Shown: one piece after another, positions 1 through 32,000 of the stretch | How positions within the stretch are numbered: the first letter of the stretch is position 1 | Layout: each line of letters begins with the position of its first letter | Assembly: GCF_019464535.1 (NCBI RefSeq) | Contig: NZ_CP080507.1 | Span: 3,630,001 to 3,662,000 of the forward strand | Length of the DNA: 32,000 nucleotides | Direction: 5' to 3' | DNA from: Horticoccus luteus | GTDB lineage: Bacteria; Verrucomicrobiota; Verrucomicrobiia; Opitutales; Opitutaceae | The notes under the pieces: model-generated | Database searches by the model: none | Seen by the model: the letters and a program-made list of their open reading frames with translations, nothing else | Told to the model about the DNA's origin: nothing | Position numbers and translations under genes: made by a program

Positions 1-249
1 GATCGCGCCTGGTATAACCTCGGCTTGCTCCTCGCGCAGACGAACCGCCTGCCCGCGGCCTCGCAGGCGCTCGTGACCGCGACCGAGTTGGTGCCCGCGT
101 CCGCCGAATACCACTACGCGCTGGCGACGGTGCTCTGGCAACTCCACGACCGCGAAGCCGCGCGGGCGGAGGCGGAAACGACCCTCACGCTGCAACCCGG
201 CCACTCCGCGGCCGCCGCCCTGCTGCGCGCCCTCGGCGCTTCGCGTTAG
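1..249 (+). CDS. TPR-repeat protein, C-terminal fragment (5-prime end lies outside the window)
   Basis: Frame 1 is open from base 1 to the TAG at 247..249. The translation DRAWYNLGLLLAQTNRLPAASQAL...YHYALATVLWQLHDREAARAEAETTLTLQP shows the W/Y-x-LG...A...A helical-pair pattern of TPR repeats. The listed start at 25 is only the first in-window start-like codon. Confidence 0.5.
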   Translation, partial: DRAWYNLGLLLAQTNRLPAASQALVTATELVPASAEYHYALATVLWQLHDREAARAEAETTLTLQPGHSAAAALLRALGASR

Positions 250-271
250 CCCGCCGCGGGCGCCGTCACCG

Positions 272-1117
272 TCACTTCTTCACGGGCGCAAATTCGATCG
301 GGATCAGCACGTCGAGTTCGACGAATTGACCGTCTTTGATCGCCGGAGCAAACAGCCAGCCCCGGAGCGCCTCCGCGGCCGCCTGTCCAAATTCCGGAGC
401 ACTCGCCTCCTGCACTTTCGCGTCCGTAACCACGCCTTCCCGGTCGACATGGCACAACACTTTGGCGGAGCCGGCCTCGCCCGAAGCGCGCAGCGATGCA
501 GGATAGATGGGCGCTTCCGCGTAAACCGGGACCAGATCGCGCGCTGGCGTGCGCTTCAACGTGAAGGCATCGCGCGTTTCCTTGGCCTTCTTGATCGCGT
601 CAGGTGTCATGGTCGAATTGATCACCTCGAACGCCCCCGCGAAAAAATGCACGTCCGGGCGGAGCTTCGATTTCTTCGCGTTCTTTCCCGCCACCTGAAT
701 CGCGAATGCGCCCGGCTTCGTCGGACTGAGGTTGTCCGGCAACGCCGCCACGCGGACGTATTTCGTCGTCCCATCCGTCTCCTTCACCTCGACCGCCACG
801 AAGCTGCGGGGAATCGCCCGGTCAGGCACGACCGTCCCCGTGATCAGCAACTGCCCTTCTTCCGCCGCTGCTTGGATCTTGTAGGGCTTCACCGTGAAAA
901 ACGCGTCGTGAAACGTGCTGGCGGGCCTGGTCATGAGCTTCGCCTTCGCGACCGCCGCCCGCGCCTTGCCGCCTTTCACTGCGACAATCGGCGTGTCATC
1001 CTGCTTCACGGCGACCACCGGGTTCGTCGCGAAACCTTCCTTCGCCACGACGATCTCCTGCGCCCGGCCGGCGTGGAGAGTAAGGAGAGAAAAGGAAAGG
1101 AGGAGCAGACGTTTCAT
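272..1117 (-). CDS. secreted protein with a TonB C-terminal (TonB_C) domain
   Basis: ATG at 1117 and TGA at 272. Signal-like N-terminus MKRLLLLSFSLLTLHAGRAQE. The C-terminal ~85 aa (LVPVYAEAPIYPASLRASGEAGSAKVLCHVDREGVVTDAKVQEASAPEFGQAAAEALRGWLFAPAIKDGQ) matches the TonB_C pattern P.YP..a...g..G.v.v...vd..G.v....v..ss....fd.aa..a....f.Pa...G. Confidence 0.7.
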   Translation of the reverse strand: MKRLLLLSFSLLTLHAGRAQEIVVAKEGFATNPVVAVKQDDTPIVAVKGGKARAAVAKAKLMTRPASTFHDAFFTVKPYKIQAAAEEGQLLITGTVVPDRAIPRSFVAVEVKETDGTTKYVRVAALPDNLSPTKPGAFAIQVAGKNAKKSKLRPDVHFFAGAFEVINSTMTPDAIKKAKETRDAFTLKRTPARDLVPVYAEAPIYPASLRASGEAGSAKVLCHVDREGVVTDAKVQEASAPEFGQAAAEALRGWLFAPAIKDGQFVELDVLIPIEFAPVKK

Positions 1118-1137
1118 GGGGAAAGGGTTGAAGGTTA

Positions 1138-2676
1138 TTAACGCGCTTCGGCGGTTACCACATCTTCGTTGTAAACTTTACCGTCGGTTCCGTAATGACG
1201 AAAAACAGCGCGCGGCTGGCCGTCCACGCGTTCGATGGTGACGTGCAGGAAGCCGCCTTTAATGCGCAAAAAGCGATGCATCGGCGTGCGGTCCGCGAGG
1301 CTGTAGCCGCCTGCATGCGCGTCCGACGTAGGGCCGGTCGAATACTCGCGCAGCCCAGTCGCCGGATCCGCCGAGACGTATTGCCAGTGCCGGTCCCCCG
1401 CGATCACGACCATGTTCTTCTGCGCGGCGAGAAACGCCCGTAACTCCGCGCCTTCGTGCGCGAAGGCCGCATTGGCGTGATTGTCGCCCTTCGCTTCGCG
1501 GTCCGGTCCCACGACCGGCGTCGGCGCAATCAGGATGCGAAACGTGGCATCCGACTCCTGCACGGTCCGGAAAAACCACGCTTTCTGTTCCGGCCCCCAA
1601 ATTGTTTTGTCCGGACCATCAGGCGCCGTATTCGGCGACCGAAACTCCCGGCCCTCCATCATCCACACTTGCAGATCCTTGCCCCACCGGGCGGTCCGGT
1701 AGGTCTTTTCGCCCATGGGCACTTCCTCGCGGAAAATTCTCACTCCGTCCGCAAACGTCAGTTCGCCGTAGGTCTGCCCCGGCCACGCGTCGTCCTTCAA
1801 CGTGTCATGGTCATCCTTCATGAAGTAGCTCGGCACGTGGAGATGAAACGCGCGGATATACGGCATCGCATACATGCGGTCCCACTTGAATCGCGCCAAC
1901 GCCGGCGTCGTCGCCAGCGGCGTCGGCTTGTCGTAATACTCACAGTCGCCCGTGTGCACGAAAAAGTTCGGGTGCAACTCCGCCATCAACCGGTAGGTCT
2001 TGTGCCCGTTGAGTGGATCATCGCGCCGCGCGTAATCTTGTCCCGTCACCACGGTGAACGTCACCGGCTCAACCGCCTCTTTCGCGGGCGCCGTGCGAAA
2101 ACTGCCTTCCTGCGCGCAGGTCGGGCCCGCCGCGGATGCCCGCCCTTCGGCCCGAAACCGATACCGGCAGTTTGCGCGCAAGCCATGCAGCGCGAATTGG
2201 TGGGAGAAGTCCCGATCGGCACTGATGGCCGCCCAGGCCAGAGCGGTCTCCGCCTTGTCGCCCTCCGCCCAATAGACGATTCGCACTTCCCCTTCGGCGC
2301 CGGGCACTGCTCCGTCCATCTCCGCGAGCGCGTGGCCCGCGAGTTGCAGGTTTTCAGGAATCGGCGCGCTGATCCGCAACGCCCGCTCTTCATACGTTTC
2401 GTTTTTCGGAGGCGCGTTGTCCTTCTCGATCTCGGCACGCGTACGAAATGCCACGCCGTTCATCACCCGTTCCGCGTTGCGCGTCAGCCGCGTCCAGATG
2501 ATCGCGGAATCCGTGGACACTTCGCCAATTTTCAAACCGTCTGCCATGAACACCGCCGCTGTCGCCGGCTCGCTGGTCGGTGCCTTGACTGGGTCCGCCT
2601 CGCCTTCCGCCGCTGTTCTCGCCGTCAATGCGCACAGCGCACTTGCGGCCAGCGCGATGCGCCAAAAATGACGCAT
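1138..2676 (-). CDS. PhoD-like alkaline phosphatase / metallophosphoesterase
   Basis: ORF 1138..2865. I place the start at the ATG at 2676 (MRHFWRIALAASALCALTARTAAEG, a signal peptide) because the longer form has a non-signal, Arg-rich leader. Metallophosphatase/PhoD blocks are present: FTVVTGQDY, FFVHTGDCEYYD, FMKDDHD, VVIAGDRHWQYVS. Confidence 0.8.
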   Translation of the reverse strand: MRHFWRIALAASALCALTARTAAEGEADPVKAPTSEPATAAVFMADGLKIGEVSTDSAIIWTRLTRNAERVMNGVAFRTRAEIEKDNAPPKNETYEERALRISAPIPENLQLAGHALAEMDGAVPGAEGEVRIVYWAEGDKAETALAWAAISADRDFSHQFALHGLRANCRYRFRAEGRASAAGPTCAQEGSFRTAPAKEAVEPVTFTVVTGQDYARRDDPLNGHKTYRLMAELHPNFFVHTGDCEYYDKPTPLATTPALARFKWDRMYAMPYIRAFHLHVPSYFMKDDHDTLKDDAWPGQTYGELTFADGVRIFREEVPMGEKTYRTARWGKDLQVWMMEGREFRSPNTAPDGPDKTIWGPEQKAWFFRTVQESDATFRILIAPTPVVGPDREAKGDNHANAAFAHEGAELRAFLAAQKNMVVIAGDRHWQYVSADPATGLREYSTGPTSDAHAGGYSLADRTPMHRFLRIKGGFLHVTIERVDGQPRAVFRHYGTDGKVYNEDVVTAEAR

Positions 2677-2756
2677 CCCCCTCACGGGTGAGGTCGGGTT
2701 CCGGATGGCTCGTGACGGTGTTGGATGGCTCTGCATGCGTGTCCTCTCGGGTGAAT

Positions 2757-4775
2757 TTAATCTGTCACGGTCAGCGGCGCCGCGGGCTGCGTTTTCGTCG
2801 TTTCGGGCGCGAACCGCCAGCTCTTGTCCTCCACCCACGCACTGTGATCGAAATTGCCGATCCACTCGCGTTCATGCGCGCGGCGGAAGCGGATCAACGC
2901 CGCCACCGCCTCGCGGCCGCGATCCGGCGTCGACTCTGGATCGGAGAGCGTCAGCAACCGCGCCGCCTGCACGCTGAGCTGCGCCTGCGTCAATCCGTCG
3001 CGCAGGAACTGCACGCGTGCGACCGCCTCCCGGTCGCCTCGCGCCGCCTGCGCCGCCTCGTCCAGCAACGCCTCCGCCGGACCGAAGCACTCGTCGGGAA
3101 AAATCCGGTGCGGCACTTTCGCCCACGTGCGCCAGCGCATGGCTTCGCGATCTTCAAACGCGCTGAAGATCAGCGGACGGTTGTCCATCGTGTAACGCTC
3201 CCAGTAATCGAAATACGCCTGCACCTGCCGGGCCGCCGGACCAAAGCCGCCGTAGTATTCTGCGAGCAGTTCATCGACTGGAGCGTCCGGCTCCGTGTGC
3301 AGACGCATCAACAGGTAGAGGGTCGGCCCTTGCACCGCCCACTGGCCCGTGAGCGAATCGAAGTCCGTGGCAACGCAACCATGGCGCACGGCGTGCTGAA
3401 AATCATCGGCGAACTGATGCGCGAAAATGAAGGGCATGTCGTAGCCGTCGAGAAAGTAGTCGGGGCGGAAAAACAGCCGCGCGCCCGTGCGGCTCCAGCC
3501 GTCCCATTGCGCCTTATACCAGGCATGCTCATCGTCGAATCGCGGATACCACCCCGCCGACGGACTGAAAGCGATCAGGATGTGCGAATTGAGCTGTACG
3601 CCCGACGTCGGCGGCTGGAAATAATTGAAATACGCATAGCCGATCGCGGTGACGTCCGGATTTTCCTTTGCCGCGAGCTGCTGCACCGCCAGCACGAAAC
3701 GCGCATAGCGGTCCGTCACAAAACGCGCCCCGTGCATTTTGAATTTCGGCAGGTAATACTTGTCCTTGTCCGGCGGCGGCGGCCCGTCCCAGGCCCGGCA
3801 GGCGTCGCATTCGCACAGGCCGAGAATATCGTTGTCCACTGCGTTGATGAAGCTCGGCAGGGTCCCCGCCGCCGCTCCGCCGCGCTTCTTCCACTGGGCG
3901 ACAATTTCGCGGTGCAGACCGGGGTTCGAGACGCACATCGAGAAACGCGCCCCCGGCGTCGCCGGTCCGCGTTTGCCATTCACCAATTGAAACCACTCGG
4001 GATGCGTGGCGCCGTATTTTTGCCACCACGTCTTGAACTCATCGTGGCCGTAACTGATCCGATAGCTGCGCCCCAGCCGGTGCCGGCGGAGAAAAACCTG
4101 CTGTTCCTGCGCGTAAGCCTGCGTCGCCGCCGGCGTGAATCCGAGCTCGGGGTGGTCGAGATCCTTCGCGAAGTTGAGTCCCGGCCGCACGTGACGCTGA
4201 AAGAATCGCGGCGCCATGGTCACATCCATCCGACCAAACTCGATCCGCTCGGCGCGCGGCACATACGTGCCAAGTTCGCCCGGCCACAGCCAGCGCACGC
4301 CTTGGGTGCGCTCCAGCCATTCATAAACACCAAACAGCGTGCCGGCCGATGTGCTCAAATCGAGCGGATCACCCGGCGCATCGCGGCCCGCGATGATCAA
4401 ACCCGCCGCCGTGCTGCGCACCGTGAAAGTTTCCACCGCCAGTTTCCGACCTTCGATCGCCGCCGCTCGCGCCGCCGCCGTATCTCCCAGAAAAATCAGC
4501 CTCGCGGCGAGTCCGCGCGCTTGCGCTTCATCCACCACCGGCGGCCGGTGGCCGGTCGCTTTTTCCAGGTGATAGGCGAGCTCCTGCGCTGCGTAACGCA
4601 CCGCTTCCGGACATCCAGCAGCAGTGACGATCGTCACCGCTGCGGCGGGTGCTGCCTCCGGGCGGTCATCCATCCGCGCAAGAGCCATCGCGGCTTCTCC
4701 CGAACCGCCGCGCGCGGCGCCGACGATAGCCAGGAGCGCGAGCGCGGACAGAACCTTCATCAGCGGTGCGCGCAT
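2757..4775 (-). CDS. DUF4838-type putative glycoside hydrolase, paralog P1
   Basis: Long ORF with a signal peptide (MRAPLMKVLSALALLAIVGAARG). Shared family blocks: VRYAAQEL.YHLEKATG, GTLFGVYEWLE...VRWLWPGELGT, HPEWFQLVNGKRGP, MCVSNP, NAVDNDILGLCECDACRAWDGP, FIFAHQFADDF, EWIGNFDHSAWVED. The ATG at 4775 shares one base with the sulfatase TGA (TGATG). GTG at 4778 or 4790 are alternative starts. The family name rests on recognition only. Confidence 0.7.
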   Translation of the reverse strand: MRAPLMKVLSALALLAIVGAARGGSGEAAMALARMDDRPEAAPAAAVTIVTAAGCPEAVRYAAQELAYHLEKATGHRPPVVDEAQARGLAARLIFLGDTAAARAAAIEGRKLAVETFTVRSTAAGLIIAGRDAPGDPLDLSTSAGTLFGVYEWLERTQGVRWLWPGELGTYVPRAERIEFGRMDVTMAPRFFQRHVRPGLNFAKDLDHPELGFTPAATQAYAQEQQVFLRRHRLGRSYRISYGHDEFKTWWQKYGATHPEWFQLVNGKRGPATPGARFSMCVSNPGLHREIVAQWKKRGGAAAGTLPSFINAVDNDILGLCECDACRAWDGPPPPDKDKYYLPKFKMHGARFVTDRYARFVLAVQQLAAKENPDVTAIGYAYFNYFQPPTSGVQLNSHILIAFSPSAGWYPRFDDEHAWYKAQWDGWSRTGARLFFRPDYFLDGYDMPFIFAHQFADDFQHAVRHGCVATDFDSLTGQWAVQGPTLYLLMRLHTEPDAPVDELLAEYYGGFGPAARQVQAYFDYWERYTMDNRPLIFSAFEDREAMRWRTWAKVPHRIFPDECFGPAEALLDEAAQAARGDREAVARVQFLRDGLTQAQLSVQAARLLTLSDPESTPDRGREAVAALIRFRRAHEREWIGNFDHSAWVEDKSWRFAPETTKTQPAAPLTVTD

Positions 4776-6373
4776 CACGGATTTTCCCACGGATCCCTGG
4801 TCCGCCGCTGAAAGGCCGTGAGTTCAGCCATGAGCTGCTGCTTCACGGCCGCGTGACCGGGATCGTCGGTGAGGTTGTTCACCTCGTCCGGATCCTGCTC
4901 CAGATCGTAAAGCTCGTATTCGGGCCGATGCAGAAACGCGGCGACCGTGCGTTGGCCAAACATCCGCCGCTCGCTCTCGGCGCTCGGCAGCCACGTGGGC
5001 GTTTTCTCCTCCGTGTCCGGCCCACGCACCTGTTTCGGCGCCAGCACCGCGCTGATCCACGTCGACGACTCGACCAGATCCCGCGCGAGCGGAAACGTGA
5101 GCTCATGCGCGAGGTTGTGAATCAATTTGTAGCGCGGCGTCCGGATGACGCGCATCGGGTAATACATCGTGATTTGATGAAACGTGTGCGAAGCAAAGAC
5201 CCGGTCCCATCCCGCCAATGCGCCACCATCCAAGCCCGCGCGAAACGATCGGCCGTCGAACTGCTTCTCGTCGTAGGCCACGCCCGCGACGTCCAGCACC
5301 GTCGGCGTCAGGTCCGCCCACGAGACCATCGCCGACTGCAGCGCTCCCGGGTGTTGTCGGCCCGGTGCCCGCACCAGCAACGGCAGGCGCATCCCGGGTT
5401 CGTAGAGCGTCGTCTTCGAGCCAGGAAACGCCGGCCCGTTGTCCGAAAGGTACAGAATCAACGTGTTCTCGTACTTCCCCGCGGCCTTCAGCACGCCGAT
5501 CAGTTTGCCGACGCCCTGGTCCAGGCGCGCAATCGACTGGTAATACTGGGCCAGTTCAAGGCGCGTGGCTTCGTTGTCGGGCAAATACGACGGCACGACC
5601 ACGTCCTCCGGACGAAACGCGACGGGCGTCACGCCCGGATAACCCTGCGGCCGATTGCCGAAGCTGTTGGGATTCGGATACGTCTTGAAAGTCGGCTTCC
5701 CGTCCGGACGAAACGCGTTCGAGCGATGCGGATCGTCGGTCGCGTAATAGAGAAAGAACGGCCGGTCGTCCTTCGCCTCGATCACGCCGCGCGACATTTC
5801 CGCCATCTCCACCGGGCTGCGCCCGATCGTCTTCGGATCGTTCGCGTGCCCTTCCGAGAGCACGGTTTGAAACGCGAACACCTTCTCTGGCGCGATGTGA
5901 TACTTCCCGATGCGCGCCGTGCGGTAACCGGCTTCCGCCAGGATCACCGACAAACTGCGGACACTGTCGAAGCTCTGAAAGTGATGCTCGTCGTGCTGCA
6001 AGCCATACATGCCGTTATGGTGACTCTGCAGCCCGCTGAGAATCGTCGCGCGCGACGGACTGCAACTGGCCGTCGTGCAAAACGCCGCGGTGAAGCGCGT
6101 GCCGTCCGCCGCGAGTGCGTCGAGATTCGGCGTGCGCACCACCGGATTGCCGTAGCATCCCAGCCCATCGGTGCCGTGATCGTCCGCCACGATCATCACG
6201 ATGTTCGGGCGAGCGGGCGCCGCGGCCGTCGCCGCGGGTTCCGCCGCCGCACCGCAGCCTGCCAGCAGCGCCGCTCCGAGCACCGCCCCCCGCCACCCTA
6301 GGGCGACGGCCGGTCTATTTTGCGGTCGCGGCAATATACGCGCTGAGTTGTTCGACATGATGGTTGAAGACAT
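4775..6373 (-). CDS. formylglycine-dependent sulfatase, N-sulfoglucosamine sulfohydrolase (SGSH/sulfamidase)-like, probable lipoprotein
   Basis: NIVMIVADDHG...CSPSRATILSG (C-x-P-x-R at 6050..6064), followed by LQSHHNGMYGLQHDEHHFQSFDSVRSL and DDRPFFLYYATDDPHR. These closely resemble the SGSH-type blocks I recall. Lipobox LLAG|C at 6254..6256. The start is uncertain: TTG 6382, ATG 6373, ATG 6358 or TTG 6334, and all of them overlap the upstream gene's 3-prime end. Confidence 0.88.
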   Translation of the reverse strand: MSSTIMSNNSARILPRPQNRPAVALGWRGAVLGAALLAGCGAAAEPAATAAAPARPNIVMIVADDHGTDGLGCYGNPVVRTPNLDALAADGTRFTAAFCTTASCSPSRATILSGLQSHHNGMYGLQHDEHHFQSFDSVRSLSVILAEAGYRTARIGKYHIAPEKVFAFQTVLSEGHANDPKTIGRSPVEMAEMSRGVIEAKDDRPFFLYYATDDPHRSNAFRPDGKPTFKTYPNPNSFGNRPQGYPGVTPVAFRPEDVVVPSYLPDNEATRLELAQYYQSIARLDQGVGKLIGVLKAAGKYENTLILYLSDNGPAFPGSKTTLYEPGMRLPLLVRAPGRQHPGALQSAMVSWADLTPTVLDVAGVAYDEKQFDGRSFRAGLDGGALAGWDRVFASHTFHQITMYYPMRVIRTPRYKLIHNLAHELTFPLARDLVESSTWISAVLAPKQVRGPDTEEKTPTWLPSAESERRMFGQRTVAAFLHRPEYELYDLEQDPDEVNNLTDDPGHAAVKQQLMAELTAFQRRTRDPWENP

Positions 6374-7904
6374 TGCTGCCAATGTAGCGGAAGCCCTTCT
6401 TGAAATTCGGCTGGCCCACCAATTTTGAGCCGTCGTGCGTCGTGATCCAGCGCCCCTGGTCGTCGAGCGCCGCGATGATCCGTTGCACGTCCGGCGCCAA
6501 CTCCTCCGCCGTCGCTTCCTGGCCGGCTACGCGGGCGACCGCGATCAGTTTGCCCGCTTCCGTGAACGTCTGGCCGTCGACCACTTTGGCGGCGCCCGGT
6601 TGATCGATGGCCGCAAACTCCGCTGCGAGTTCATTGATGCTCGACGGTTGTTTCCACCCGTAGTGCTTTGGCAGGTCTTTGTCGCTGTAGGTCAGGTCGT
6701 AGTAGCCGGGAGCGTTCGACGAGCCGCTCACGCCCGGTTTGCGGTTCATGTAGAGCGGCCGGTTGGTCTCGAGTTCGCGGTAGCGCGGCATGCGGCCGTC
6801 CGGCAGGAGGCACGTTTGCAGATAGGCAATCGCGCGCGGCAACGGCGCCAGATACTTCCGGTCCCCGGTGACCCGATAGATCTTCATCAAGGTCTTCACG
6901 GCGTCTTCCGACTCCAGGCCGCATACGGCCGGGGGCTCAAACTTCCGCGCCCACGTGGGCTCCATGTTGAAATTGTATTGCTGGCACCACGCCGGTTGCG
7001 GCTCGGGCATTTGCGCCAAAATCAAAAAGTCTCCCAACCGCGCGAGCGCCTGCTTGTAGCGCTCGTCGTGGTAGGTCTCGTAGGCAAGCAGCAGCGCATC
7101 CGAGACCGTGCCCACCAAGCCGTCGTTCAACGTGTAGTAGGTGTGATACGCCTCGTGCGGCCAAAGGCGCGGCCACTCCTTCGGGTAGTGCGCCTTGATG
7201 ATGGGCTTGTTCGGCGCCGGCTCCTTCCAACCTTGCGGAAATCCACCGTTGGGAAACTGCGCCTGCAACAGGCTGTTCAACGCGAACAGGGTCACCTCGT
7301 GGATCTTCTCGTTCTTGAAGTCCAGCGCCTGGTCCAGCCGCACCATGAATTGGATCGCGGCCTGCGTTTGATCGTCGTCGAGCGACGAGTAGTTCATCCC
7401 ATGGCCCCGGCCGTTCCGATAGTCGCCGCTGCGGTCGCCCTTCGGGTTGAAGTCGATCGTTTGCCGCCATCCGCCCGACTTCAACTGACCATAGACCAAT
7501 GCCTGGCCAGTCTCCGTCGCCGCCTCCAGATAGAACGGGTCGTGCGTCGCGGCGTAAGCCTCCAAGTAGGCGCGCCCGACCGCCGGAGTGCCCGGCGGCT
7601 CCACCCAAACCTGATCACGCGTGCCCACGCCTTCACCCCAGCGCTCGCTCAAGTCCGGGGTGTAGAAATACGCGTAGCCGCCGTGCGAGGCGACTTGCGT
7701 GCGATAGAACGTCGCCGCGCGCTTGAGCGCCGCCGTCGCTTCGCTGCGCAAATCCCGCGGCGCCTCGGCCGCCGACAAGGCGGCCGGCAACACCGCGGCC
7801 AGACCCATTCCCACTAACGCCGCTGCTCGCCACCGGCGCGCGGTCGGCACGCTGTCGTGCGCTTCTTTTCCGTCATTCGTTTCGTGTTTCATCATAAAAG
7901 TCAT
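6315..7904 (-). CDS. PL10-like pectate lyase / alpha-alpha toroid polysaccharide lyase
   Basis: The track ORF runs to 8465, but that part overlaps P2 out of frame. The sensible start is the ATG at 7904 (MTFMMKHE...RRWRAAALVGMGLAAVLPAALSAAEA, signal-like), which shares one base with the P2 TGA. The blocks SLDDDQTQAAIQFM, QFPNGGFPQGW, YTLNDGLVGTVSDALLLAY and WCQQYNFNMEPTWARKFEPPAVCGLESEDAVKTLM resemble the Pec_lyase (PL10) consensus as I remember it. Confidence 0.6.
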   Translation of the reverse strand: MTFMMKHETNDGKEAHDSVPTARRWRAAALVGMGLAAVLPAALSAAEAPRDLRSEATAALKRAATFYRTQVASHGGYAYFYTPDLSERWGEGVGTRDQVWVEPPGTPAVGRAYLEAYAATHDPFYLEAATETGQALVYGQLKSGGWRQTIDFNPKGDRSGDYRNGRGHGMNYSSLDDDQTQAAIQFMVRLDQALDFKNEKIHEVTLFALNSLLQAQFPNGGFPQGWKEPAPNKPIIKAHYPKEWPRLWPHEAYHTYYTLNDGLVGTVSDALLLAYETYHDERYKQALARLGDFLILAQMPEPQPAWCQQYNFNMEPTWARKFEPPAVCGLESEDAVKTLMKIYRVTGDRKYLAPLPRAIAYLQTCLLPDGRMPRYRELETNRPLYMNRKPGVSGSSNAPGYYDLTYSDKDLPKHYGWKQPSSINELAAEFAAIDQPGAAKVVDGQTFTEAGKLIAVARVAGQEATAEELAPDVQRIIAALDDQGRWITTHDGSKLVGQPNFKKGFRYIGSNVFNHHVEQLSAYIAATAK

Positions 7905-9886
7905 CAGTTCGATTGGTTGCTCTTCGCGGCCGGCCACACCCAACTCGCATCCTCGATCCACGCGGAGTGATTGAAGTTGCCGATCCATTCGCGCTCGTGC
8001 GCGTGGCGAAACGCCGCCAGCTCGGCCAATGCCGCAGCGCCGCGTTCCGGCGTCGCGTGCGGATCCGCGAGCGTGAGCAATCCCGCCACCCGTGAGCAAA
8101 GTTTCGCCTGCACCAGCCCCAGCCTTAAAAATTCCACGCGCTGCGCCGCTTCCGCGTCGTCCTTCACTGCCGCCGCGGCCGCCGCGAGCAATCTTTCCGC
8201 CGGCGTGAAGGAGGCCGCGGGAAATACCTCGTGCGCCACCTTCGCCCACGAGCGCCAACGCGAAGCCTTCATGTCGTCGAACACGGCACTCGTGTGCTCG
8301 CGCTGCGTCACCACATACGCTTCCCAATAGTTGAAATAAGCCCGCACCTCCGCCGCCGCCGCGCCAAACGCCCCGTAATACTCCTCCAGCAGGCGGTCCG
8401 CATCTTCGTCCGGTCGGGTCTGCAGCCGCATCAGCAAGTAGATGTTCGGCCCCTGCGTGCTCCACTGTCCCGTGAGGGCATCGTAGTCCGTCGCGACCAT
8501 TCCTGTGCTCACCTGGAACTTGAATTCGTCGGCGAACTGATGCGCATACACGTAAGGCATGTTATACCCGTCGAGACAGTAGTTGCCGCGCGAAAACAGC
8601 TTCGCGCCCGTGCGCGCCCAGCCCTGCCATTGACGGCGAAACCATTCGTTCTCCTCCGGCGAGCGCGGATACCAGCCGGACGACGGATACGATCCGACCA
8701 GAATATGGTCGTTCAACGTGATCGCCGCGGACGGAAAATAATAATAATTGAAGTAGTTATAGACGACGAGTGTGACGTCCGGGTCGGTCTTGCGCGCCTC
8801 CGCCTGCACCGCCAGCCAGAACTTCGCGTAGCGATCCGTCACGCAATGCGAACCCATCATTTTCGACGTGCGGGCGTAGTAATCGAGAAAGTCATCAGGC
8901 TGCGGTCCGTCGAGCGCTCGGCAATTATCGCACTCGCACAGGCCCATGATGCCGTTCTCGACGGCGTTGAGATAGTGCGACGCGGCGGAGCCATCCTTCG
9001 CTCTGCGCTCCCGCCACAATTCGACGATCTTGTGCTGAAACTCCGGATTCGAAACACACATGGAGTAACTCCGGCCCGGAGCCGTCGGCCCGCGCTTGCC
9101 GTTCACCAACTGAAACCACTCCGGGTGCTCGGCTCCGTATTTCTCCCACCAATCGGTGAAGGCATGCCGATAAGTCAGGTTCTTCGCGCGCCCCATCCGG
9201 TGCCGGCGCAGATACACGGCCTGCGCGTGCGCATAATCTTCCAACGCGCCGGGCGAAAAGCCCATCGTCGGGTGTTCGCTCTTGAACGTCAGGCCGCCAC
9301 GCACTTGCCGTTGCACGAAGTGCGGCGCGCGGATCGCGTCGGGCACATCGGCAACCACGGTGGCATGAATCGGCACGAACGTGCCCAGTTCGCCCGGCCA
9401 GAGCCAGCGCACCTGCACGACCTCCTCCAGCCACTCGTAAACGCCAAACAAAGTGCCCGCCGCTACGCTCACATCGAGCGCCTCGCCGCCTTCGTCGGAG
9501 CCCGCGATCACAAACCCGTCGGCCACTGCGCGGAAGGCAAATGCTTCGCGCGCCAGTTGCTGCACGTCAATTCCCGCGCCGCGCGCCGCCTGCGTGTCGC
9601 CCACGTAGAGCCGTGCGCCTCCCGCCGGCATTTCCCGGCCTTCGCGGACCACGGTTAACGTGACACCTGTCGCGCGCCGGATATGATACACCAGCTCCTC
9701 GGCGGCGTAGCGGCTCACTTCATTCGGTTGCGCCGGGAGCACCACGAGTGCCGGCGGTTCTCCCGCTTTCACCACCGTCAGCGGCCGCCCAAAGGCCGCC
9801 CCGCACCACGCCAGCGCCACGAGCCCCATAAGGGCCCAGCGCGACGTCCGCGAAAACCAGCCGGCCCTCTTGGCGCCCGTGCTCAC
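7904..9886 (-). CDS. DUF4838-type putative glycoside hydrolase, paralog P2
   Basis: The GTG start at 9886 overlaps the P3 TGA (GTGA). Signal peptide ...WALMGLVALAWCGAAFG. Same family blocks: GTLFGVYEWLEEVVQVRWLWPGELGT, HPEWFQLVNGKRGP, MCVSNP, NAVENGIMGLCECDNCRALDGP, YVYAHQFADEF, EWIGNFNHSAWIED. Confidence 0.7.
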   Translation of the reverse strand: MSTGAKRAGWFSRTSRWALMGLVALAWCGAAFGRPLTVVKAGEPPALVVLPAQPNEVSRYAAEELVYHIRRATGVTLTVVREGREMPAGGARLYVGDTQAARGAGIDVQQLAREAFAFRAVADGFVIAGSDEGGEALDVSVAAGTLFGVYEWLEEVVQVRWLWPGELGTFVPIHATVVADVPDAIRAPHFVQRQVRGGLTFKSEHPTMGFSPGALEDYAHAQAVYLRRHRMGRAKNLTYRHAFTDWWEKYGAEHPEWFQLVNGKRGPTAPGRSYSMCVSNPEFQHKIVELWRERRAKDGSAASHYLNAVENGIMGLCECDNCRALDGPQPDDFLDYYARTSKMMGSHCVTDRYAKFWLAVQAEARKTDPDVTLVVYNYFNYYYFPSAAITLNDHILVGSYPSSGWYPRSPEENEWFRRQWQGWARTGAKLFSRGNYCLDGYNMPYVYAHQFADEFKFQVSTGMVATDYDALTGQWSTQGPNIYLLMRLQTRPDEDADRLLEEYYGAFGAAAAEVRAYFNYWEAYVVTQREHTSAVFDDMKASRWRSWAKVAHEVFPAASFTPAERLLAAAAAAVKDDAEAAQRVEFLRLGLVQAKLCSRVAGLLTLADPHATPERGAAALAELAAFRHAHEREWIGNFNHSAWIEDASWVWPAAKSNQSN

Positions 9887-11901
9887 GGATAATACTCCGG
9901 TTCCTGCTTGGTTTCCCGCGAGAGCTTCCAGCTCGGATCTTCCACCCAGGCGTCGTGATTGAAGTTACCGATCCACTCCATCTCGTGCGCACGGCGAAAC
10001 GCGAGCAGCGCTTCGAGCGCCTTCTGCCCGCGTTCGGGCGTCGATGCCGGTTCGGCCGTCGTCAGCAACGCCGCCGCCCGCGCGCTCAGCTTCGCGTGCT
10101 CGAGTCCGTCCTGGAGAAACGTCACGCGCGCGCGCGCCTCCGCATCGCCCGCCGCCGCGGCGGCCGCTTTGGCCAGCAACGCCTCGCCCGGCGCAAAACA
10201 GTCCGGCGGAAACACCCGGTGCGCCGCCTTCGCCCACGTGCGCCAACGAATCGCCACGCGATCGGCAAACACGTCGTTGATCAACGGCCGGTTGTCCATT
10301 GTGTAGCGTTCCCAGTAGTCGAAATACGCCTTCACCTCCGCCGCGGCGGGACCAAAGCCCGAGTAGTATTCCGCCAGCAACGCGTCCGGATTCGCCGTCG
10401 GCGCCGTGTGCAGCCGCATGAGCAGATACAAGTTCGGACCCTGTGTGCTCCACTGTCCCGTCAACGCGTCAAAGTCCGTCGCGATGATTCCGTTGCGCAC
10501 CGTGGATTGGAAATCGTCGGCGAACTGATGCGCAAAAATGAACGGCATGCAGTAGCCATCGAGGAAGTAATTCGGCCGGAAAAACAACCGCGCCCCGGTA
10601 TCGTGCCACCCTTGCCATTGCGCTTTATACCAAGCGTGCTCGTCGTCCATCCGGGGATACCACCCGGCGGACGGACACAGTCCGATCAGGATATGCGGGT
10701 TGAGTTTCACGCCCGACGTCGGCGCCTGGAAATAGTTGAAATACGCATAGCTGATCACCACGGCGTTGGGGTTGTGCTTCGCCGCACGCTGCTGCACCGC
10801 GAGGGCAAATCGCGCATACCGGTCCGACACGAAGCGAGCGCCATACACCTTGAAATTCGGCAGGTAGAACTTGTCCTTGTCCGCCGGCTGAGGTCCATCC
10901 CACGCCCGACACTCGTCACATTCGCACTGGCCGAGGATGTCATTTTCCACCGCGTTGACGAAGCTCAGCCGCCCCTTGCGATCCGCTCCGCCATGCGCCA
11001 CCCACTGATCCACGATCTGCTGCTGCAGGTCCGGATTCGAGACGCACATGGAGAAACGCGCACCCGGCTTTTCCGGCCCGCGCTTGCCGTCGACCAGTTG
11101 AAACCAGTCGGGATGCTCCGTGCCGTAGTTATTCCACCATTGGGTGAACGCGTGCCCATACGTCATCTTCGTGCTTTGTCCCAAACGATTGCGGCGGAGG
11201 AAAACGGTTTGGTCCTTCGCATACGCCGCTGCCGCCTTCGCCGTGAAGCCGAGCGCGGGATGCTCGTTCTTGAAGGTCAGTCCCGGCCGCACCCGGCGTT
11301 GGATGAAGCTCGGCGCCACGGTCGCATCGACCGCCGGCACCGCCAGCCGGTCCGACTTCGGCACGAAGGTGCCCAGCTCTCCAGGCCACAGCCAGCGCAC
11401 GCCCACGTCGCGTTGCAACCACTCGTAAACACCAAACAACGTGCCCGCCGACGTGTTGTTCTCGAGCGGATCACCGGCACTGTCGTTGCCCGCAATAATC
11501 AGCGCATCGTCCGCCGTGCGCAGCGTGAACACTTCGGCCGCCAGCGTTTTCACATTGATCCCCGCCGCGCGCGCCGCCGCAGTATCGCCGAGATAAATGC
11601 GGCCGCCGGTGGTCTTTTTCGCGGCTGACTCCGTGATCACGGGCAGCGTCGCGCCCGTCGCCTTCTCAAGGTGATAGACGAGTTCCTGCGCCGCGTAACG
11701 CACCACCGCCGAAGGGTGATTGGGCGTCACGATCACTGCCGCGGGTTTACCCTCGTCGGCGACCACCCATTCCGCGCGCGACGAGCCCACGCCCGCCGCA
11801 CCCACCCCGATCGCCAGGGCCGCGCGGAGCCATCCGCCGATCGGCGACGCACGTCGTTCGCGCCGCTGTGTTGTCCGCAAAGCGTCATTTCGCATGTTCA
11901 T
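9883..11901 (-). CDS. DUF4838-type putative glycoside hydrolase, paralog P3
   Basis: I place the start at the ATG at 11901 (MNMRNDALRTTQRRERRASPIGGWLRAALAIGVGAAGVGSSRA). A GGAGG lies 7 nt upstream, and the ATG overlaps the GH31 stop as ATGA. Family blocks as in P1. By hand count, 39 mismatches to P1 in a 187-aa block (about 79% identity). Confidence 0.72.
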   Translation of the reverse strand: MNMRNDALRTTQRRERRASPIGGWLRAALAIGVGAAGVGSSRAEWVVADEGKPAAVIVTPNHPSAVVRYAAQELVYHLEKATGATLPVITESAAKKTTGGRIYLGDTAAARAAGINVKTLAAEVFTLRTADDALIIAGNDSAGDPLENNTSAGTLFGVYEWLQRDVGVRWLWPGELGTFVPKSDRLAVPAVDATVAPSFIQRRVRPGLTFKNEHPALGFTAKAAAAYAKDQTVFLRRNRLGQSTKMTYGHAFTQWWNNYGTEHPDWFQLVDGKRGPEKPGARFSMCVSNPDLQQQIVDQWVAHGGADRKGRLSFVNAVENDILGQCECDECRAWDGPQPADKDKFYLPNFKVYGARFVSDRYARFALAVQQRAAKHNPNAVVISYAYFNYFQAPTSGVKLNPHILIGLCPSAGWYPRMDDEHAWYKAQWQGWHDTGARLFFRPNYFLDGYCMPFIFAHQFADDFQSTVRNGIIATDFDALTGQWSTQGPNLYLLMRLHTAPTANPDALLAEYYSGFGPAAAEVKAYFDYWERYTMDNRPLINDVFADRVAIRWRTWAKAAHRVFPPDCFAPGEALLAKAAAAAAGDAEARARVTFLQDGLEHAKLSARAAALLTTAEPASTPERGQKALEALLAFRRAHEMEWIGNFNHDAWVEDPSWKLSRETKQEPEYYP

Positions 11902-14330
11902 CGTTTGTCCTCCGTCGTCGCTGCCGGCGCCCACGTAAGGCTCACCGCTCCGGCCGCGCCGCTGTTATGCTTCCGCACCCAGATATTCCGTTTCGTGGCG
12001 TCGTAGAACCAACCTTCGCCGCCGGCCTGAAACGCAGCCAGCGTGTCGAACGCCGCCAATTTCGCTCCATCCGCGGTCACGCTCACCGGCCGGTGCGCAT
12101 CGGCGTCGTGGATGCGCAGCAGATGGTTGCGCTTCGTCGCGTCCCAGCCCACGACGAACGCGTTCGCCTGCCGGGCATCGGTCGTGATCCGCACCGGTCC
12201 TTCGGTGTCGTGCAACACGAATTCGCTCTGCCCGCCCGCCTTCGGCCAGATCGCCAAGGTCACGTAGCCCTTTGAGGCGGCCGTGCCAAACCCCGTCACG
12301 TCGTTGGCGATCTCCATCGGAATGATGGCTCCTTCGCGCACGAACAACGGAAACTTGTCCTTCACAAACCAGCCCTTGAACCAGTCGATGGTCACCGGGC
12401 CTTGGTAGCTCTCATTTTCATCCCAAAAATCGAACCAGCGCCCCGCCGGCAGGTAGACCTTGCGGTCCGGATTCATATTGAGCATCGGCGCCACCAGCAG
12501 CGAGGTGCCCACCGTAAACTCGTCATCGACCCGCCACGTGGCCATGTCGTCCTGAAACGACCACACGAGCGGCCGGCACACCGGCGCCCCCGTGGCCGCG
12601 GCTTCATGCGCGAGACTCATCCACAACGGGGTCAGATCCGTGTGCAGCCACGCGAGGTAGCGGAAGTGTGTTTGCGCTTCCTCCGAATACCACCACGGCA
12701 TGTGCAACGTCTGCATCCCGGGGAGCATCGCGCCAAACTGGGCCCACCGCAGCCAGGCGTCCTCCGGCGCGGGTTGATTCTCGAATCCGCCGATGTCCGT
12801 CGAAAGAAACGGCAGGCCGCAGAACGCCAGCGAGAGCGACGAATACACCGACGACGGCAGGCCGTTGTTCGCGAACGACCCCGCGAGGTCGCCCGGCCAC
12901 TTGAAATTCGTGTAGGCTCCCGAACCGACCCACGCCGCGCGCGGCACCATCAAAAAATCGTCGCCCAACCGCTTTTGCAGCGCTTCGAAAAACACTTTGT
13001 TAAATTCCAACGCATACGAGTTGTGGACGTCGCGCCCCTCGCGGCCGCCGAACAACCGCGCATCTTCCGGCAAATCCTGGCCGGCATCGAGTTTGAAGCC
13101 CGCCAGACCGAGATCGAGAGCGCGATCAATCTGCGCCTCCCACCATTTCGCCGCCGCGGGATTAAAGAAGTCGATCGCGTTGTAGTATTTTCCTTCGAGT
13201 TCGCCCGAAGCCGTGATCTTCACGTCTCCGCCGCTCGTGTCGCCATCCGGCTTTTGCGCGAGATAGCCCTTGGCCACCGCCTCTTTCCAATTGGAGGCTT
13301 TGTCCGTCGTATACGGCACCGTCCACGCCAGCGAACGGACGCCCTTGGCCCGCAATTGCGCGATCAATCCTTTCAGATCCGCACTGAACGCGGGATTCGG
13401 TTTAAACGACGACCGCGCATCCTGCCACGGTGGCTCAAACCAAGTCGCGCCGATCGGTAGGCCCATCGCGTGCAGCTTATCGACCATCTCAATGAAATGT
13501 TCTCCCTTGAGCGTATCGATCTTCGCGCCCGGCTGGCTGGGATCGGCCATCAACCAGAACCAGGGCTGAAACGTCCAGCGCGGCGGCCGTTGCGGCAAAC
13601 CCGCCTCGGTGAGAAAATGCCGCACGGTCGTGGCGATGCTATCGCCCGCGACGAAGGTGAGATCGAGTTCGCCGGCGGGTGCTTCGTAGGTGAGCTGGTC
13701 CGCGCGGCGTTGCCCCACGTCGAAATGCACGCGCCCGCCGTAGTTCAGCAAAAATGCGTAGTTTCGCGTCGAAACGTAATACGGCATATACGCGCATTCA
13801 TCCGGCGTGCCGCCGATGTCCCACAAATCAAACGCCTGGCCGCGCTGCGCGACGTGGCCATTCCACATCTCCCCGAAGCCGTAGATTTCTTCCATCGGGT
13901 GCAACATCGTCGCCCCGCGCACGCCCGTGACGCCGCCGTCCGCCGCCCGCACGATCACGCGAAACCCGTTCGCACCATACGGCCGCACTTCGGCCGTCGC
14001 GCGCGCCCCGTTGGCGAGGCTCGCCGCCACCCGCACGACGTCCGCGGACTCCGCCTTTGCGCTGTCGGCACGGGCCAATGCCACCCACGCGTCGCCGATC
14101 TTCAGCGCCGGCGCGTCCGCGTCCGCGACTCGTGTTTCATCGTGCGCGGTGGCGATCCGCAGCCGCCATGGTTCGCGCTCGATGATGAGCACGGTTTCCC
14201 CGTTCGCACAGCGAAAGTCGTGCGGACTTTCCGTCAGCGTGATTCCCGCCCACACGTGCCCCGCGCTCATCAGGCCGGCGACGAGCCACCACGCCTGCGC
14301 GAACCAGGATTTCTTCATTCGTTGCTTCAT
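11898..14330 (-). CDS. glycoside hydrolase family 31 (alpha-glucosidase/alpha-xylosidase type)
   Basis: The ATG at 14330 overlaps the GH36-like stop (ATGA). Signal peptide MKQRMKKSWFAQAWWLVAGLMSAGHVWA. GH31 signatures: GFKLDAGQD (nucleophile region), FKWPGDLAGSF, LPFLSTDIGGF (acid/base region), WLRWAQFGAMLP. Confidence 0.85.
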   Translation of the reverse strand: MKQRMKKSWFAQAWWLVAGLMSAGHVWAGITLTESPHDFRCANGETVLIIEREPWRLRIATAHDETRVADADAPALKIGDAWVALARADSAKAESADVVRVAASLANGARATAEVRPYGANGFRVIVRAADGGVTGVRGATMLHPMEEIYGFGEMWNGHVAQRGQAFDLWDIGGTPDECAYMPYYVSTRNYAFLLNYGGRVHFDVGQRRADQLTYEAPAGELDLTFVAGDSIATTVRHFLTEAGLPQRPPRWTFQPWFWLMADPSQPGAKIDTLKGEHFIEMVDKLHAMGLPIGATWFEPPWQDARSSFKPNPAFSADLKGLIAQLRAKGVRSLAWTVPYTTDKASNWKEAVAKGYLAQKPDGDTSGGDVKITASGELEGKYYNAIDFFNPAAAKWWEAQIDRALDLGLAGFKLDAGQDLPEDARLFGGREGRDVHNSYALEFNKVFFEALQKRLGDDFLMVPRAAWVGSGAYTNFKWPGDLAGSFANNGLPSSVYSSLSLAFCGLPFLSTDIGGFENQPAPEDAWLRWAQFGAMLPGMQTLHMPWWYSEEAQTHFRYLAWLHTDLTPLWMSLAHEAAATGAPVCRPLVWSFQDDMATWRVDDEFTVGTSLLVAPMLNMNPDRKVYLPAGRWFDFWDENESYQGPVTIDWFKGWFVKDKFPLFVREGAIIPMEIANDVTGFGTAASKGYVTLAIWPKAGGQSEFVLHDTEGPVRITTDARQANAFVVGWDATKRNHLLRIHDADAHRPVSVTADGAKLAAFDTLAAFQAGGEGWFYDATKRNIWVRKHNSGAAGAVSLTWAPAATTEDKR

Positions 14331-16612
14331 AATTTACGGCCCGTGGCCGGCTGCGCCTCGACGCGCTCGATCTCACCCTGGCCGCGGTGCCAGTTCAGAA
14401 ACGTGTAATGCGCCGTCGGCGCTTTCACTTCCTCGCGCAAACGCACGTGGGCCGCATCGGCCGACGCCAGCTCCATGCCACAGGACAAATTCAAATCGCC
14501 GCCCACGAGGTAACGCCCCTCCGCCGTCAACGGCGTGAGTCGCACGACGCGCGCCGCATGCGCCGGCAGCAAGAGGCTGAGGCGGTCCTCGCGGCTAAAC
14601 GTGCCGAGATACCGCTGCGTCTTGTATTCGAACGCCGCGAACACCTCGCCCGGCGGCAGATGCGGCACATCGCCGATTTTGAACGCCAGAGTCTTCTCGC
14701 CCGCGCCATTCCAATTGCACAGCGAAACCATCACCCACGGCGGCAACACGCCGTCGTGTTGAAACGCACTCGAAAAATATTCCGGCAAATACTCGGCCCA
14801 GGGATAGAAGCGTTGCGCCACCGGCGCGTAGGTTGGCAGGGCGGCGTGGTAGAGCGCGTAGCGATCCGGCGGCACCTCATCGAGTTTGTCCGAGACCTGC
14901 ACCACCCCGCCGCCGAGGAAACGATACACCACCGTTGAAAATGCTTCTTCGTCCGTGAAGTTGCCCATCGACAAATGCAGCTTGGTCTTTCGCCACGGCG
15001 TCGTTCGGCGGCGCAGTTGCAGTGCGTCCTGGTCGCTCGTCCACAACGCTTCGTCGTAAATCGCCCGCGCGAACGTCTGCCGCATGCGCACGGGATAACG
15101 CGTCGCGTAAGCGTCGCCGGCCCGCGGGTCCCAATGCCCGCGCACGTCCGACCCGGAACGATTGATGTCCACCAAACCCGCGTTGGCCTCAAAGAGTCCG
15201 CCCCAGACGCCAATCACCGTTTTTTCGCCCGCCGCCTTCCGCAGCACCTCGAGGCCGTGGCGATACGCCTGCGCCCGGTTCTTTGACCGATCATGAAAGA
15301 CCGCGTTTTCGTTGATCACGACGGCGCGAAGGAAATCGAACTTCAGGTAGCGATAACCCCAGCCGGTCAGTTTGTGACACAGCTCGGTCAAAAACGTCTC
15401 CGCCGAAGGCGCCGTCGGATCGAGGATGTAGCAATGCCCCATGTCCGTCTTGAACTCGATCGGCTGACCCGCGCGATCCAGCAACGGGAGATCAGGGTAT
15501 TTTTTCAGCACCTCCGCGTTCGACTCGATGATAAAGGGACACGTCCAGATCCCCGGCGCGAGCCCCGCGGCCGTGATCTCATCCGCCATCGCTTTCATGC
15601 CGTCCGGAAACCGCGCCGGATCCGCATTCCAGTCACCGAAGTTGTCGTCCCAGTTGTAATCGATCAGGAAGGTGTCGAACGAAAGCGGGCGCGCCCGCAT
15701 CGCGCGCAAATCCGTTCGCAAATCGTCCGCGACGATTTCCGGACCGTAAAAATACCATGTGCAAAACACATTGCGGAGTGGCGAGCTGCGACCGCCATAA
15801 GCCTGACGAATCCGGGCCACATGCTCGGCCAGCAGTTCTGCGCACGACTTCCCCGATTGCAGGTGCAGCCAATGCGTCTCACGCGTCTCGCCCGGCGCCA
15901 CGCGCACATTGTCAAACTCCGCCGTTGCGGTCAGGTGCGCCAACGCGTCGGCCGCCGAAGTGAGTGCAAGCTCGATGTCGTTCAGGTGCCGCGTCTGGCC
16001 ATCGAAGCCAATGAAGAGATCCGCCTGCGCTTTCCCGTCGGGCATGATCACCAACGCCGGATCCGAGTGAAAGAGCGGCCCCGCCATCGGCGACGCTTCC
16101 ACGGGGTCGTCAGTCGGCTTGCCGCCCACCACGGCCTTCGCACTGTCGGTGGCGGCATCGCGCGAGGCGTCGTCCCACACCGACGGTCGAAACGGCCCGG
16201 GCACGTCGTTCTTCTGTCGCGCGAGACGATAGACGGTCCACGCCTTCACGGTCGTGCCGGCCACGTTCACACTGTCGGCACCGACCGCCCGCAACAAGGT
16301 CACGCGCCCCAACTCGATCGCGGTCGCGCGCCGATTCGTGACCGCAACTTTCAACCGGTATCCGCCAGGTTCAGCCTCAAGGGTCCGCTGCAGTTGCAGG
16401 CCTGCCACTTCCCCGCGCCCTTGGGCGTCAAAAACTACGTCCGGCAGTATTTCGCCGCCTCCGAGCACCGGTGACGGTGTCTCGAAAGTCACGCGGGTGC
16501 CGCCCGCAAAATTCAGCGTCACGAGCTCCGGCGCCGCCGCCGCCTTTACGAGAGCAAACGCCAACGCGAGCACCGCCGGCAACATCGCGCGCCACGCCGT
16601 CGACGAACTCAC
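14327..16612 (-). CDS. GH36/GH27-clan (melibiase-type) alpha-galactosidase-like glycoside hydrolase
   Basis: FCTWYFYGPEI, FDTFLIDYNWDDNFGDW, FPDGMKAMADEITAAGLAPGIWTCPF and GWGYRYLKFDFL (K-x-D nucleophile-type motif) are typical of clan GH-D. The start is uncertain: GTG 16678 (37-nt overlap with the PL1 gene), GTG 16612 (gives MSSSTAWRAMLPAVLALAFALVKAAAA) or ATG 16585. Confidence 0.6.
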   Translation of the reverse strand: MSSSTAWRAMLPAVLALAFALVKAAAAPELVTLNFAGGTRVTFETPSPVLGGGEILPDVVFDAQGRGEVAGLQLQRTLEAEPGGYRLKVAVTNRRATAIELGRVTLLRAVGADSVNVAGTTVKAWTVYRLARQKNDVPGPFRPSVWDDASRDAATDSAKAVVGGKPTDDPVEASPMAGPLFHSDPALVIMPDGKAQADLFIGFDGQTRHLNDIELALTSAADALAHLTATAEFDNVRVAPGETRETHWLHLQSGKSCAELLAEHVARIRQAYGGRSSPLRNVFCTWYFYGPEIVADDLRTDLRAMRARPLSFDTFLIDYNWDDNFGDWNADPARFPDGMKAMADEITAAGLAPGIWTCPFIIESNAEVLKKYPDLPLLDRAGQPIEFKTDMGHCYILDPTAPSAETFLTELCHKLTGWGYRYLKFDFLRAVVINENAVFHDRSKNRAQAYRHGLEVLRKAAGEKTVIGVWGGLFEANAGLVDINRSGSDVRGHWDPRAGDAYATRYPVRMRQTFARAIYDEALWTSDQDALQLRRRTTPWRKTKLHLSMGNFTDEEAFSTVVYRFLGGGVVQVSDKLDEVPPDRYALYHAALPTYAPVAQRFYPWAEYLPEYFSSAFQHDGVLPPWVMVSLCNWNGAGEKTLAFKIGDVPHLPPGEVFAAFEYKTQRYLGTFSREDRLSLLLPAHAARVVRLTPLTAEGRYLVGGDLNLSCGMELASADAAHVRLREEVKAPTAHYTFLNWHRGQGEIERVEAQPATGRKL

Positions 16613-16641
16613 AAAAGGGAGATGCCACGGGCGGAGGCGTT

Positions 16642-17970
16642 TCAATACTCGACCTCCTGACGGTAGGCGGCGAGCCACGCGTCCACTTCGGCCGAAGTTT
16701 CCGGCACCACTAATTTCCGACGCGTAGGCGCGTAGTCCGGATAACCGCCGACCTCATCCTGCGAATCGATCACCCGCCCCTTGCGCGCGAGGTAGTCGTT
16801 GACGATGCGTTGATCGACGCGATCGCGGTCTTTCGGGCGCGCCCCGGCGTTCTTCAACACGAACGCCTCTGTCAACGCCACCGGCAGCGGGGTGAAACCC
16901 TTCGGTTCAAGCATCGGTTGATCGACCACGGTCACTTCGGGCACGATCTGGCTGCGTTCGGTCGCCACCGCTCCGTCCCAGAGCAGTTCGCCATCTTTAC
17001 CGTAAACGCGGCTGTCGCGCTGATACAATTTGGCGGTGCCCATCACCGCATCCTTCGAACACGTAAACATCTTCAACCCCGCGTGGGTCGACGCACCCAT
17101 CCGATAGAGGTTGGCGATCGCGGTCATTTGCGACGGGAGCATCGGATCGGAAATCACTTTATATTCGTCGGGCACCCAGGCGAAGTGGATCGCACCGTTG
17201 CCCGGATCATAGATCACGTTGTTGGCCATGAACACCGTGGTGTTGGGCTTTAGATACGGATTCCGATTGTAGTCATGCGCGTAAAGATTCCCGACAATCG
17301 CCACGTCATGCGTGAAGTCATGGATCAACGTCCCCTTCGAATGAGGTCCCTTCGGGTGCGTGGAATTATTCAACGCCTCCGCGATGATGCAGTTGCGAAT
17401 CGTCACGAAACTCGACGTGCCATTTTTGACGCGCGGACCCGAGACCGAGAGATTTTCGTCGATCGACCACGACGACGAGCAGTGATCGTAGAGGACGTTC
17501 TTCACCTTCGGCCCCTGCGTGGTCATCGAGTCCGGCTGCCAGCCCGCCTTCTTCAAGTCGCCGCCGTCGCCCACCCGCACGTGCAGGTGCCGCACGATCA
17601 CGTCGTGCGTCGATACCGTCAGGCTGCCGCGGACGATCGTGATGCCGGGTGACGGCGCCGTCTCTCCCGCAATGGTGACATCGCCATTTTCCAAGGTGAC
17701 CTCGTCGCCTTGCCAATCGATCACGCCACCGACTTCAAACACGATGATGCGCCGGCCCTCGGCCGCGAGCGCCGCCTTGAACGATCCGTCACCCTCGTGG
17801 GCCAGGGTCGTGACTTTGATCACGCGCCCGCCCCGCCCGCCGGGCGTATCGGCGCCGAAGCCGCTGAAGGCCATCGCGCTTCCGCCGGGCACCGTGGCCG
17901 GTTGCTGAGTCGCCGCGTGCAGAGGCAGCACCAGCCCGGCCGCGAGGGAGAAGAGGAGGAACGTTTTCAT
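16642..17970 (-). CDS. PL1-family pectate lyase (right-handed beta-helix)
   Basis: The ATG at 17970 overlaps the P4 stop (ATGA). Signal peptide MKTFLLFSLAAGLVLPLHA. FGADTPGGRGGRVIKVTTLAHEGDGSFKAALAAEGRRIIVFEVGGVI...VTIAGETAPSPGITIVRG...VIVRHLHVR and YDHCSSSWSIDENLS match the PL1 pattern G.GG.GG.v..VT.L.d.G.GSlR.A....pR.IvF.vsG.I...tIAGqTAPg.GI. Confidence 0.8.
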   Translation of the reverse strand: MKTFLLFSLAAGLVLPLHAATQQPATVPGGSAMAFSGFGADTPGGRGGRVIKVTTLAHEGDGSFKAALAAEGRRIIVFEVGGVIDWQGDEVTLENGDVTIAGETAPSPGITIVRGSLTVSTHDVIVRHLHVRVGDGGDLKKAGWQPDSMTTQGPKVKNVLYDHCSSSWSIDENLSVSGPRVKNGTSSFVTIRNCIIAEALNNSTHPKGPHSKGTLIHDFTHDVAIVGNLYAHDYNRNPYLKPNTTVFMANNVIYDPGNGAIHFAWVPDEYKVISDPMLPSQMTAIANLYRMGASTHAGLKMFTCSKDAVMGTAKLYQRDSRVYGKDGELLWDGAVATERSQIVPEVTVVDQPMLEPKGFTPLPVALTEAFVLKNAGARPKDRDRVDQRIVNDYLARKGRVIDSQDEVGGYPDYAPTRRKLVVPETSAEVDAWLAAYRQEVEY

Positions 17971-20063
17971 TTTGTCGATTGGTTCACCGCGATCCAAAAC
18001 GGCTGCTCGTTGCCGGTGCGCACCTCGCGCACGGACTCTTCCTCGCGCAGCCGTTCGGCGCGCATCCGCGCCGGCTCGGTGCCGAGCAGGCGCTCAAACC
18101 CGGCGTTGTCGGCATACGCGTTTTCAAGATAGAACAGGAGTTCCCAGTGCATATTGAGATCGAGACGATGCTGCCGGCGGAAATCATATAAGGCCTGGGT
18201 CGTCTGCTTTTTCTCCTCCGCTGAAGCCGTCGAGCCCACGCCATTCGCCTTCGTGGCGCGATAAGTGACCCGGCTGTGCTCGTTGGCCAGCACCAGCGTC
18301 TGCACCCGCGCGCGTTCACTGGCGGTCAGGTCCCGGCTGAGTGCTTTCTGCAGCAGCGCATCCGTCTGGTCGAAATCCTCTTCCCGATACATCAAGCCCG
18401 CGAGGTTCGCCATTTTGTTGCGCAATAGCTTCATGCCCGGCGTGAGGTCGGTGATGCGGTCGAGGTTGGGCATCACCCGATCGTTCCAGATCTGCTGCCA
18501 ATATTGCTGGTAGGCTTTTACGTCGTCGCGAGCGTTACCGTAAGTCCCGCAATATTCGTTTTCCCAATCCGCGAAAGAGCGCTCGGGCCGGTAAAAACCA
18601 CGCGCCATGATATAATTGGTCATGCCTGAAATCGGCCAGAAGCCCCAGCACGTATCATAATCCGTGCCCTTCATGTTGAGGTAGTGGTTGACAAGCTGAT
18701 AGTGGCCAAACATGTGCTGCTCAAAACCGAGCGGCAGACCCGTGTCCTGACACAGCGCATTGGTCCGCATATAAACATCCGTGGCATTGGCATTCTTCCA
18801 CCCGCGGACGTAGGCCTCCATCTCCGGCAGGGTTTCGGACAGATTCGGCAGCAGGAACGTAATCACGCCATCGTCCAGGCGCTCCCGCCGGGGCGGCTGA
18901 TTGTAGCGGCTGTAGGCATAGAACACCACGCGGGCCTTAGGATCGTAATGCGCGCGGGCTTCGCGGAGCACCGCGTTGGTGAAATGCACGTAGCGGTCGG
19001 TCAACATCCGGTCCTCGACGTCGAGATTTTCCTCGCCCGGCAGCAGCACATCGAGCGCCTGGCAGTCCGGACAACGGCAGAAATTGCGACTGTCGTTTTC
19101 GCAGGCATTGATGACCAGCCCGCCGCCCGCCGCGTAATGATCCTTCACGACCTGTTTGACCAACGCCGGATTGCTCACGCACATCTTCACCCGATCGGCC
19201 AGTTTCTCTGACGCCGGCCCGCGCTTGCCGTTTTTGCCGAGCGCAAAATATTCCGGGTGCGTCGCGCCATACTTGGCCCACCACTTCCGAAAGGCGTGGC
19301 CGTAGGTGAAATCGAGGCTGCTGCCCATGCGCATCCGCTTTTGCCAGACACGCTCATCCAACTGACGCGCCTCAAATTCCTTCGCGGAAAACTGCATGTC
19401 CTTCGGCACTTCGCCTTCCTTTAACGCGCGATCGCGGAGGTCTTCTTTATACGCGGTGCGCATGTGGCGTTGCACCAGTTGCGGCACCCACTGCCCCTCG
19501 CTCACCGGGAGCACCAGCACCTTTTGCGGCGTGTAGGTAATGCCGGCGAGACCCGGTTCGATCCAGTGCACCCCGAGGGCGTTCTCCAGAAATTCATAAA
19601 CGGCATACAGCGTGCCCGCCTGGGTCTTGCTCGCCATGGCGATGTCGCGCGCCGTGCCGCCGCCGCGAAGGGCCTTCTTGTTCACGGCATCCCGCCCATA
19701 CAAGAAAATGCCTTTCGGTGTGACGACCCAGCGCCCTTCCTCGACCTCGAGCGATGTCTTCACGTTGGGCGGGAGGAGCCCCACGCCGATCGGAAACTGT
19801 CCCGCTTGGGGGCGCTTCACCACGGGCACGTCGCAACCCGTGATCAACTTCAAGTGGAACTGCAGTTCCTCCACCGCGTAGTCGATCACCGCCGTTTTTT
19901 TGGCCGGCACCACGATGACGCAGCTCGACGGGTTGATCTTGATCGTGGGGTCTTCACTTTTCGCCCGCAGCGCGGTGGTTCCAAGCGAGATGGCTGCCAG
20001 CAAGCAGCACAGGAGTTTATTTAGAGAATTCACAGATATTGTATTGGGGTTGCCCGGTCGCAC
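17967..20063 (-). CDS. DUF4838-type putative glycoside hydrolase, divergent paralog P4
   Basis: GTG start at 20063, or GTG at 20033 giving (M)NSLNKLLCCLLAAISLGTTALRA. It keeps the family skeleton (GTLYAVYEFLENALGVHWIEPG, HPEYFALGKNGKRGP, MCVSNP, NACENDSRNFCRCPDCQALD) but differs at most other positions. The C-terminal EWIGNFNH..W.ED block is absent. GC content is visibly lower than in its neighbours. Confidence 0.65.
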   Translation of the reverse strand: MRPGNPNTISVNSLNKLLCCLLAAISLGTTALRAKSEDPTIKINPSSCVIVVPAKKTAVIDYAVEELQFHLKLITGCDVPVVKRPQAGQFPIGVGLLPPNVKTSLEVEEGRWVVTPKGIFLYGRDAVNKKALRGGGTARDIAMASKTQAGTLYAVYEFLENALGVHWIEPGLAGITYTPQKVLVLPVSEGQWVPQLVQRHMRTAYKEDLRDRALKEGEVPKDMQFSAKEFEARQLDERVWQKRMRMGSSLDFTYGHAFRKWWAKYGATHPEYFALGKNGKRGPASEKLADRVKMCVSNPALVKQVVKDHYAAGGGLVINACENDSRNFCRCPDCQALDVLLPGEENLDVEDRMLTDRYVHFTNAVLREARAHYDPKARVVFYAYSRYNQPPRRERLDDGVITFLLPNLSETLPEMEAYVRGWKNANATDVYMRTNALCQDTGLPLGFEQHMFGHYQLVNHYLNMKGTDYDTCWGFWPISGMTNYIMARGFYRPERSFADWENEYCGTYGNARDDVKAYQQYWQQIWNDRVMPNLDRITDLTPGMKLLRNKMANLAGLMYREEDFDQTDALLQKALSRDLTASERARVQTLVLANEHSRVTYRATKANGVGSTASAEEKKQTTQALYDFRRQHRLDLNMHWELLFYLENAYADNAGFERLLGTEPARMRAERLREEESVREVRTGNEQPFWIAVNQSTK

Positions 20064-20067
20064 AATG

Positions 20068-20085
20068 ACGGCCGTCGCCGGCCGT
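20068..20085. other. perfect 7-bp stem / 4-nt loop palindrome in the P5-P4 intergenic gap
   Basis: acggccg at 20068..20074, tcgc at 20075..20078, cggccgt at 20079..20085. It lies 4 nt upstream (in mRNA sense) of the GTG at 20063. Its function is unknown. Confidence 0.3.
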
Positions 20086-20096
20086 GATTACGTCGG

Positions 20097-22151
20097 TCAG
20101 GGATATAATTCCGGCGCTTGTTTCGTTTCGGTCCCAAGCGTCCAGCTCAAGTCCTCGACCCATGCCTCGTGGTTGAAATTTGCGATGCCGCTGAATTCAT
20201 GCGCGCGACGGAATGCCAGCAGTTCCGCCAACGCCTCCTTGCCTTCCGGCGCGGGTCCATCCGGCCGGGCCAACGACAGCAAGCCGGCCACCCGCGAACT
20301 GAGCTTCGCGTGCACTAAACCAGCCTGCAAAAACGCCACGCGTTCCGCCGCCGTGCGGTCGTCGGCGCAGGCCGCCGCCGCTTTCGCGAGCATCGCTTCG
20401 CCCGCGGCAAAGCACTCCGTCGGATAAACCGCGTGCGCCGCTTTCGCCCAAGTGCGCCACCGCGAGGCGTGCAGGCTATCGAACGCCTCGTTGATCTGCG
20501 CGCGATGCCCCATCGTATAATTTTCCCAATAGTCGAAATACGCCTTCACCTCGGTCGCCGCTGGACCGAACGCCGCGTAATATTCGCTCAAGAGTTCGTC
20601 GGGATCCGCATCCGGCCGCGTATGCAGACGCATCAAGAGGTAGAGGTCCGGCCCTTGCGTCGCCCACTGGCCTGTCAACGAGTCGAAATCTGTCGCCACC
20701 ATGCCGTTTCTCACCTCCGACTGGAAGTCGTCGGCGAACTGGTGGGCGAAGATGAACGGCATGCAGTAGCCGTCCAAAAAGTAGTTCGTGCGCGAGAAGA
20801 GCCGCGCGCCTGTGTCCGCCCAACCGCGCCATTGCCGCTTGAACCAAGCGTGCTCCTCCGGGCTGCGGGGATACCACCCGCCAGAGGGACAGTAACCGAG
20901 CAGGATGTGATCGTTTAACTTTATTCCCGAAGTCGGGGCCTGAAAGTAGTTGAAATACACATAGCCGACCACGGTCGCATCCGGATCGTGCTTCGCCGCG
21001 AGCTGCTGCACCGCCAGCCAGAAATGGGCGTAGCGGTCGGAAACGAAACGCGCCCCAAACACCTTCGATTTGGGCGAGTAGAATTTCATCGCATCAGCGG
21101 GCACCGGCCCGTCCCACGCCCGGCACCCTTCGCATTCGCACAGACCGAGAATGTCGTTCTCGACCGCATTGATATAATGCGGATTCGTCCCCGTGGGCTT
21201 CGTGCGCTCCGCCTGCCATAGGTCCACAATTTTCTGCTGCAACCCCGGCTCCGACACGCTCATCGAAAAGCGCCCGCCGGGTTTCATCGGCCCGCGCTTT
21301 CCATTCACCAATTGGAACCATTCGGGATGGTCCTCGCCGTATTTCTCCCACCAGTCGGTGAACGCGTGATGATAAGTGATCACCGTCCCGCGCCCCATGC
21401 GGCACCGGCGGAGAAAGACCGATTGCTCATGCGCATACTTTTCCGCTGCCGCCGGCGTAAAGCCGAGCGCCGGATGGTCGCTGGTGAATCCCAGGCCCGG
21501 ACGCACGAGGCGCTGAAAAAAGCGCGGGGCGACAGTTTCGTCCCAGTCGTGCGCCACAACTTCGTGCCGGACCGGCACGAACGTGCCGAGCTCTCCCGGC
21601 CACAGCCAACGCACGCCGAGTTCGCGTTCCAGCCATTCATACACGCCAAACATGGTCCCTCCGGGCGTGTTCATATTGAGCGGATCGCCGGGCGGAATTT
21701 CCGGCGGATTGTAAAGCGCATCGGACACCGCATGCTCTCCGGCGCGCGTGCCCGGCCCGCCCCGACGAAGATCGCCTCCTACGATGTAGACATCGGGACC
21801 GATCGTTCGAAGCACGAATGTTTCCGGCGCCAGGGCTGCGGCATCGATCCCCGCGTTTTCAGCGGCGCGCGTCGCTCCGAGGAAAAAATGGGATCCGTCG
21901 CCGGGCTGGCCGTCGGCTTCGGTCATGATCGGCAGCGTCACACCCGAGGCTTTCGCAATATGCTCCACCAACTCTTGGGCGGCATAGCGCACGACCGGCG
22001 AAGCATCGCCCGGCACCACCACCGTCGCGCGCGCCTGACCCGCCGCGACAATCGGCCGCTCAGACCCGCAGGCGATCTGGACGGCGAAGAGCGCGCCGGC
22101 CAGCACCAAGGCCCAGCCGCGGCGCGGATGGAGTTCGAAAGAACCTTTCAT
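20097..22151 (-). CDS. DUF4838-type putative glycoside hydrolase, paralog P5
   Basis: The ATG at 22151 lies 6 nt after the receptor stop. Signal peptide MKGSFELHPRRGWALVLAGALFAVQIA. Family blocks: GTMFGVYEWLERELGVRWLWPGELGT, HPEWFQLVNGKRGP, NAVENDILGLCECEGCRAWDGP, FIFAHQFADDF, ANFNHEAWVED. It has MSVSEP where the others have MCVSNP. Confidence 0.7.
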   Translation of the reverse strand: MKGSFELHPRRGWALVLAGALFAVQIACGSERPIVAAGQARATVVVPGDASPVVRYAAQELVEHIAKASGVTLPIMTEADGQPGDGSHFFLGATRAAENAGIDAAALAPETFVLRTIGPDVYIVGGDLRRGGPGTRAGEHAVSDALYNPPEIPPGDPLNMNTPGGTMFGVYEWLERELGVRWLWPGELGTFVPVRHEVVAHDWDETVAPRFFQRLVRPGLGFTSDHPALGFTPAAAEKYAHEQSVFLRRCRMGRGTVITYHHAFTDWWEKYGEDHPEWFQLVNGKRGPMKPGGRFSMSVSEPGLQQKIVDLWQAERTKPTGTNPHYINAVENDILGLCECEGCRAWDGPVPADAMKFYSPKSKVFGARFVSDRYAHFWLAVQQLAAKHDPDATVVGYVYFNYFQAPTSGIKLNDHILLGYCPSGGWYPRSPEEHAWFKRQWRGWADTGARLFSRTNYFLDGYCMPFIFAHQFADDFQSEVRNGMVATDFDSLTGQWATQGPDLYLLMRLHTRPDADPDELLSEYYAAFGPAATEVKAYFDYWENYTMGHRAQINEAFDSLHASRWRTWAKAAHAVYPTECFAAGEAMLAKAAAACADDRTAAERVAFLQAGLVHAKLSSRVAGLLSLARPDGPAPEGKEALAELLAFRRAHEFSGIANFNHEAWVEDLSWTLGTETKQAPELYP

Positions 22152-22157
22152 CCCCGG

Positions 22158-25100
22158 TCACAAGTCGAAGCTGGCAGTGAGGAGAAACATGCGCGGGTCG
22201 ACGACGCGGTAGGCGGAAATCGTCCCGTCCGGCCACGCGGCGAGCGGCTGCAAGCGGCCGTCTTCCTGCACGTTCTTCACGTTGAGCTGGAAGCGGGCGT
22301 TGATCCGCCGACCCGCGAACAATTTCATCTGGTAACCCAAGGTGAGATCAAACGCGAGATGCGACTCATCGTAGATCGGCCGCGACTTGTCCAATTGGGT
22401 GTAAACGCCGGTGGAATCCTTGATGCCCCAGTAACCGATGGCGCCCTTATCCTGCCACCGCACCGCGCCACCGATGCTGACGGCTTTCCACACCGGATTG
22501 TCAGTGATCCCTTCCAACCGGTAGTTGGTGAGGAAGCGGGCACTATAGCGGCGGATTTGCGGCATGCTCAGACCTTCCTGCGCGATGGCGATCGCCAGCG
22601 GCTGGGAGACGTTTTTCCCGTCGTAATAGATTTTCGCCGAGCCGACGTTCGGGCCGTCGTATTGATATGTATACCAATTGGTCGGCGCGCCGGTCGGGTT
22701 ATCGATCGTCGCGGGCGGAGCCGGATCGACGACGCTCTCCCAGACAGGCATGCGCTCGTTGATATAGTTCAGGAGGCCTGACGCGATTTTGGCCTGAATC
22801 GACTCCTGTTGCGTCACATTGCCCTTCATCGTCCAGAAACGCGTGGGATTATAATTGAATTCAATCTCCGTGCCGCGGGCCAGCGTATCCTCGGGTTCCG
22901 CGAGGTTGAGGCCCTCCTCGTCCAGCCGGGACATCTGGTCGATAAAGTCCGGACTGAGGTGCATCACACTGGCGACCTGCTGGCGCAACTGGTCGACGGT
23001 GATGCTCGGATTCTGCGCCACGATCCATTGGCTTGCCCGGTTCTGCAGCGCAAACGCGCGCGAGGCCGTGCCATCGTAGATGTCGATCGCGAGCAGGCGA
23101 TTCGCAATCGTGGAGGACGTCCCGCGGCGATTTCCGATCGTGCGATTCTCGTATTTGTTCACGCGGATATTGAACTTCGAGTCGAAGAGATTCACCCAGA
23201 CGCCATAGTCTTTGCCGAGGCCGGTGGGATTGGGCACGCGGTTGCCGTGCAGGTCGATCGCCGGCACGTCCGGCAGGAAGCTGTCGGATTTGTTGCCGTA
23301 AAAGCTGATGCCGTTGAACCACGTCAACGAGCTTAGCCACGCGCCCGCCTTCGTGCCGCTCAGCCACGGGAGCGGCCGCACCACCACGCCCTTGGTCGTC
23401 GTCGAACCTTGGTTCGTCACCCAATCGGAATTCCATTGTTCGTCCCACGCATAGTCATGAGACAAACCATCCGTCTTCATCTTCGGCAAAACGCCGGAAC
23501 GGTCGTAAATATTATCCCGCCGGAAGCCGAACGTGGGCACGATGCTGTCGCGGATGAGATGGCTTTGCAGCACCACACCCGAGGTCTTCTGAATCTTCAG
23601 GTCGTTGTTGGCGCCACCAGTGCCGTCGAGCGATCCGGCGAAACCGAGTTGCGTCGGCTCGTGATAGAAGTTCCCCGTCTTCGCATCGCCGTAGGTGAAG
23701 TCATAAACGCCGGGCGAAAACGACCGGGGCGCGTAGTCGATATTGTAGTCCTGATTGTCGCCCACGTAATACATGTAGTAATTGCGCGAACCGACGGGGG
23801 AGTTTTTGTTATAGAGCTCCGATCCGTAGTTCGTGGTAACGCCGCTGCTGGTGGCACGATTGACGCCGTAGGGCAGCCAGACGTGGTCGTCCAGCATGGC
23901 GGGTTTGTAAACGTAGCGGCGTGTTTCGTAATGCTTGTATTCCTGAAACGCCGAGAGCTGGTGCATGCCGAGCCAGTGCCACCAACCTTTTTCGCGCCGC
24001 AGATCGAGTTTGTAGGCGAGCTGCGCCCGATAGGTGTTGTTGGTGAGCGGAGTCTCGCGCAGGCTCGCGTCCGGAATCGAGATGAAGGGGCGGCCGAGGT
24101 TCGGATTTTCGCTCCCGTCCATCCGCCGGCGATTCACGTCGATCAAATAGTAACCATAGGGTTTTCCGTAGGGCGTGTCCTGGGTCAGCTTGGACGTCTC
24201 GCGAAACCATCCCGCTTGCAACGCCACCAGATTCATCGGCGTATCCAGAATCGTTTGCGTCAGCTGAATCAAAGACTGGCCGGTGCGGTTCCACTCTTTG
24301 TTGATCGAGGCCAGATTGACGTTGCGCCAGTCGTAGTCAGTCAGCGGCGGAGCGCCCTTGATGAGACCGGCATTGCCCGCGCCAAAGCTGGGCACCACAT
24401 AGTTGTAAGCCGCCTGACTCGTCTTCGCATTATTATCCCACGTCGCCGGATTGTTGTCGAAGGGGCCAAGCGGGATCGGAATGCCCAGCGGGCTCATCGG
24501 CTTGCCATTCGTCGGCGTCGCGGTCCCCCGCGGCGTGGTCCAATAGTCAACGCCGCCGCCGTCGAGGAAGAGCAGGGAGTTTCCGCGGCCGGTATTTTGA
24601 TACAGTGTCGTGAAATAGGAAGGCAGCTTGCCGGCGGCATTGGTATAGCGCACGGAGCCGTCCGCATTGTAGGCGGTATTGGTCACCGGGTCCCACGTCG
24701 GCATGCCCGCCGCCTTCCAGTCCTGCGTGCCATCGCGCGGGGTCAGCGTGTTCGCCCTGATGCCGGAATAGCGATAGTCCAAATAGGACGCGGTCACCAC
24801 CGTCCCCTTGAAGGGCTGGTATTTCACCATGAAGTTGTAACGCTCGGTGTTCGTCCCCGAGGGCTTCAGGTGATAGCCCGTGTGCATGAACACCTGGCTC
24901 ACCCGCACCGCCAGTTTGTTCTTCAGGATGACTTTGTTGGTGTCGAACGACTCACGGTAGCCGCCGAAGCTGTCCGCCCGAAACTCGATTTTTGTTTTGT
25001 CTTTGTTCAGGTTGCCGGTCGCCGCGACCACGTTCACCGTGCCGGCCGGACTGCCGAGACCGAAGATGCTGGAGTTGGGCCCGCGGGAGATCTCCACGCC

Positions 25101-25751
25101 CTCAATGCCCACTTTGTCGATCGGCACGCGGCCGGCCGTCTCAAAATTGCCGAGCGCGATGTTCGCGCTGCCGATGCCGCGGATGCGATTGGCCGAGCCC
25201 GGCGAGGTGCTGGAGTTGTCGTTGATATTGCCGCTCGTCTCGACCGTGAAATCGGTATACTCGTTCAACCCCTCCGTGCCCGCCTCGTAGCTGAAGATAT
25301 CGTTGATATCCAGCATGGCAAAATCATCCATCTGATCGAGCGTCACCACGGTGACGGAAGACGCGAGATCCTCCACTTTGCTGTTGAGGCGCGTGCCCGA
25401 CATGGCGTTGGAGCCATAATACCCGTCCTTCTCCTCCTTCACCGTAAACGGGTCCATCTGCTGCACCGGTTCGCGCGTGGCATGCCCGGCCGCTTCCGGG
25501 TTCGTCAGCACCGCCTGACGCACGGCACGATCATCGTCGGCCTTTTTGGCCGCCAACTCATCCGCGTCGAGCCGGCCATTCTTGTTGGTGTCGTATTTGG
25601 CGAGGTCTGCCGCGCTGGGGGGAGTCGCGGTCGACGGGGCGCCCTGCGCGACGGCGGCGATTGCCAGGAGCGCCGGGATGAGGATGAACCGACCTGTCGG
25701 CCAACGGAACAAACGGACAGGAGAAACTGAAACGGCGGGGGATGGAGTCAT
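22158..25751 (-). CDS. TonB-dependent outer-membrane receptor (long, ~1197 aa) with an N-terminal EF-hand-like extension
   Basis: I place the start at the ATG at 25751 (MTPSPAVSVSPVRLFRWPTGRFILIPALLAIAAVAQG, a signal peptide). The 37-aa upstream extension to the GTG at 25862 is Pro/Arg-rich and crosses a G9 tract. Plug-like block: MDPFTVKEEKDGYYGSNAMSGTRLNSKVEDLASSVTVVTLDQMDDFAMLDINDIF...GVEISRGPNSSIFGLGSPAGTVNVV. A long beta-barrel-style Y/G/N/T-rich sequence follows. Confidence 0.82.
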   Translation of the reverse strand: MTPSPAVSVSPVRLFRWPTGRFILIPALLAIAAVAQGAPSTATPPSAADLAKYDTNKNGRLDADELAAKKADDDRAVRQAVLTNPEAAGHATREPVQQMDPFTVKEEKDGYYGSNAMSGTRLNSKVEDLASSVTVVTLDQMDDFAMLDINDIFSYEAGTEGLNEYTDFTVETSGNINDNSSTSPGSANRIRGIGSANIALGNFETAGRVPIDKVGIEGVEISRGPNSSIFGLGSPAGTVNVVAATGNLNKDKTKIEFRADSFGGYRESFDTNKVILKNKLAVRVSQVFMHTGYHLKPSGTNTERYNFMVKYQPFKGTVVTASYLDYRYSGIRANTLTPRDGTQDWKAAGMPTWDPVTNTAYNADGSVRYTNAAGKLPSYFTTLYQNTGRGNSLLFLDGGGVDYWTTPRGTATPTNGKPMSPLGIPIPLGPFDNNPATWDNNAKTSQAAYNYVVPSFGAGNAGLIKGAPPLTDYDWRNVNLASINKEWNRTGQSLIQLTQTILDTPMNLVALQAGWFRETSKLTQDTPYGKPYGYYLIDVNRRRMDGSENPNLGRPFISIPDASLRETPLTNNTYRAQLAYKLDLRREKGWWHWLGMHQLSAFQEYKHYETRRYVYKPAMLDDHVWLPYGVNRATSSGVTTNYGSELYNKNSPVGSRNYYMYYVGDNQDYNIDYAPRSFSPGVYDFTYGDAKTGNFYHEPTQLGFAGSLDGTGGANNDLKIQKTSGVVLQSHLIRDSIVPTFGFRRDNIYDRSGVLPKMKTDGLSHDYAWDEQWNSDWVTNQGSTTTKGVVVRPLPWLSGTKAGAWLSSLTWFNGISFYGNKSDSFLPDVPAIDLHGNRVPNPTGLGKDYGVWVNLFDSKFNIRVNKYENRTIGNRRGTSSTIANRLLAIDIYDGTASRAFALQNRASQWIVAQNPSITVDQLRQQVASVMHLSPDFIDQMSRLDEEGLNLAEPEDTLARGTEIEFNYNPTRFWTMKGNVTQQESIQAKIASGLLNYINERMPVWESVVDPAPPATIDNPTGAPTNWYTYQYDGPNVGSAKIYYDGKNVSQPLAIAIAQEGLSMPQIRRYSARFLTNYRLEGITDNPVWKAVSIGGAVRWQDKGAIGYWGIKDSTGVYTQLDKSRPIYDESHLAFDLTLGYQMKLFAGRRINARFQLNVKNVQEDGRLQPLAAWPDGTISAYRVVDPRMFLLTASFDL

Positions 25752-25767
25752 GGCTGATTTTTTGAAA

Positions 25768-25776
25768 GGGGGGGGG
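25768..25776. repeat. G9 (C9 on the coding strand) homopolymer in the receptor leader
   Basis: Direct count: g at 25768..25776, followed by a T6 run at 25758..25763. The minus strand reads CCCCCCCCC TTT C AAAAAA TCAGCC ATG. Confidence 0.9.
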
Positions 25777-25847
25777 CGCGAAGGAAGGGAGGAAACCAAG
25801 AATGGCGATCTAAACTTGCACGGGCGGCTGCGGCGGCGCAGGCCGGG

Positions 25848-25867
25848 CGGGAATCGAACCATTCCCG
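25848..25867. promoter_or_regulatory. perfect 7-bp inverted repeat CGGGAAT-N6-ATTCCCG (candidate operator or leader hairpin; resembles a tRNA T-arm)
   Basis: cgggaat at 25848..25854, cgaacc at 25855..25860, attcccg at 25861..25867. The minus strand contains GGTTCGATTCC. It lies about 100 nt upstream of the receptor ATG. Confidence 0.25.
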
Positions 25868-26160
25868 ATCATGGCACACCCGGCGGACACGCACTGACCG
25901 AGGGAGCACGAAGTGACGGGGATAGCGGGGCCAACCAAGACATGGTCCAGCATGTGCAGGATGGTTCGCGTTACCCGCAAAACAAATGAGGTCGCATTTC
26001 GTGCCCGTTGAACAAAAATGCTGGTCCGCGGCACGCGAGCCGCCTCGCCCACCGTCCGTCACGCCGAGCCCAGTGTGAGCGCGCAGCAAAATCACGCCGT
26101 CGCGGCAAGATGCTGGGCGTTTGGTTTTGGCGCGGGCCGCCCGCTCTCCATCGTCCGTTT

Positions 26161-27483
26161 ATGGCGACTGTCCTGGCTCCCGCACTCGATCGGCCCACGC
26201 TGATGGTGACTCCCTCCGCACGGATCCTTAAACGCTTCTATTTTATCGAACGTGAGTTGATCCGCCAGCAAGCCGGCTGGCTGCCCGCCGTCACGCATTG
26301 GGAAACCAAACTCCTGCTGCCGGAGTTGATGTGGGAAAACTCCCTGCTCGCCCGCGCACTCCGCGAACGCGTCCTCGAACTTCGCTACCCTGAACGCCGG
26401 CTGACGATCGACGAAGAGGGCGCCGTGCTCAGTTTTTTCCAACGTCTCGCCAACGCCCCCTCCGCCGAGGCCTTCGTGCTCGCGCTCGGACGCGCGGTGC
26501 GGCCGTTGCTGCGGCGCGCGTATCAGGACTACCTCTCCGTGTCCGACCACTTGGACGACGGCCCGACGCAATTCCTGTTGCGACACGGCCTGACGGATCT
26601 GGACCACCAAATCTCCCGGCTCGAACAAGTGAGCGGCGCCGCCCTCGCGGCCGCGTCTCCGGCTGTCGTCGACGATGCCGCGGCCTGGTGTCGCGCCGTC
26701 AGCGCCGCGCTCGCCGAGGCCCTCTCGCCGCCCCTGTGGGCAGACGCCGCGGAAGACGCAGCGTTCGCGGCGCCGCAACTCGCCGCCCTTGAACGCCCGT
26801 TTCAAATCTCGCGCACCGGTGGGCGCGATGCGCGCTTTGATCGCGTCGCCTTCGCCTGGCCCGACCGCCACACGCCCGCCCCCGCCGGCGAGGGCCTTCG
26901 CTTGCGCGCCCGCCAGGCAATCCATCACGTCAACGAAGTTTGGGCCGCCGAGATGGCCGCCGCGTGCCTCTACGACTTCGCTCCGACCGCCCCGCACGAG
27001 TTCATCGAGGACGCCGCCCGCTGGTGCTACGACGAAATCCGCCACTGCCGCATGGGCTACGAGCGGCTCAAGCGCTGGGGCTTCACCGACTCTGAGATTC
27101 CGCTCGACTCCTTCTCCTACGACGCCGGCGCCGACCTCGCGCCCATCGTGCGTCTTGGCATCATTTTCTATTTCGAAGCCACGTTCATCCACACGAAAAA
27201 GGAACGCACCGTTCTCTTCAGCGAACTCGGCGACCAGCTCAGCTCGCATGATATGGATTTCGATTGGGCTGACGAACTCATCCATACGCACTACGGCAAA
27301 AAATGGTTGGAAAAATTCCTCGCGACCACCGCCGGAGACGAAACGCTCAGCAGCCTCAAGGCCACGGCGCGCGAAGCCGTCTTCCAACGCCTCGCACGCG
27401 CGACGCCCGAAGACAAAGCCGCCACCGCGCAGGTCGCCGAACGCGCCATGGCGAAGATGGCGAAGTCCGCGGCCCTCAACTGA
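26161..27483 (+). CDS. ferritin-like (DUF455-like) di-iron carboxylate domain protein
   Basis: I place the start at the ATG at 26161 (MATVLAPALDRP...). The TTG at 26008 would add an Arg-rich 51-aa leader. The C-terminal half has an E...ExxH...E...ExxH arrangement: EVWAAEMAAA, DEIRH (E 27034..27036, H 27043..27045), YFEATFIH, DELIH (E 27274..27276, H 27283..27285). Confidence 0.6.
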   Translation: MATVLAPALDRPTLMVTPSARILKRFYFIERELIRQQAGWLPAVTHWETKLLLPELMWENSLLARALRERVLELRYPERRLTIDEEGAVLSFFQRLANAPSAEAFVLALGRAVRPLLRRAYQDYLSVSDHLDDGPTQFLLRHGLTDLDHQISRLEQVSGAALAAASPAVVDDAAAWCRAVSAALAEALSPPLWADAAEDAAFAAPQLAALERPFQISRTGGRDARFDRVAFAWPDRHTPAPAGEGLRLRARQAIHHVNEVWAAEMAAACLYDFAPTAPHEFIEDAARWCYDEIRHCRMGYERLKRWGFTDSEIPLDSFSYDAGADLAPIVRLGIIFYFEATFIHTKKERTVLFSELGDQLSSHDMDFDWADELIHTHYGKKWLEKFLATTAGDETLSSLKATAREAVFQRLARATPEDKAATAQVAERAMAKMAKSAALN

Positions 27484-27535
27484 GCGAGCGCGCGCTCCCA
27501 GCCGCGCCGCGAAACACCTGCGCTCGCATGAGCGC
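27482..27535. terminator. GC-rich palindromes between convergent genes (weak terminator candidates)
   Basis: gagcg-agcgcg-cgctc at 27482..27497, and gcgctc-gcat-gagcgc at 27520..27535, in the 99-nt gap between the ferritin-like stop (27483) and the GH28 stop (27583). Neither is followed by a T/U run. Confidence 0.2.
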
Positions 27536-27582
27536 GCATATCCCGCCCACGTAGCCCGCGGGCCAGACGCGCCGCTCCACGC

Positions 27583-29268
27583 TCAGTTCGCCACCGCGCG
27601 CCCGTCGCTCCACCGCAAACCCGTTACGTCCTTTCGCACGAGATTTCTTTCCGCTTCGCCGGGAAACGCGACGCGATCCAGCACGGCGCCGTCGACCTTT
27701 TCCAACACCATTGCGGGCCGCGCATCCGCGTGCGCCAGCCGCAGGTCCACCCGATCGAGCGACAGGTTTTTCACGTTCCGCGCAAAAAGCCCCCACGCCG
27801 GGCGCACACCGAGGCCGGATGGCTCCGGGTAATAAAACCGTTCGTCTTCCGGCACGCGCCCGCGCGCCTGCTCCGCCGTGCCGCCGCCGACGTAGTCGAT
27901 CAAGATGTTGCTCAACGAAACATCTTCCACGGGATGCCCCGGCGTGCCCACGATGAGGATGCCGCCATCCGCCGCGACGGCGTGTGCGACGAGCGTATCG
28001 ATCTTGATGCGCCGCGTCGTGCCGATCGCCGGTTGCTCCGGTCCGCGCTGCCGCCGGCCGAGGCGGATGAAAATCGGCGCGTTCGTGATGTCGCGCATCG
28101 TCAGTCCCGTAATCGTGATGTCTTCCATCTGCGCGCCATCCACCGCCTCCAGCGCCAGCCCGCGGCTGTAGTCGAACGTGCAATTCGACACCGTGATATT
28201 GCGAAATCCGCCGTTCGACTCCGTGCCAAACTTGATGCGACCGGTCGGCCCGCGTTCACCGAAATCCGCCTTGCGTCGCGTGCCATCGAGCAAGGTGCCC
28301 TCGGCAAAGCCGCTCACCTGGCAGTTCGTGATCGTGACATTCTCCGTCATCCGCACAAACCCCAGACCATAGCTGCTCTTCAGGCAGATGCCGTCGTCGT
28401 AAGGAGAATTGACGATGCAGTTCGAGACGCGCACGCCCTGACAGCAGTCGATATCGATGCCATCGCGGTTCGTATCGATGGTGAGATTATCGCAAGTCCA
28501 GTTGTCCACGCCGGTGGCCAGCACCGCAAAGTGGCCGCCATGATAGATCGTGAAGTCGCGGAAGATGACATTGCGGCAGTTCTTCAACGCGATCGCCTTG
28601 TTGCCCACGCCCGGCGGCAGCAGGTCGTCGCCCGGGTAGCCAAACGGACCTGTCTTCTGCGCGTGCAACGCCGCCTGAAACGCGGGCAGCGCGGCGAACG
28701 ATAGTTCCGGCACCGCCGACTGCGTGCGTTCCTCCGGCAGCAAATCGCGCCGCACCCCGCCTTTCCCACGACTCAACCCACGCCCATAAATTCGCCCGGG
28801 GCCCACGATGCCAATGTCCACCAGCCCCTCGCCCCAAATCAAACTGTTGTGCCAGTGCGAATGACCAAAGTCCTGATATTGATCGGTGCCGGGATTCGCT
28901 TCCGGCGCATCGTATCCCTGCTCCAGGTTCGCCGGCGGTTCCGCCGCGACGATCGTAGCTCCTGGCGCCAAAAACAGCGTGACGTGGCTCCGCAACCGAA
29001 TCGAAAACGTGAGATAATCACCCGCTAGAAACGTCACCACGCCGCCGCCCGCCCCCGCCGCCGCCGCGATTGCTTGGTTGACCGCCTCCGTGTCCAACGT
29101 CTTTCCGTCGCCCGCCGCGCCGAAGTCTTTCACGTCGAAATTTCCCGCCGCCGCCCGTGCGCCCGGCGCCAGCGCGACGACCAGCAGCAGGACTGCCACC
29201 GTCATGGCTCCACCGATTTTACGGCACGATTTCATCGGCCGGCAGGAAAACGTTGAGAAAGTCATCAT
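27583..29268 (-). CDS. glycoside hydrolase family 28-like (polygalacturonase-type) right-handed beta-helix protein
   Basis: Signal region MMTFSTFSCRPMKSCRKIGGAMTVAVLLLVVALAPGARA. FDVKDFGAAGDGKTLDTEAVNQAIAAA...GGVVTFLAGDYL is the typical pectate_lyase_3/GH28 N-terminus. NRDGIDIDCCQGVRVSNC, YDDGICLKSS and GRIKFGTES correspond to the GH28 N-x-DGID / G-DD-x-KS / R-IK blocks. Alternative start at the ATG at 29235. Confidence 0.75.
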   Translation of the reverse strand: MMTFSTFSCRPMKSCRKIGGAMTVAVLLLVVALAPGARAAAGNFDVKDFGAAGDGKTLDTEAVNQAIAAAAGAGGGVVTFLAGDYLTFSIRLRSHVTLFLAPGATIVAAEPPANLEQGYDAPEANPGTDQYQDFGHSHWHNSLIWGEGLVDIGIVGPGRIYGRGLSRGKGGVRRDLLPEERTQSAVPELSFAALPAFQAALHAQKTGPFGYPGDDLLPPGVGNKAIALKNCRNVIFRDFTIYHGGHFAVLATGVDNWTCDNLTIDTNRDGIDIDCCQGVRVSNCIVNSPYDDGICLKSSYGLGFVRMTENVTITNCQVSGFAEGTLLDGTRRKADFGERGPTGRIKFGTESNGGFRNITVSNCTFDYSRGLALEAVDGAQMEDITITGLTMRDITNAPIFIRLGRRQRGPEQPAIGTTRRIKIDTLVAHAVAADGGILIVGTPGHPVEDVSLSNILIDYVGGGTAEQARGRVPEDERFYYPEPSGLGVRPAWGLFARNVKNLSLDRVDLRLAHADARPAMVLEKVDGAVLDRVAFPGEAERNLVRKDVTGLRWSDGRAVAN

Positions 29269-29580
29269 GAGATCGCCGTTCGTAAGGGGTTGAAGGGATG
29301 GAAGACCACCGACCCCGATCCCGATTGCGAATCGTCCGGCAAATCACAACCGGGAAATCGCGCGGATCGCCGAGCTTCCGCGACCGCGCGCGACCTCGCT
29401 CACTGGCGAGATTCTCCGCGCAGATGATCCGCTAGCATTTTCGGTCGGATGACACAAAAGGCTGGCTCAATTCGGTTGTCTGCGCGTTCCGCCCTCGACT
29501 GAGTCCCCCGAAATCTATGGGCGAAACTCTCCGCCCTGCTCTGCCCTGCCCCCCACTTCGTCTCGCACGTTTTTCGCTTT
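29269..29580. promoter_or_regulatory. divergent intergenic region between the GH28-like gene and the repeat-protein gene (promoters inferred)
   Basis: A 312-nt gap between divergently oriented genes. It holds only short 4-5 bp stems, and no Shine-Dalgarno sequence precedes the ATG at 29581. Confidence 0.35.
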
Positions 29581-32000
29581 ATGAAATCGACCCGCCTTGC
29601 GCTCCTCGGCTTCGCCGCCGCCCTCCTCACCCCTCTCTCGCTGGTGCACGCCGGCGATGGCTATGCCAACGGCACCAGCGGCACCGACACGTGGAACGAT
29701 GCCGCCGCGTCCCTCAAGTGGACCAGCGACGCGGGCGTGACCTTCGTCGCCCCCACTGCCGGCAACGTTTACCACACCAACGGCAACAACGTGAAAGCCG
29801 GCCAGATCGGCGTGCCCTCTGATTTGGGCGCCGCGGGCGCCACCACCTTTGCCGGCGATCAACTGATCGTCGACGGCTACAGCGCCGCCTCGGGCGGGAC
29901 CAGCAATGCCACGGCCGGCAAACTGATCTTCGAGCAAGGCAACACCGCCAACAATGTTCAGGCCAGCGGCCCGCGCCAAACGCCCTCCAGCTACTACCGC
30001 GCCGAATACACCGCCAACATCGTCACCGCGCCGACGACCGGCGCGGACGTGCGCACCCTTCAAGGCAGCACCGGGTTGATCACGCTCAAGGGCACGTTGA
30101 CGCTCAATGGCACGACGAATTTCTTCCTTCCGAGCAAGGTGAGCGACATGCGCTTCAACATCGAAGCCGCGCTGTCCGGGTCCGGCGATATCGTGATCAA
30201 CGGCGGATCGGCGGGTGGCACCACCACCAACGGATTCGTGACCTGGGCGTTTGGCGACATGTCCCAGTGGCATGGCACCGCGATCACCGTGGCCAACAAG
30301 CACACCATCGCCTTCACCCAGAACACCGACTTTTACACCACCAACCCCACGCTCCAGTTGGATTTCTCCAACACCTCCGCAGGCTTTATCAACCTTTCGG
30401 CCAACGTTTCCGTCGGCAGCGGCAAGGTCAAGATCGCCACCGGCACCTCCAAGAATCCCGCGACGTTCACGCTGCTCGACGGCATTTATACGGTTTACGA
30501 TCTCAATGCCCTCGCGATCGCCCAATCGGCGAGCGGAGCGCCTTACTCCGCCCAGACTTGGGCCAGCGAAGGCGCCGGCTACGACGCCGCCGGCACCACC
30601 TACAAACTCTACGTCGGCCAGGCTCTCCCCGCGACTGCACCGACCATCTCCACCCAGCCCGCCAGCAAGGCCGTTTTCGCCGGCAGCTCCGTCACCTTCT
30701 CCGTCGTCGCCACCGGCACCCCTGCGCCAACGTATCAATGGCAGAAGGACGGCTCGCCCTTGGCCGGTAAAACCGACGCCAGTCTCTCGCTGACCAACGT
30801 TTCTTCCGCCGAGGCCGGCGACTACGCCGTCGTCGTCACCAATGTCGGCGGCACCGTCACCAGCAATGTCGCCACGCTGACCGTGCAAACTGTCGCGGTT
30901 GCCCCGAGTTTCACCGCCCAGCCGCAAAGCAAAACCAGCTACGCAGGCACGACCGTCACGTTCACCGCCACCGCGACCGGCACCCCCGCGCCGACTTACA
31001 CGTGGCAGCTCAACGGCACCGCCATCGCCGGCGCGACCACCGCGACTCTCACGCGCTCCAGCATTTCCGACGCCTCCGCGGGCACCTACACCTGCGTTGC
31101 GACCAATAGCGCCGGCTTCGCCACCAGCACGGGGGCCGTCCTCACCGTGACGCCCCTGCCGACCGGCGTGCAGGCTTACGCCAATGCCAACGCCACCGGT
31201 TCGAGCGACAACTGGAATGCCGCCAAGGACGCCGTGCAATGGACCTTTGATGCCGGCACCACCTACCTCGCTGCTTCCACCGGCAACACCTACCACACCA
31301 ACGGCTACACGATCCGCGCTGGTCACGCCGCCACGGTGGCGCCCCTCGCTCCGGGCGTCTCCACCTTCAACGGCGCCACGCTCGTCGTTGACGCTTTCAG
31401 CTCCGCTTCGCAGTTGACCGACAATTCTGCGGCTGGCGGCGGCACCTTGAATTTCGAGCCCGCCTCCACCGGCGCCGGCCCGCGCCTCTCGCCCACGTCG
31501 ACCACGCGCGCGGCCTTTACGGCGAACATCGTCACCACCGCCACCCCTCTCGTCGATCAACCGCGCAACATTCGCACCAACACCGGTTCCGCCACGCTCG
31601 ACGGCACCTTGGTGCTCAATGGCAAGACCGTCTTCAGCATCCCCGGCAGCGTGACCGACGTCTTGTTCGATATTAATTCGCCTGTCACCGGCGCCGGCAG
31701 CATCGAGCTCAGCGGCGGCTCGTCTGGCGCCGGCACCGCCAACGGCTTCGTCACCTGGGCTTTTCACAACTTGAATGGTTGGACGGGCGCGAGCCTCGCC
31801 GTGATGCACCATCACACCGTCAGCTTCGCCGGCCCGACCGATCTTTACCGCACCAACCCGGCCGGTGCGGTTGTCTTGGGCTCCACGAGCTCCCCTTCCT
31901 CCGGCTATCTGAACATCCAGGCAGATGTCTCGTTCGGCAGCGGTAAGCTTTCGATTATCACCGGCAGCGCGACCACGCCCGTGACCACCGTCATTCCCGA
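29581..32000 (+). CDS. large secreted repeat protein with two Ig-like (I-set-type) domains, 3-prime end outside the window
   Basis: Not in the supplied track because it has no in-window stop. Frame 1 has TGA at 29500..29502 and then stays open to 32000; the track lists no frame-1 ORF here, and my hand translation found no stop. The ATG at 29581 gives MKSTRLALLGFAAALLTPLSLVHA|GDGYANGTSG..., a clean signal peptide. Two Ig-like units carry TGTPAPTYQWQKDG...LSLTNVSSAEAGDYAVVVTN and TGTPAPTYTWQLNG...SISDASAGTYTCVATN. Confidence 0.8.
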   Translation, partial: MKSTRLALLGFAAALLTPLSLVHAGDGYANGTSGTDTWNDAAASLKWTSDAGVTFVAPTAGNVYHTNGNNVKAGQIGVPSDLGAAGATTFAGDQLIVDGYSAASGGTSNATAGKLIFEQGNTANNVQASGPRQTPSSYYRAEYTANIVTAPTTGADVRTLQGSTGLITLKGTLTLNGTTNFFLPSKVSDMRFNIEAALSGSGDIVINGGSAGGTTTNGFVTWAFGDMSQWHGTAITVANKHTIAFTQNTDFYTTNPTLQLDFSNTSAGFINLSANVSVGSGKVKIATGTSKNPATFTLLDGIYTVYDLNALAIAQSASGAPYSAQTWASEGAGYDAAGTTYKLYVGQALPATAPTISTQPASKAVFAGSSVTFSVVATGTPAPTYQWQKDGSPLAGKTDASLSLTNVSSAEAGDYAVVVTNVGGTVTSNVATLTVQTVAVAPSFTAQPQSKTSYAGTTVTFTATATGTPAPTYTWQLNGTAIAGATTATLTRSSISDASAGTYTCVATNSAGFATSTGAVLTVTPLPTGVQAYANANATGSSDNWNAAKDAVQWTFDAGTTYLAASTGNTYHTNGYTIRAGHAATVAPLAPGVSTFNGATLVVDAFSSASQLTDNSAAGGGTLNFEPASTGAGPRLSPTSTTRAAFTANIVTTATPLVDQPRNIRTNTGSATLDGTLVLNGKTVFSIPGSVTDVLFDINSPVTGAGSIELSGGSSGAGTANGFVTWAFHNLNGWTGASLAVMHHHTVSFAGPTDLYRTNPAGAVVLGSTSSPSSGYLNIQADVSFGSGKLSIITGSATTPVTTVIP
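30637..31152 (+). repeat. tandem pair of ~85-aa Ig-like domain coding repeats
   Basis: Unit 1 spans 30637..30897 (PTISTQPASKAVFAGSSVTFSVVATGTPAPTYQWQKDGSPLAGKTDASLSLTNVSSAEAGDYAVVVTNVGGTVTSNVATLTV). Unit 2 spans 30898..31152 (VAPSFTAQPQSKTSYAGTTVTFTATATGTPAPTYTWQLNGTAIAGATTATLTRSSISDASAGTYTCVATNSAGFATSTGAVLTV). Confidence 0.8.

Follow-up and report, generated by a model that had tools for sequence, protein, structure and literature searches.

Comparison with described glycan-degradation systems

In the Sus-like polysaccharide-utilization loci (PULs) of Bacteroidota, a gene for an outer-membrane TonB-dependent transporter heads a co-directional block of hydrolase, lyase and sulfatase genes that is directed at one complex glycan. 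TonB-receptor loci with carbohydrate-active enzymes (CAZymes) also occur outside Bacteroidota, including the CUT loci of Xanthomonas and clusters of CAZyme and sulfatase genes in marine Verrucomicrobiota such as Lentimonas; these combine a receptor with CAZymes and one-component regulators, and have no SusD. SusD is known from Bacteroidota only (PMC8319329). The heparin/heparan sulfate pathway of Pedobacter heparinus, a soil bacterium, comprises lyases, GH88, and S1_9, S1_11 and S1_8 sulfatases, of which the S1_8 enzyme is a heparin N-sulfamidase (PMC10154612). At the family level, DUF4838 (PF16126) contains the CAZy families GH163 (BT1035, an endo-beta-GlcNAcase) and GH185 (Sp_0475, a 6-sulfo-beta-GlcNAcase); both characterized members act on beta-GlcNAc, and GH185 needs the 6-sulfate (PMC10570127).

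The 32-kb stretch of DNA analyzed here (the window) is from Horticoccus luteus, a soil and plant-root bacterium of the Opitutaceae (Verrucomicrobiota), and all close homologues of the locus proteins were found in Opitutaceae or other Verrucomicrobiota; g7 was 100% identical to an H. luteus protein. As in Sus-like PULs, CAZyme genes were clustered co-directionally with a transporter gene at their head. However, the locus contained no SusD gene and its receptor was not of the SusC type, leaving it without a susC/susD pair, and no HTCS, SusR or ECF/anti-sigma regulator was adjacent in the window, whereas related loci have AraC or DeoR regulators. The locus shared the combination of a receptor and CAZymes without SusD, and in its relatives the one-component regulators, with the TonB-receptor loci outside Bacteroidota, but the window lacked their usual inner-membrane transporter and regulator, and DUF4838 paralogues dominated its enzyme set. 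To our knowledge, such dominance is not a feature of the TonB-receptor CAZyme loci described. A soil habitat is shared with P. heparinus, as are an S1_8 sulfatase of the SGSH type, a lyase and, in sister loci, a hydrolase for unsaturated uronyl residues. In contrast, neither a lyase of the heparinase type nor a partner from S1_9 or S1_11 was seen, and the hydrolase of the sister loci was GH105-like rather than GH88-like. The region is probably a Verrucomicrobiota-type polysaccharide-utilization operon, with the two-module fusion and the mechanism proposed below.

Organization of the locus

The initial annotation had described a 25.5-kb, single-strand glycan locus that is led by a TonB receptor and has almost no intergenic space. 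This description was borne out: 13 minus-strand ORFs tile positions 272-25751 (Table 1), 99.4% of which is coding when the most plausible starts are used. The right end was supported by a better start for g13, whose ATGAC context is kept in the closest related locus (L001). In transcription order, the junctions measured +6, +33, -4, +56, -4, +2, -4, +8, -44, -1, +20 and +20 nt, and three of them were 4-nt start/stop overlaps (ATGA/GTGA). The receptor gene g13 came first and the TonB_C-domain gene g1 last, with 11 enzyme genes downstream of g13 on the same strand and gaps of at most 56 nt. We infer that the 13 genes are co-transcribed as an operon. Internal promoters could lie in the two widest gaps, of +33 nt (g12/g11) and +56 nt (g10/g9). 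Terminator-like sites were not enriched (22 versus 20.6 expected), and no Rfam elements were found in the 32-kb window. Several long ORFs in other frames or on the opposing strand (23409-25730 on the plus strand, and 26092-27387 and 29515-31815 on the minus strand) were rejected as genes and regarded as high-GC artefacts.

Table 1. Features of the Horticoccus luteus locus and of its surroundings in the window.
Feature	Coordinates	Strand	Assignment	Length	Match or content
g1	272..1117	-	TonB_C-domain protein	281 aa	Pfam TonB_C 58 bits; TIGR01352 48 bits
g2	1138..2736	-	PhoD-like metallophosphoesterase	about 532 aa	Pfam PhoD 81.7 bits
g3	2757..4775	-	DUF4838, second c-clade copy	about 672 aa	PF16126; 65% identical to g7
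g4	4775..6358	-	Formylglycine-type S1 sulfatase, SGSH-like (S1_8-type)		Pfam Sulfatase 182.6 bits and SGSH_C
g5	6315..7895	-	Distant PL10-like (alpha/alpha)-toroid lyase	526 aa	Pfam Pec_lyase
g6	7904..9886	-	DUF4838, b-type	660 aa	PF16126; GTGA overlap with g7
g7	9883..11895	-	DUF4838, c-type	670 aa	PF16126
g8	11898..14330	-	GH31	810 aa	Pfam GH31 146.7 bits, C-terminal domain 85.7 bits
g9	14327..16585	-	GH36-like, alpha-galactosidase-type	about 752 aa	Pfam Melibiase 45.4 bits, cut-off 27
g10	16642..17970	-	PelZ-like pectate lyase, PL1-type beta-helix	442 aa	NCBIfam NF041900
g11	17967..20063	-	Divergent DUF4838, d-type	698 aa	PF16126
g12	20097..22151	-	DUF4838, e-type	684 aa	PF16126; NJ-tree group with L019, L011
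g13	22158..25751	-	TonB-dependent receptor	1197 aa from ATG at 25751	Pfam Plug 28.4 bits
Divergent intergenic region	25752..26110		Between g13 and a DUF455 gene	about 360-410 bp	
g15	27583..29268	-	GH28, BT4146-type rhamnogalacturonidase		NF049898 646 bits, above 500 cut-off
Module A	g13-g9				Receptor, DUF4838e, DUF4838d, PelZ-like lyase, GH36-like enzyme
Module B	g8-g2				GH31, DUF4838c, DUF4838b, PL10-like lyase, sulfatase, DUF4838a, PhoD

The receptor g13 had an N-terminal extension with an EF-hand-like loop (weak Pfam EF-hand matches). Among NCBIfam models, it matched siderophore receptors weakly and gave no match to the SusC model TIGR04056; its relatives were Opitutaceae receptors with 36-47% identity. 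Direct reading of g1 revealed an N-terminus that resembles a cleavable signal peptide, and no Pro-rich spacer. The divergent intergenic region upstream of g13 is presumed to be the promoter and operator region of the operon; no convincing sigma-70 consensus, strong inverted repeat or Rfam match was found in it.

HMM searches gave no match to SusD, sigma/anti-sigma, two-component or HTH families among the 16 genes of the 32 kb. The absence of SusD, which had been pointed out initially, was confirmed with Pfam for these genes, but it is expected because the host belongs to Verrucomicrobiota and SusD is known from Bacteroidota only. Similarly, the lack of a regulator held for the window, although it poses no special puzzle of control, as the core genes follow AraC or DeoR regulators in relatives. 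An AraC-family regulator was directly upstream in Nibricoccus (L008) and Oleiharenicola (L009), and in L010 (Opitutus ER46) and L006 (a JGI contig) the gene immediately ahead of the receptor encodes a DeoR-family regulator. Since related loci carry these regulators beside the same genes, control of the H. luteus locus is most likely exerted by a one-component regulator of the AraC or DeoR type that would be encoded outside the window. The 32-kb window likewise encoded no inner-membrane sugar transporter and no GH105/GH88 enzyme, so that the system is incomplete as seen.

Lyases, glycoside hydrolases and esterases

The family assignments of the initial annotation were reproduced with Pfam and NCBIfam models for the GH36-like and GH31 enzymes and for the GH28 enzyme nearby, and, with scores below the curated equivalog cut-offs, for the putative PL1 (PelZ-like) and PL10-like lyases. 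The lyase g10 matched NF041900 over its full length with 375 bits, a score below the equivalog cut-off of 840, and the PDB pectate lyase 9buj with an E-value of 1.6e-23; it had no Pfam match, PF00544 included. The second lyase, g5, matched Pfam Pec_lyase with 59.6 bits, over model positions 1-193 of 292 only, and TIGR02474 with 75 bits, below the cut-off of 189.8. The best PDB folds for its AF2 model (pLDDT 77) were the PL10 enzymes Azospirillum PelA (1R76) and Cellvibrio Pel10A (1GXM), at 16-18% identity. The stretches FPNGG(F/W)PQ and QQ...PTxARxFEP were common to g5 and PL10, the latter being seen with 1R76; g5 differed from PL10 in an extra C-terminal beta-rich domain of ~150 aa, and two thirds of the Pfam model were matched.

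The GH36-like protein g9 aligned with Thermotoga GalA (1zy9; E 6e-30) in the catalytic domain only (residues 303-563), its N-terminal 300 aa lying outside the alignment, and its orthologues (57-58% identity) adjoin the receptor in L002 and L005. The GH31 protein g8 was closest to the alpha-xylosidase YicI (E 1e-62), and L008, L009 and L010 all retain it as part of their core module. The GH28 gene g15 lies outside the 13-gene array in its own transcription unit, and a 64% identical copy is located beside a DUF4838 gene and a sulfatase gene in L006.

The SGSH-like sulfatase and PhoD-like phosphatase assignments also stood, based on Pfam and, for the sulfatase, PDB 4mhx. The sulfatase g4 contained the C-x-P-x-R formylglycine motif (CSPSR) and a lipobox (LLAGC), and it aligned with human SGSH (4mhx) end to end with 316 bits, compared with at most 141 bits for other subfamilies. 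Orthologues of the PhoD-like protein g2 showed 60-62% identity in L008 and L009, and in Oleiharenicola (L009) the sulfatase and PhoD are fused into one 985-aa protein.

DUF4838 proteins

The initial annotation had assigned five of the 13 genes to one uncharacterized family. Five paralogues were indeed present, but their family is not wholly uncharacterized, as it is DUF4838, which includes GH163 and GH185. Scores against PF16126 were 82.7 (g3), 78.9 (g6), 100.6 (g7), 71.0 (g11) and 65.5 bits (g12), against a gathering cut-off of 26.6. Four copies were 54-65% identical to one another and ~30% identical to the fifth, g11, whose orthologue in Ereboglobus (L005; 56% identical) adjoins a PelZ-like gene. 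In an NJ tree, the five copies were distributed among four old orthogroups, all of which are also represented in other genera.

The AF2 model of g7 (pLDDT 81.5, pTM 0.84) consisted of an N-terminal alpha/beta domain, a (beta/alpha)8 barrel and a helical domain. Foldseek matched it to GH115 (E 4e-13), GH20 Bt4394 (E 2e-9), GH67 (E 3e-9) and GH84 (E 5e-8). The fold neighborhood of Sp_0475 is the same, with GH115 at the top, followed by GH20 and GH84; no PDB entry for GH163 or GH185 was found by phmmer and profile searches. Besides membership of PF16126, a candidate counterpart of the essential Asp after beta-strand 4 and an association with sulfated glycans are shared with GH185/GH163. In contrast, the Horticoccus proteins carry signal peptides and are predicted to be secreted, whereas Sp_0475 is cytoplasmic; they also belong to another phylum, occur in multiple copies beside lyases, and include a b-type copy without the Asp.

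Asp319 was invariant in all 143 diverse DUF4838 representatives, among which His248 was conserved in 139, Tyr385 in 142 and Arg634 in 139. Position 199 was H, Q or F across the family, with no conserved counterpart of Gln174 in GH185. The catalytic set of GH185 (Gln174, His227, Asp309 and Tyr436, with Arg633 for sulfate) has spacings similar to those of H248, D319, Y385 and R634, a comparison of sequence positions only. Four of the five copies in the window keep the invariant Asp. In g6 it is replaced by Gly (NAVENG versus NAVEND), a change common to the b-type orthologues in L008, L009 and L010. The five proteins may be TIM-barrel glycosidases of the GH20 clan that differ in specificity, and g6 would be either a non-catalytic partner or mechanistically different.

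Conservation in related loci

The comparison of synteny proposed initially showed that module B is kept in Nibricoccus (L008), Oleiharenicola (L009), Opitutus ER46 (L010), L014, L015 and L043. The conserved core consisted of GH31, two DUF4838 genes, the PL10-like lyase, the SGSH-like sulfatase and PhoD, and DUF4838 and the SGSH-like sulfatase were strictly co-conserved in six loci. Pieces of module A were found in Ereboglobus (L005) and in L002, and in L001 a PL1-domain (PF00544) protein and a DUF4838 protein are encoded behind the orthologous receptor. Judged by gene order, the array is a putative fusion of two modules that are found apart in relatives.

Substrate and alternative interpretations

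An acidic, sulfated and decorated glycan, as initially suggested, is a reasonable substrate class, and the candidates are sulfated uronic-acid glycans of two kinds, one rhamnogalacturonan/ulvan-like and the other hexosamine-bearing. Galacturonan, the backbone named initially, belongs to one of two comparably supported readings and is not the sole one, since in the conserved core DUF4838 is accompanied by a sulfatase aligning with SGSH, which points to sulfated hexosamine equally well. A pectin-family polymer of rhamnose and uronic acid from plants or algae (homogalacturonan, rhamnogalacturonan-I or an ulvan-like sulfated rhamno-glycuronan), on which the DUF4838 proteins would be side-chain or backbone glycosidases, is a tentative possibility. 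It is consistent with the PelZ-like PL1 and PL10-like lyases, with the PF00544 protein behind the receptor in L001, and with the BT4146-type GH28 gene, which is located 1.7 kb upstream, scores above the equivalog cut-off and has a counterpart next to DUF4838 in L006. The "GH88" Pfam match of sister loci is really YteR/GH105-like, with PDB matches that include the ulvan 3S-rhamnoglycuronyl hydrolase 4ce7. The flanks of related loci contain SDR, Amidohydro_2 and FAA-hydrolase genes, which are typical of the non-phosphorylative rhamnose/fucose pathway, and relatives of Horticoccus come from duckweed and plant roots. However, land-plant pectins have no sulfate, and g4 is far nearer to N-sulfoglucosamine sulfohydrolase (316 bits) than to algal-glycan S1_8 structures (at most 137 bits). 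Furthermore, the characterized DUF4838 enzymes act on beta-GlcNAc, which is absent from pectin, and GH105, GH78, GH106 and GH2 genes were absent from the window. In the second reading, the target of module B would be a glycan of sulfated hexosamine and uronic acid, either glycosaminoglycan-like or a microbial/algal exopolymer; g4 would serve as a sulfamidase or hexosamine sulfatase, and the DUF4838 proteins as (sulfo-)beta-hexosaminidases with substrate-assisted catalysis. This substrate is also a tentative possibility, slightly less probable than the first. Both characterized DUF4838 enzymes cleave beta-GlcNAc, GH185 requiring the 6-sulfate, g4 aligns with human SGSH over its whole length, and the S1_8 N-sulfamidase of P. 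heparinus offers a precedent (PMC10154612). The strict co-conservation of DUF4838 and sulfatase, the GH185-like spacing of H248, D319, Y385 and R634 relative to H227, D309, Y436 and R633 (suggestive at most), and an aminotransferase-III gene present in the regions flanking L005, L006 and L010 point the same way. On the other hand, neither the window nor the relatives showed a GH88 proper, a heparinase/chondroitinase-type lyase (PL8/12/13/15/21), NagA/NagB or a hexosamine kinase. The DUF4838 fold is equally close to GH115/GH67 alpha-glucuronidases and to GH20. Ulvan-active enzymes also belong to S1_8. Carrageenan-active enzymes are members as well (PMC12549532).

Two further alternatives concern the proteins and the array itself. 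It is rather unlikely that some or all DUF4838 copies are glycan-binding proteins instead of enzymes, with g6 in particular as a pseudo-glycosidase presenting substrate to the receptor or to the neighboring c-type protein. In g6, as in its orthologues from three further genera, Gly stands at a position that is Asp in 143 of 143 representatives while the remaining conserved residues are kept; the b-type gene is always beside a c-type copy, to which it is translationally coupled in the window by the GTGA overlap, and an SusD-type binder is absent from the phylum. However, the change affects just one of five copies, g6 keeps E317, which could serve as acid/base instead, and it lacks a clear lipoprotein signal by which it could be displayed at the surface. 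Some glycosidases, such as myrosinase, dispense with the acid catalyst where their substrate carries a good leaving group or an acidic group of its own. That modules A (g13-g9) and B (g8-g1) merely abut, with separate regulation and different substrates, is unlikely. Module B does occur behind its own AraC regulator or DeoR regulator plus receptor in L008, L009, L010 and L006, and L005 and L002 have pieces of module A but not module B. Yet in the window, module B lacks the separate receptor that it has in relatives, no terminator-like signal stands out, and the g9 stop and g8 start form a 4-nt ATGA overlap, so that any promoter at this point would have to lie within coding sequence. This overlap argues for co-translation, with which separate regulation is compatible. 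A combined proposal, in which module B degrades a non-animal environmental glycan of N-/O-sulfated hexosamine and uronic acid, the Opitutaceae DUF4838 orthogroups are new (sulfo-)glycosidase families, and the b-type protein is a pseudo-glycosidase that binds glycan in partnership with the receptor or the adjacent c-type protein and so takes the place of SusD, is improbable.

For the favored reading of a single polysaccharide-utilization operon, the following mechanism is proposed. The 11 signal-peptide-bearing enzymes would work on the glycan extracellularly and in the periplasm. The beta-elimination lyases g10 (PelZ-like PL1) and g5 (distant PL10-like) would cut the uronic-acid backbone. The GH31 enzyme g8 and the GH36-like enzyme g9 would take off alpha-linked side sugars, and the SGSH-like S1 sulfatase g4 and the PhoD-like g2 would strip anionic esters. 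The non-SusC TonB-dependent receptor g13 would import oligosaccharides, the TonB_C-domain protein g1 being encoded at the opposite end of the array.

Implications

In soil, fresh water and the rhizosphere, Verrucomicrobiota are abundant and break down complex glycans, yet substrates are known for few of their loci. The kind of locus described here and the DUF4838 family are already known, and the locus poses no new regulatory puzzle; the new detail is the Gly in place of the invariant Asp in the g6 orthogroup. The conserved, portable module of GH31, two DUF4838 proteins, PL10-like lyase, SGSH-like sulfatase and PhoD-like protein can guide enzyme discovery in a family with just two characterized members among about 14,700 representative clusters. 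The loss of the invariant Asp in the g6 orthogroup is a clean natural experiment on the mechanism of DUF4838, and it also bears on how bacteria that lack SusD capture glycans.

Organization of the Array

H. luteus contained 13 successive minus-strand ORFs that tile positions 272-25751 in a window with a G+C content of ~63%, and with the chosen starts, 99.4% of this interval was coding. In the order of transcription (g13 to g1), the junctions measured +6, +33, -4, +56, -4, +2, -4, +8, -44, -1, +20, and +20 nt, with ATGA or GTGA overlaps at three of them, including g9/g8. Starts were chosen from signal peptides, from the annotated lengths of database entries with identical sequence (P0001, 670 aa; P0121, 526 aa), and from the receptor start context that is kept in the nearest related locus. 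Scans for terminator-like and promoter-like sites performed no better than on shuffled sequence, and Rfam gave no match across the window, even when the upstream region was scanned with permissive settings. The tiling, the junctions, and these scans therefore confirm the sequence description in the initial annotation, and the array is predicted to be co-transcribed. When started from the nearer in-frame ATG (6358), g4 shares its first 44 nt with the 3' end of g5 (6315-6358), or 59 nt from the farther ATG (6373); the only downstream options were a TTG, which still leaves a 20 nt overlap, and a GTG that would remove the n-region of the signal peptide. Three long ORFs (431-773 aa) that run antisense to real genes or through them in another frame were rejected as high-GC artefacts with Gly/Arg/Ala-rich translations.

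Features of the Horticoccus window and of related loci
Feature	Locus	Coordinates	Strand	Assignment
g13	Window		-	TonB-dependent receptor; Plug domain, no SusC-type match (NCBIfam)
EF-hand-like loop of g13	Window	25550-25600	-	Residues ~50-70 from ATG 25751
g12	Window		-	DUF4838 protein (e)
g11	Window		-	DUF4838 protein (d)
g10	Window		-	PelZ-like pectate lyase; NCBIfam 375 bits full length, against an equivalog cut-off of 840; PDB pectate lyase, E 1.6e-23
g9	Window		-	GH36-like; Pfam Melibiase match; Thermotoga GalA, E 6e-30 (catalytic domain)
g8	Window		-	GH31; nearest alpha-xylosidase YicI, E 1e-62
g7	Window		-	DUF4838 protein (c)
g6	Window	7904-9886	-	DUF4838 protein (b)
g5	Window		-	Distant PL10-like protein
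g4	Window		-	Formylglycine-type sulfatase; CSPSR motif and lipobox
g3	Window		-	DUF4838 protein (a)
g2	Window		-	PhoD-like
g1	Window	272-1117	-	TonB_C-domain protein
DUF455 gene	Window	26008-27483	+	Ferritin-like; divergent from receptor gene
GH28 gene	Window	27583-29268	-	BT4146-type rhamnogalacturonidase; NCBIfam 646 bits, above the 500 equivalog cut-off
Large secreted protein	Window	29581-32000	+	Runs off window; two Ig/I-set domains between threonine- and glycine-rich regions
Rejected ORF	Window	23409-25730	+
Rejected ORF	Window	26092-27387	-
Rejected ORF	Window	29515-31815	-
b-type DUF4838	Nibricoccus (L008)	~11790-14012
b-type DUF4838	Oleiharenicola (L009)	15544-17523
b-type DUF4838	Opitutus ER46 (L010)	12068-14053
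Sulfatase-PhoD protein	Oleiharenicola lentus (L009)	17520-20477		985 aa
DUF455 gene	L001	8131-9477		55% identity
Flank genes	Ereboglobus (L005)	658-5635
Flank genes	L006	1-4685
Flank genes	Opitutus ER46 (L010)	1-5409
Flank genes	L001	13442-14260

Receptor, Enzymes, and Flanking Genes

The N-terminal extension of g13 harbored an EF-hand-like loop (KYDTNKNGRLDADE) and no STN signalling domain; this loop was kept in the two closest receptor orthologues (L001 and L010) but not in more distant ones. The N-terminus of g1 is signal-peptide-like and a proline-rich spacer is absent, so that g1 does not look like a canonical TonB. The related loci yielded no orthologue of g1, and the 272-aa protein that closes the Nibricoccus module proved unrelated to it. 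The sulfatase g4 aligned with human N-sulfoglucosamine sulfohydrolase (SGSH) from end to end at 316 bits, whereas every other solved sulfatase scored at most 141 bits. The best matches of the g5 AlphaFold model (pLDDT 77) were PL10 lyases at 16-18% identity, followed by other (alpha/alpha)-toroid enzymes, and g5 and Azospirillum PelA have a QQ...PTxARxFEP stretch in common. A sulfoquinovosidase assignment for g8 was ruled out by a YihQ score far under that of YicI. A PDB sequence search with g2 found no relative.

Three further genes lie upstream of the array, namely the divergent DUF455 gene, the GH28 gene, and the start of a gene for an Ig-domain surface protein. The divergent pairing of DUF455 and receptor genes recurs in the closest related locus, L001. 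Behind its receptor gene, this locus also encoded a protein that joins Ig and PL1 domains, and PATR autotransporter-repeat proteins were present near two others (L005 and L002). Self-BLAST of the Ig-domain surface protein of the window did not bear out a suspected internal repeat.

The DUF4838 Proteins

All five copies of the paralogous family matched Pfam PF16126 (DUF4838) well over threshold. The initial annotation had treated them as one uncharacterised family, but DUF4838 has two characterised members, the endo-beta-N-acetylglucosaminidase BT1035 (GH163) and the 6-sulfo-beta-GlcNAcase Sp_0475 (GH185) (PMC10570127). Sp_0475 uses a substrate-assisted mechanism with Asp309 as the key acid and contributions of His227, Tyr436, and Gln174, and its Arg633 binds sulfate (PMC10570127). 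The AlphaFold model of g7 (pLDDT 81.5, pTM 0.84) best matched GH115 alpha-glucuronidases (E 4e-13), followed by GH20 (among them the sulfoglycosidase Bt4394), GH67, and GH84, which is the same structural neighbourhood as reported for Sp_0475 (PMC10570127). At the sequence level, neither g7 by itself nor a 14-sequence profile retrieved a relative from the PDB. With the paralogue profile, 14,737 representative clusters passed E <= 1e-3 and 2,440 passed E <= 1e-30; DUF4838 is a large family of which almost no member has been tested. Identity was 54-65% among copies a, b, c, and e, and ~30% to d. The copies are not recent duplicates; a tree including copies from other genera resolved four orthogroups: a c-type (g7 and g3), a b-type (g6), an e-type (g12), and a d-type (g11).

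In an alignment of 143 diverse DUF4838 representatives (g7 numbering), the Asp of the NAVEND motif (residue 319, in the loop after barrel beta-strand 4), D333, and N442 were invariant (143/143), followed by Y385 (142/143), R440 (140/143), H248 and R634 (139/143 each), and a CxCxxC motif (132-136/143). Position and spacing suggest that D319 of g7 equates to the catalytic D309 of Sp_0475. The b-type orthogroup, comprising g6 and its orthologues in Nibricoccus, Oleiharenicola, and Opitutus ER46, carried Gly at this position (NAVENG) and kept the other conserved residues. In each of these genomes, b-type and c-type copies are neighbours, and in the window g6 and g7 overlap by GTGA. Provided that D319 and D309 are equivalent, g6 would be a pseudo-glycosidase or would work by an altered mechanism. 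The CxCxxC motif (residues 324-329 in g7, with equivalents in all paralogues) lies immediately C-terminal to this Asp loop and could form a metal site or a disulphide cluster close to the active site.

Synteny and Modular Origin

The comparison of related genomes that the initial annotation had proposed revealed a co-occurring set. GH31, DUF4838c, DUF4838b, the PL10-like lyase, the SGSH-like sulfatase, and PhoD formed a core block that recurs at 57-69% identity in several loci, with most or all of it in Nibricoccus aquaticus, Oleiharenicola lentus, and Opitutus sp. ER46, and parts in metagenome contigs (L014, L015, and L043). DUF4838 homologues further off (below ~58% identity) occurred in unrelated contexts. 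In Oleiharenicola, the sulfatase and PhoD domains, which are encoded by the separate genes g4 and g2 in the window, form one protein; this fusion links the two functionally and suggests that they may act on the same substrate.

Ahead of the core block stood one of two pairs, an AraC-family regulator with a Pfam 'Glyco_hydro_88' protein or a DeoR-family regulator with a receptor; the AraC regulators belong to L008 and L009, and the DeoR regulators to L006 and L010. The 'Glyco_hydro_88' protein was ruled out as a glycosaminoglycan-type GH88, since among solved structures it is closest to YteR/GH105; the ulvan 3S-rhamnoglycuronyl hydrolase 4ce7 is also among its matches. In two loci (Ereboglobus L005 and L002), the genes of the upstream part (receptor, DUF4838d, PelZ-like lyase, and GH36-like enzyme) were found without the core block, and L001 contained the nearest receptor orthologue, followed by the Ig/PL1 protein and a DUF4838 protein. 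Because the two modules are found apart in relatives, the Horticoccus array is their head-to-tail fusion, in which the core module no longer has a receptor or regulator of its own.

Genes for an aminotransferase-III, a DeoC-type aldolase, an FGGY kinase, Amidohydro_2, SDR, and FAA-hydrolase proteins recurred in the flanks of related loci; an M81 peptidase gene and an SSF transporter gene each occurred in one flank. These flank genes hint at a catabolic route for the released sugars.

SusD and Regulation

No match to SusD, sigma/anti-sigma, two-component, or HTH families was found among the 16 window genes. The lack of SusD noted earlier is thus real; however, it is expected and not special to this locus, because the host belongs to Verrucomicrobiota and SusD-like proteins are known from Bacteroidota only (PMC8319329). 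The close relatives of the receptor and the enzymes all came from Opitutaceae or other Verrucomicrobiota, and g7 was 100% identical to a Horticoccus luteus protein. Similarly, the 32-kb window contained no regulator, as had been stated, but this hardly makes its control a puzzle, since AraC or DeoR regulators directly adjoin the same genes in relatives. The simplest expectation is therefore that a one-component regulator would be encoded elsewhere in the H. luteus genome. The divergent region upstream of g13 (360-410 bp) contained no recognisable operator, a repeat scan of it gave nothing useful, and its alignment with L001 was conserved around the start codon only.

Predicted Function and Substrate

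The locus most likely works as a SusD-less, receptor-led degradation system. The lyases g10 and g5, secreted or periplasmic, would cleave a uronic-acid backbone, GH31 and the GH36-like enzyme would trim alpha-linked side sugars, and the sulfatase and the PhoD-like esterase would remove anionic esters. The DUF4838 enzymes would act as glycosidases, and the products would be imported by g13, possibly with g1. We infer these cellular locations and this order of action.

A sulfated, uronic-acid-containing substrate is well supported, and within this class two readings are about equally supported. The PL1-like lyase, the PL10-like lyase, the GH28 rhamnogalacturonidase, and the GH105 in sister loci point to a rhamnogalacturonan- or ulvan-like polysaccharide, as do the flanks of related loci, where the SDR, Amidohydro_2, and FAA-hydrolase genes resemble those of the rhamnose/fucose catabolic pathway. 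The ecology of Horticoccus relatives (plant root and duckweed) is consistent with such a substrate. On the other hand, the known chemistry of DUF4838, the SGSH-like sulfatase g4, and the finding that DUF4838 and this sulfatase are strictly conserved together argue for a sulfated hexosamine, for which the S1_8 enzyme of Pedobacter heparinus, a heparin N-sulfamidase, is a precedent (PMC10154612).

The initial interpretation is thus supported in part: the reading as a glycan locus with a receptor, lyases, a sulfatase, and a PhoD-like enzyme stands, whereas the oddities first ascribed to SusD, the regulator, and an uncharacterised family do not. The locus is a predicted verrucomicrobial receptor-linked CAZyme operon, and its value lies in a conserved module centred on DUF4838, a glycosidase family that has hardly been tested, and, as a second point, in a conserved Asp-to-Gly paralogue of that family.

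Follow-up and report, generated by a model that had tools for sequence, protein, structure and literature searches.

The soil verrucomicrobium Horticoccus luteus (Opitutaceae) carries, in a presumed operon for polysaccharide degradation, five old and diverged copies (P1-P5) of a DUF4838-type enzyme with a putative sugar-cleaving activity. At a probability of roughly 0.55, P1-P5 belong to the glycoside hydrolases of the PF16126 superfamily, are exported and catalytically competent, and have diverged specificities; they would act on an acidic, sulfated, pectin-like glycan by a mechanism like that of GH185. This reading is the best explanation of the observed homology, fold, conservation pattern, phylogeny and synteny.

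Gene content of the cluster

The window, i.e. the whole stretch of 32,000 nucleotides that was analysed, contains a cluster of 13 co-directional genes that runs from 25751 to 272 on the minus strand with intergenic gaps of -59 to +63 bp. In the cluster interior, promoter and terminator signals did not rise above shuffled expectation. We infer that the 13 genes are co-transcribed as a single operon. The genes of the cluster and two genes upstream of it are:

27583..29268, minus strand, GH28 rhamnogalacturonidase, upstream of the cluster (NCBIfam BT4146 equivalog, 646 bits against a cut-off of 500)
26008-27483, plus strand, DUF455 gene between GH28 and the cluster
22158..25862, minus strand, TonB-dependent receptor, first cluster gene (Pfam Plug domain)
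20097..22151, minus strand, P5, DUF4838 paralog of 684 aa (Pfam E 5.9e-18)
17967..20063, minus strand, P4, DUF4838 paralog, maximal ORF of 698 aa (Pfam E 1.3e-19)
16642..17997, minus strand, PelZ-like (PL1-type) pectate lyase (NCBIfam pec_ly_PelZ E 3.9e-112, below the equivalog cut-off)
14327..16678, minus strand, GH36-like alpha-galactosidase-type barrel enzyme (Pfam Melibiase and GH31 barrel)
11898..14330, minus strand, GH31 glycosidase of the YicI alpha-xylosidase type (three Pfam GH31 domains)
9883..11934, minus strand, P3, DUF4838 paralog, maximal ORF of 683 aa (Pfam E 1.2e-28)
7904..9886, minus strand, P2, DUF4838 paralog of 660 aa (Pfam E 5.1e-22)
6315..7904, minus strand, remote PL10-like lyase (Pfam Pec_lyase E 2.5e-16)
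4775..6382, minus strand, formylglycine-type sulfatase, SGSH-like, S1_8-type (Pfam Sulfatase and SGSH_C)
2757..4790 (maximal ORF), minus strand, P1, DUF4838 paralog, likely start 4775 (Pfam E 3.4e-23)
1138..2865, minus strand, PhoD-like phosphoesterase, likely start 2736 (Pfam PhoD E 7e-23)
272..1117, minus strand, TonB C-terminal domain protein, last cluster gene (Pfam TonB_C E 1.3e-15)

Because the plus-strand DUF455 gene splits it from the cluster, GH28 is probably a separate transcript. The initial annotation had described five intact paralogous open reading frames with lyases and a sulfatase as neighbours. All five were found intact on the minus strand, homologous over their full length, and the neighbours proved to be PL1-like, PL10-like and SGSH-like. 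The inner starts given earlier for P1 and P3 are plausible; the NCBI protein for P3 has 670 aa, starts at 11895 and is 100% identical to the H. luteus protein P0001. The stop of P3 and the start of P2 overlap by 4 nt.

The TonB-dependent receptor is separated from P5 by 6 bp and occupies the equivalent position in L005 and L004, which are syntenic loci. Matches to solved structures were obtained for the PelZ-like lyase (pectate lyase 9buj, E 1.7e-23), the GH36-like enzyme (alpha-galactosidase 1zy9, E 5.7e-30) and the GH31 product (YicI, E 1.3e-62). The best solved relative of the sulfatase was human N-sulphoglucosamine sulphohydrolase (4mhx, E 4.1e-93; runner-up 5.5e-40). The AlphaFold model of the PL10-like lyase (pLDDT 90.5) shows an (alpha/alpha) toroid to which a further domain is added at the C-terminus, and its top Foldseek matches were the PL10 structures 1r76 and 1gxm. 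In the pathway that we propose, the receptor would import pieces of a pectin-like heteropolysaccharide that is acidic and sulfated, and the two lyases would cut the uronic-acid backbone of this polymer. The sulfatase and the PhoD-like esterase would take off charged substituents, and P1-P5 together with the GH31 and GH36-like enzymes would remove different sugars or linkages.

Family, fold and predicted chemistry

PF16126 (DUF4838) was the sole Pfam match in P1-P5. The search bore out the earlier DUF4838 assignment for all five, with 65.5-100.6 bits against a gathering cut-off of 26.6 bits; four paralogs matched the profile over its full length and P4 at profile positions 27-199 only. The motif blocks that had been reported as common to all copies were seen in P1, P2, P3 and P5, whereas the P4 versions are diverged (e.g. 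NACENDSRNFCRCPDC) and the SAGWYPR loop (after beta-6) was not found in P4. A hydrophobic N-terminal segment following a charged stretch, as in the signal peptides annotated before, was recognized heuristically in five of the five paralogs, which on this feature of their sequences are predicted to be exported. Relatives with 40-49% identity bear C-terminal sugar-binding modules.

PF16126 is the catalytic domain of the CAZy families GH163 and GH185 (PMC10570127), so the earlier statement that this architecture has no established activity is not supported. DUF4838 is no longer an uncharacterised family. Placement in a known family, which had been named as speaking against the initial proposal, applies in part (GH163/GH185); the characterised members lie outside the Opitutaceae clade, which itself has none. 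[quoted passage not shown] GH163 shares the PF16126 catalytic domain with P1-P5. BT1035, which acts on the GlcNAc-beta1,2-Man linkage of complex N-glycans, is exported, as is predicted for P1-P5. The Cys cluster of GH163, which consists of one Cys before alpha-3 and a C-x-C-x-x-C after beta-4 and has the putative acid/base in its loop (PMC11776370), is a four-Cys pattern that is also present in P1-P4. However, P1-P5 do not have the F5/8 type C module found in BT1035 and lie in a lyase, sulfatase and GH28 locus, not in an N-glycan locus. A DUF4838 protein of Polaribacter carries the GH163 label (PMC9870897), and therefore dbCAN may label P1-P5 likewise.

Features that GH185 and P1-P5 share are PF16126 itself, C-x-C-x-x-C following beta-4, a loop Asp that is conserved and has a conserved His and Tyr nearby, the missing GH20 D-E signature, GH115 as the closest solved fold and a link to sulfated substrates, which for P1-P5 is the neighbouring sulfatase. 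Candidate counterparts of the catalytic set of Sp_0475 (Q174, H227, D309 and Y436) are the conserved barrel residues Q212, H261 and Y398 together with D332 or D346. Unlike P1-P5 with their signal-like N-termini, GH185 members (SSN cluster 3) are cytoplasmic and have no signal peptide (PMC10570127). GH185 also lacks the Cys before alpha-3; P1-P4 have this extra Cys and P5 alone fits the GH185 pattern.

Three domains are seen in the AlphaFold model of P3 (pLDDT 92.6). Strands and helices alternate in residues 196-510 to form a (beta/alpha)8 barrel, the fold of the PF16126 catalytic domain, which is distantly related to GH20. Each paralog would thus be built from a GH20b/GH67N-type N-terminal alpha/beta domain, this barrel and a C-terminal helical bundle. 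The best solved Foldseek matches of the model were GH115, GH67, GH20 and GH84, and GH138 was matched as well (E 4e-14 to 5e-8 for the five families). The likeness to GH115 (E 4e-14, TM 0.45-0.49) and GH67 is at the level of the fold, TM being below 0.5; for GH20 and GH84, E values were 4e-10 to 1e-7. At the sequence level, the sole PDB match was the N-terminal domain of GH67 AguA in a profile search (E 6.8e-5). These results agree with the GH20/GH67-like N-terminal domain and barrel proposed in the initial annotation. The Pfam models of GH20 and of the catalytic domains of GH67 and GH115 had no match in P1-P5.

Conservation was assessed in alignment A3 of 67 diverse relatives, with residues numbered as in P3. 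R453 and D346 are conserved in 100%, D332, H261, Y398 and N455 in 99% each, and D489 in 96%. The barrel holds eight near-invariant Arg. A near-invariant motif, E330-N331-D332, lies in the loop after beta-4 (324-327) and is followed by C337, C339 and C342, and C297 is located just before helix 301-313. This Cys cluster brackets the loop and probably binds a structural Zn, and the E330-N331-D332 motif may supply the catalytic acid/base. Alternatively, this role could fall to the fully invariant D346, just past the Cys motif.

The position on beta-7 that corresponds to the nucleophile of clan GH-A is an Asn and not a carboxylate, which makes a substrate-assisted mechanism the most economical: retaining hydrolysis would be aided by the 2-acetamido group of the substrate, as in GH185. 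GH20 and GH84 resemble P1-P5 in the N-terminal GH20b-type domain, the barrel and the catalytic residues on the beta-4 loop, and a Cys/Zn site at the corresponding place is known from some GH20 enzymes. However, neither the H-x-G-G-D-E signature of GH20 nor the adjacent D-D pair of GH84 was present in the five paralogs, which have E-N-D instead; the missing H-x-G-G-D-E speaks against the reading preferred here.

Alternatively, P1-P5 could be uronidases of the alpha-glucuronidase or alpha-galacturonidase type, like GH115, GH67 or GH138, that remove uronic-acid residues or act on rhamnogalacturonan-like products of the lyases and GH28. Of the conserved carboxylates E330, D332, D487 and D489 they would employ two or three, without participation of an acetamido group. 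We regard this as possible but doubtful. GH115 and GH67 head the solved structures mentioned above, the GH138 alpha-galacturonidase was matched too, and the single sequence-level match is to GH67. These families share with P1-P5 the layout of N-terminal alpha/beta domain, barrel and helical domain and would fit a locus rich in uronic acids. Enzymes for galacturonan (GH28, PL1-like, PL10-like) are abundant here and at related loci; four further Verrucomicrobiota loci have GH28 as an adjacent gene, and a census of 37 diverse loci includes rhamnosidase, GH28 and Pec_lyase, with GH20, GH18 and GH33 not among the 25 commonest of 86 neighbour families. The eight barrel Arg would suit anionic sugars. 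On the other hand, both characterised PF16126 enzymes are beta-GlcNAc-ases, the neighbouring sulfatase is of the glucosamine-sulfamidase type, and the Pfam catalytic domains of GH67 and GH115 are unmatched. Sequence identity with GH115, GH67 and GH138 is about 12%, and these three families are not known to have the Cys cluster.

GH115 and GH67 are inverting enzymes. That these alpha-glucuronidases, and not hexosaminidases, are the best structural matches speaks against the preferred reading, as does the fact that a pointer to hexosamine comes from no gene of the locus but the SGSH-like sulfatase. The neighbouring GH28, PL1-like and PL10-like enzymes point to galacturonan.

Clade-specific substitutions

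Three clades (P1, P2 and P5) are each marked by a substitution of their own at a near-invariant site. In P1 these are E330D and N455D, which occur as a pair and are common to P0082 and P0090. P5 has a Ser at the first Cys (MSVSEP for the MCVSNP of P1-P4, C297S), common to the clade members P0104 and P0093; the Cys is retained in P0113. In P2 the motif reads ENG (D332G), which is unique to P2 in A3 (n=67), and Gly at this position is conserved in P2 orthologs from three other genera.

The initial annotation had considered that the family might consist of binding proteins only. This is unlikely because acidic residues are conserved in the paralogs (E330, D332, D346, D487 and D489); P2, without D332, may be an exception, and thus at least one copy may not work by the proposed mechanism. 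That at least P2, and possibly other copies, is a non-enzyme, either a catalytically dead glycan-binding protein or a partner of the adjacent P3-type enzyme, seems improbable to us. It would account for Gly at the 99% conserved position 332 in P2 and all its orthologs, for the presence of ENG-type and END-type genes in one operon in all four Opitutaceae genomes examined, and for the overlap of P3 and P2. However, the P2 clade retains the remaining near-invariant barrel residues (E330, D346, H261, Y398, R453, N455 and D489), which argues for ongoing selection on the active site. Moreover, D332 is a putative acid/base, and none of the remaining four paralogs has lost a carboxylate at any such position.

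Divergence, phylogeny and synteny

The five paralogs could be aligned over their full length (alignment A1). Pairwise identity is 64.6% for P1/P3, 62.9% for P3/P5 and 57.8% for P1/P5, 52-56% between P2 and the others and 28-32% between P4, the most divergent copy, and the others. The weakest relationship, P4 with P3, gave a BLASTP E value of 1e-61 over 648 columns; even this homology is therefore far above chance. The best block of 187 columns between P1 and P3 is 79.1% identical, which exactly reproduces an earlier hand count of about 79%.

A phylogeny of the copies with homologs, as had been proposed, resolved four old ortholog groups with bootstraps of 87-100 (P4 clade 100, P2 95, P5 100, P1+P3 87; P1 subclade 100). 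Each paralog is nearer to orthologs in other genera or metagenomes than to its operon neighbours, and a sixth H. luteus copy, P0296, falls in the P4 clade. Judged from their sequences, the five copies did not arise by recent duplication; they represent four old ortholog groups, which differ in their active-centre signatures. That the copies were retained and diverged to take on different jobs is likewise supported, because orthologs are closer elsewhere and three clades have substitutions of their own. Redundant recent tandem duplicates that serve gene dosage, as the common architecture in one cluster might suggest, are very hard to reconcile with identities of merely 28-65%, with the well-supported clades of the tree, which contradicts them, with these substitutions and with a paired arrangement conserved in other Opitutaceae.

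Nibricoccus, Oleiharenicola, Opitutus ER46 and one metagenome contig also carry the block, and the P3-P2 pair was found again with the PL10-like lyase and the sulfatase in other Opitutaceae. Among 78 species-level related loci, 15 have a PL10-like gene, 13 a sulfatase and 15 at least two DUF4838 genes. No other gene accompanies the DUF4838 pair as constantly as the PL10-like lyase, and a sulfatase is a recurrent DUF4838 neighbour across phyla. In Oleiharenicola lentus, the PhoD-like phosphoesterase and the sulfatase form one fused protein.

The five paralogs and their gene cluster

The five open reading frames that the initial annotation had assigned to one secreted family (P1 to P5) were present as described, and their products could be aligned end to end. 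Pairwise identity ranged from 28% to 65%, the weakest pair, P4 versus P3, giving a BLASTP E-value of 1e-61. The identity of 79% counted earlier by hand for a 187-aa block of P1 and P3 became 79.1% on recomputation. All five proteins passed the Pfam threshold for PF16126, in agreement with the proposed DUF4838 assignment, and a heuristic search found a signal-peptide-type N-terminal hydrophobic segment in each of them, as had been claimed. P3 matched a Horticoccus luteus (Verrucomicrobiota, Opitutaceae) protein with 100% identity. NCBIfam contained no models for the five paralogs. The leader of P3 (window 11800-11934, minus strand; …TTQRRERRASPIGGWLRAALAIGVGAAGVGSS…) is more like a twin-arginine (Tat) than a Sec signal, unlike the ordinary-looking leaders of the other four.

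A survey of ORFs and family matches indicated that all real genes in this region lie on the minus strand. With plausible starts, the spacing among the 13 genes of the cluster was -59 to +63 bp. A promoter and terminator scan gave nothing above shuffled expectation, and no RNA families were found in the window (Rfam).

Genes of the cluster in minus-strand order, from high to low coordinates
1. 22158-25862, minus, TonB-dependent receptor
2. 20097-22151, minus, P5, DUF4838 paralog
3. 17967-20063, minus, P4, DUF4838 paralog
4. minus, PelZ-like lyase
5. minus, GH36-like enzyme
6. minus, GH31
7. 9883-11934, minus, P3, DUF4838 paralog
8. 7904-9886, minus, P2, DUF4838 paralog
9. minus, PL10-like lyase
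10. 4775-6382, minus, sulfatase
11. 2757-4790, minus, P1, DUF4838 paralog
12. 1138-2865, minus, PhoD-like esterase
13. minus, TonB-C-domain protein

Upstream of the cluster a GH28 gene was identified as a BT4146 rhamnogalacturonidase equivalog (NCBIfam, 646 bits versus a cut-off of 500). Between this gene and the TonB-dependent receptor a DUF455 (ferritin-like) gene is situated on the opposite strand (26008-27483, plus), and a metagenome locus (L005, 1416-2684) has DUF455 in the same divergent arrangement. The DUF455 gene is the upstream boundary marker of the cluster. Two long ORFs on the minus strand (26092-27387 and 29515-31815), together with numerous intragenic ORFs on the plus strand, were without family matches and were rejected as by-products of the G+C content of the window (64%). 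The ORF at 29515-31815, which is probably spurious, mirrors a large secreted protein encoded at 29503-32000 (plus). This protein starts near 29580 (MKSTRLALLGFAAALL...), contains tandem Ig-like repeats (…TISTQPASKAVFAGSSVTFSVVATGTPAPTYQWQKDG…), which are followed by a second occurrence of the roughly 340-aa N-terminal module, and continues past the right end of the window.

Fold and conserved centre

The earlier statement that DUF4838 has no established activity is outdated, as PF16126 is the catalytic domain of GH163 and GH185 (PMC10570127). The founder of GH163, BT1035, is an endo-beta-GlcNAcase that cuts GlcNAc-beta1,2-Man, and the founder of GH185, Sp_0475, is an exo 6-sulfo-beta-GlcNAcase with a retaining, substrate-assisted mechanism, in which D309, Q174, H227 and Y436 are the key residues, and with GH115 as its nearest solved fold (PMC10570127). 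A literature search on BT1035 and PF16126 yielded no additional characterised members, most text matches to 'GH163' being really GH16_3.

No solved DUF4838 structure was detectable by sequence in the PDB: a single-sequence search with P3 gave no meaningful match, and the sole match of a sequence-profile search was the N-terminal domain of GH67 (E 6.8e-5). P3 was modelled confidently with AlphaFold from an alignment of 67 diverse relatives (pLDDT 92.6, pTM 0.90); the model consists of an N-terminal alpha/beta domain (56-177), a barrel (about 196-510) and a helical C-terminal domain (516-676). When this model was compared with the PDB by Foldseek, GH115 came out on top (E 4e-14, TM 0.45-0.49), followed by GH67, GH20 (with the sulfoglycosidase Bt4394 among the matches), GH84 and GH138.

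In the alignment of the 67 sequences the residues R248, R250, H261, C297, S299, E330, N331, D332, C337, C339, C342, D346, R372, Y373, Y398, W443, R453, N455, D489, Y503 and R507 (P3 numbering) were near-invariant. Since beta-4 comprises residues 324-327, E-N-D (330-332) is found at its C-terminal end, followed by the Cys motif, and C297 lies immediately before helix 301-313. This arrangement around alpha-3 and beta-4 is the GH163 pattern of one Cys before helix alpha-3 and C-x-C-x-x-C after beta-4, in which the putative acid/base resides in the same loop as the Cys motif; the first Cys is missing from GH185 (PMC11776370). Strand beta-7 reads R453-P-N455 and has no carboxylate. In GH20-type barrels the catalytic residues are positioned at the end of beta-4, where P3 has E-N-D; the GH20 signature H-x-G-G-D-E was missing from P1 to P5 in a pattern search. 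The first Cys and the acid are 35 residues apart, a spacing that would match the one in the Thermus GH42 enzyme (C106 to E141) and is regarded as no more than a lead.

Divergence of the copies

In a neighbour-joining tree (100 bootstraps) P1 to P5 fall into four old groups, and orthologs of every copy in other organisms are closer to it than its operon neighbours. Bootstrap values were 100 for the P4 and P5 clades, 95 for the P2 clade and 87 for the P1+P3 clade, within which the P1 and P3 subclades reached 100 and 99, respectively. A sixth DUF4838 paralog of H. luteus (P0296), located on the same contig outside the window, is 50% identical to P4 and belongs to the P4 clade.

In three of the clades a near-invariant site has changed in a way particular to that clade. 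The P2 clade, including its members in Nibricoccus, Oleiharenicola and Opitutus ER46, carries D332G, by which E-N-D becomes E-N-G; P2 may be catalytically altered or may serve as a partner protein. The P1 clade combines E330D in the beta-4 loop with N455D in beta-7 (D319 and D444 of P1). N455D puts a carboxylate at the position of the nucleophile in clan GH-A barrels, and this may represent a different catalytic solution in the P1 copy. C297S occurs in three of the four P5-clade sequences, the homolog P0113 keeping the Cys. The differences in P4 are broader, and the loop after beta-6 is lost.

With the alignment of the five paralogs as query, a profile search retrieved 14,266 clusters (50% identity) at E<=1e-3 and, at the stricter threshold of E<=1e-30, 2,236. 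The family was found in Verrucomicrobiota, Armatimonadota, Planctomycetota, Hydrogenedentota, Latescibacterota, Lentisphaerae and Bacteroidota. Many relatives with 37-49% identity (P0125, P0130, P0138, P0140, P0149 and the Lentisphaerae matches) have a C-terminal GH2_N-type sugar-binding domain or CBM4_9/CBM9, whereas the Horticoccus copies have no C-terminal sugar-binding domain.

Gene context and proposed substrate of the paralogs

The model of the PL10-like protein (pLDDT 90.5) matched the PL10 pectate lyases 1r76 and 1gxm best, and the PelZ-like protein matched a solved pectate lyase with E 1.7e-23. The GH31 enzyme is closest to YicI, and the GH36-like enzyme is closest to alpha-galactosidases. 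For the sulfatase the closest solved structure is human N-sulphoglucosamine sulphohydrolase (SGSH, 4mhx; E 4.1e-93), the second-best solved sulfatase (E 5.5e-40) trailing it by over 50 orders of magnitude. This human lysosomal sulfamidase is an unexpectedly close relative for the sulfatase of a soil bacterium. Characterised S1_8 enzymes desulfate GlcNS (PMC10154612). Oleiharenicola lentus (L002, 17520-20477) has a single fusion protein of 985 aa that combines the SGSH-like sulfatase with the PhoD-like esterase, whereas in the window the two are separate genes with P1 in between; the fusion suggests that both act on the same substrate.

A block of GH31, two DUF4838 genes, a PL10-like gene, in some cases a further DUF4838 gene, an SGSH-like sulfatase and PhoD recurs in Nibricoccus aquaticus, O. 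lentus and Opitutus sp. ER46, whose loci also contain a receptor, an AraC regulator and a hydrolase of the GH88/GH105 type (PF07470). The order receptor, P5, P4, lyase, GH36-like, GH31, P3 of the window is also found on a metagenome contig. Within 8 kb of 78 loci in species-representative genomes, a PL10-like gene was present at 15 loci, a sulfatase at 13, GH31 at 7, a PhoD-like gene at 6 and GH28 at 4; at least two DUF4838 genes occurred at 15. When 111 ORFs neighbouring 37 mostly non-Opitutaceae loci were classified, 86 families were found, sulfatase being one of the two commonest (5 matches, tied with N_methyl). SGSH_C was found in 4 ORFs, and GH28, GH31, Pec_lyase and rhamnosidase had 2 matches each; GH20, GH18 and GH33 were not among the 25 commonest families.

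The best explanation for P1 to P5 is that they are exported glycosidases whose specificities have diverged. Their substrates would be oligosaccharides from an acidic, sulfated, pectin-like polymer, with uptake by the receptor. The observation behind the initial annotation is confirmed, and its interpretation is supported in part. It is possible, at a probability of about 0.3, that the Opitutaceae-centred clade (P1/P3, P2, P5 and P4 types; more than 2,000 clusters of 50% identity at E<=1e-30) represents a new glycosidase specificity, possibly a new CAZy family in the DUF4838 superfamily, directed at a sulfated galacturonan-containing polysaccharide rather than GlcNAc. The E-N-G lineage of P2 would then be naturally acid/base-less, working either with an anionic-substrate group in catalysis or only with an E-N-D-type neighbour. 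The structural neighbours and the galacturonan-oriented gene context favour a uronidase, whereas membership of PF16126 and the beta-7 strand without a carboxylate speak for substrate-assisted cleavage of an acetamido sugar, as in GH185. The SGSH-like sulfatase, together with a weak match of the lyase to a C5-epimerase C-terminal domain, had prompted the idea of a heparan-like (glycosaminoglycan) substrate. It was set aside because PL10 pectate lyases are the best matches of the lyase model and because galacturonan is indicated by GH28 and the PL1-like lyase.

Of the very large DUF4838 superfamily of glycosidases, only two members have been characterised, both from host-associated bacteria. The locus belongs to a cultured host, its five naturally diverged copies fall into clear ortholog groups, and its partners (PL10-like lyase, SGSH-like sulfatase, GH31 and PhoD-like esterase) form a conserved set; it is therefore a practical start for finding new specificities as well as a way to identify the sulfated acidic polysaccharide eaten by soil and freshwater Opitutaceae. 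Nothing is overturned by this, as it is normal for polysaccharide loci of Verrucomicrobiota to hold several paralogs, and DUF4838 was already known as enzymatic.

Mesorhizobium spp. and Pararhizobium mangrovi (L027, L028, L029, L032) each have one homolog with 50-55% identity to P1, situated outside any polysaccharide locus. The Mesorhizobium neighbours (regulators, acyltransferase_3, oxidoreductase and enolase-superfamily genes) are uninformative on the substrate. The rhizobial homologs suggest horizontal transfer from Verrucomicrobiota or a common plant-associated substrate.

Follow-up and report, generated by a model that had tools for sequence, protein, structure and literature searches.

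A Four-Cysteine Cluster Beside the Putative Acid/Base Residue of DUF4838 Glycosidase-Like Proteins from Horticoccus luteus: A Probable Structural Metal Site

Introduction

Five related glycosidase-like proteins (P1–P5), encoded close to one another in the genome of Horticoccus luteus, share a small group of cysteines: a CxCxxC motif and, upstream of it in all except P5, a fourth cysteine. An earlier note on this DNA had drawn attention to the group, and it raises a simple question: do these cysteines hold a metal, form disulfides or serve the chemistry of the enzyme? Here, we address this question for a stretch of 32,000 nucleotides (positions 3,630,001 to 3,662,000 of contig NZ_CP080507.1), referred to in the following as the window.

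The domain shared by the five proteins, DUF4838, is the catalytic domain of the CAZy families GH163 and GH185, whose founding members are BT1035, a surface endo-β-N-acetylglucosaminidase, and Sp_0475, a cytoplasmic 6-sulfo-β-GlcNAcase that uses substrate-assisted catalysis involving residues Q174, H227, D309 and Y436, respectively (PMC10570127). A 2024 paper described GH163 as having one Cys upstream of helix α3 and a CxCxxC motif downstream of strand β4, and reported the same type of cluster in GH42, where zinc was present in five of 11 solved structures. According to the same paper, GH185 retains the CxCxxC motif while the first Cys is absent, certain GH20 enzymes carry a Cys and a CxxC motif with zinc bound in crystals, and in all of these families the motif loop also bears the putative acid/base residue (PMC11776370). 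The core of what we report is thus already known; our analysis reproduces that description independently and extends it to an uncharacterized clade.

Results

The Five Paralogs and Their Genomic Setting

The positions of the five genes and their motifs were derived from the translated open reading frames by mapping each residue back to its codon, and are as follows:

2757..4790, minus strand: P1, DUF4838 glycosidase-like gene (PF16126, 82.7 bits); ORF from a GTG at 4790, with the true start probably a few codons downstream
3933..3935, minus strand: P1 first putative ligand position, Cys286 (tgc), in M-C-V-S-N-P, just upstream of helix α3
3798..3833, minus strand: P1 N320-D321 (putative acid/base Asp), then C326-x-C328-x-x-C331; CECDAC at 3798–3815
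7904..9886, minus strand: P2, DUF4838 paralog (PF16126, 78.9 bits)
9056..9058, minus strand: P2 first putative ligand position, Cys277
8921..8956, minus strand: P2 N311-G312 (Gly in place of the putative catalytic Asp), then C317-x-C319-x-x-C322; CECDNC at 8921–8938
9883..11934, minus strand: P3, DUF4838 paralog (PF16126, 100.6 bits); the database gene product begins at Met14
11044..11046, minus strand: P3 first putative ligand position, Cys297 (residue 284 of the structural model), after a β-bridge and before helix 288–300
10909..10944, minus strand: P3 N331-D332, then C337-x-C339-x-x-C342, in the loop after model strand 311–314; CECDEC at 10909–10926
17967..20063, minus strand: P4, divergent DUF4838 paralog with ≈30% identity to the other four (PF16126, 71.0 bits)
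19179..19181, minus strand: P4 first putative ligand position, Cys295
19062..19097, minus strand: P4 N323-D324, then C329-x-C331-x-x-C334; CRCPDC at 19062–19079
20097..22151, minus strand: P5, DUF4838 paralog (PF16126, 65.5 bits)
21258..21260, minus strand: P5 Ser298 (agc) at the first putative ligand position, with Glu at +3 (M-S-V-S-E-P)
21123..21158, minus strand: P5 N332-D333, then C338-x-C340-x-x-C343; CECEGC at 21123–21140

Every coordinate that the earlier note had given for P1–P5 was reproduced in this way. Its motif strings need a small correction: the 18-base coordinates are right, but the seven-residue strings quoted with them (LCECDAC and so on) carry an extra leading residue that lies outside those coordinates.

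All five proteins matched PF16126 above its gathering score of 26.6 bits. The sequence M-C-V-S-N-P is present in P1–P4, and the CxCxxC motif follows 34–40 residues further on, its leading Cys lying 40 residues after the first position in P1, P2, P3 and P5 and 34 in P4. When the five sequences were aligned, the three cysteines of the CxCxxC motif were invariant, despite the low identity of P4, whereas the other cysteines in each paralog showed no conservation. P1–P5 all begin with a hydrophobic leader sequence. The leaders of P3 and P5 contain paired Arg residues, and a Tat-type export signal was considered and rejected for a mismatch to the usual S/T-R-R-x-F-L-K motif.

The genome is a single 4.32 Mb contig, 100% complete, and contains eight matches to DUF4838, five of which fall inside the window. 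Among the three paralogs outside it, one has all four cysteines (CCCC), one has NDST at the four positions and has lost the cluster, and one (L002) has His at the first position with the CxCxxC motif, in the following called the knuckle, intact. The window itself is one long minus-strand gene cluster, in which the neighbors of the paralogs include a TonB-dependent receptor, two GH31-like genes and an SGSH-type sulfatase, as well as a PhoD-like phosphatase, a pectate-lyase-like protein, a GH28-like protein and a TonB C-terminal-domain protein. This neighborhood is a polysaccharide-utilization cluster. The closest database relatives of the paralogs come from other Opitutaceae (Opitutus, Nibricoccus and Oleiharenicola).

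The Cluster Is a Hallmark of the DUF4838 Family

Conservation outside this genome was assessed in several sets of sequences. All 124 close homologs, with identities of at least 59%, carried the CxCxxC motif, and the first position was Cys in 117 and Ser in the remaining 7. A more distant set of 155 sequences with 33–74% identity, collected by exhaustively searching 1.8 billion cluster representatives, comprised 132 CCCC, 6 SCCC and 2 NCCC proteins; in about a dozen others, most or all of the four positions had been replaced together, yielding combinations such as NDSS and DSSS. We also fetched 78 loci from reference genomes by using patterns from the N-terminal domain that did not include the Cys motif, which made this sample unbiased with respect to the cysteines. 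These loci came from Verrucomicrobiota, Armatimonadota, Planctomycetota, Hydrogenedentota, Bacteroidota, Lentisphaerota, Alphaproteobacteria and others; the CxCxxC motif was kept in all 78, with Ser at the first position in five. The CCCC pattern was likewise found in 21 of 22 PF16126 ORFs from five genomes, including "core" members of the family that score ≈350 bits. In genomes of the Clostridia phylum, seven ORFs carried the cluster, and four of these have no signal peptide, the N-terminal domain being the very start of the ORF.

Pooling gave 355 distinct proteins from many phyla, with 319 CCCC, 17 SCCC, 2 NCCC and 1 HCCC; in ≈16 others, most or even all of the cysteines in the cluster were missing at once. 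Wherever the other three cysteines stay intact, only the first position varies, being replaced by Ser, Asn or, in the same-genome paralog L002, His. The cysteine cluster is therefore a hallmark of the DUF4838 family and not peculiar to this genome, and the four-cysteine conservation that the earlier note had proposed to check in database homologs is borne out by 319 of 355 relatives. Its remark that such a cluster is unusual for an exported glycosidase-like protein is not supported, since the same cluster has been published for GH163, GH185, GH42 and part of GH20 (PMC11776370), and the founding member of GH163 is itself surface-localized. In practical terms, the cluster is a useful diagnostic signature of the DUF4838 barrel that marks the loop bearing the probable acid/base Asp; beyond annotation, its significance is slight.

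Position of the Cysteines in the Predicted Barrel

An AlphaFold model of P3, built with 98 homologs, had a pLDDT of 93.9 and a pTM of 0.91. In the numbering of the model, the first Cys (284) lies between a β-bridge at residue 283 and a helix comprising residues 288–300, and the knuckle cysteines (324, 326 and 329) lie in the loop that follows the strand 311–314. The arrangement in the model is that of a GH42-type cluster, with one Cys directly upstream of helix α3 and a CxCxxC motif in the loop after β4, a few residues past the putative acid/base residue. As seen in the model, a DUF4838 protein starts with a GH20b-like domain at the N-terminus, continues with a (β/α)8 barrel and ends in a helical domain; overall, this architecture is GH20/GH115-like.

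At the end of strand β4, an Asn-Asp pair precedes the knuckle by five residues. The Asp was conserved in 154 of 155 relatives, in P1, P3, P4 and P5 and in the core DUF4838 members, and it is probably the counterpart of the acid/base Asp of GH185 (D309). P2 has Gly at this position, a substitution that it has in common with three homologs at 58–61% identity. The P2 branch has thus kept the predicted metal site and lost the putative catalytic Asp.

We then compared the P3 model with known structures, using Foldseek and VIA-align. The best matches were GH115 (Z = 15.8) and GH67 (13.0), followed by GH20 (≈11) and by GH84 and GH89 (≈10). GH42 and the zinc-bearing GH20 barrels matched at Z = 8–10; at this level, however, many TIM barrels match, and structural similarity by itself is not enough to establish the site. 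When P3 and the family profile were searched against PDB chains, no solved relative was found, the only match being a weak one between the N-terminal domain and GH67; neither this search nor the fold search turned up a DUF4838 structure.

Relationship to the GH42 Zinc Site

A connection to a crystallographically characterized site came from profile–profile comparison. Aligned with hhalign, DUF4838 and GH42 gave a local match over 116 columns with a probability of 87.5% and an E-value of 3.6e-6, in a register that placed Cys297 of P3 on the first GH42 Cys, N331-D332 on the N-E acid/base pair and CxCxxC on CxCxxC. An independent set made up of core DUF4838 members aligned with GH42 in the identical register (E = 1.5e-6). 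Most of the score came from the cysteines (62 with Cys, 35 without), and when every Cys was masked in both profiles, the same register was still the top match, with E = 0.006; as a control, the reversed GH42 profile gave E = 0.5. DUF4838 also matched the GH20 profile (E = 5.7e-5, or 4.7e-9 for the core members), with the N-terminal domain and the first barrel half accounting for most of the match, while the GH42 and GH20 profiles did not match each other (E = 0.34).

The GH42 residues onto which the cysteines align are zinc ligands. In a Bacillus GH42 enzyme, a crystallographic Zn(Cys)4 site is formed by Cys113, Cys153, Cys155 and Cys158, beside the catalytic N147-E148 pair, and GH42 enzymes are trimeric (PMC8573354). 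The corresponding residues in the Thermus thermophilus A4 enzyme (1kwg), as read off an alignment, are C106, C150, C152 and C155, with E141 as the acid/base residue, and the cluster was carried by all 32 verrucomicrobial GH42 enzymes sampled. None of this makes the five paralogs members of GH42: P1–P5 gave no match to PF02449 (Glyco_hydro_42) at E-values up to 0.01, and the sole link is the local profile–profile match of ≈116 columns.

Variation at the First Position

The earlier note had singled out P5 as a natural variant in which Ser replaces the first Cys. The replacement itself, Ser298, is correct, but P5 is not special in this respect, as Ser occupies the first position in ≈5% of relatives and GH185 is reported to be without the first Cys. 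Among the Ser-first proteins, an acidic residue, either Asp or Glu, was enriched at +3, occurring in 9 of 17 Ser-first relatives versus 43 of 319 CCCC proteins (Fisher p = 2e-4, with relatedness ignored). This enrichment hints at a replacement oxygen ligand. The site in P5 and the other Ser-first relatives would probably combine three thiolates with either an oxygen ligand or water, a state that would have to apply to GH185 as well.

Between them, the paralogs in this genome display Cys, Ser with Glu at +3, His or no ligand at the first position, which is a convenient experiment of nature for asking what the site does. The part of our observations that is specific to this genome is modest, consisting of this series of ligands and the P2 branch with its Gly in place of the conserved Asp.

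Discussion

The cysteine cluster in the DUF4838 catalytic barrel most likely forms a structural tetrathiolate metal site, with Zn(Cys)4 as the likeliest form, and we would put the probability of this reading at roughly three in four. One ligand would be located at the end of strand β3, just before helix α3, and the other three in the CxCxxC knuckle, in the loop after β4 and five residues past the conserved Asn-Asp pair. The topology of the model, taken together with the GH42 alignment, suggests that the four sulfurs converge on one point. By tying the loop to the neighboring strand, the metal would fix the position of the catalytic Asp and stabilize the barrel, as reported for the GH42 site, and it would not be expected to take any part in the chemistry. 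The identity of the metal as zinc and its stabilizing role are what we infer from these comparisons. If correct, recombinant expression of these enzymes is predicted to need zinc and reducing conditions. For the DUF4838 family, any measurement of metal content would be a first. The buffers in the Sp_0475 study contained TCEP (PMC10570127).

The earlier note had left the choice open between a structural site for zinc or another metal and a disulfide pair. The first of these is the better supported, by the conservation of the cluster, the concerted loss of its cysteines and the alignment with the GH42 ligands. An even number of clustered cysteines in an exported protein is the classic pattern of disulfide bonding, exported proteins often use their cysteines in this way, and P1–P5 have the hydrophobic leaders of such proteins, so that two disulfides, or one disulfide and two free thiols, could staple the β4–α4 loop in the periplasm with no metal involved. 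We nevertheless consider this improbable. Variants of the SCCC, NCCC and HCCC types have an odd number of cysteines; the cluster is kept in members that appear to be cytoplasmic, namely the ORFs from the Clostridia phylum that lack a signal peptide; and the aligned site in GH42 binds zinc in crystals. Moreover, no match to DsbA, DsbB or VKOR was found in the complete H. luteus genome, whereas control genomes did yield matches, which also argues against disulfides.

A site for another metal or cofactor, such as Mn, Co, Fe or an iron–sulfur center, is likewise unlikely, although there is a precedent that has to be considered: related GH20 enzymes with a Cys plus CxxC were pale pink in solution, even after EDTA treatment, for which the authors' tentative explanation was manganese, so zinc may not be the metal in all cases. 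The coordination seen in crystals of these GH20 enzymes and of GH42 is nevertheless consistent with zinc, and Sp_0475, a GH185 enzyme, was reported to be colorless (PMC11776370). An iron–sulfur center would, we think, be hard to reconcile with Sec-type export of an unfolded protein. Coordination chemistry also favors Zn over Mn for a tetrathiolate site. The reading that we find least credible, and indeed very unlikely, is one in which a Cys acts directly in catalysis, as the thiol nucleophile does in GH127 and GH146, or serves as a redox switch of activity. Those two families do have Zn-Cys3-Glu sites in which a Cys is the nucleophile, and in DUF4838 no more than five residues separate the cluster from the putative acid/base Asp. 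Against this, relatives that lack every one of the four cysteines exist as intact ORFs, the key residues of GH185 are Gln, His, Asp and Tyr, with no Cys implicated (PMC10570127), and a GH20 enzyme without the cluster had comparable activity (PMC11776370). On these grounds, the iron–sulfur and catalytic-thiol readings were set aside.

The similarity to the GH42 site also invites a tentative idea about its origin, which we regard as doubtful: rather than having arisen by convergence, the module made up of a Cys before α3, N-[D/E] and then CxCxxC after β4 might be an ancient inheritance connecting DUF4838 (GH163/GH185) with GH42, in clan GH-A, as well as with GH20-like enzymes. The natural series of ligand states in the present genome, together with P2 and its missing catalytic Asp, would allow a clean test of the function of the predicted metal site in exported glycosidases.

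With the zinc site as the preferred reading, the five proteins can be compared with the known systems. GH163, typified by BT1035, is similar in having the same PF16126 domain, with one Cys before α3 and a CxCxxC after β4 by the putative acid/base residue. In contrast to the ≈350 bits of core members, however, P1–P5 reach only 65–100 bits with PF16126, suggesting that they constitute a separate clade, which has features of its own in a conserved A-W-D that follows the knuckle and in a helical domain at the C-terminus. GH185, typified by Sp_0475, shares the DUF4838 barrel and the CxCxxC motif and, by its description, resembles P5 in the absence of the first Cys, but Sp_0475 is cytoplasmic, whereas P1–P5 are exported. 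The GH20 subgroups with zinc, exemplified by TrdeGH20 (9fyl) and Niako3494 (8bal), whose barrels match the P3 model with Z = 9.9 and 9.0, respectively, have a cluster that is similarly placed, before α3 and after β4, beside the catalytic pair. They differ in that the cluster has three cysteines (Cys + CxxC), not four, and the catalytic pair is D-E, not N-D.

The closest counterpart of the cluster itself is the Zn(Cys)4 site of GH42, of which Thermus thermophilus A4 (1kwg) and Bacillus circulans (3tts) provide examples. GH42 belongs to a different family and clan, its acid/base residue is Glu where DUF4838 has Asp, and its members are cytoplasmic. The elements nevertheless follow one another in identical order and at similar distances: the first Cys precedes the acid/base residue by 35 residues in both P3 and 1kwg, and the knuckle follows the acid/base residue, after a gap that is 5 in P1–P5 and in the Bacillus GH42 enzyme, 9 in 1kwg and 3–9 across the GH42 enzymes seen.

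Variation at the four-cysteine cluster

P5, one of the five DUF4838 (PF16126) paralogs in the window, carries Ser298 at the first-ligand position of the putative metal site, and Glu301 (window 21249-21251) sits three residues further on (+3). Grouped by the residue at the first-ligand position and counted without regard to kinship, 9 of 17 Ser-form relatives have Asp or Glu at +3, versus 43 of 319 Cys forms. From these sequences, the acidic residue in Ser forms could be a compensating oxygen ligand.

Beyond the window, the genome encodes three more DUF4838 paralogs, at loci L001 to L003:

L002:1106-4372, plus strand, DUF4838 paralog
L001:551-3022, minus strand, DUF4838 paralog
L003:659-2695, minus strand, DUF4838 paralog

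One of them (1088 aa) has His at the first-ligand position, an intact CxCxxC and a long C-terminal extension; another has lost all four cysteines, which are replaced by N, D, S and T; and the remaining one has all four (CCCC) and resembles P4.

When the 100%-complete genome was searched for three families of disulfide machinery, DsbA (PF01323), DsbB (PF02600) and VKOR (PF07884), zero matches were found, and control genomes did match in the same search. Judged by gene content, the organism may not make periplasmic structural disulfides.

Substitution at the putative catalytic position in P2

The putative catalytic Asp, five residues before CxCxxC, is kept in 154/155 relatives. P2 has Gly at this position (residue 312, window 8951-8953), reading E-N-G versus E-N-D. 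Three database homologs, 58-61% identical to P2, share the Gly and retain all four cysteines. P2 may belong to a non-catalytic or differently catalytic branch.

Gene cluster

The cluster occupies window 272-31815 on the minus strand and encodes a TonB-dependent receptor, the five DUF4838 proteins, two GH31-like proteins, an SGSH-type sulfatase, a PhoD-like phosphatase, a pectate-lyase-like protein and a GH28-like beta-helix protein. Two large ORFs (16642-17997 and 29515-31815) had no Pfam match. Our guess at the substrate is a sulfated GlcNAc-containing glycan.

Relationship to other families

The N-terminal domain of the predicted P3 model (residues 42-165; roughly 11440-11808 in the window) superposes on the cell-wall anchoring domain of the S-layer protein from Methanococcus voltae (9fsa; 110 residues at an rmsd of 2.4 Å, Z 11.4), a match equal in quality to the one between this N-terminal domain and GH20b/GH67N-type domains.

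In profile-profile alignments, DUF4838 matched GH42 locally across beta3-beta5 (E about 1e-6), a segment corresponding to residues 271-395 of the P3 model (about 10750-11124 in the window), and its match to GH20 covered the N-domain together with the first part of the barrel (E 5.7e-5 to 4.7e-9). There was no match between the GH42 and GH20 profiles (E 0.34). DUF4838 looks like a sequence bridge linking GH42 and GH20.
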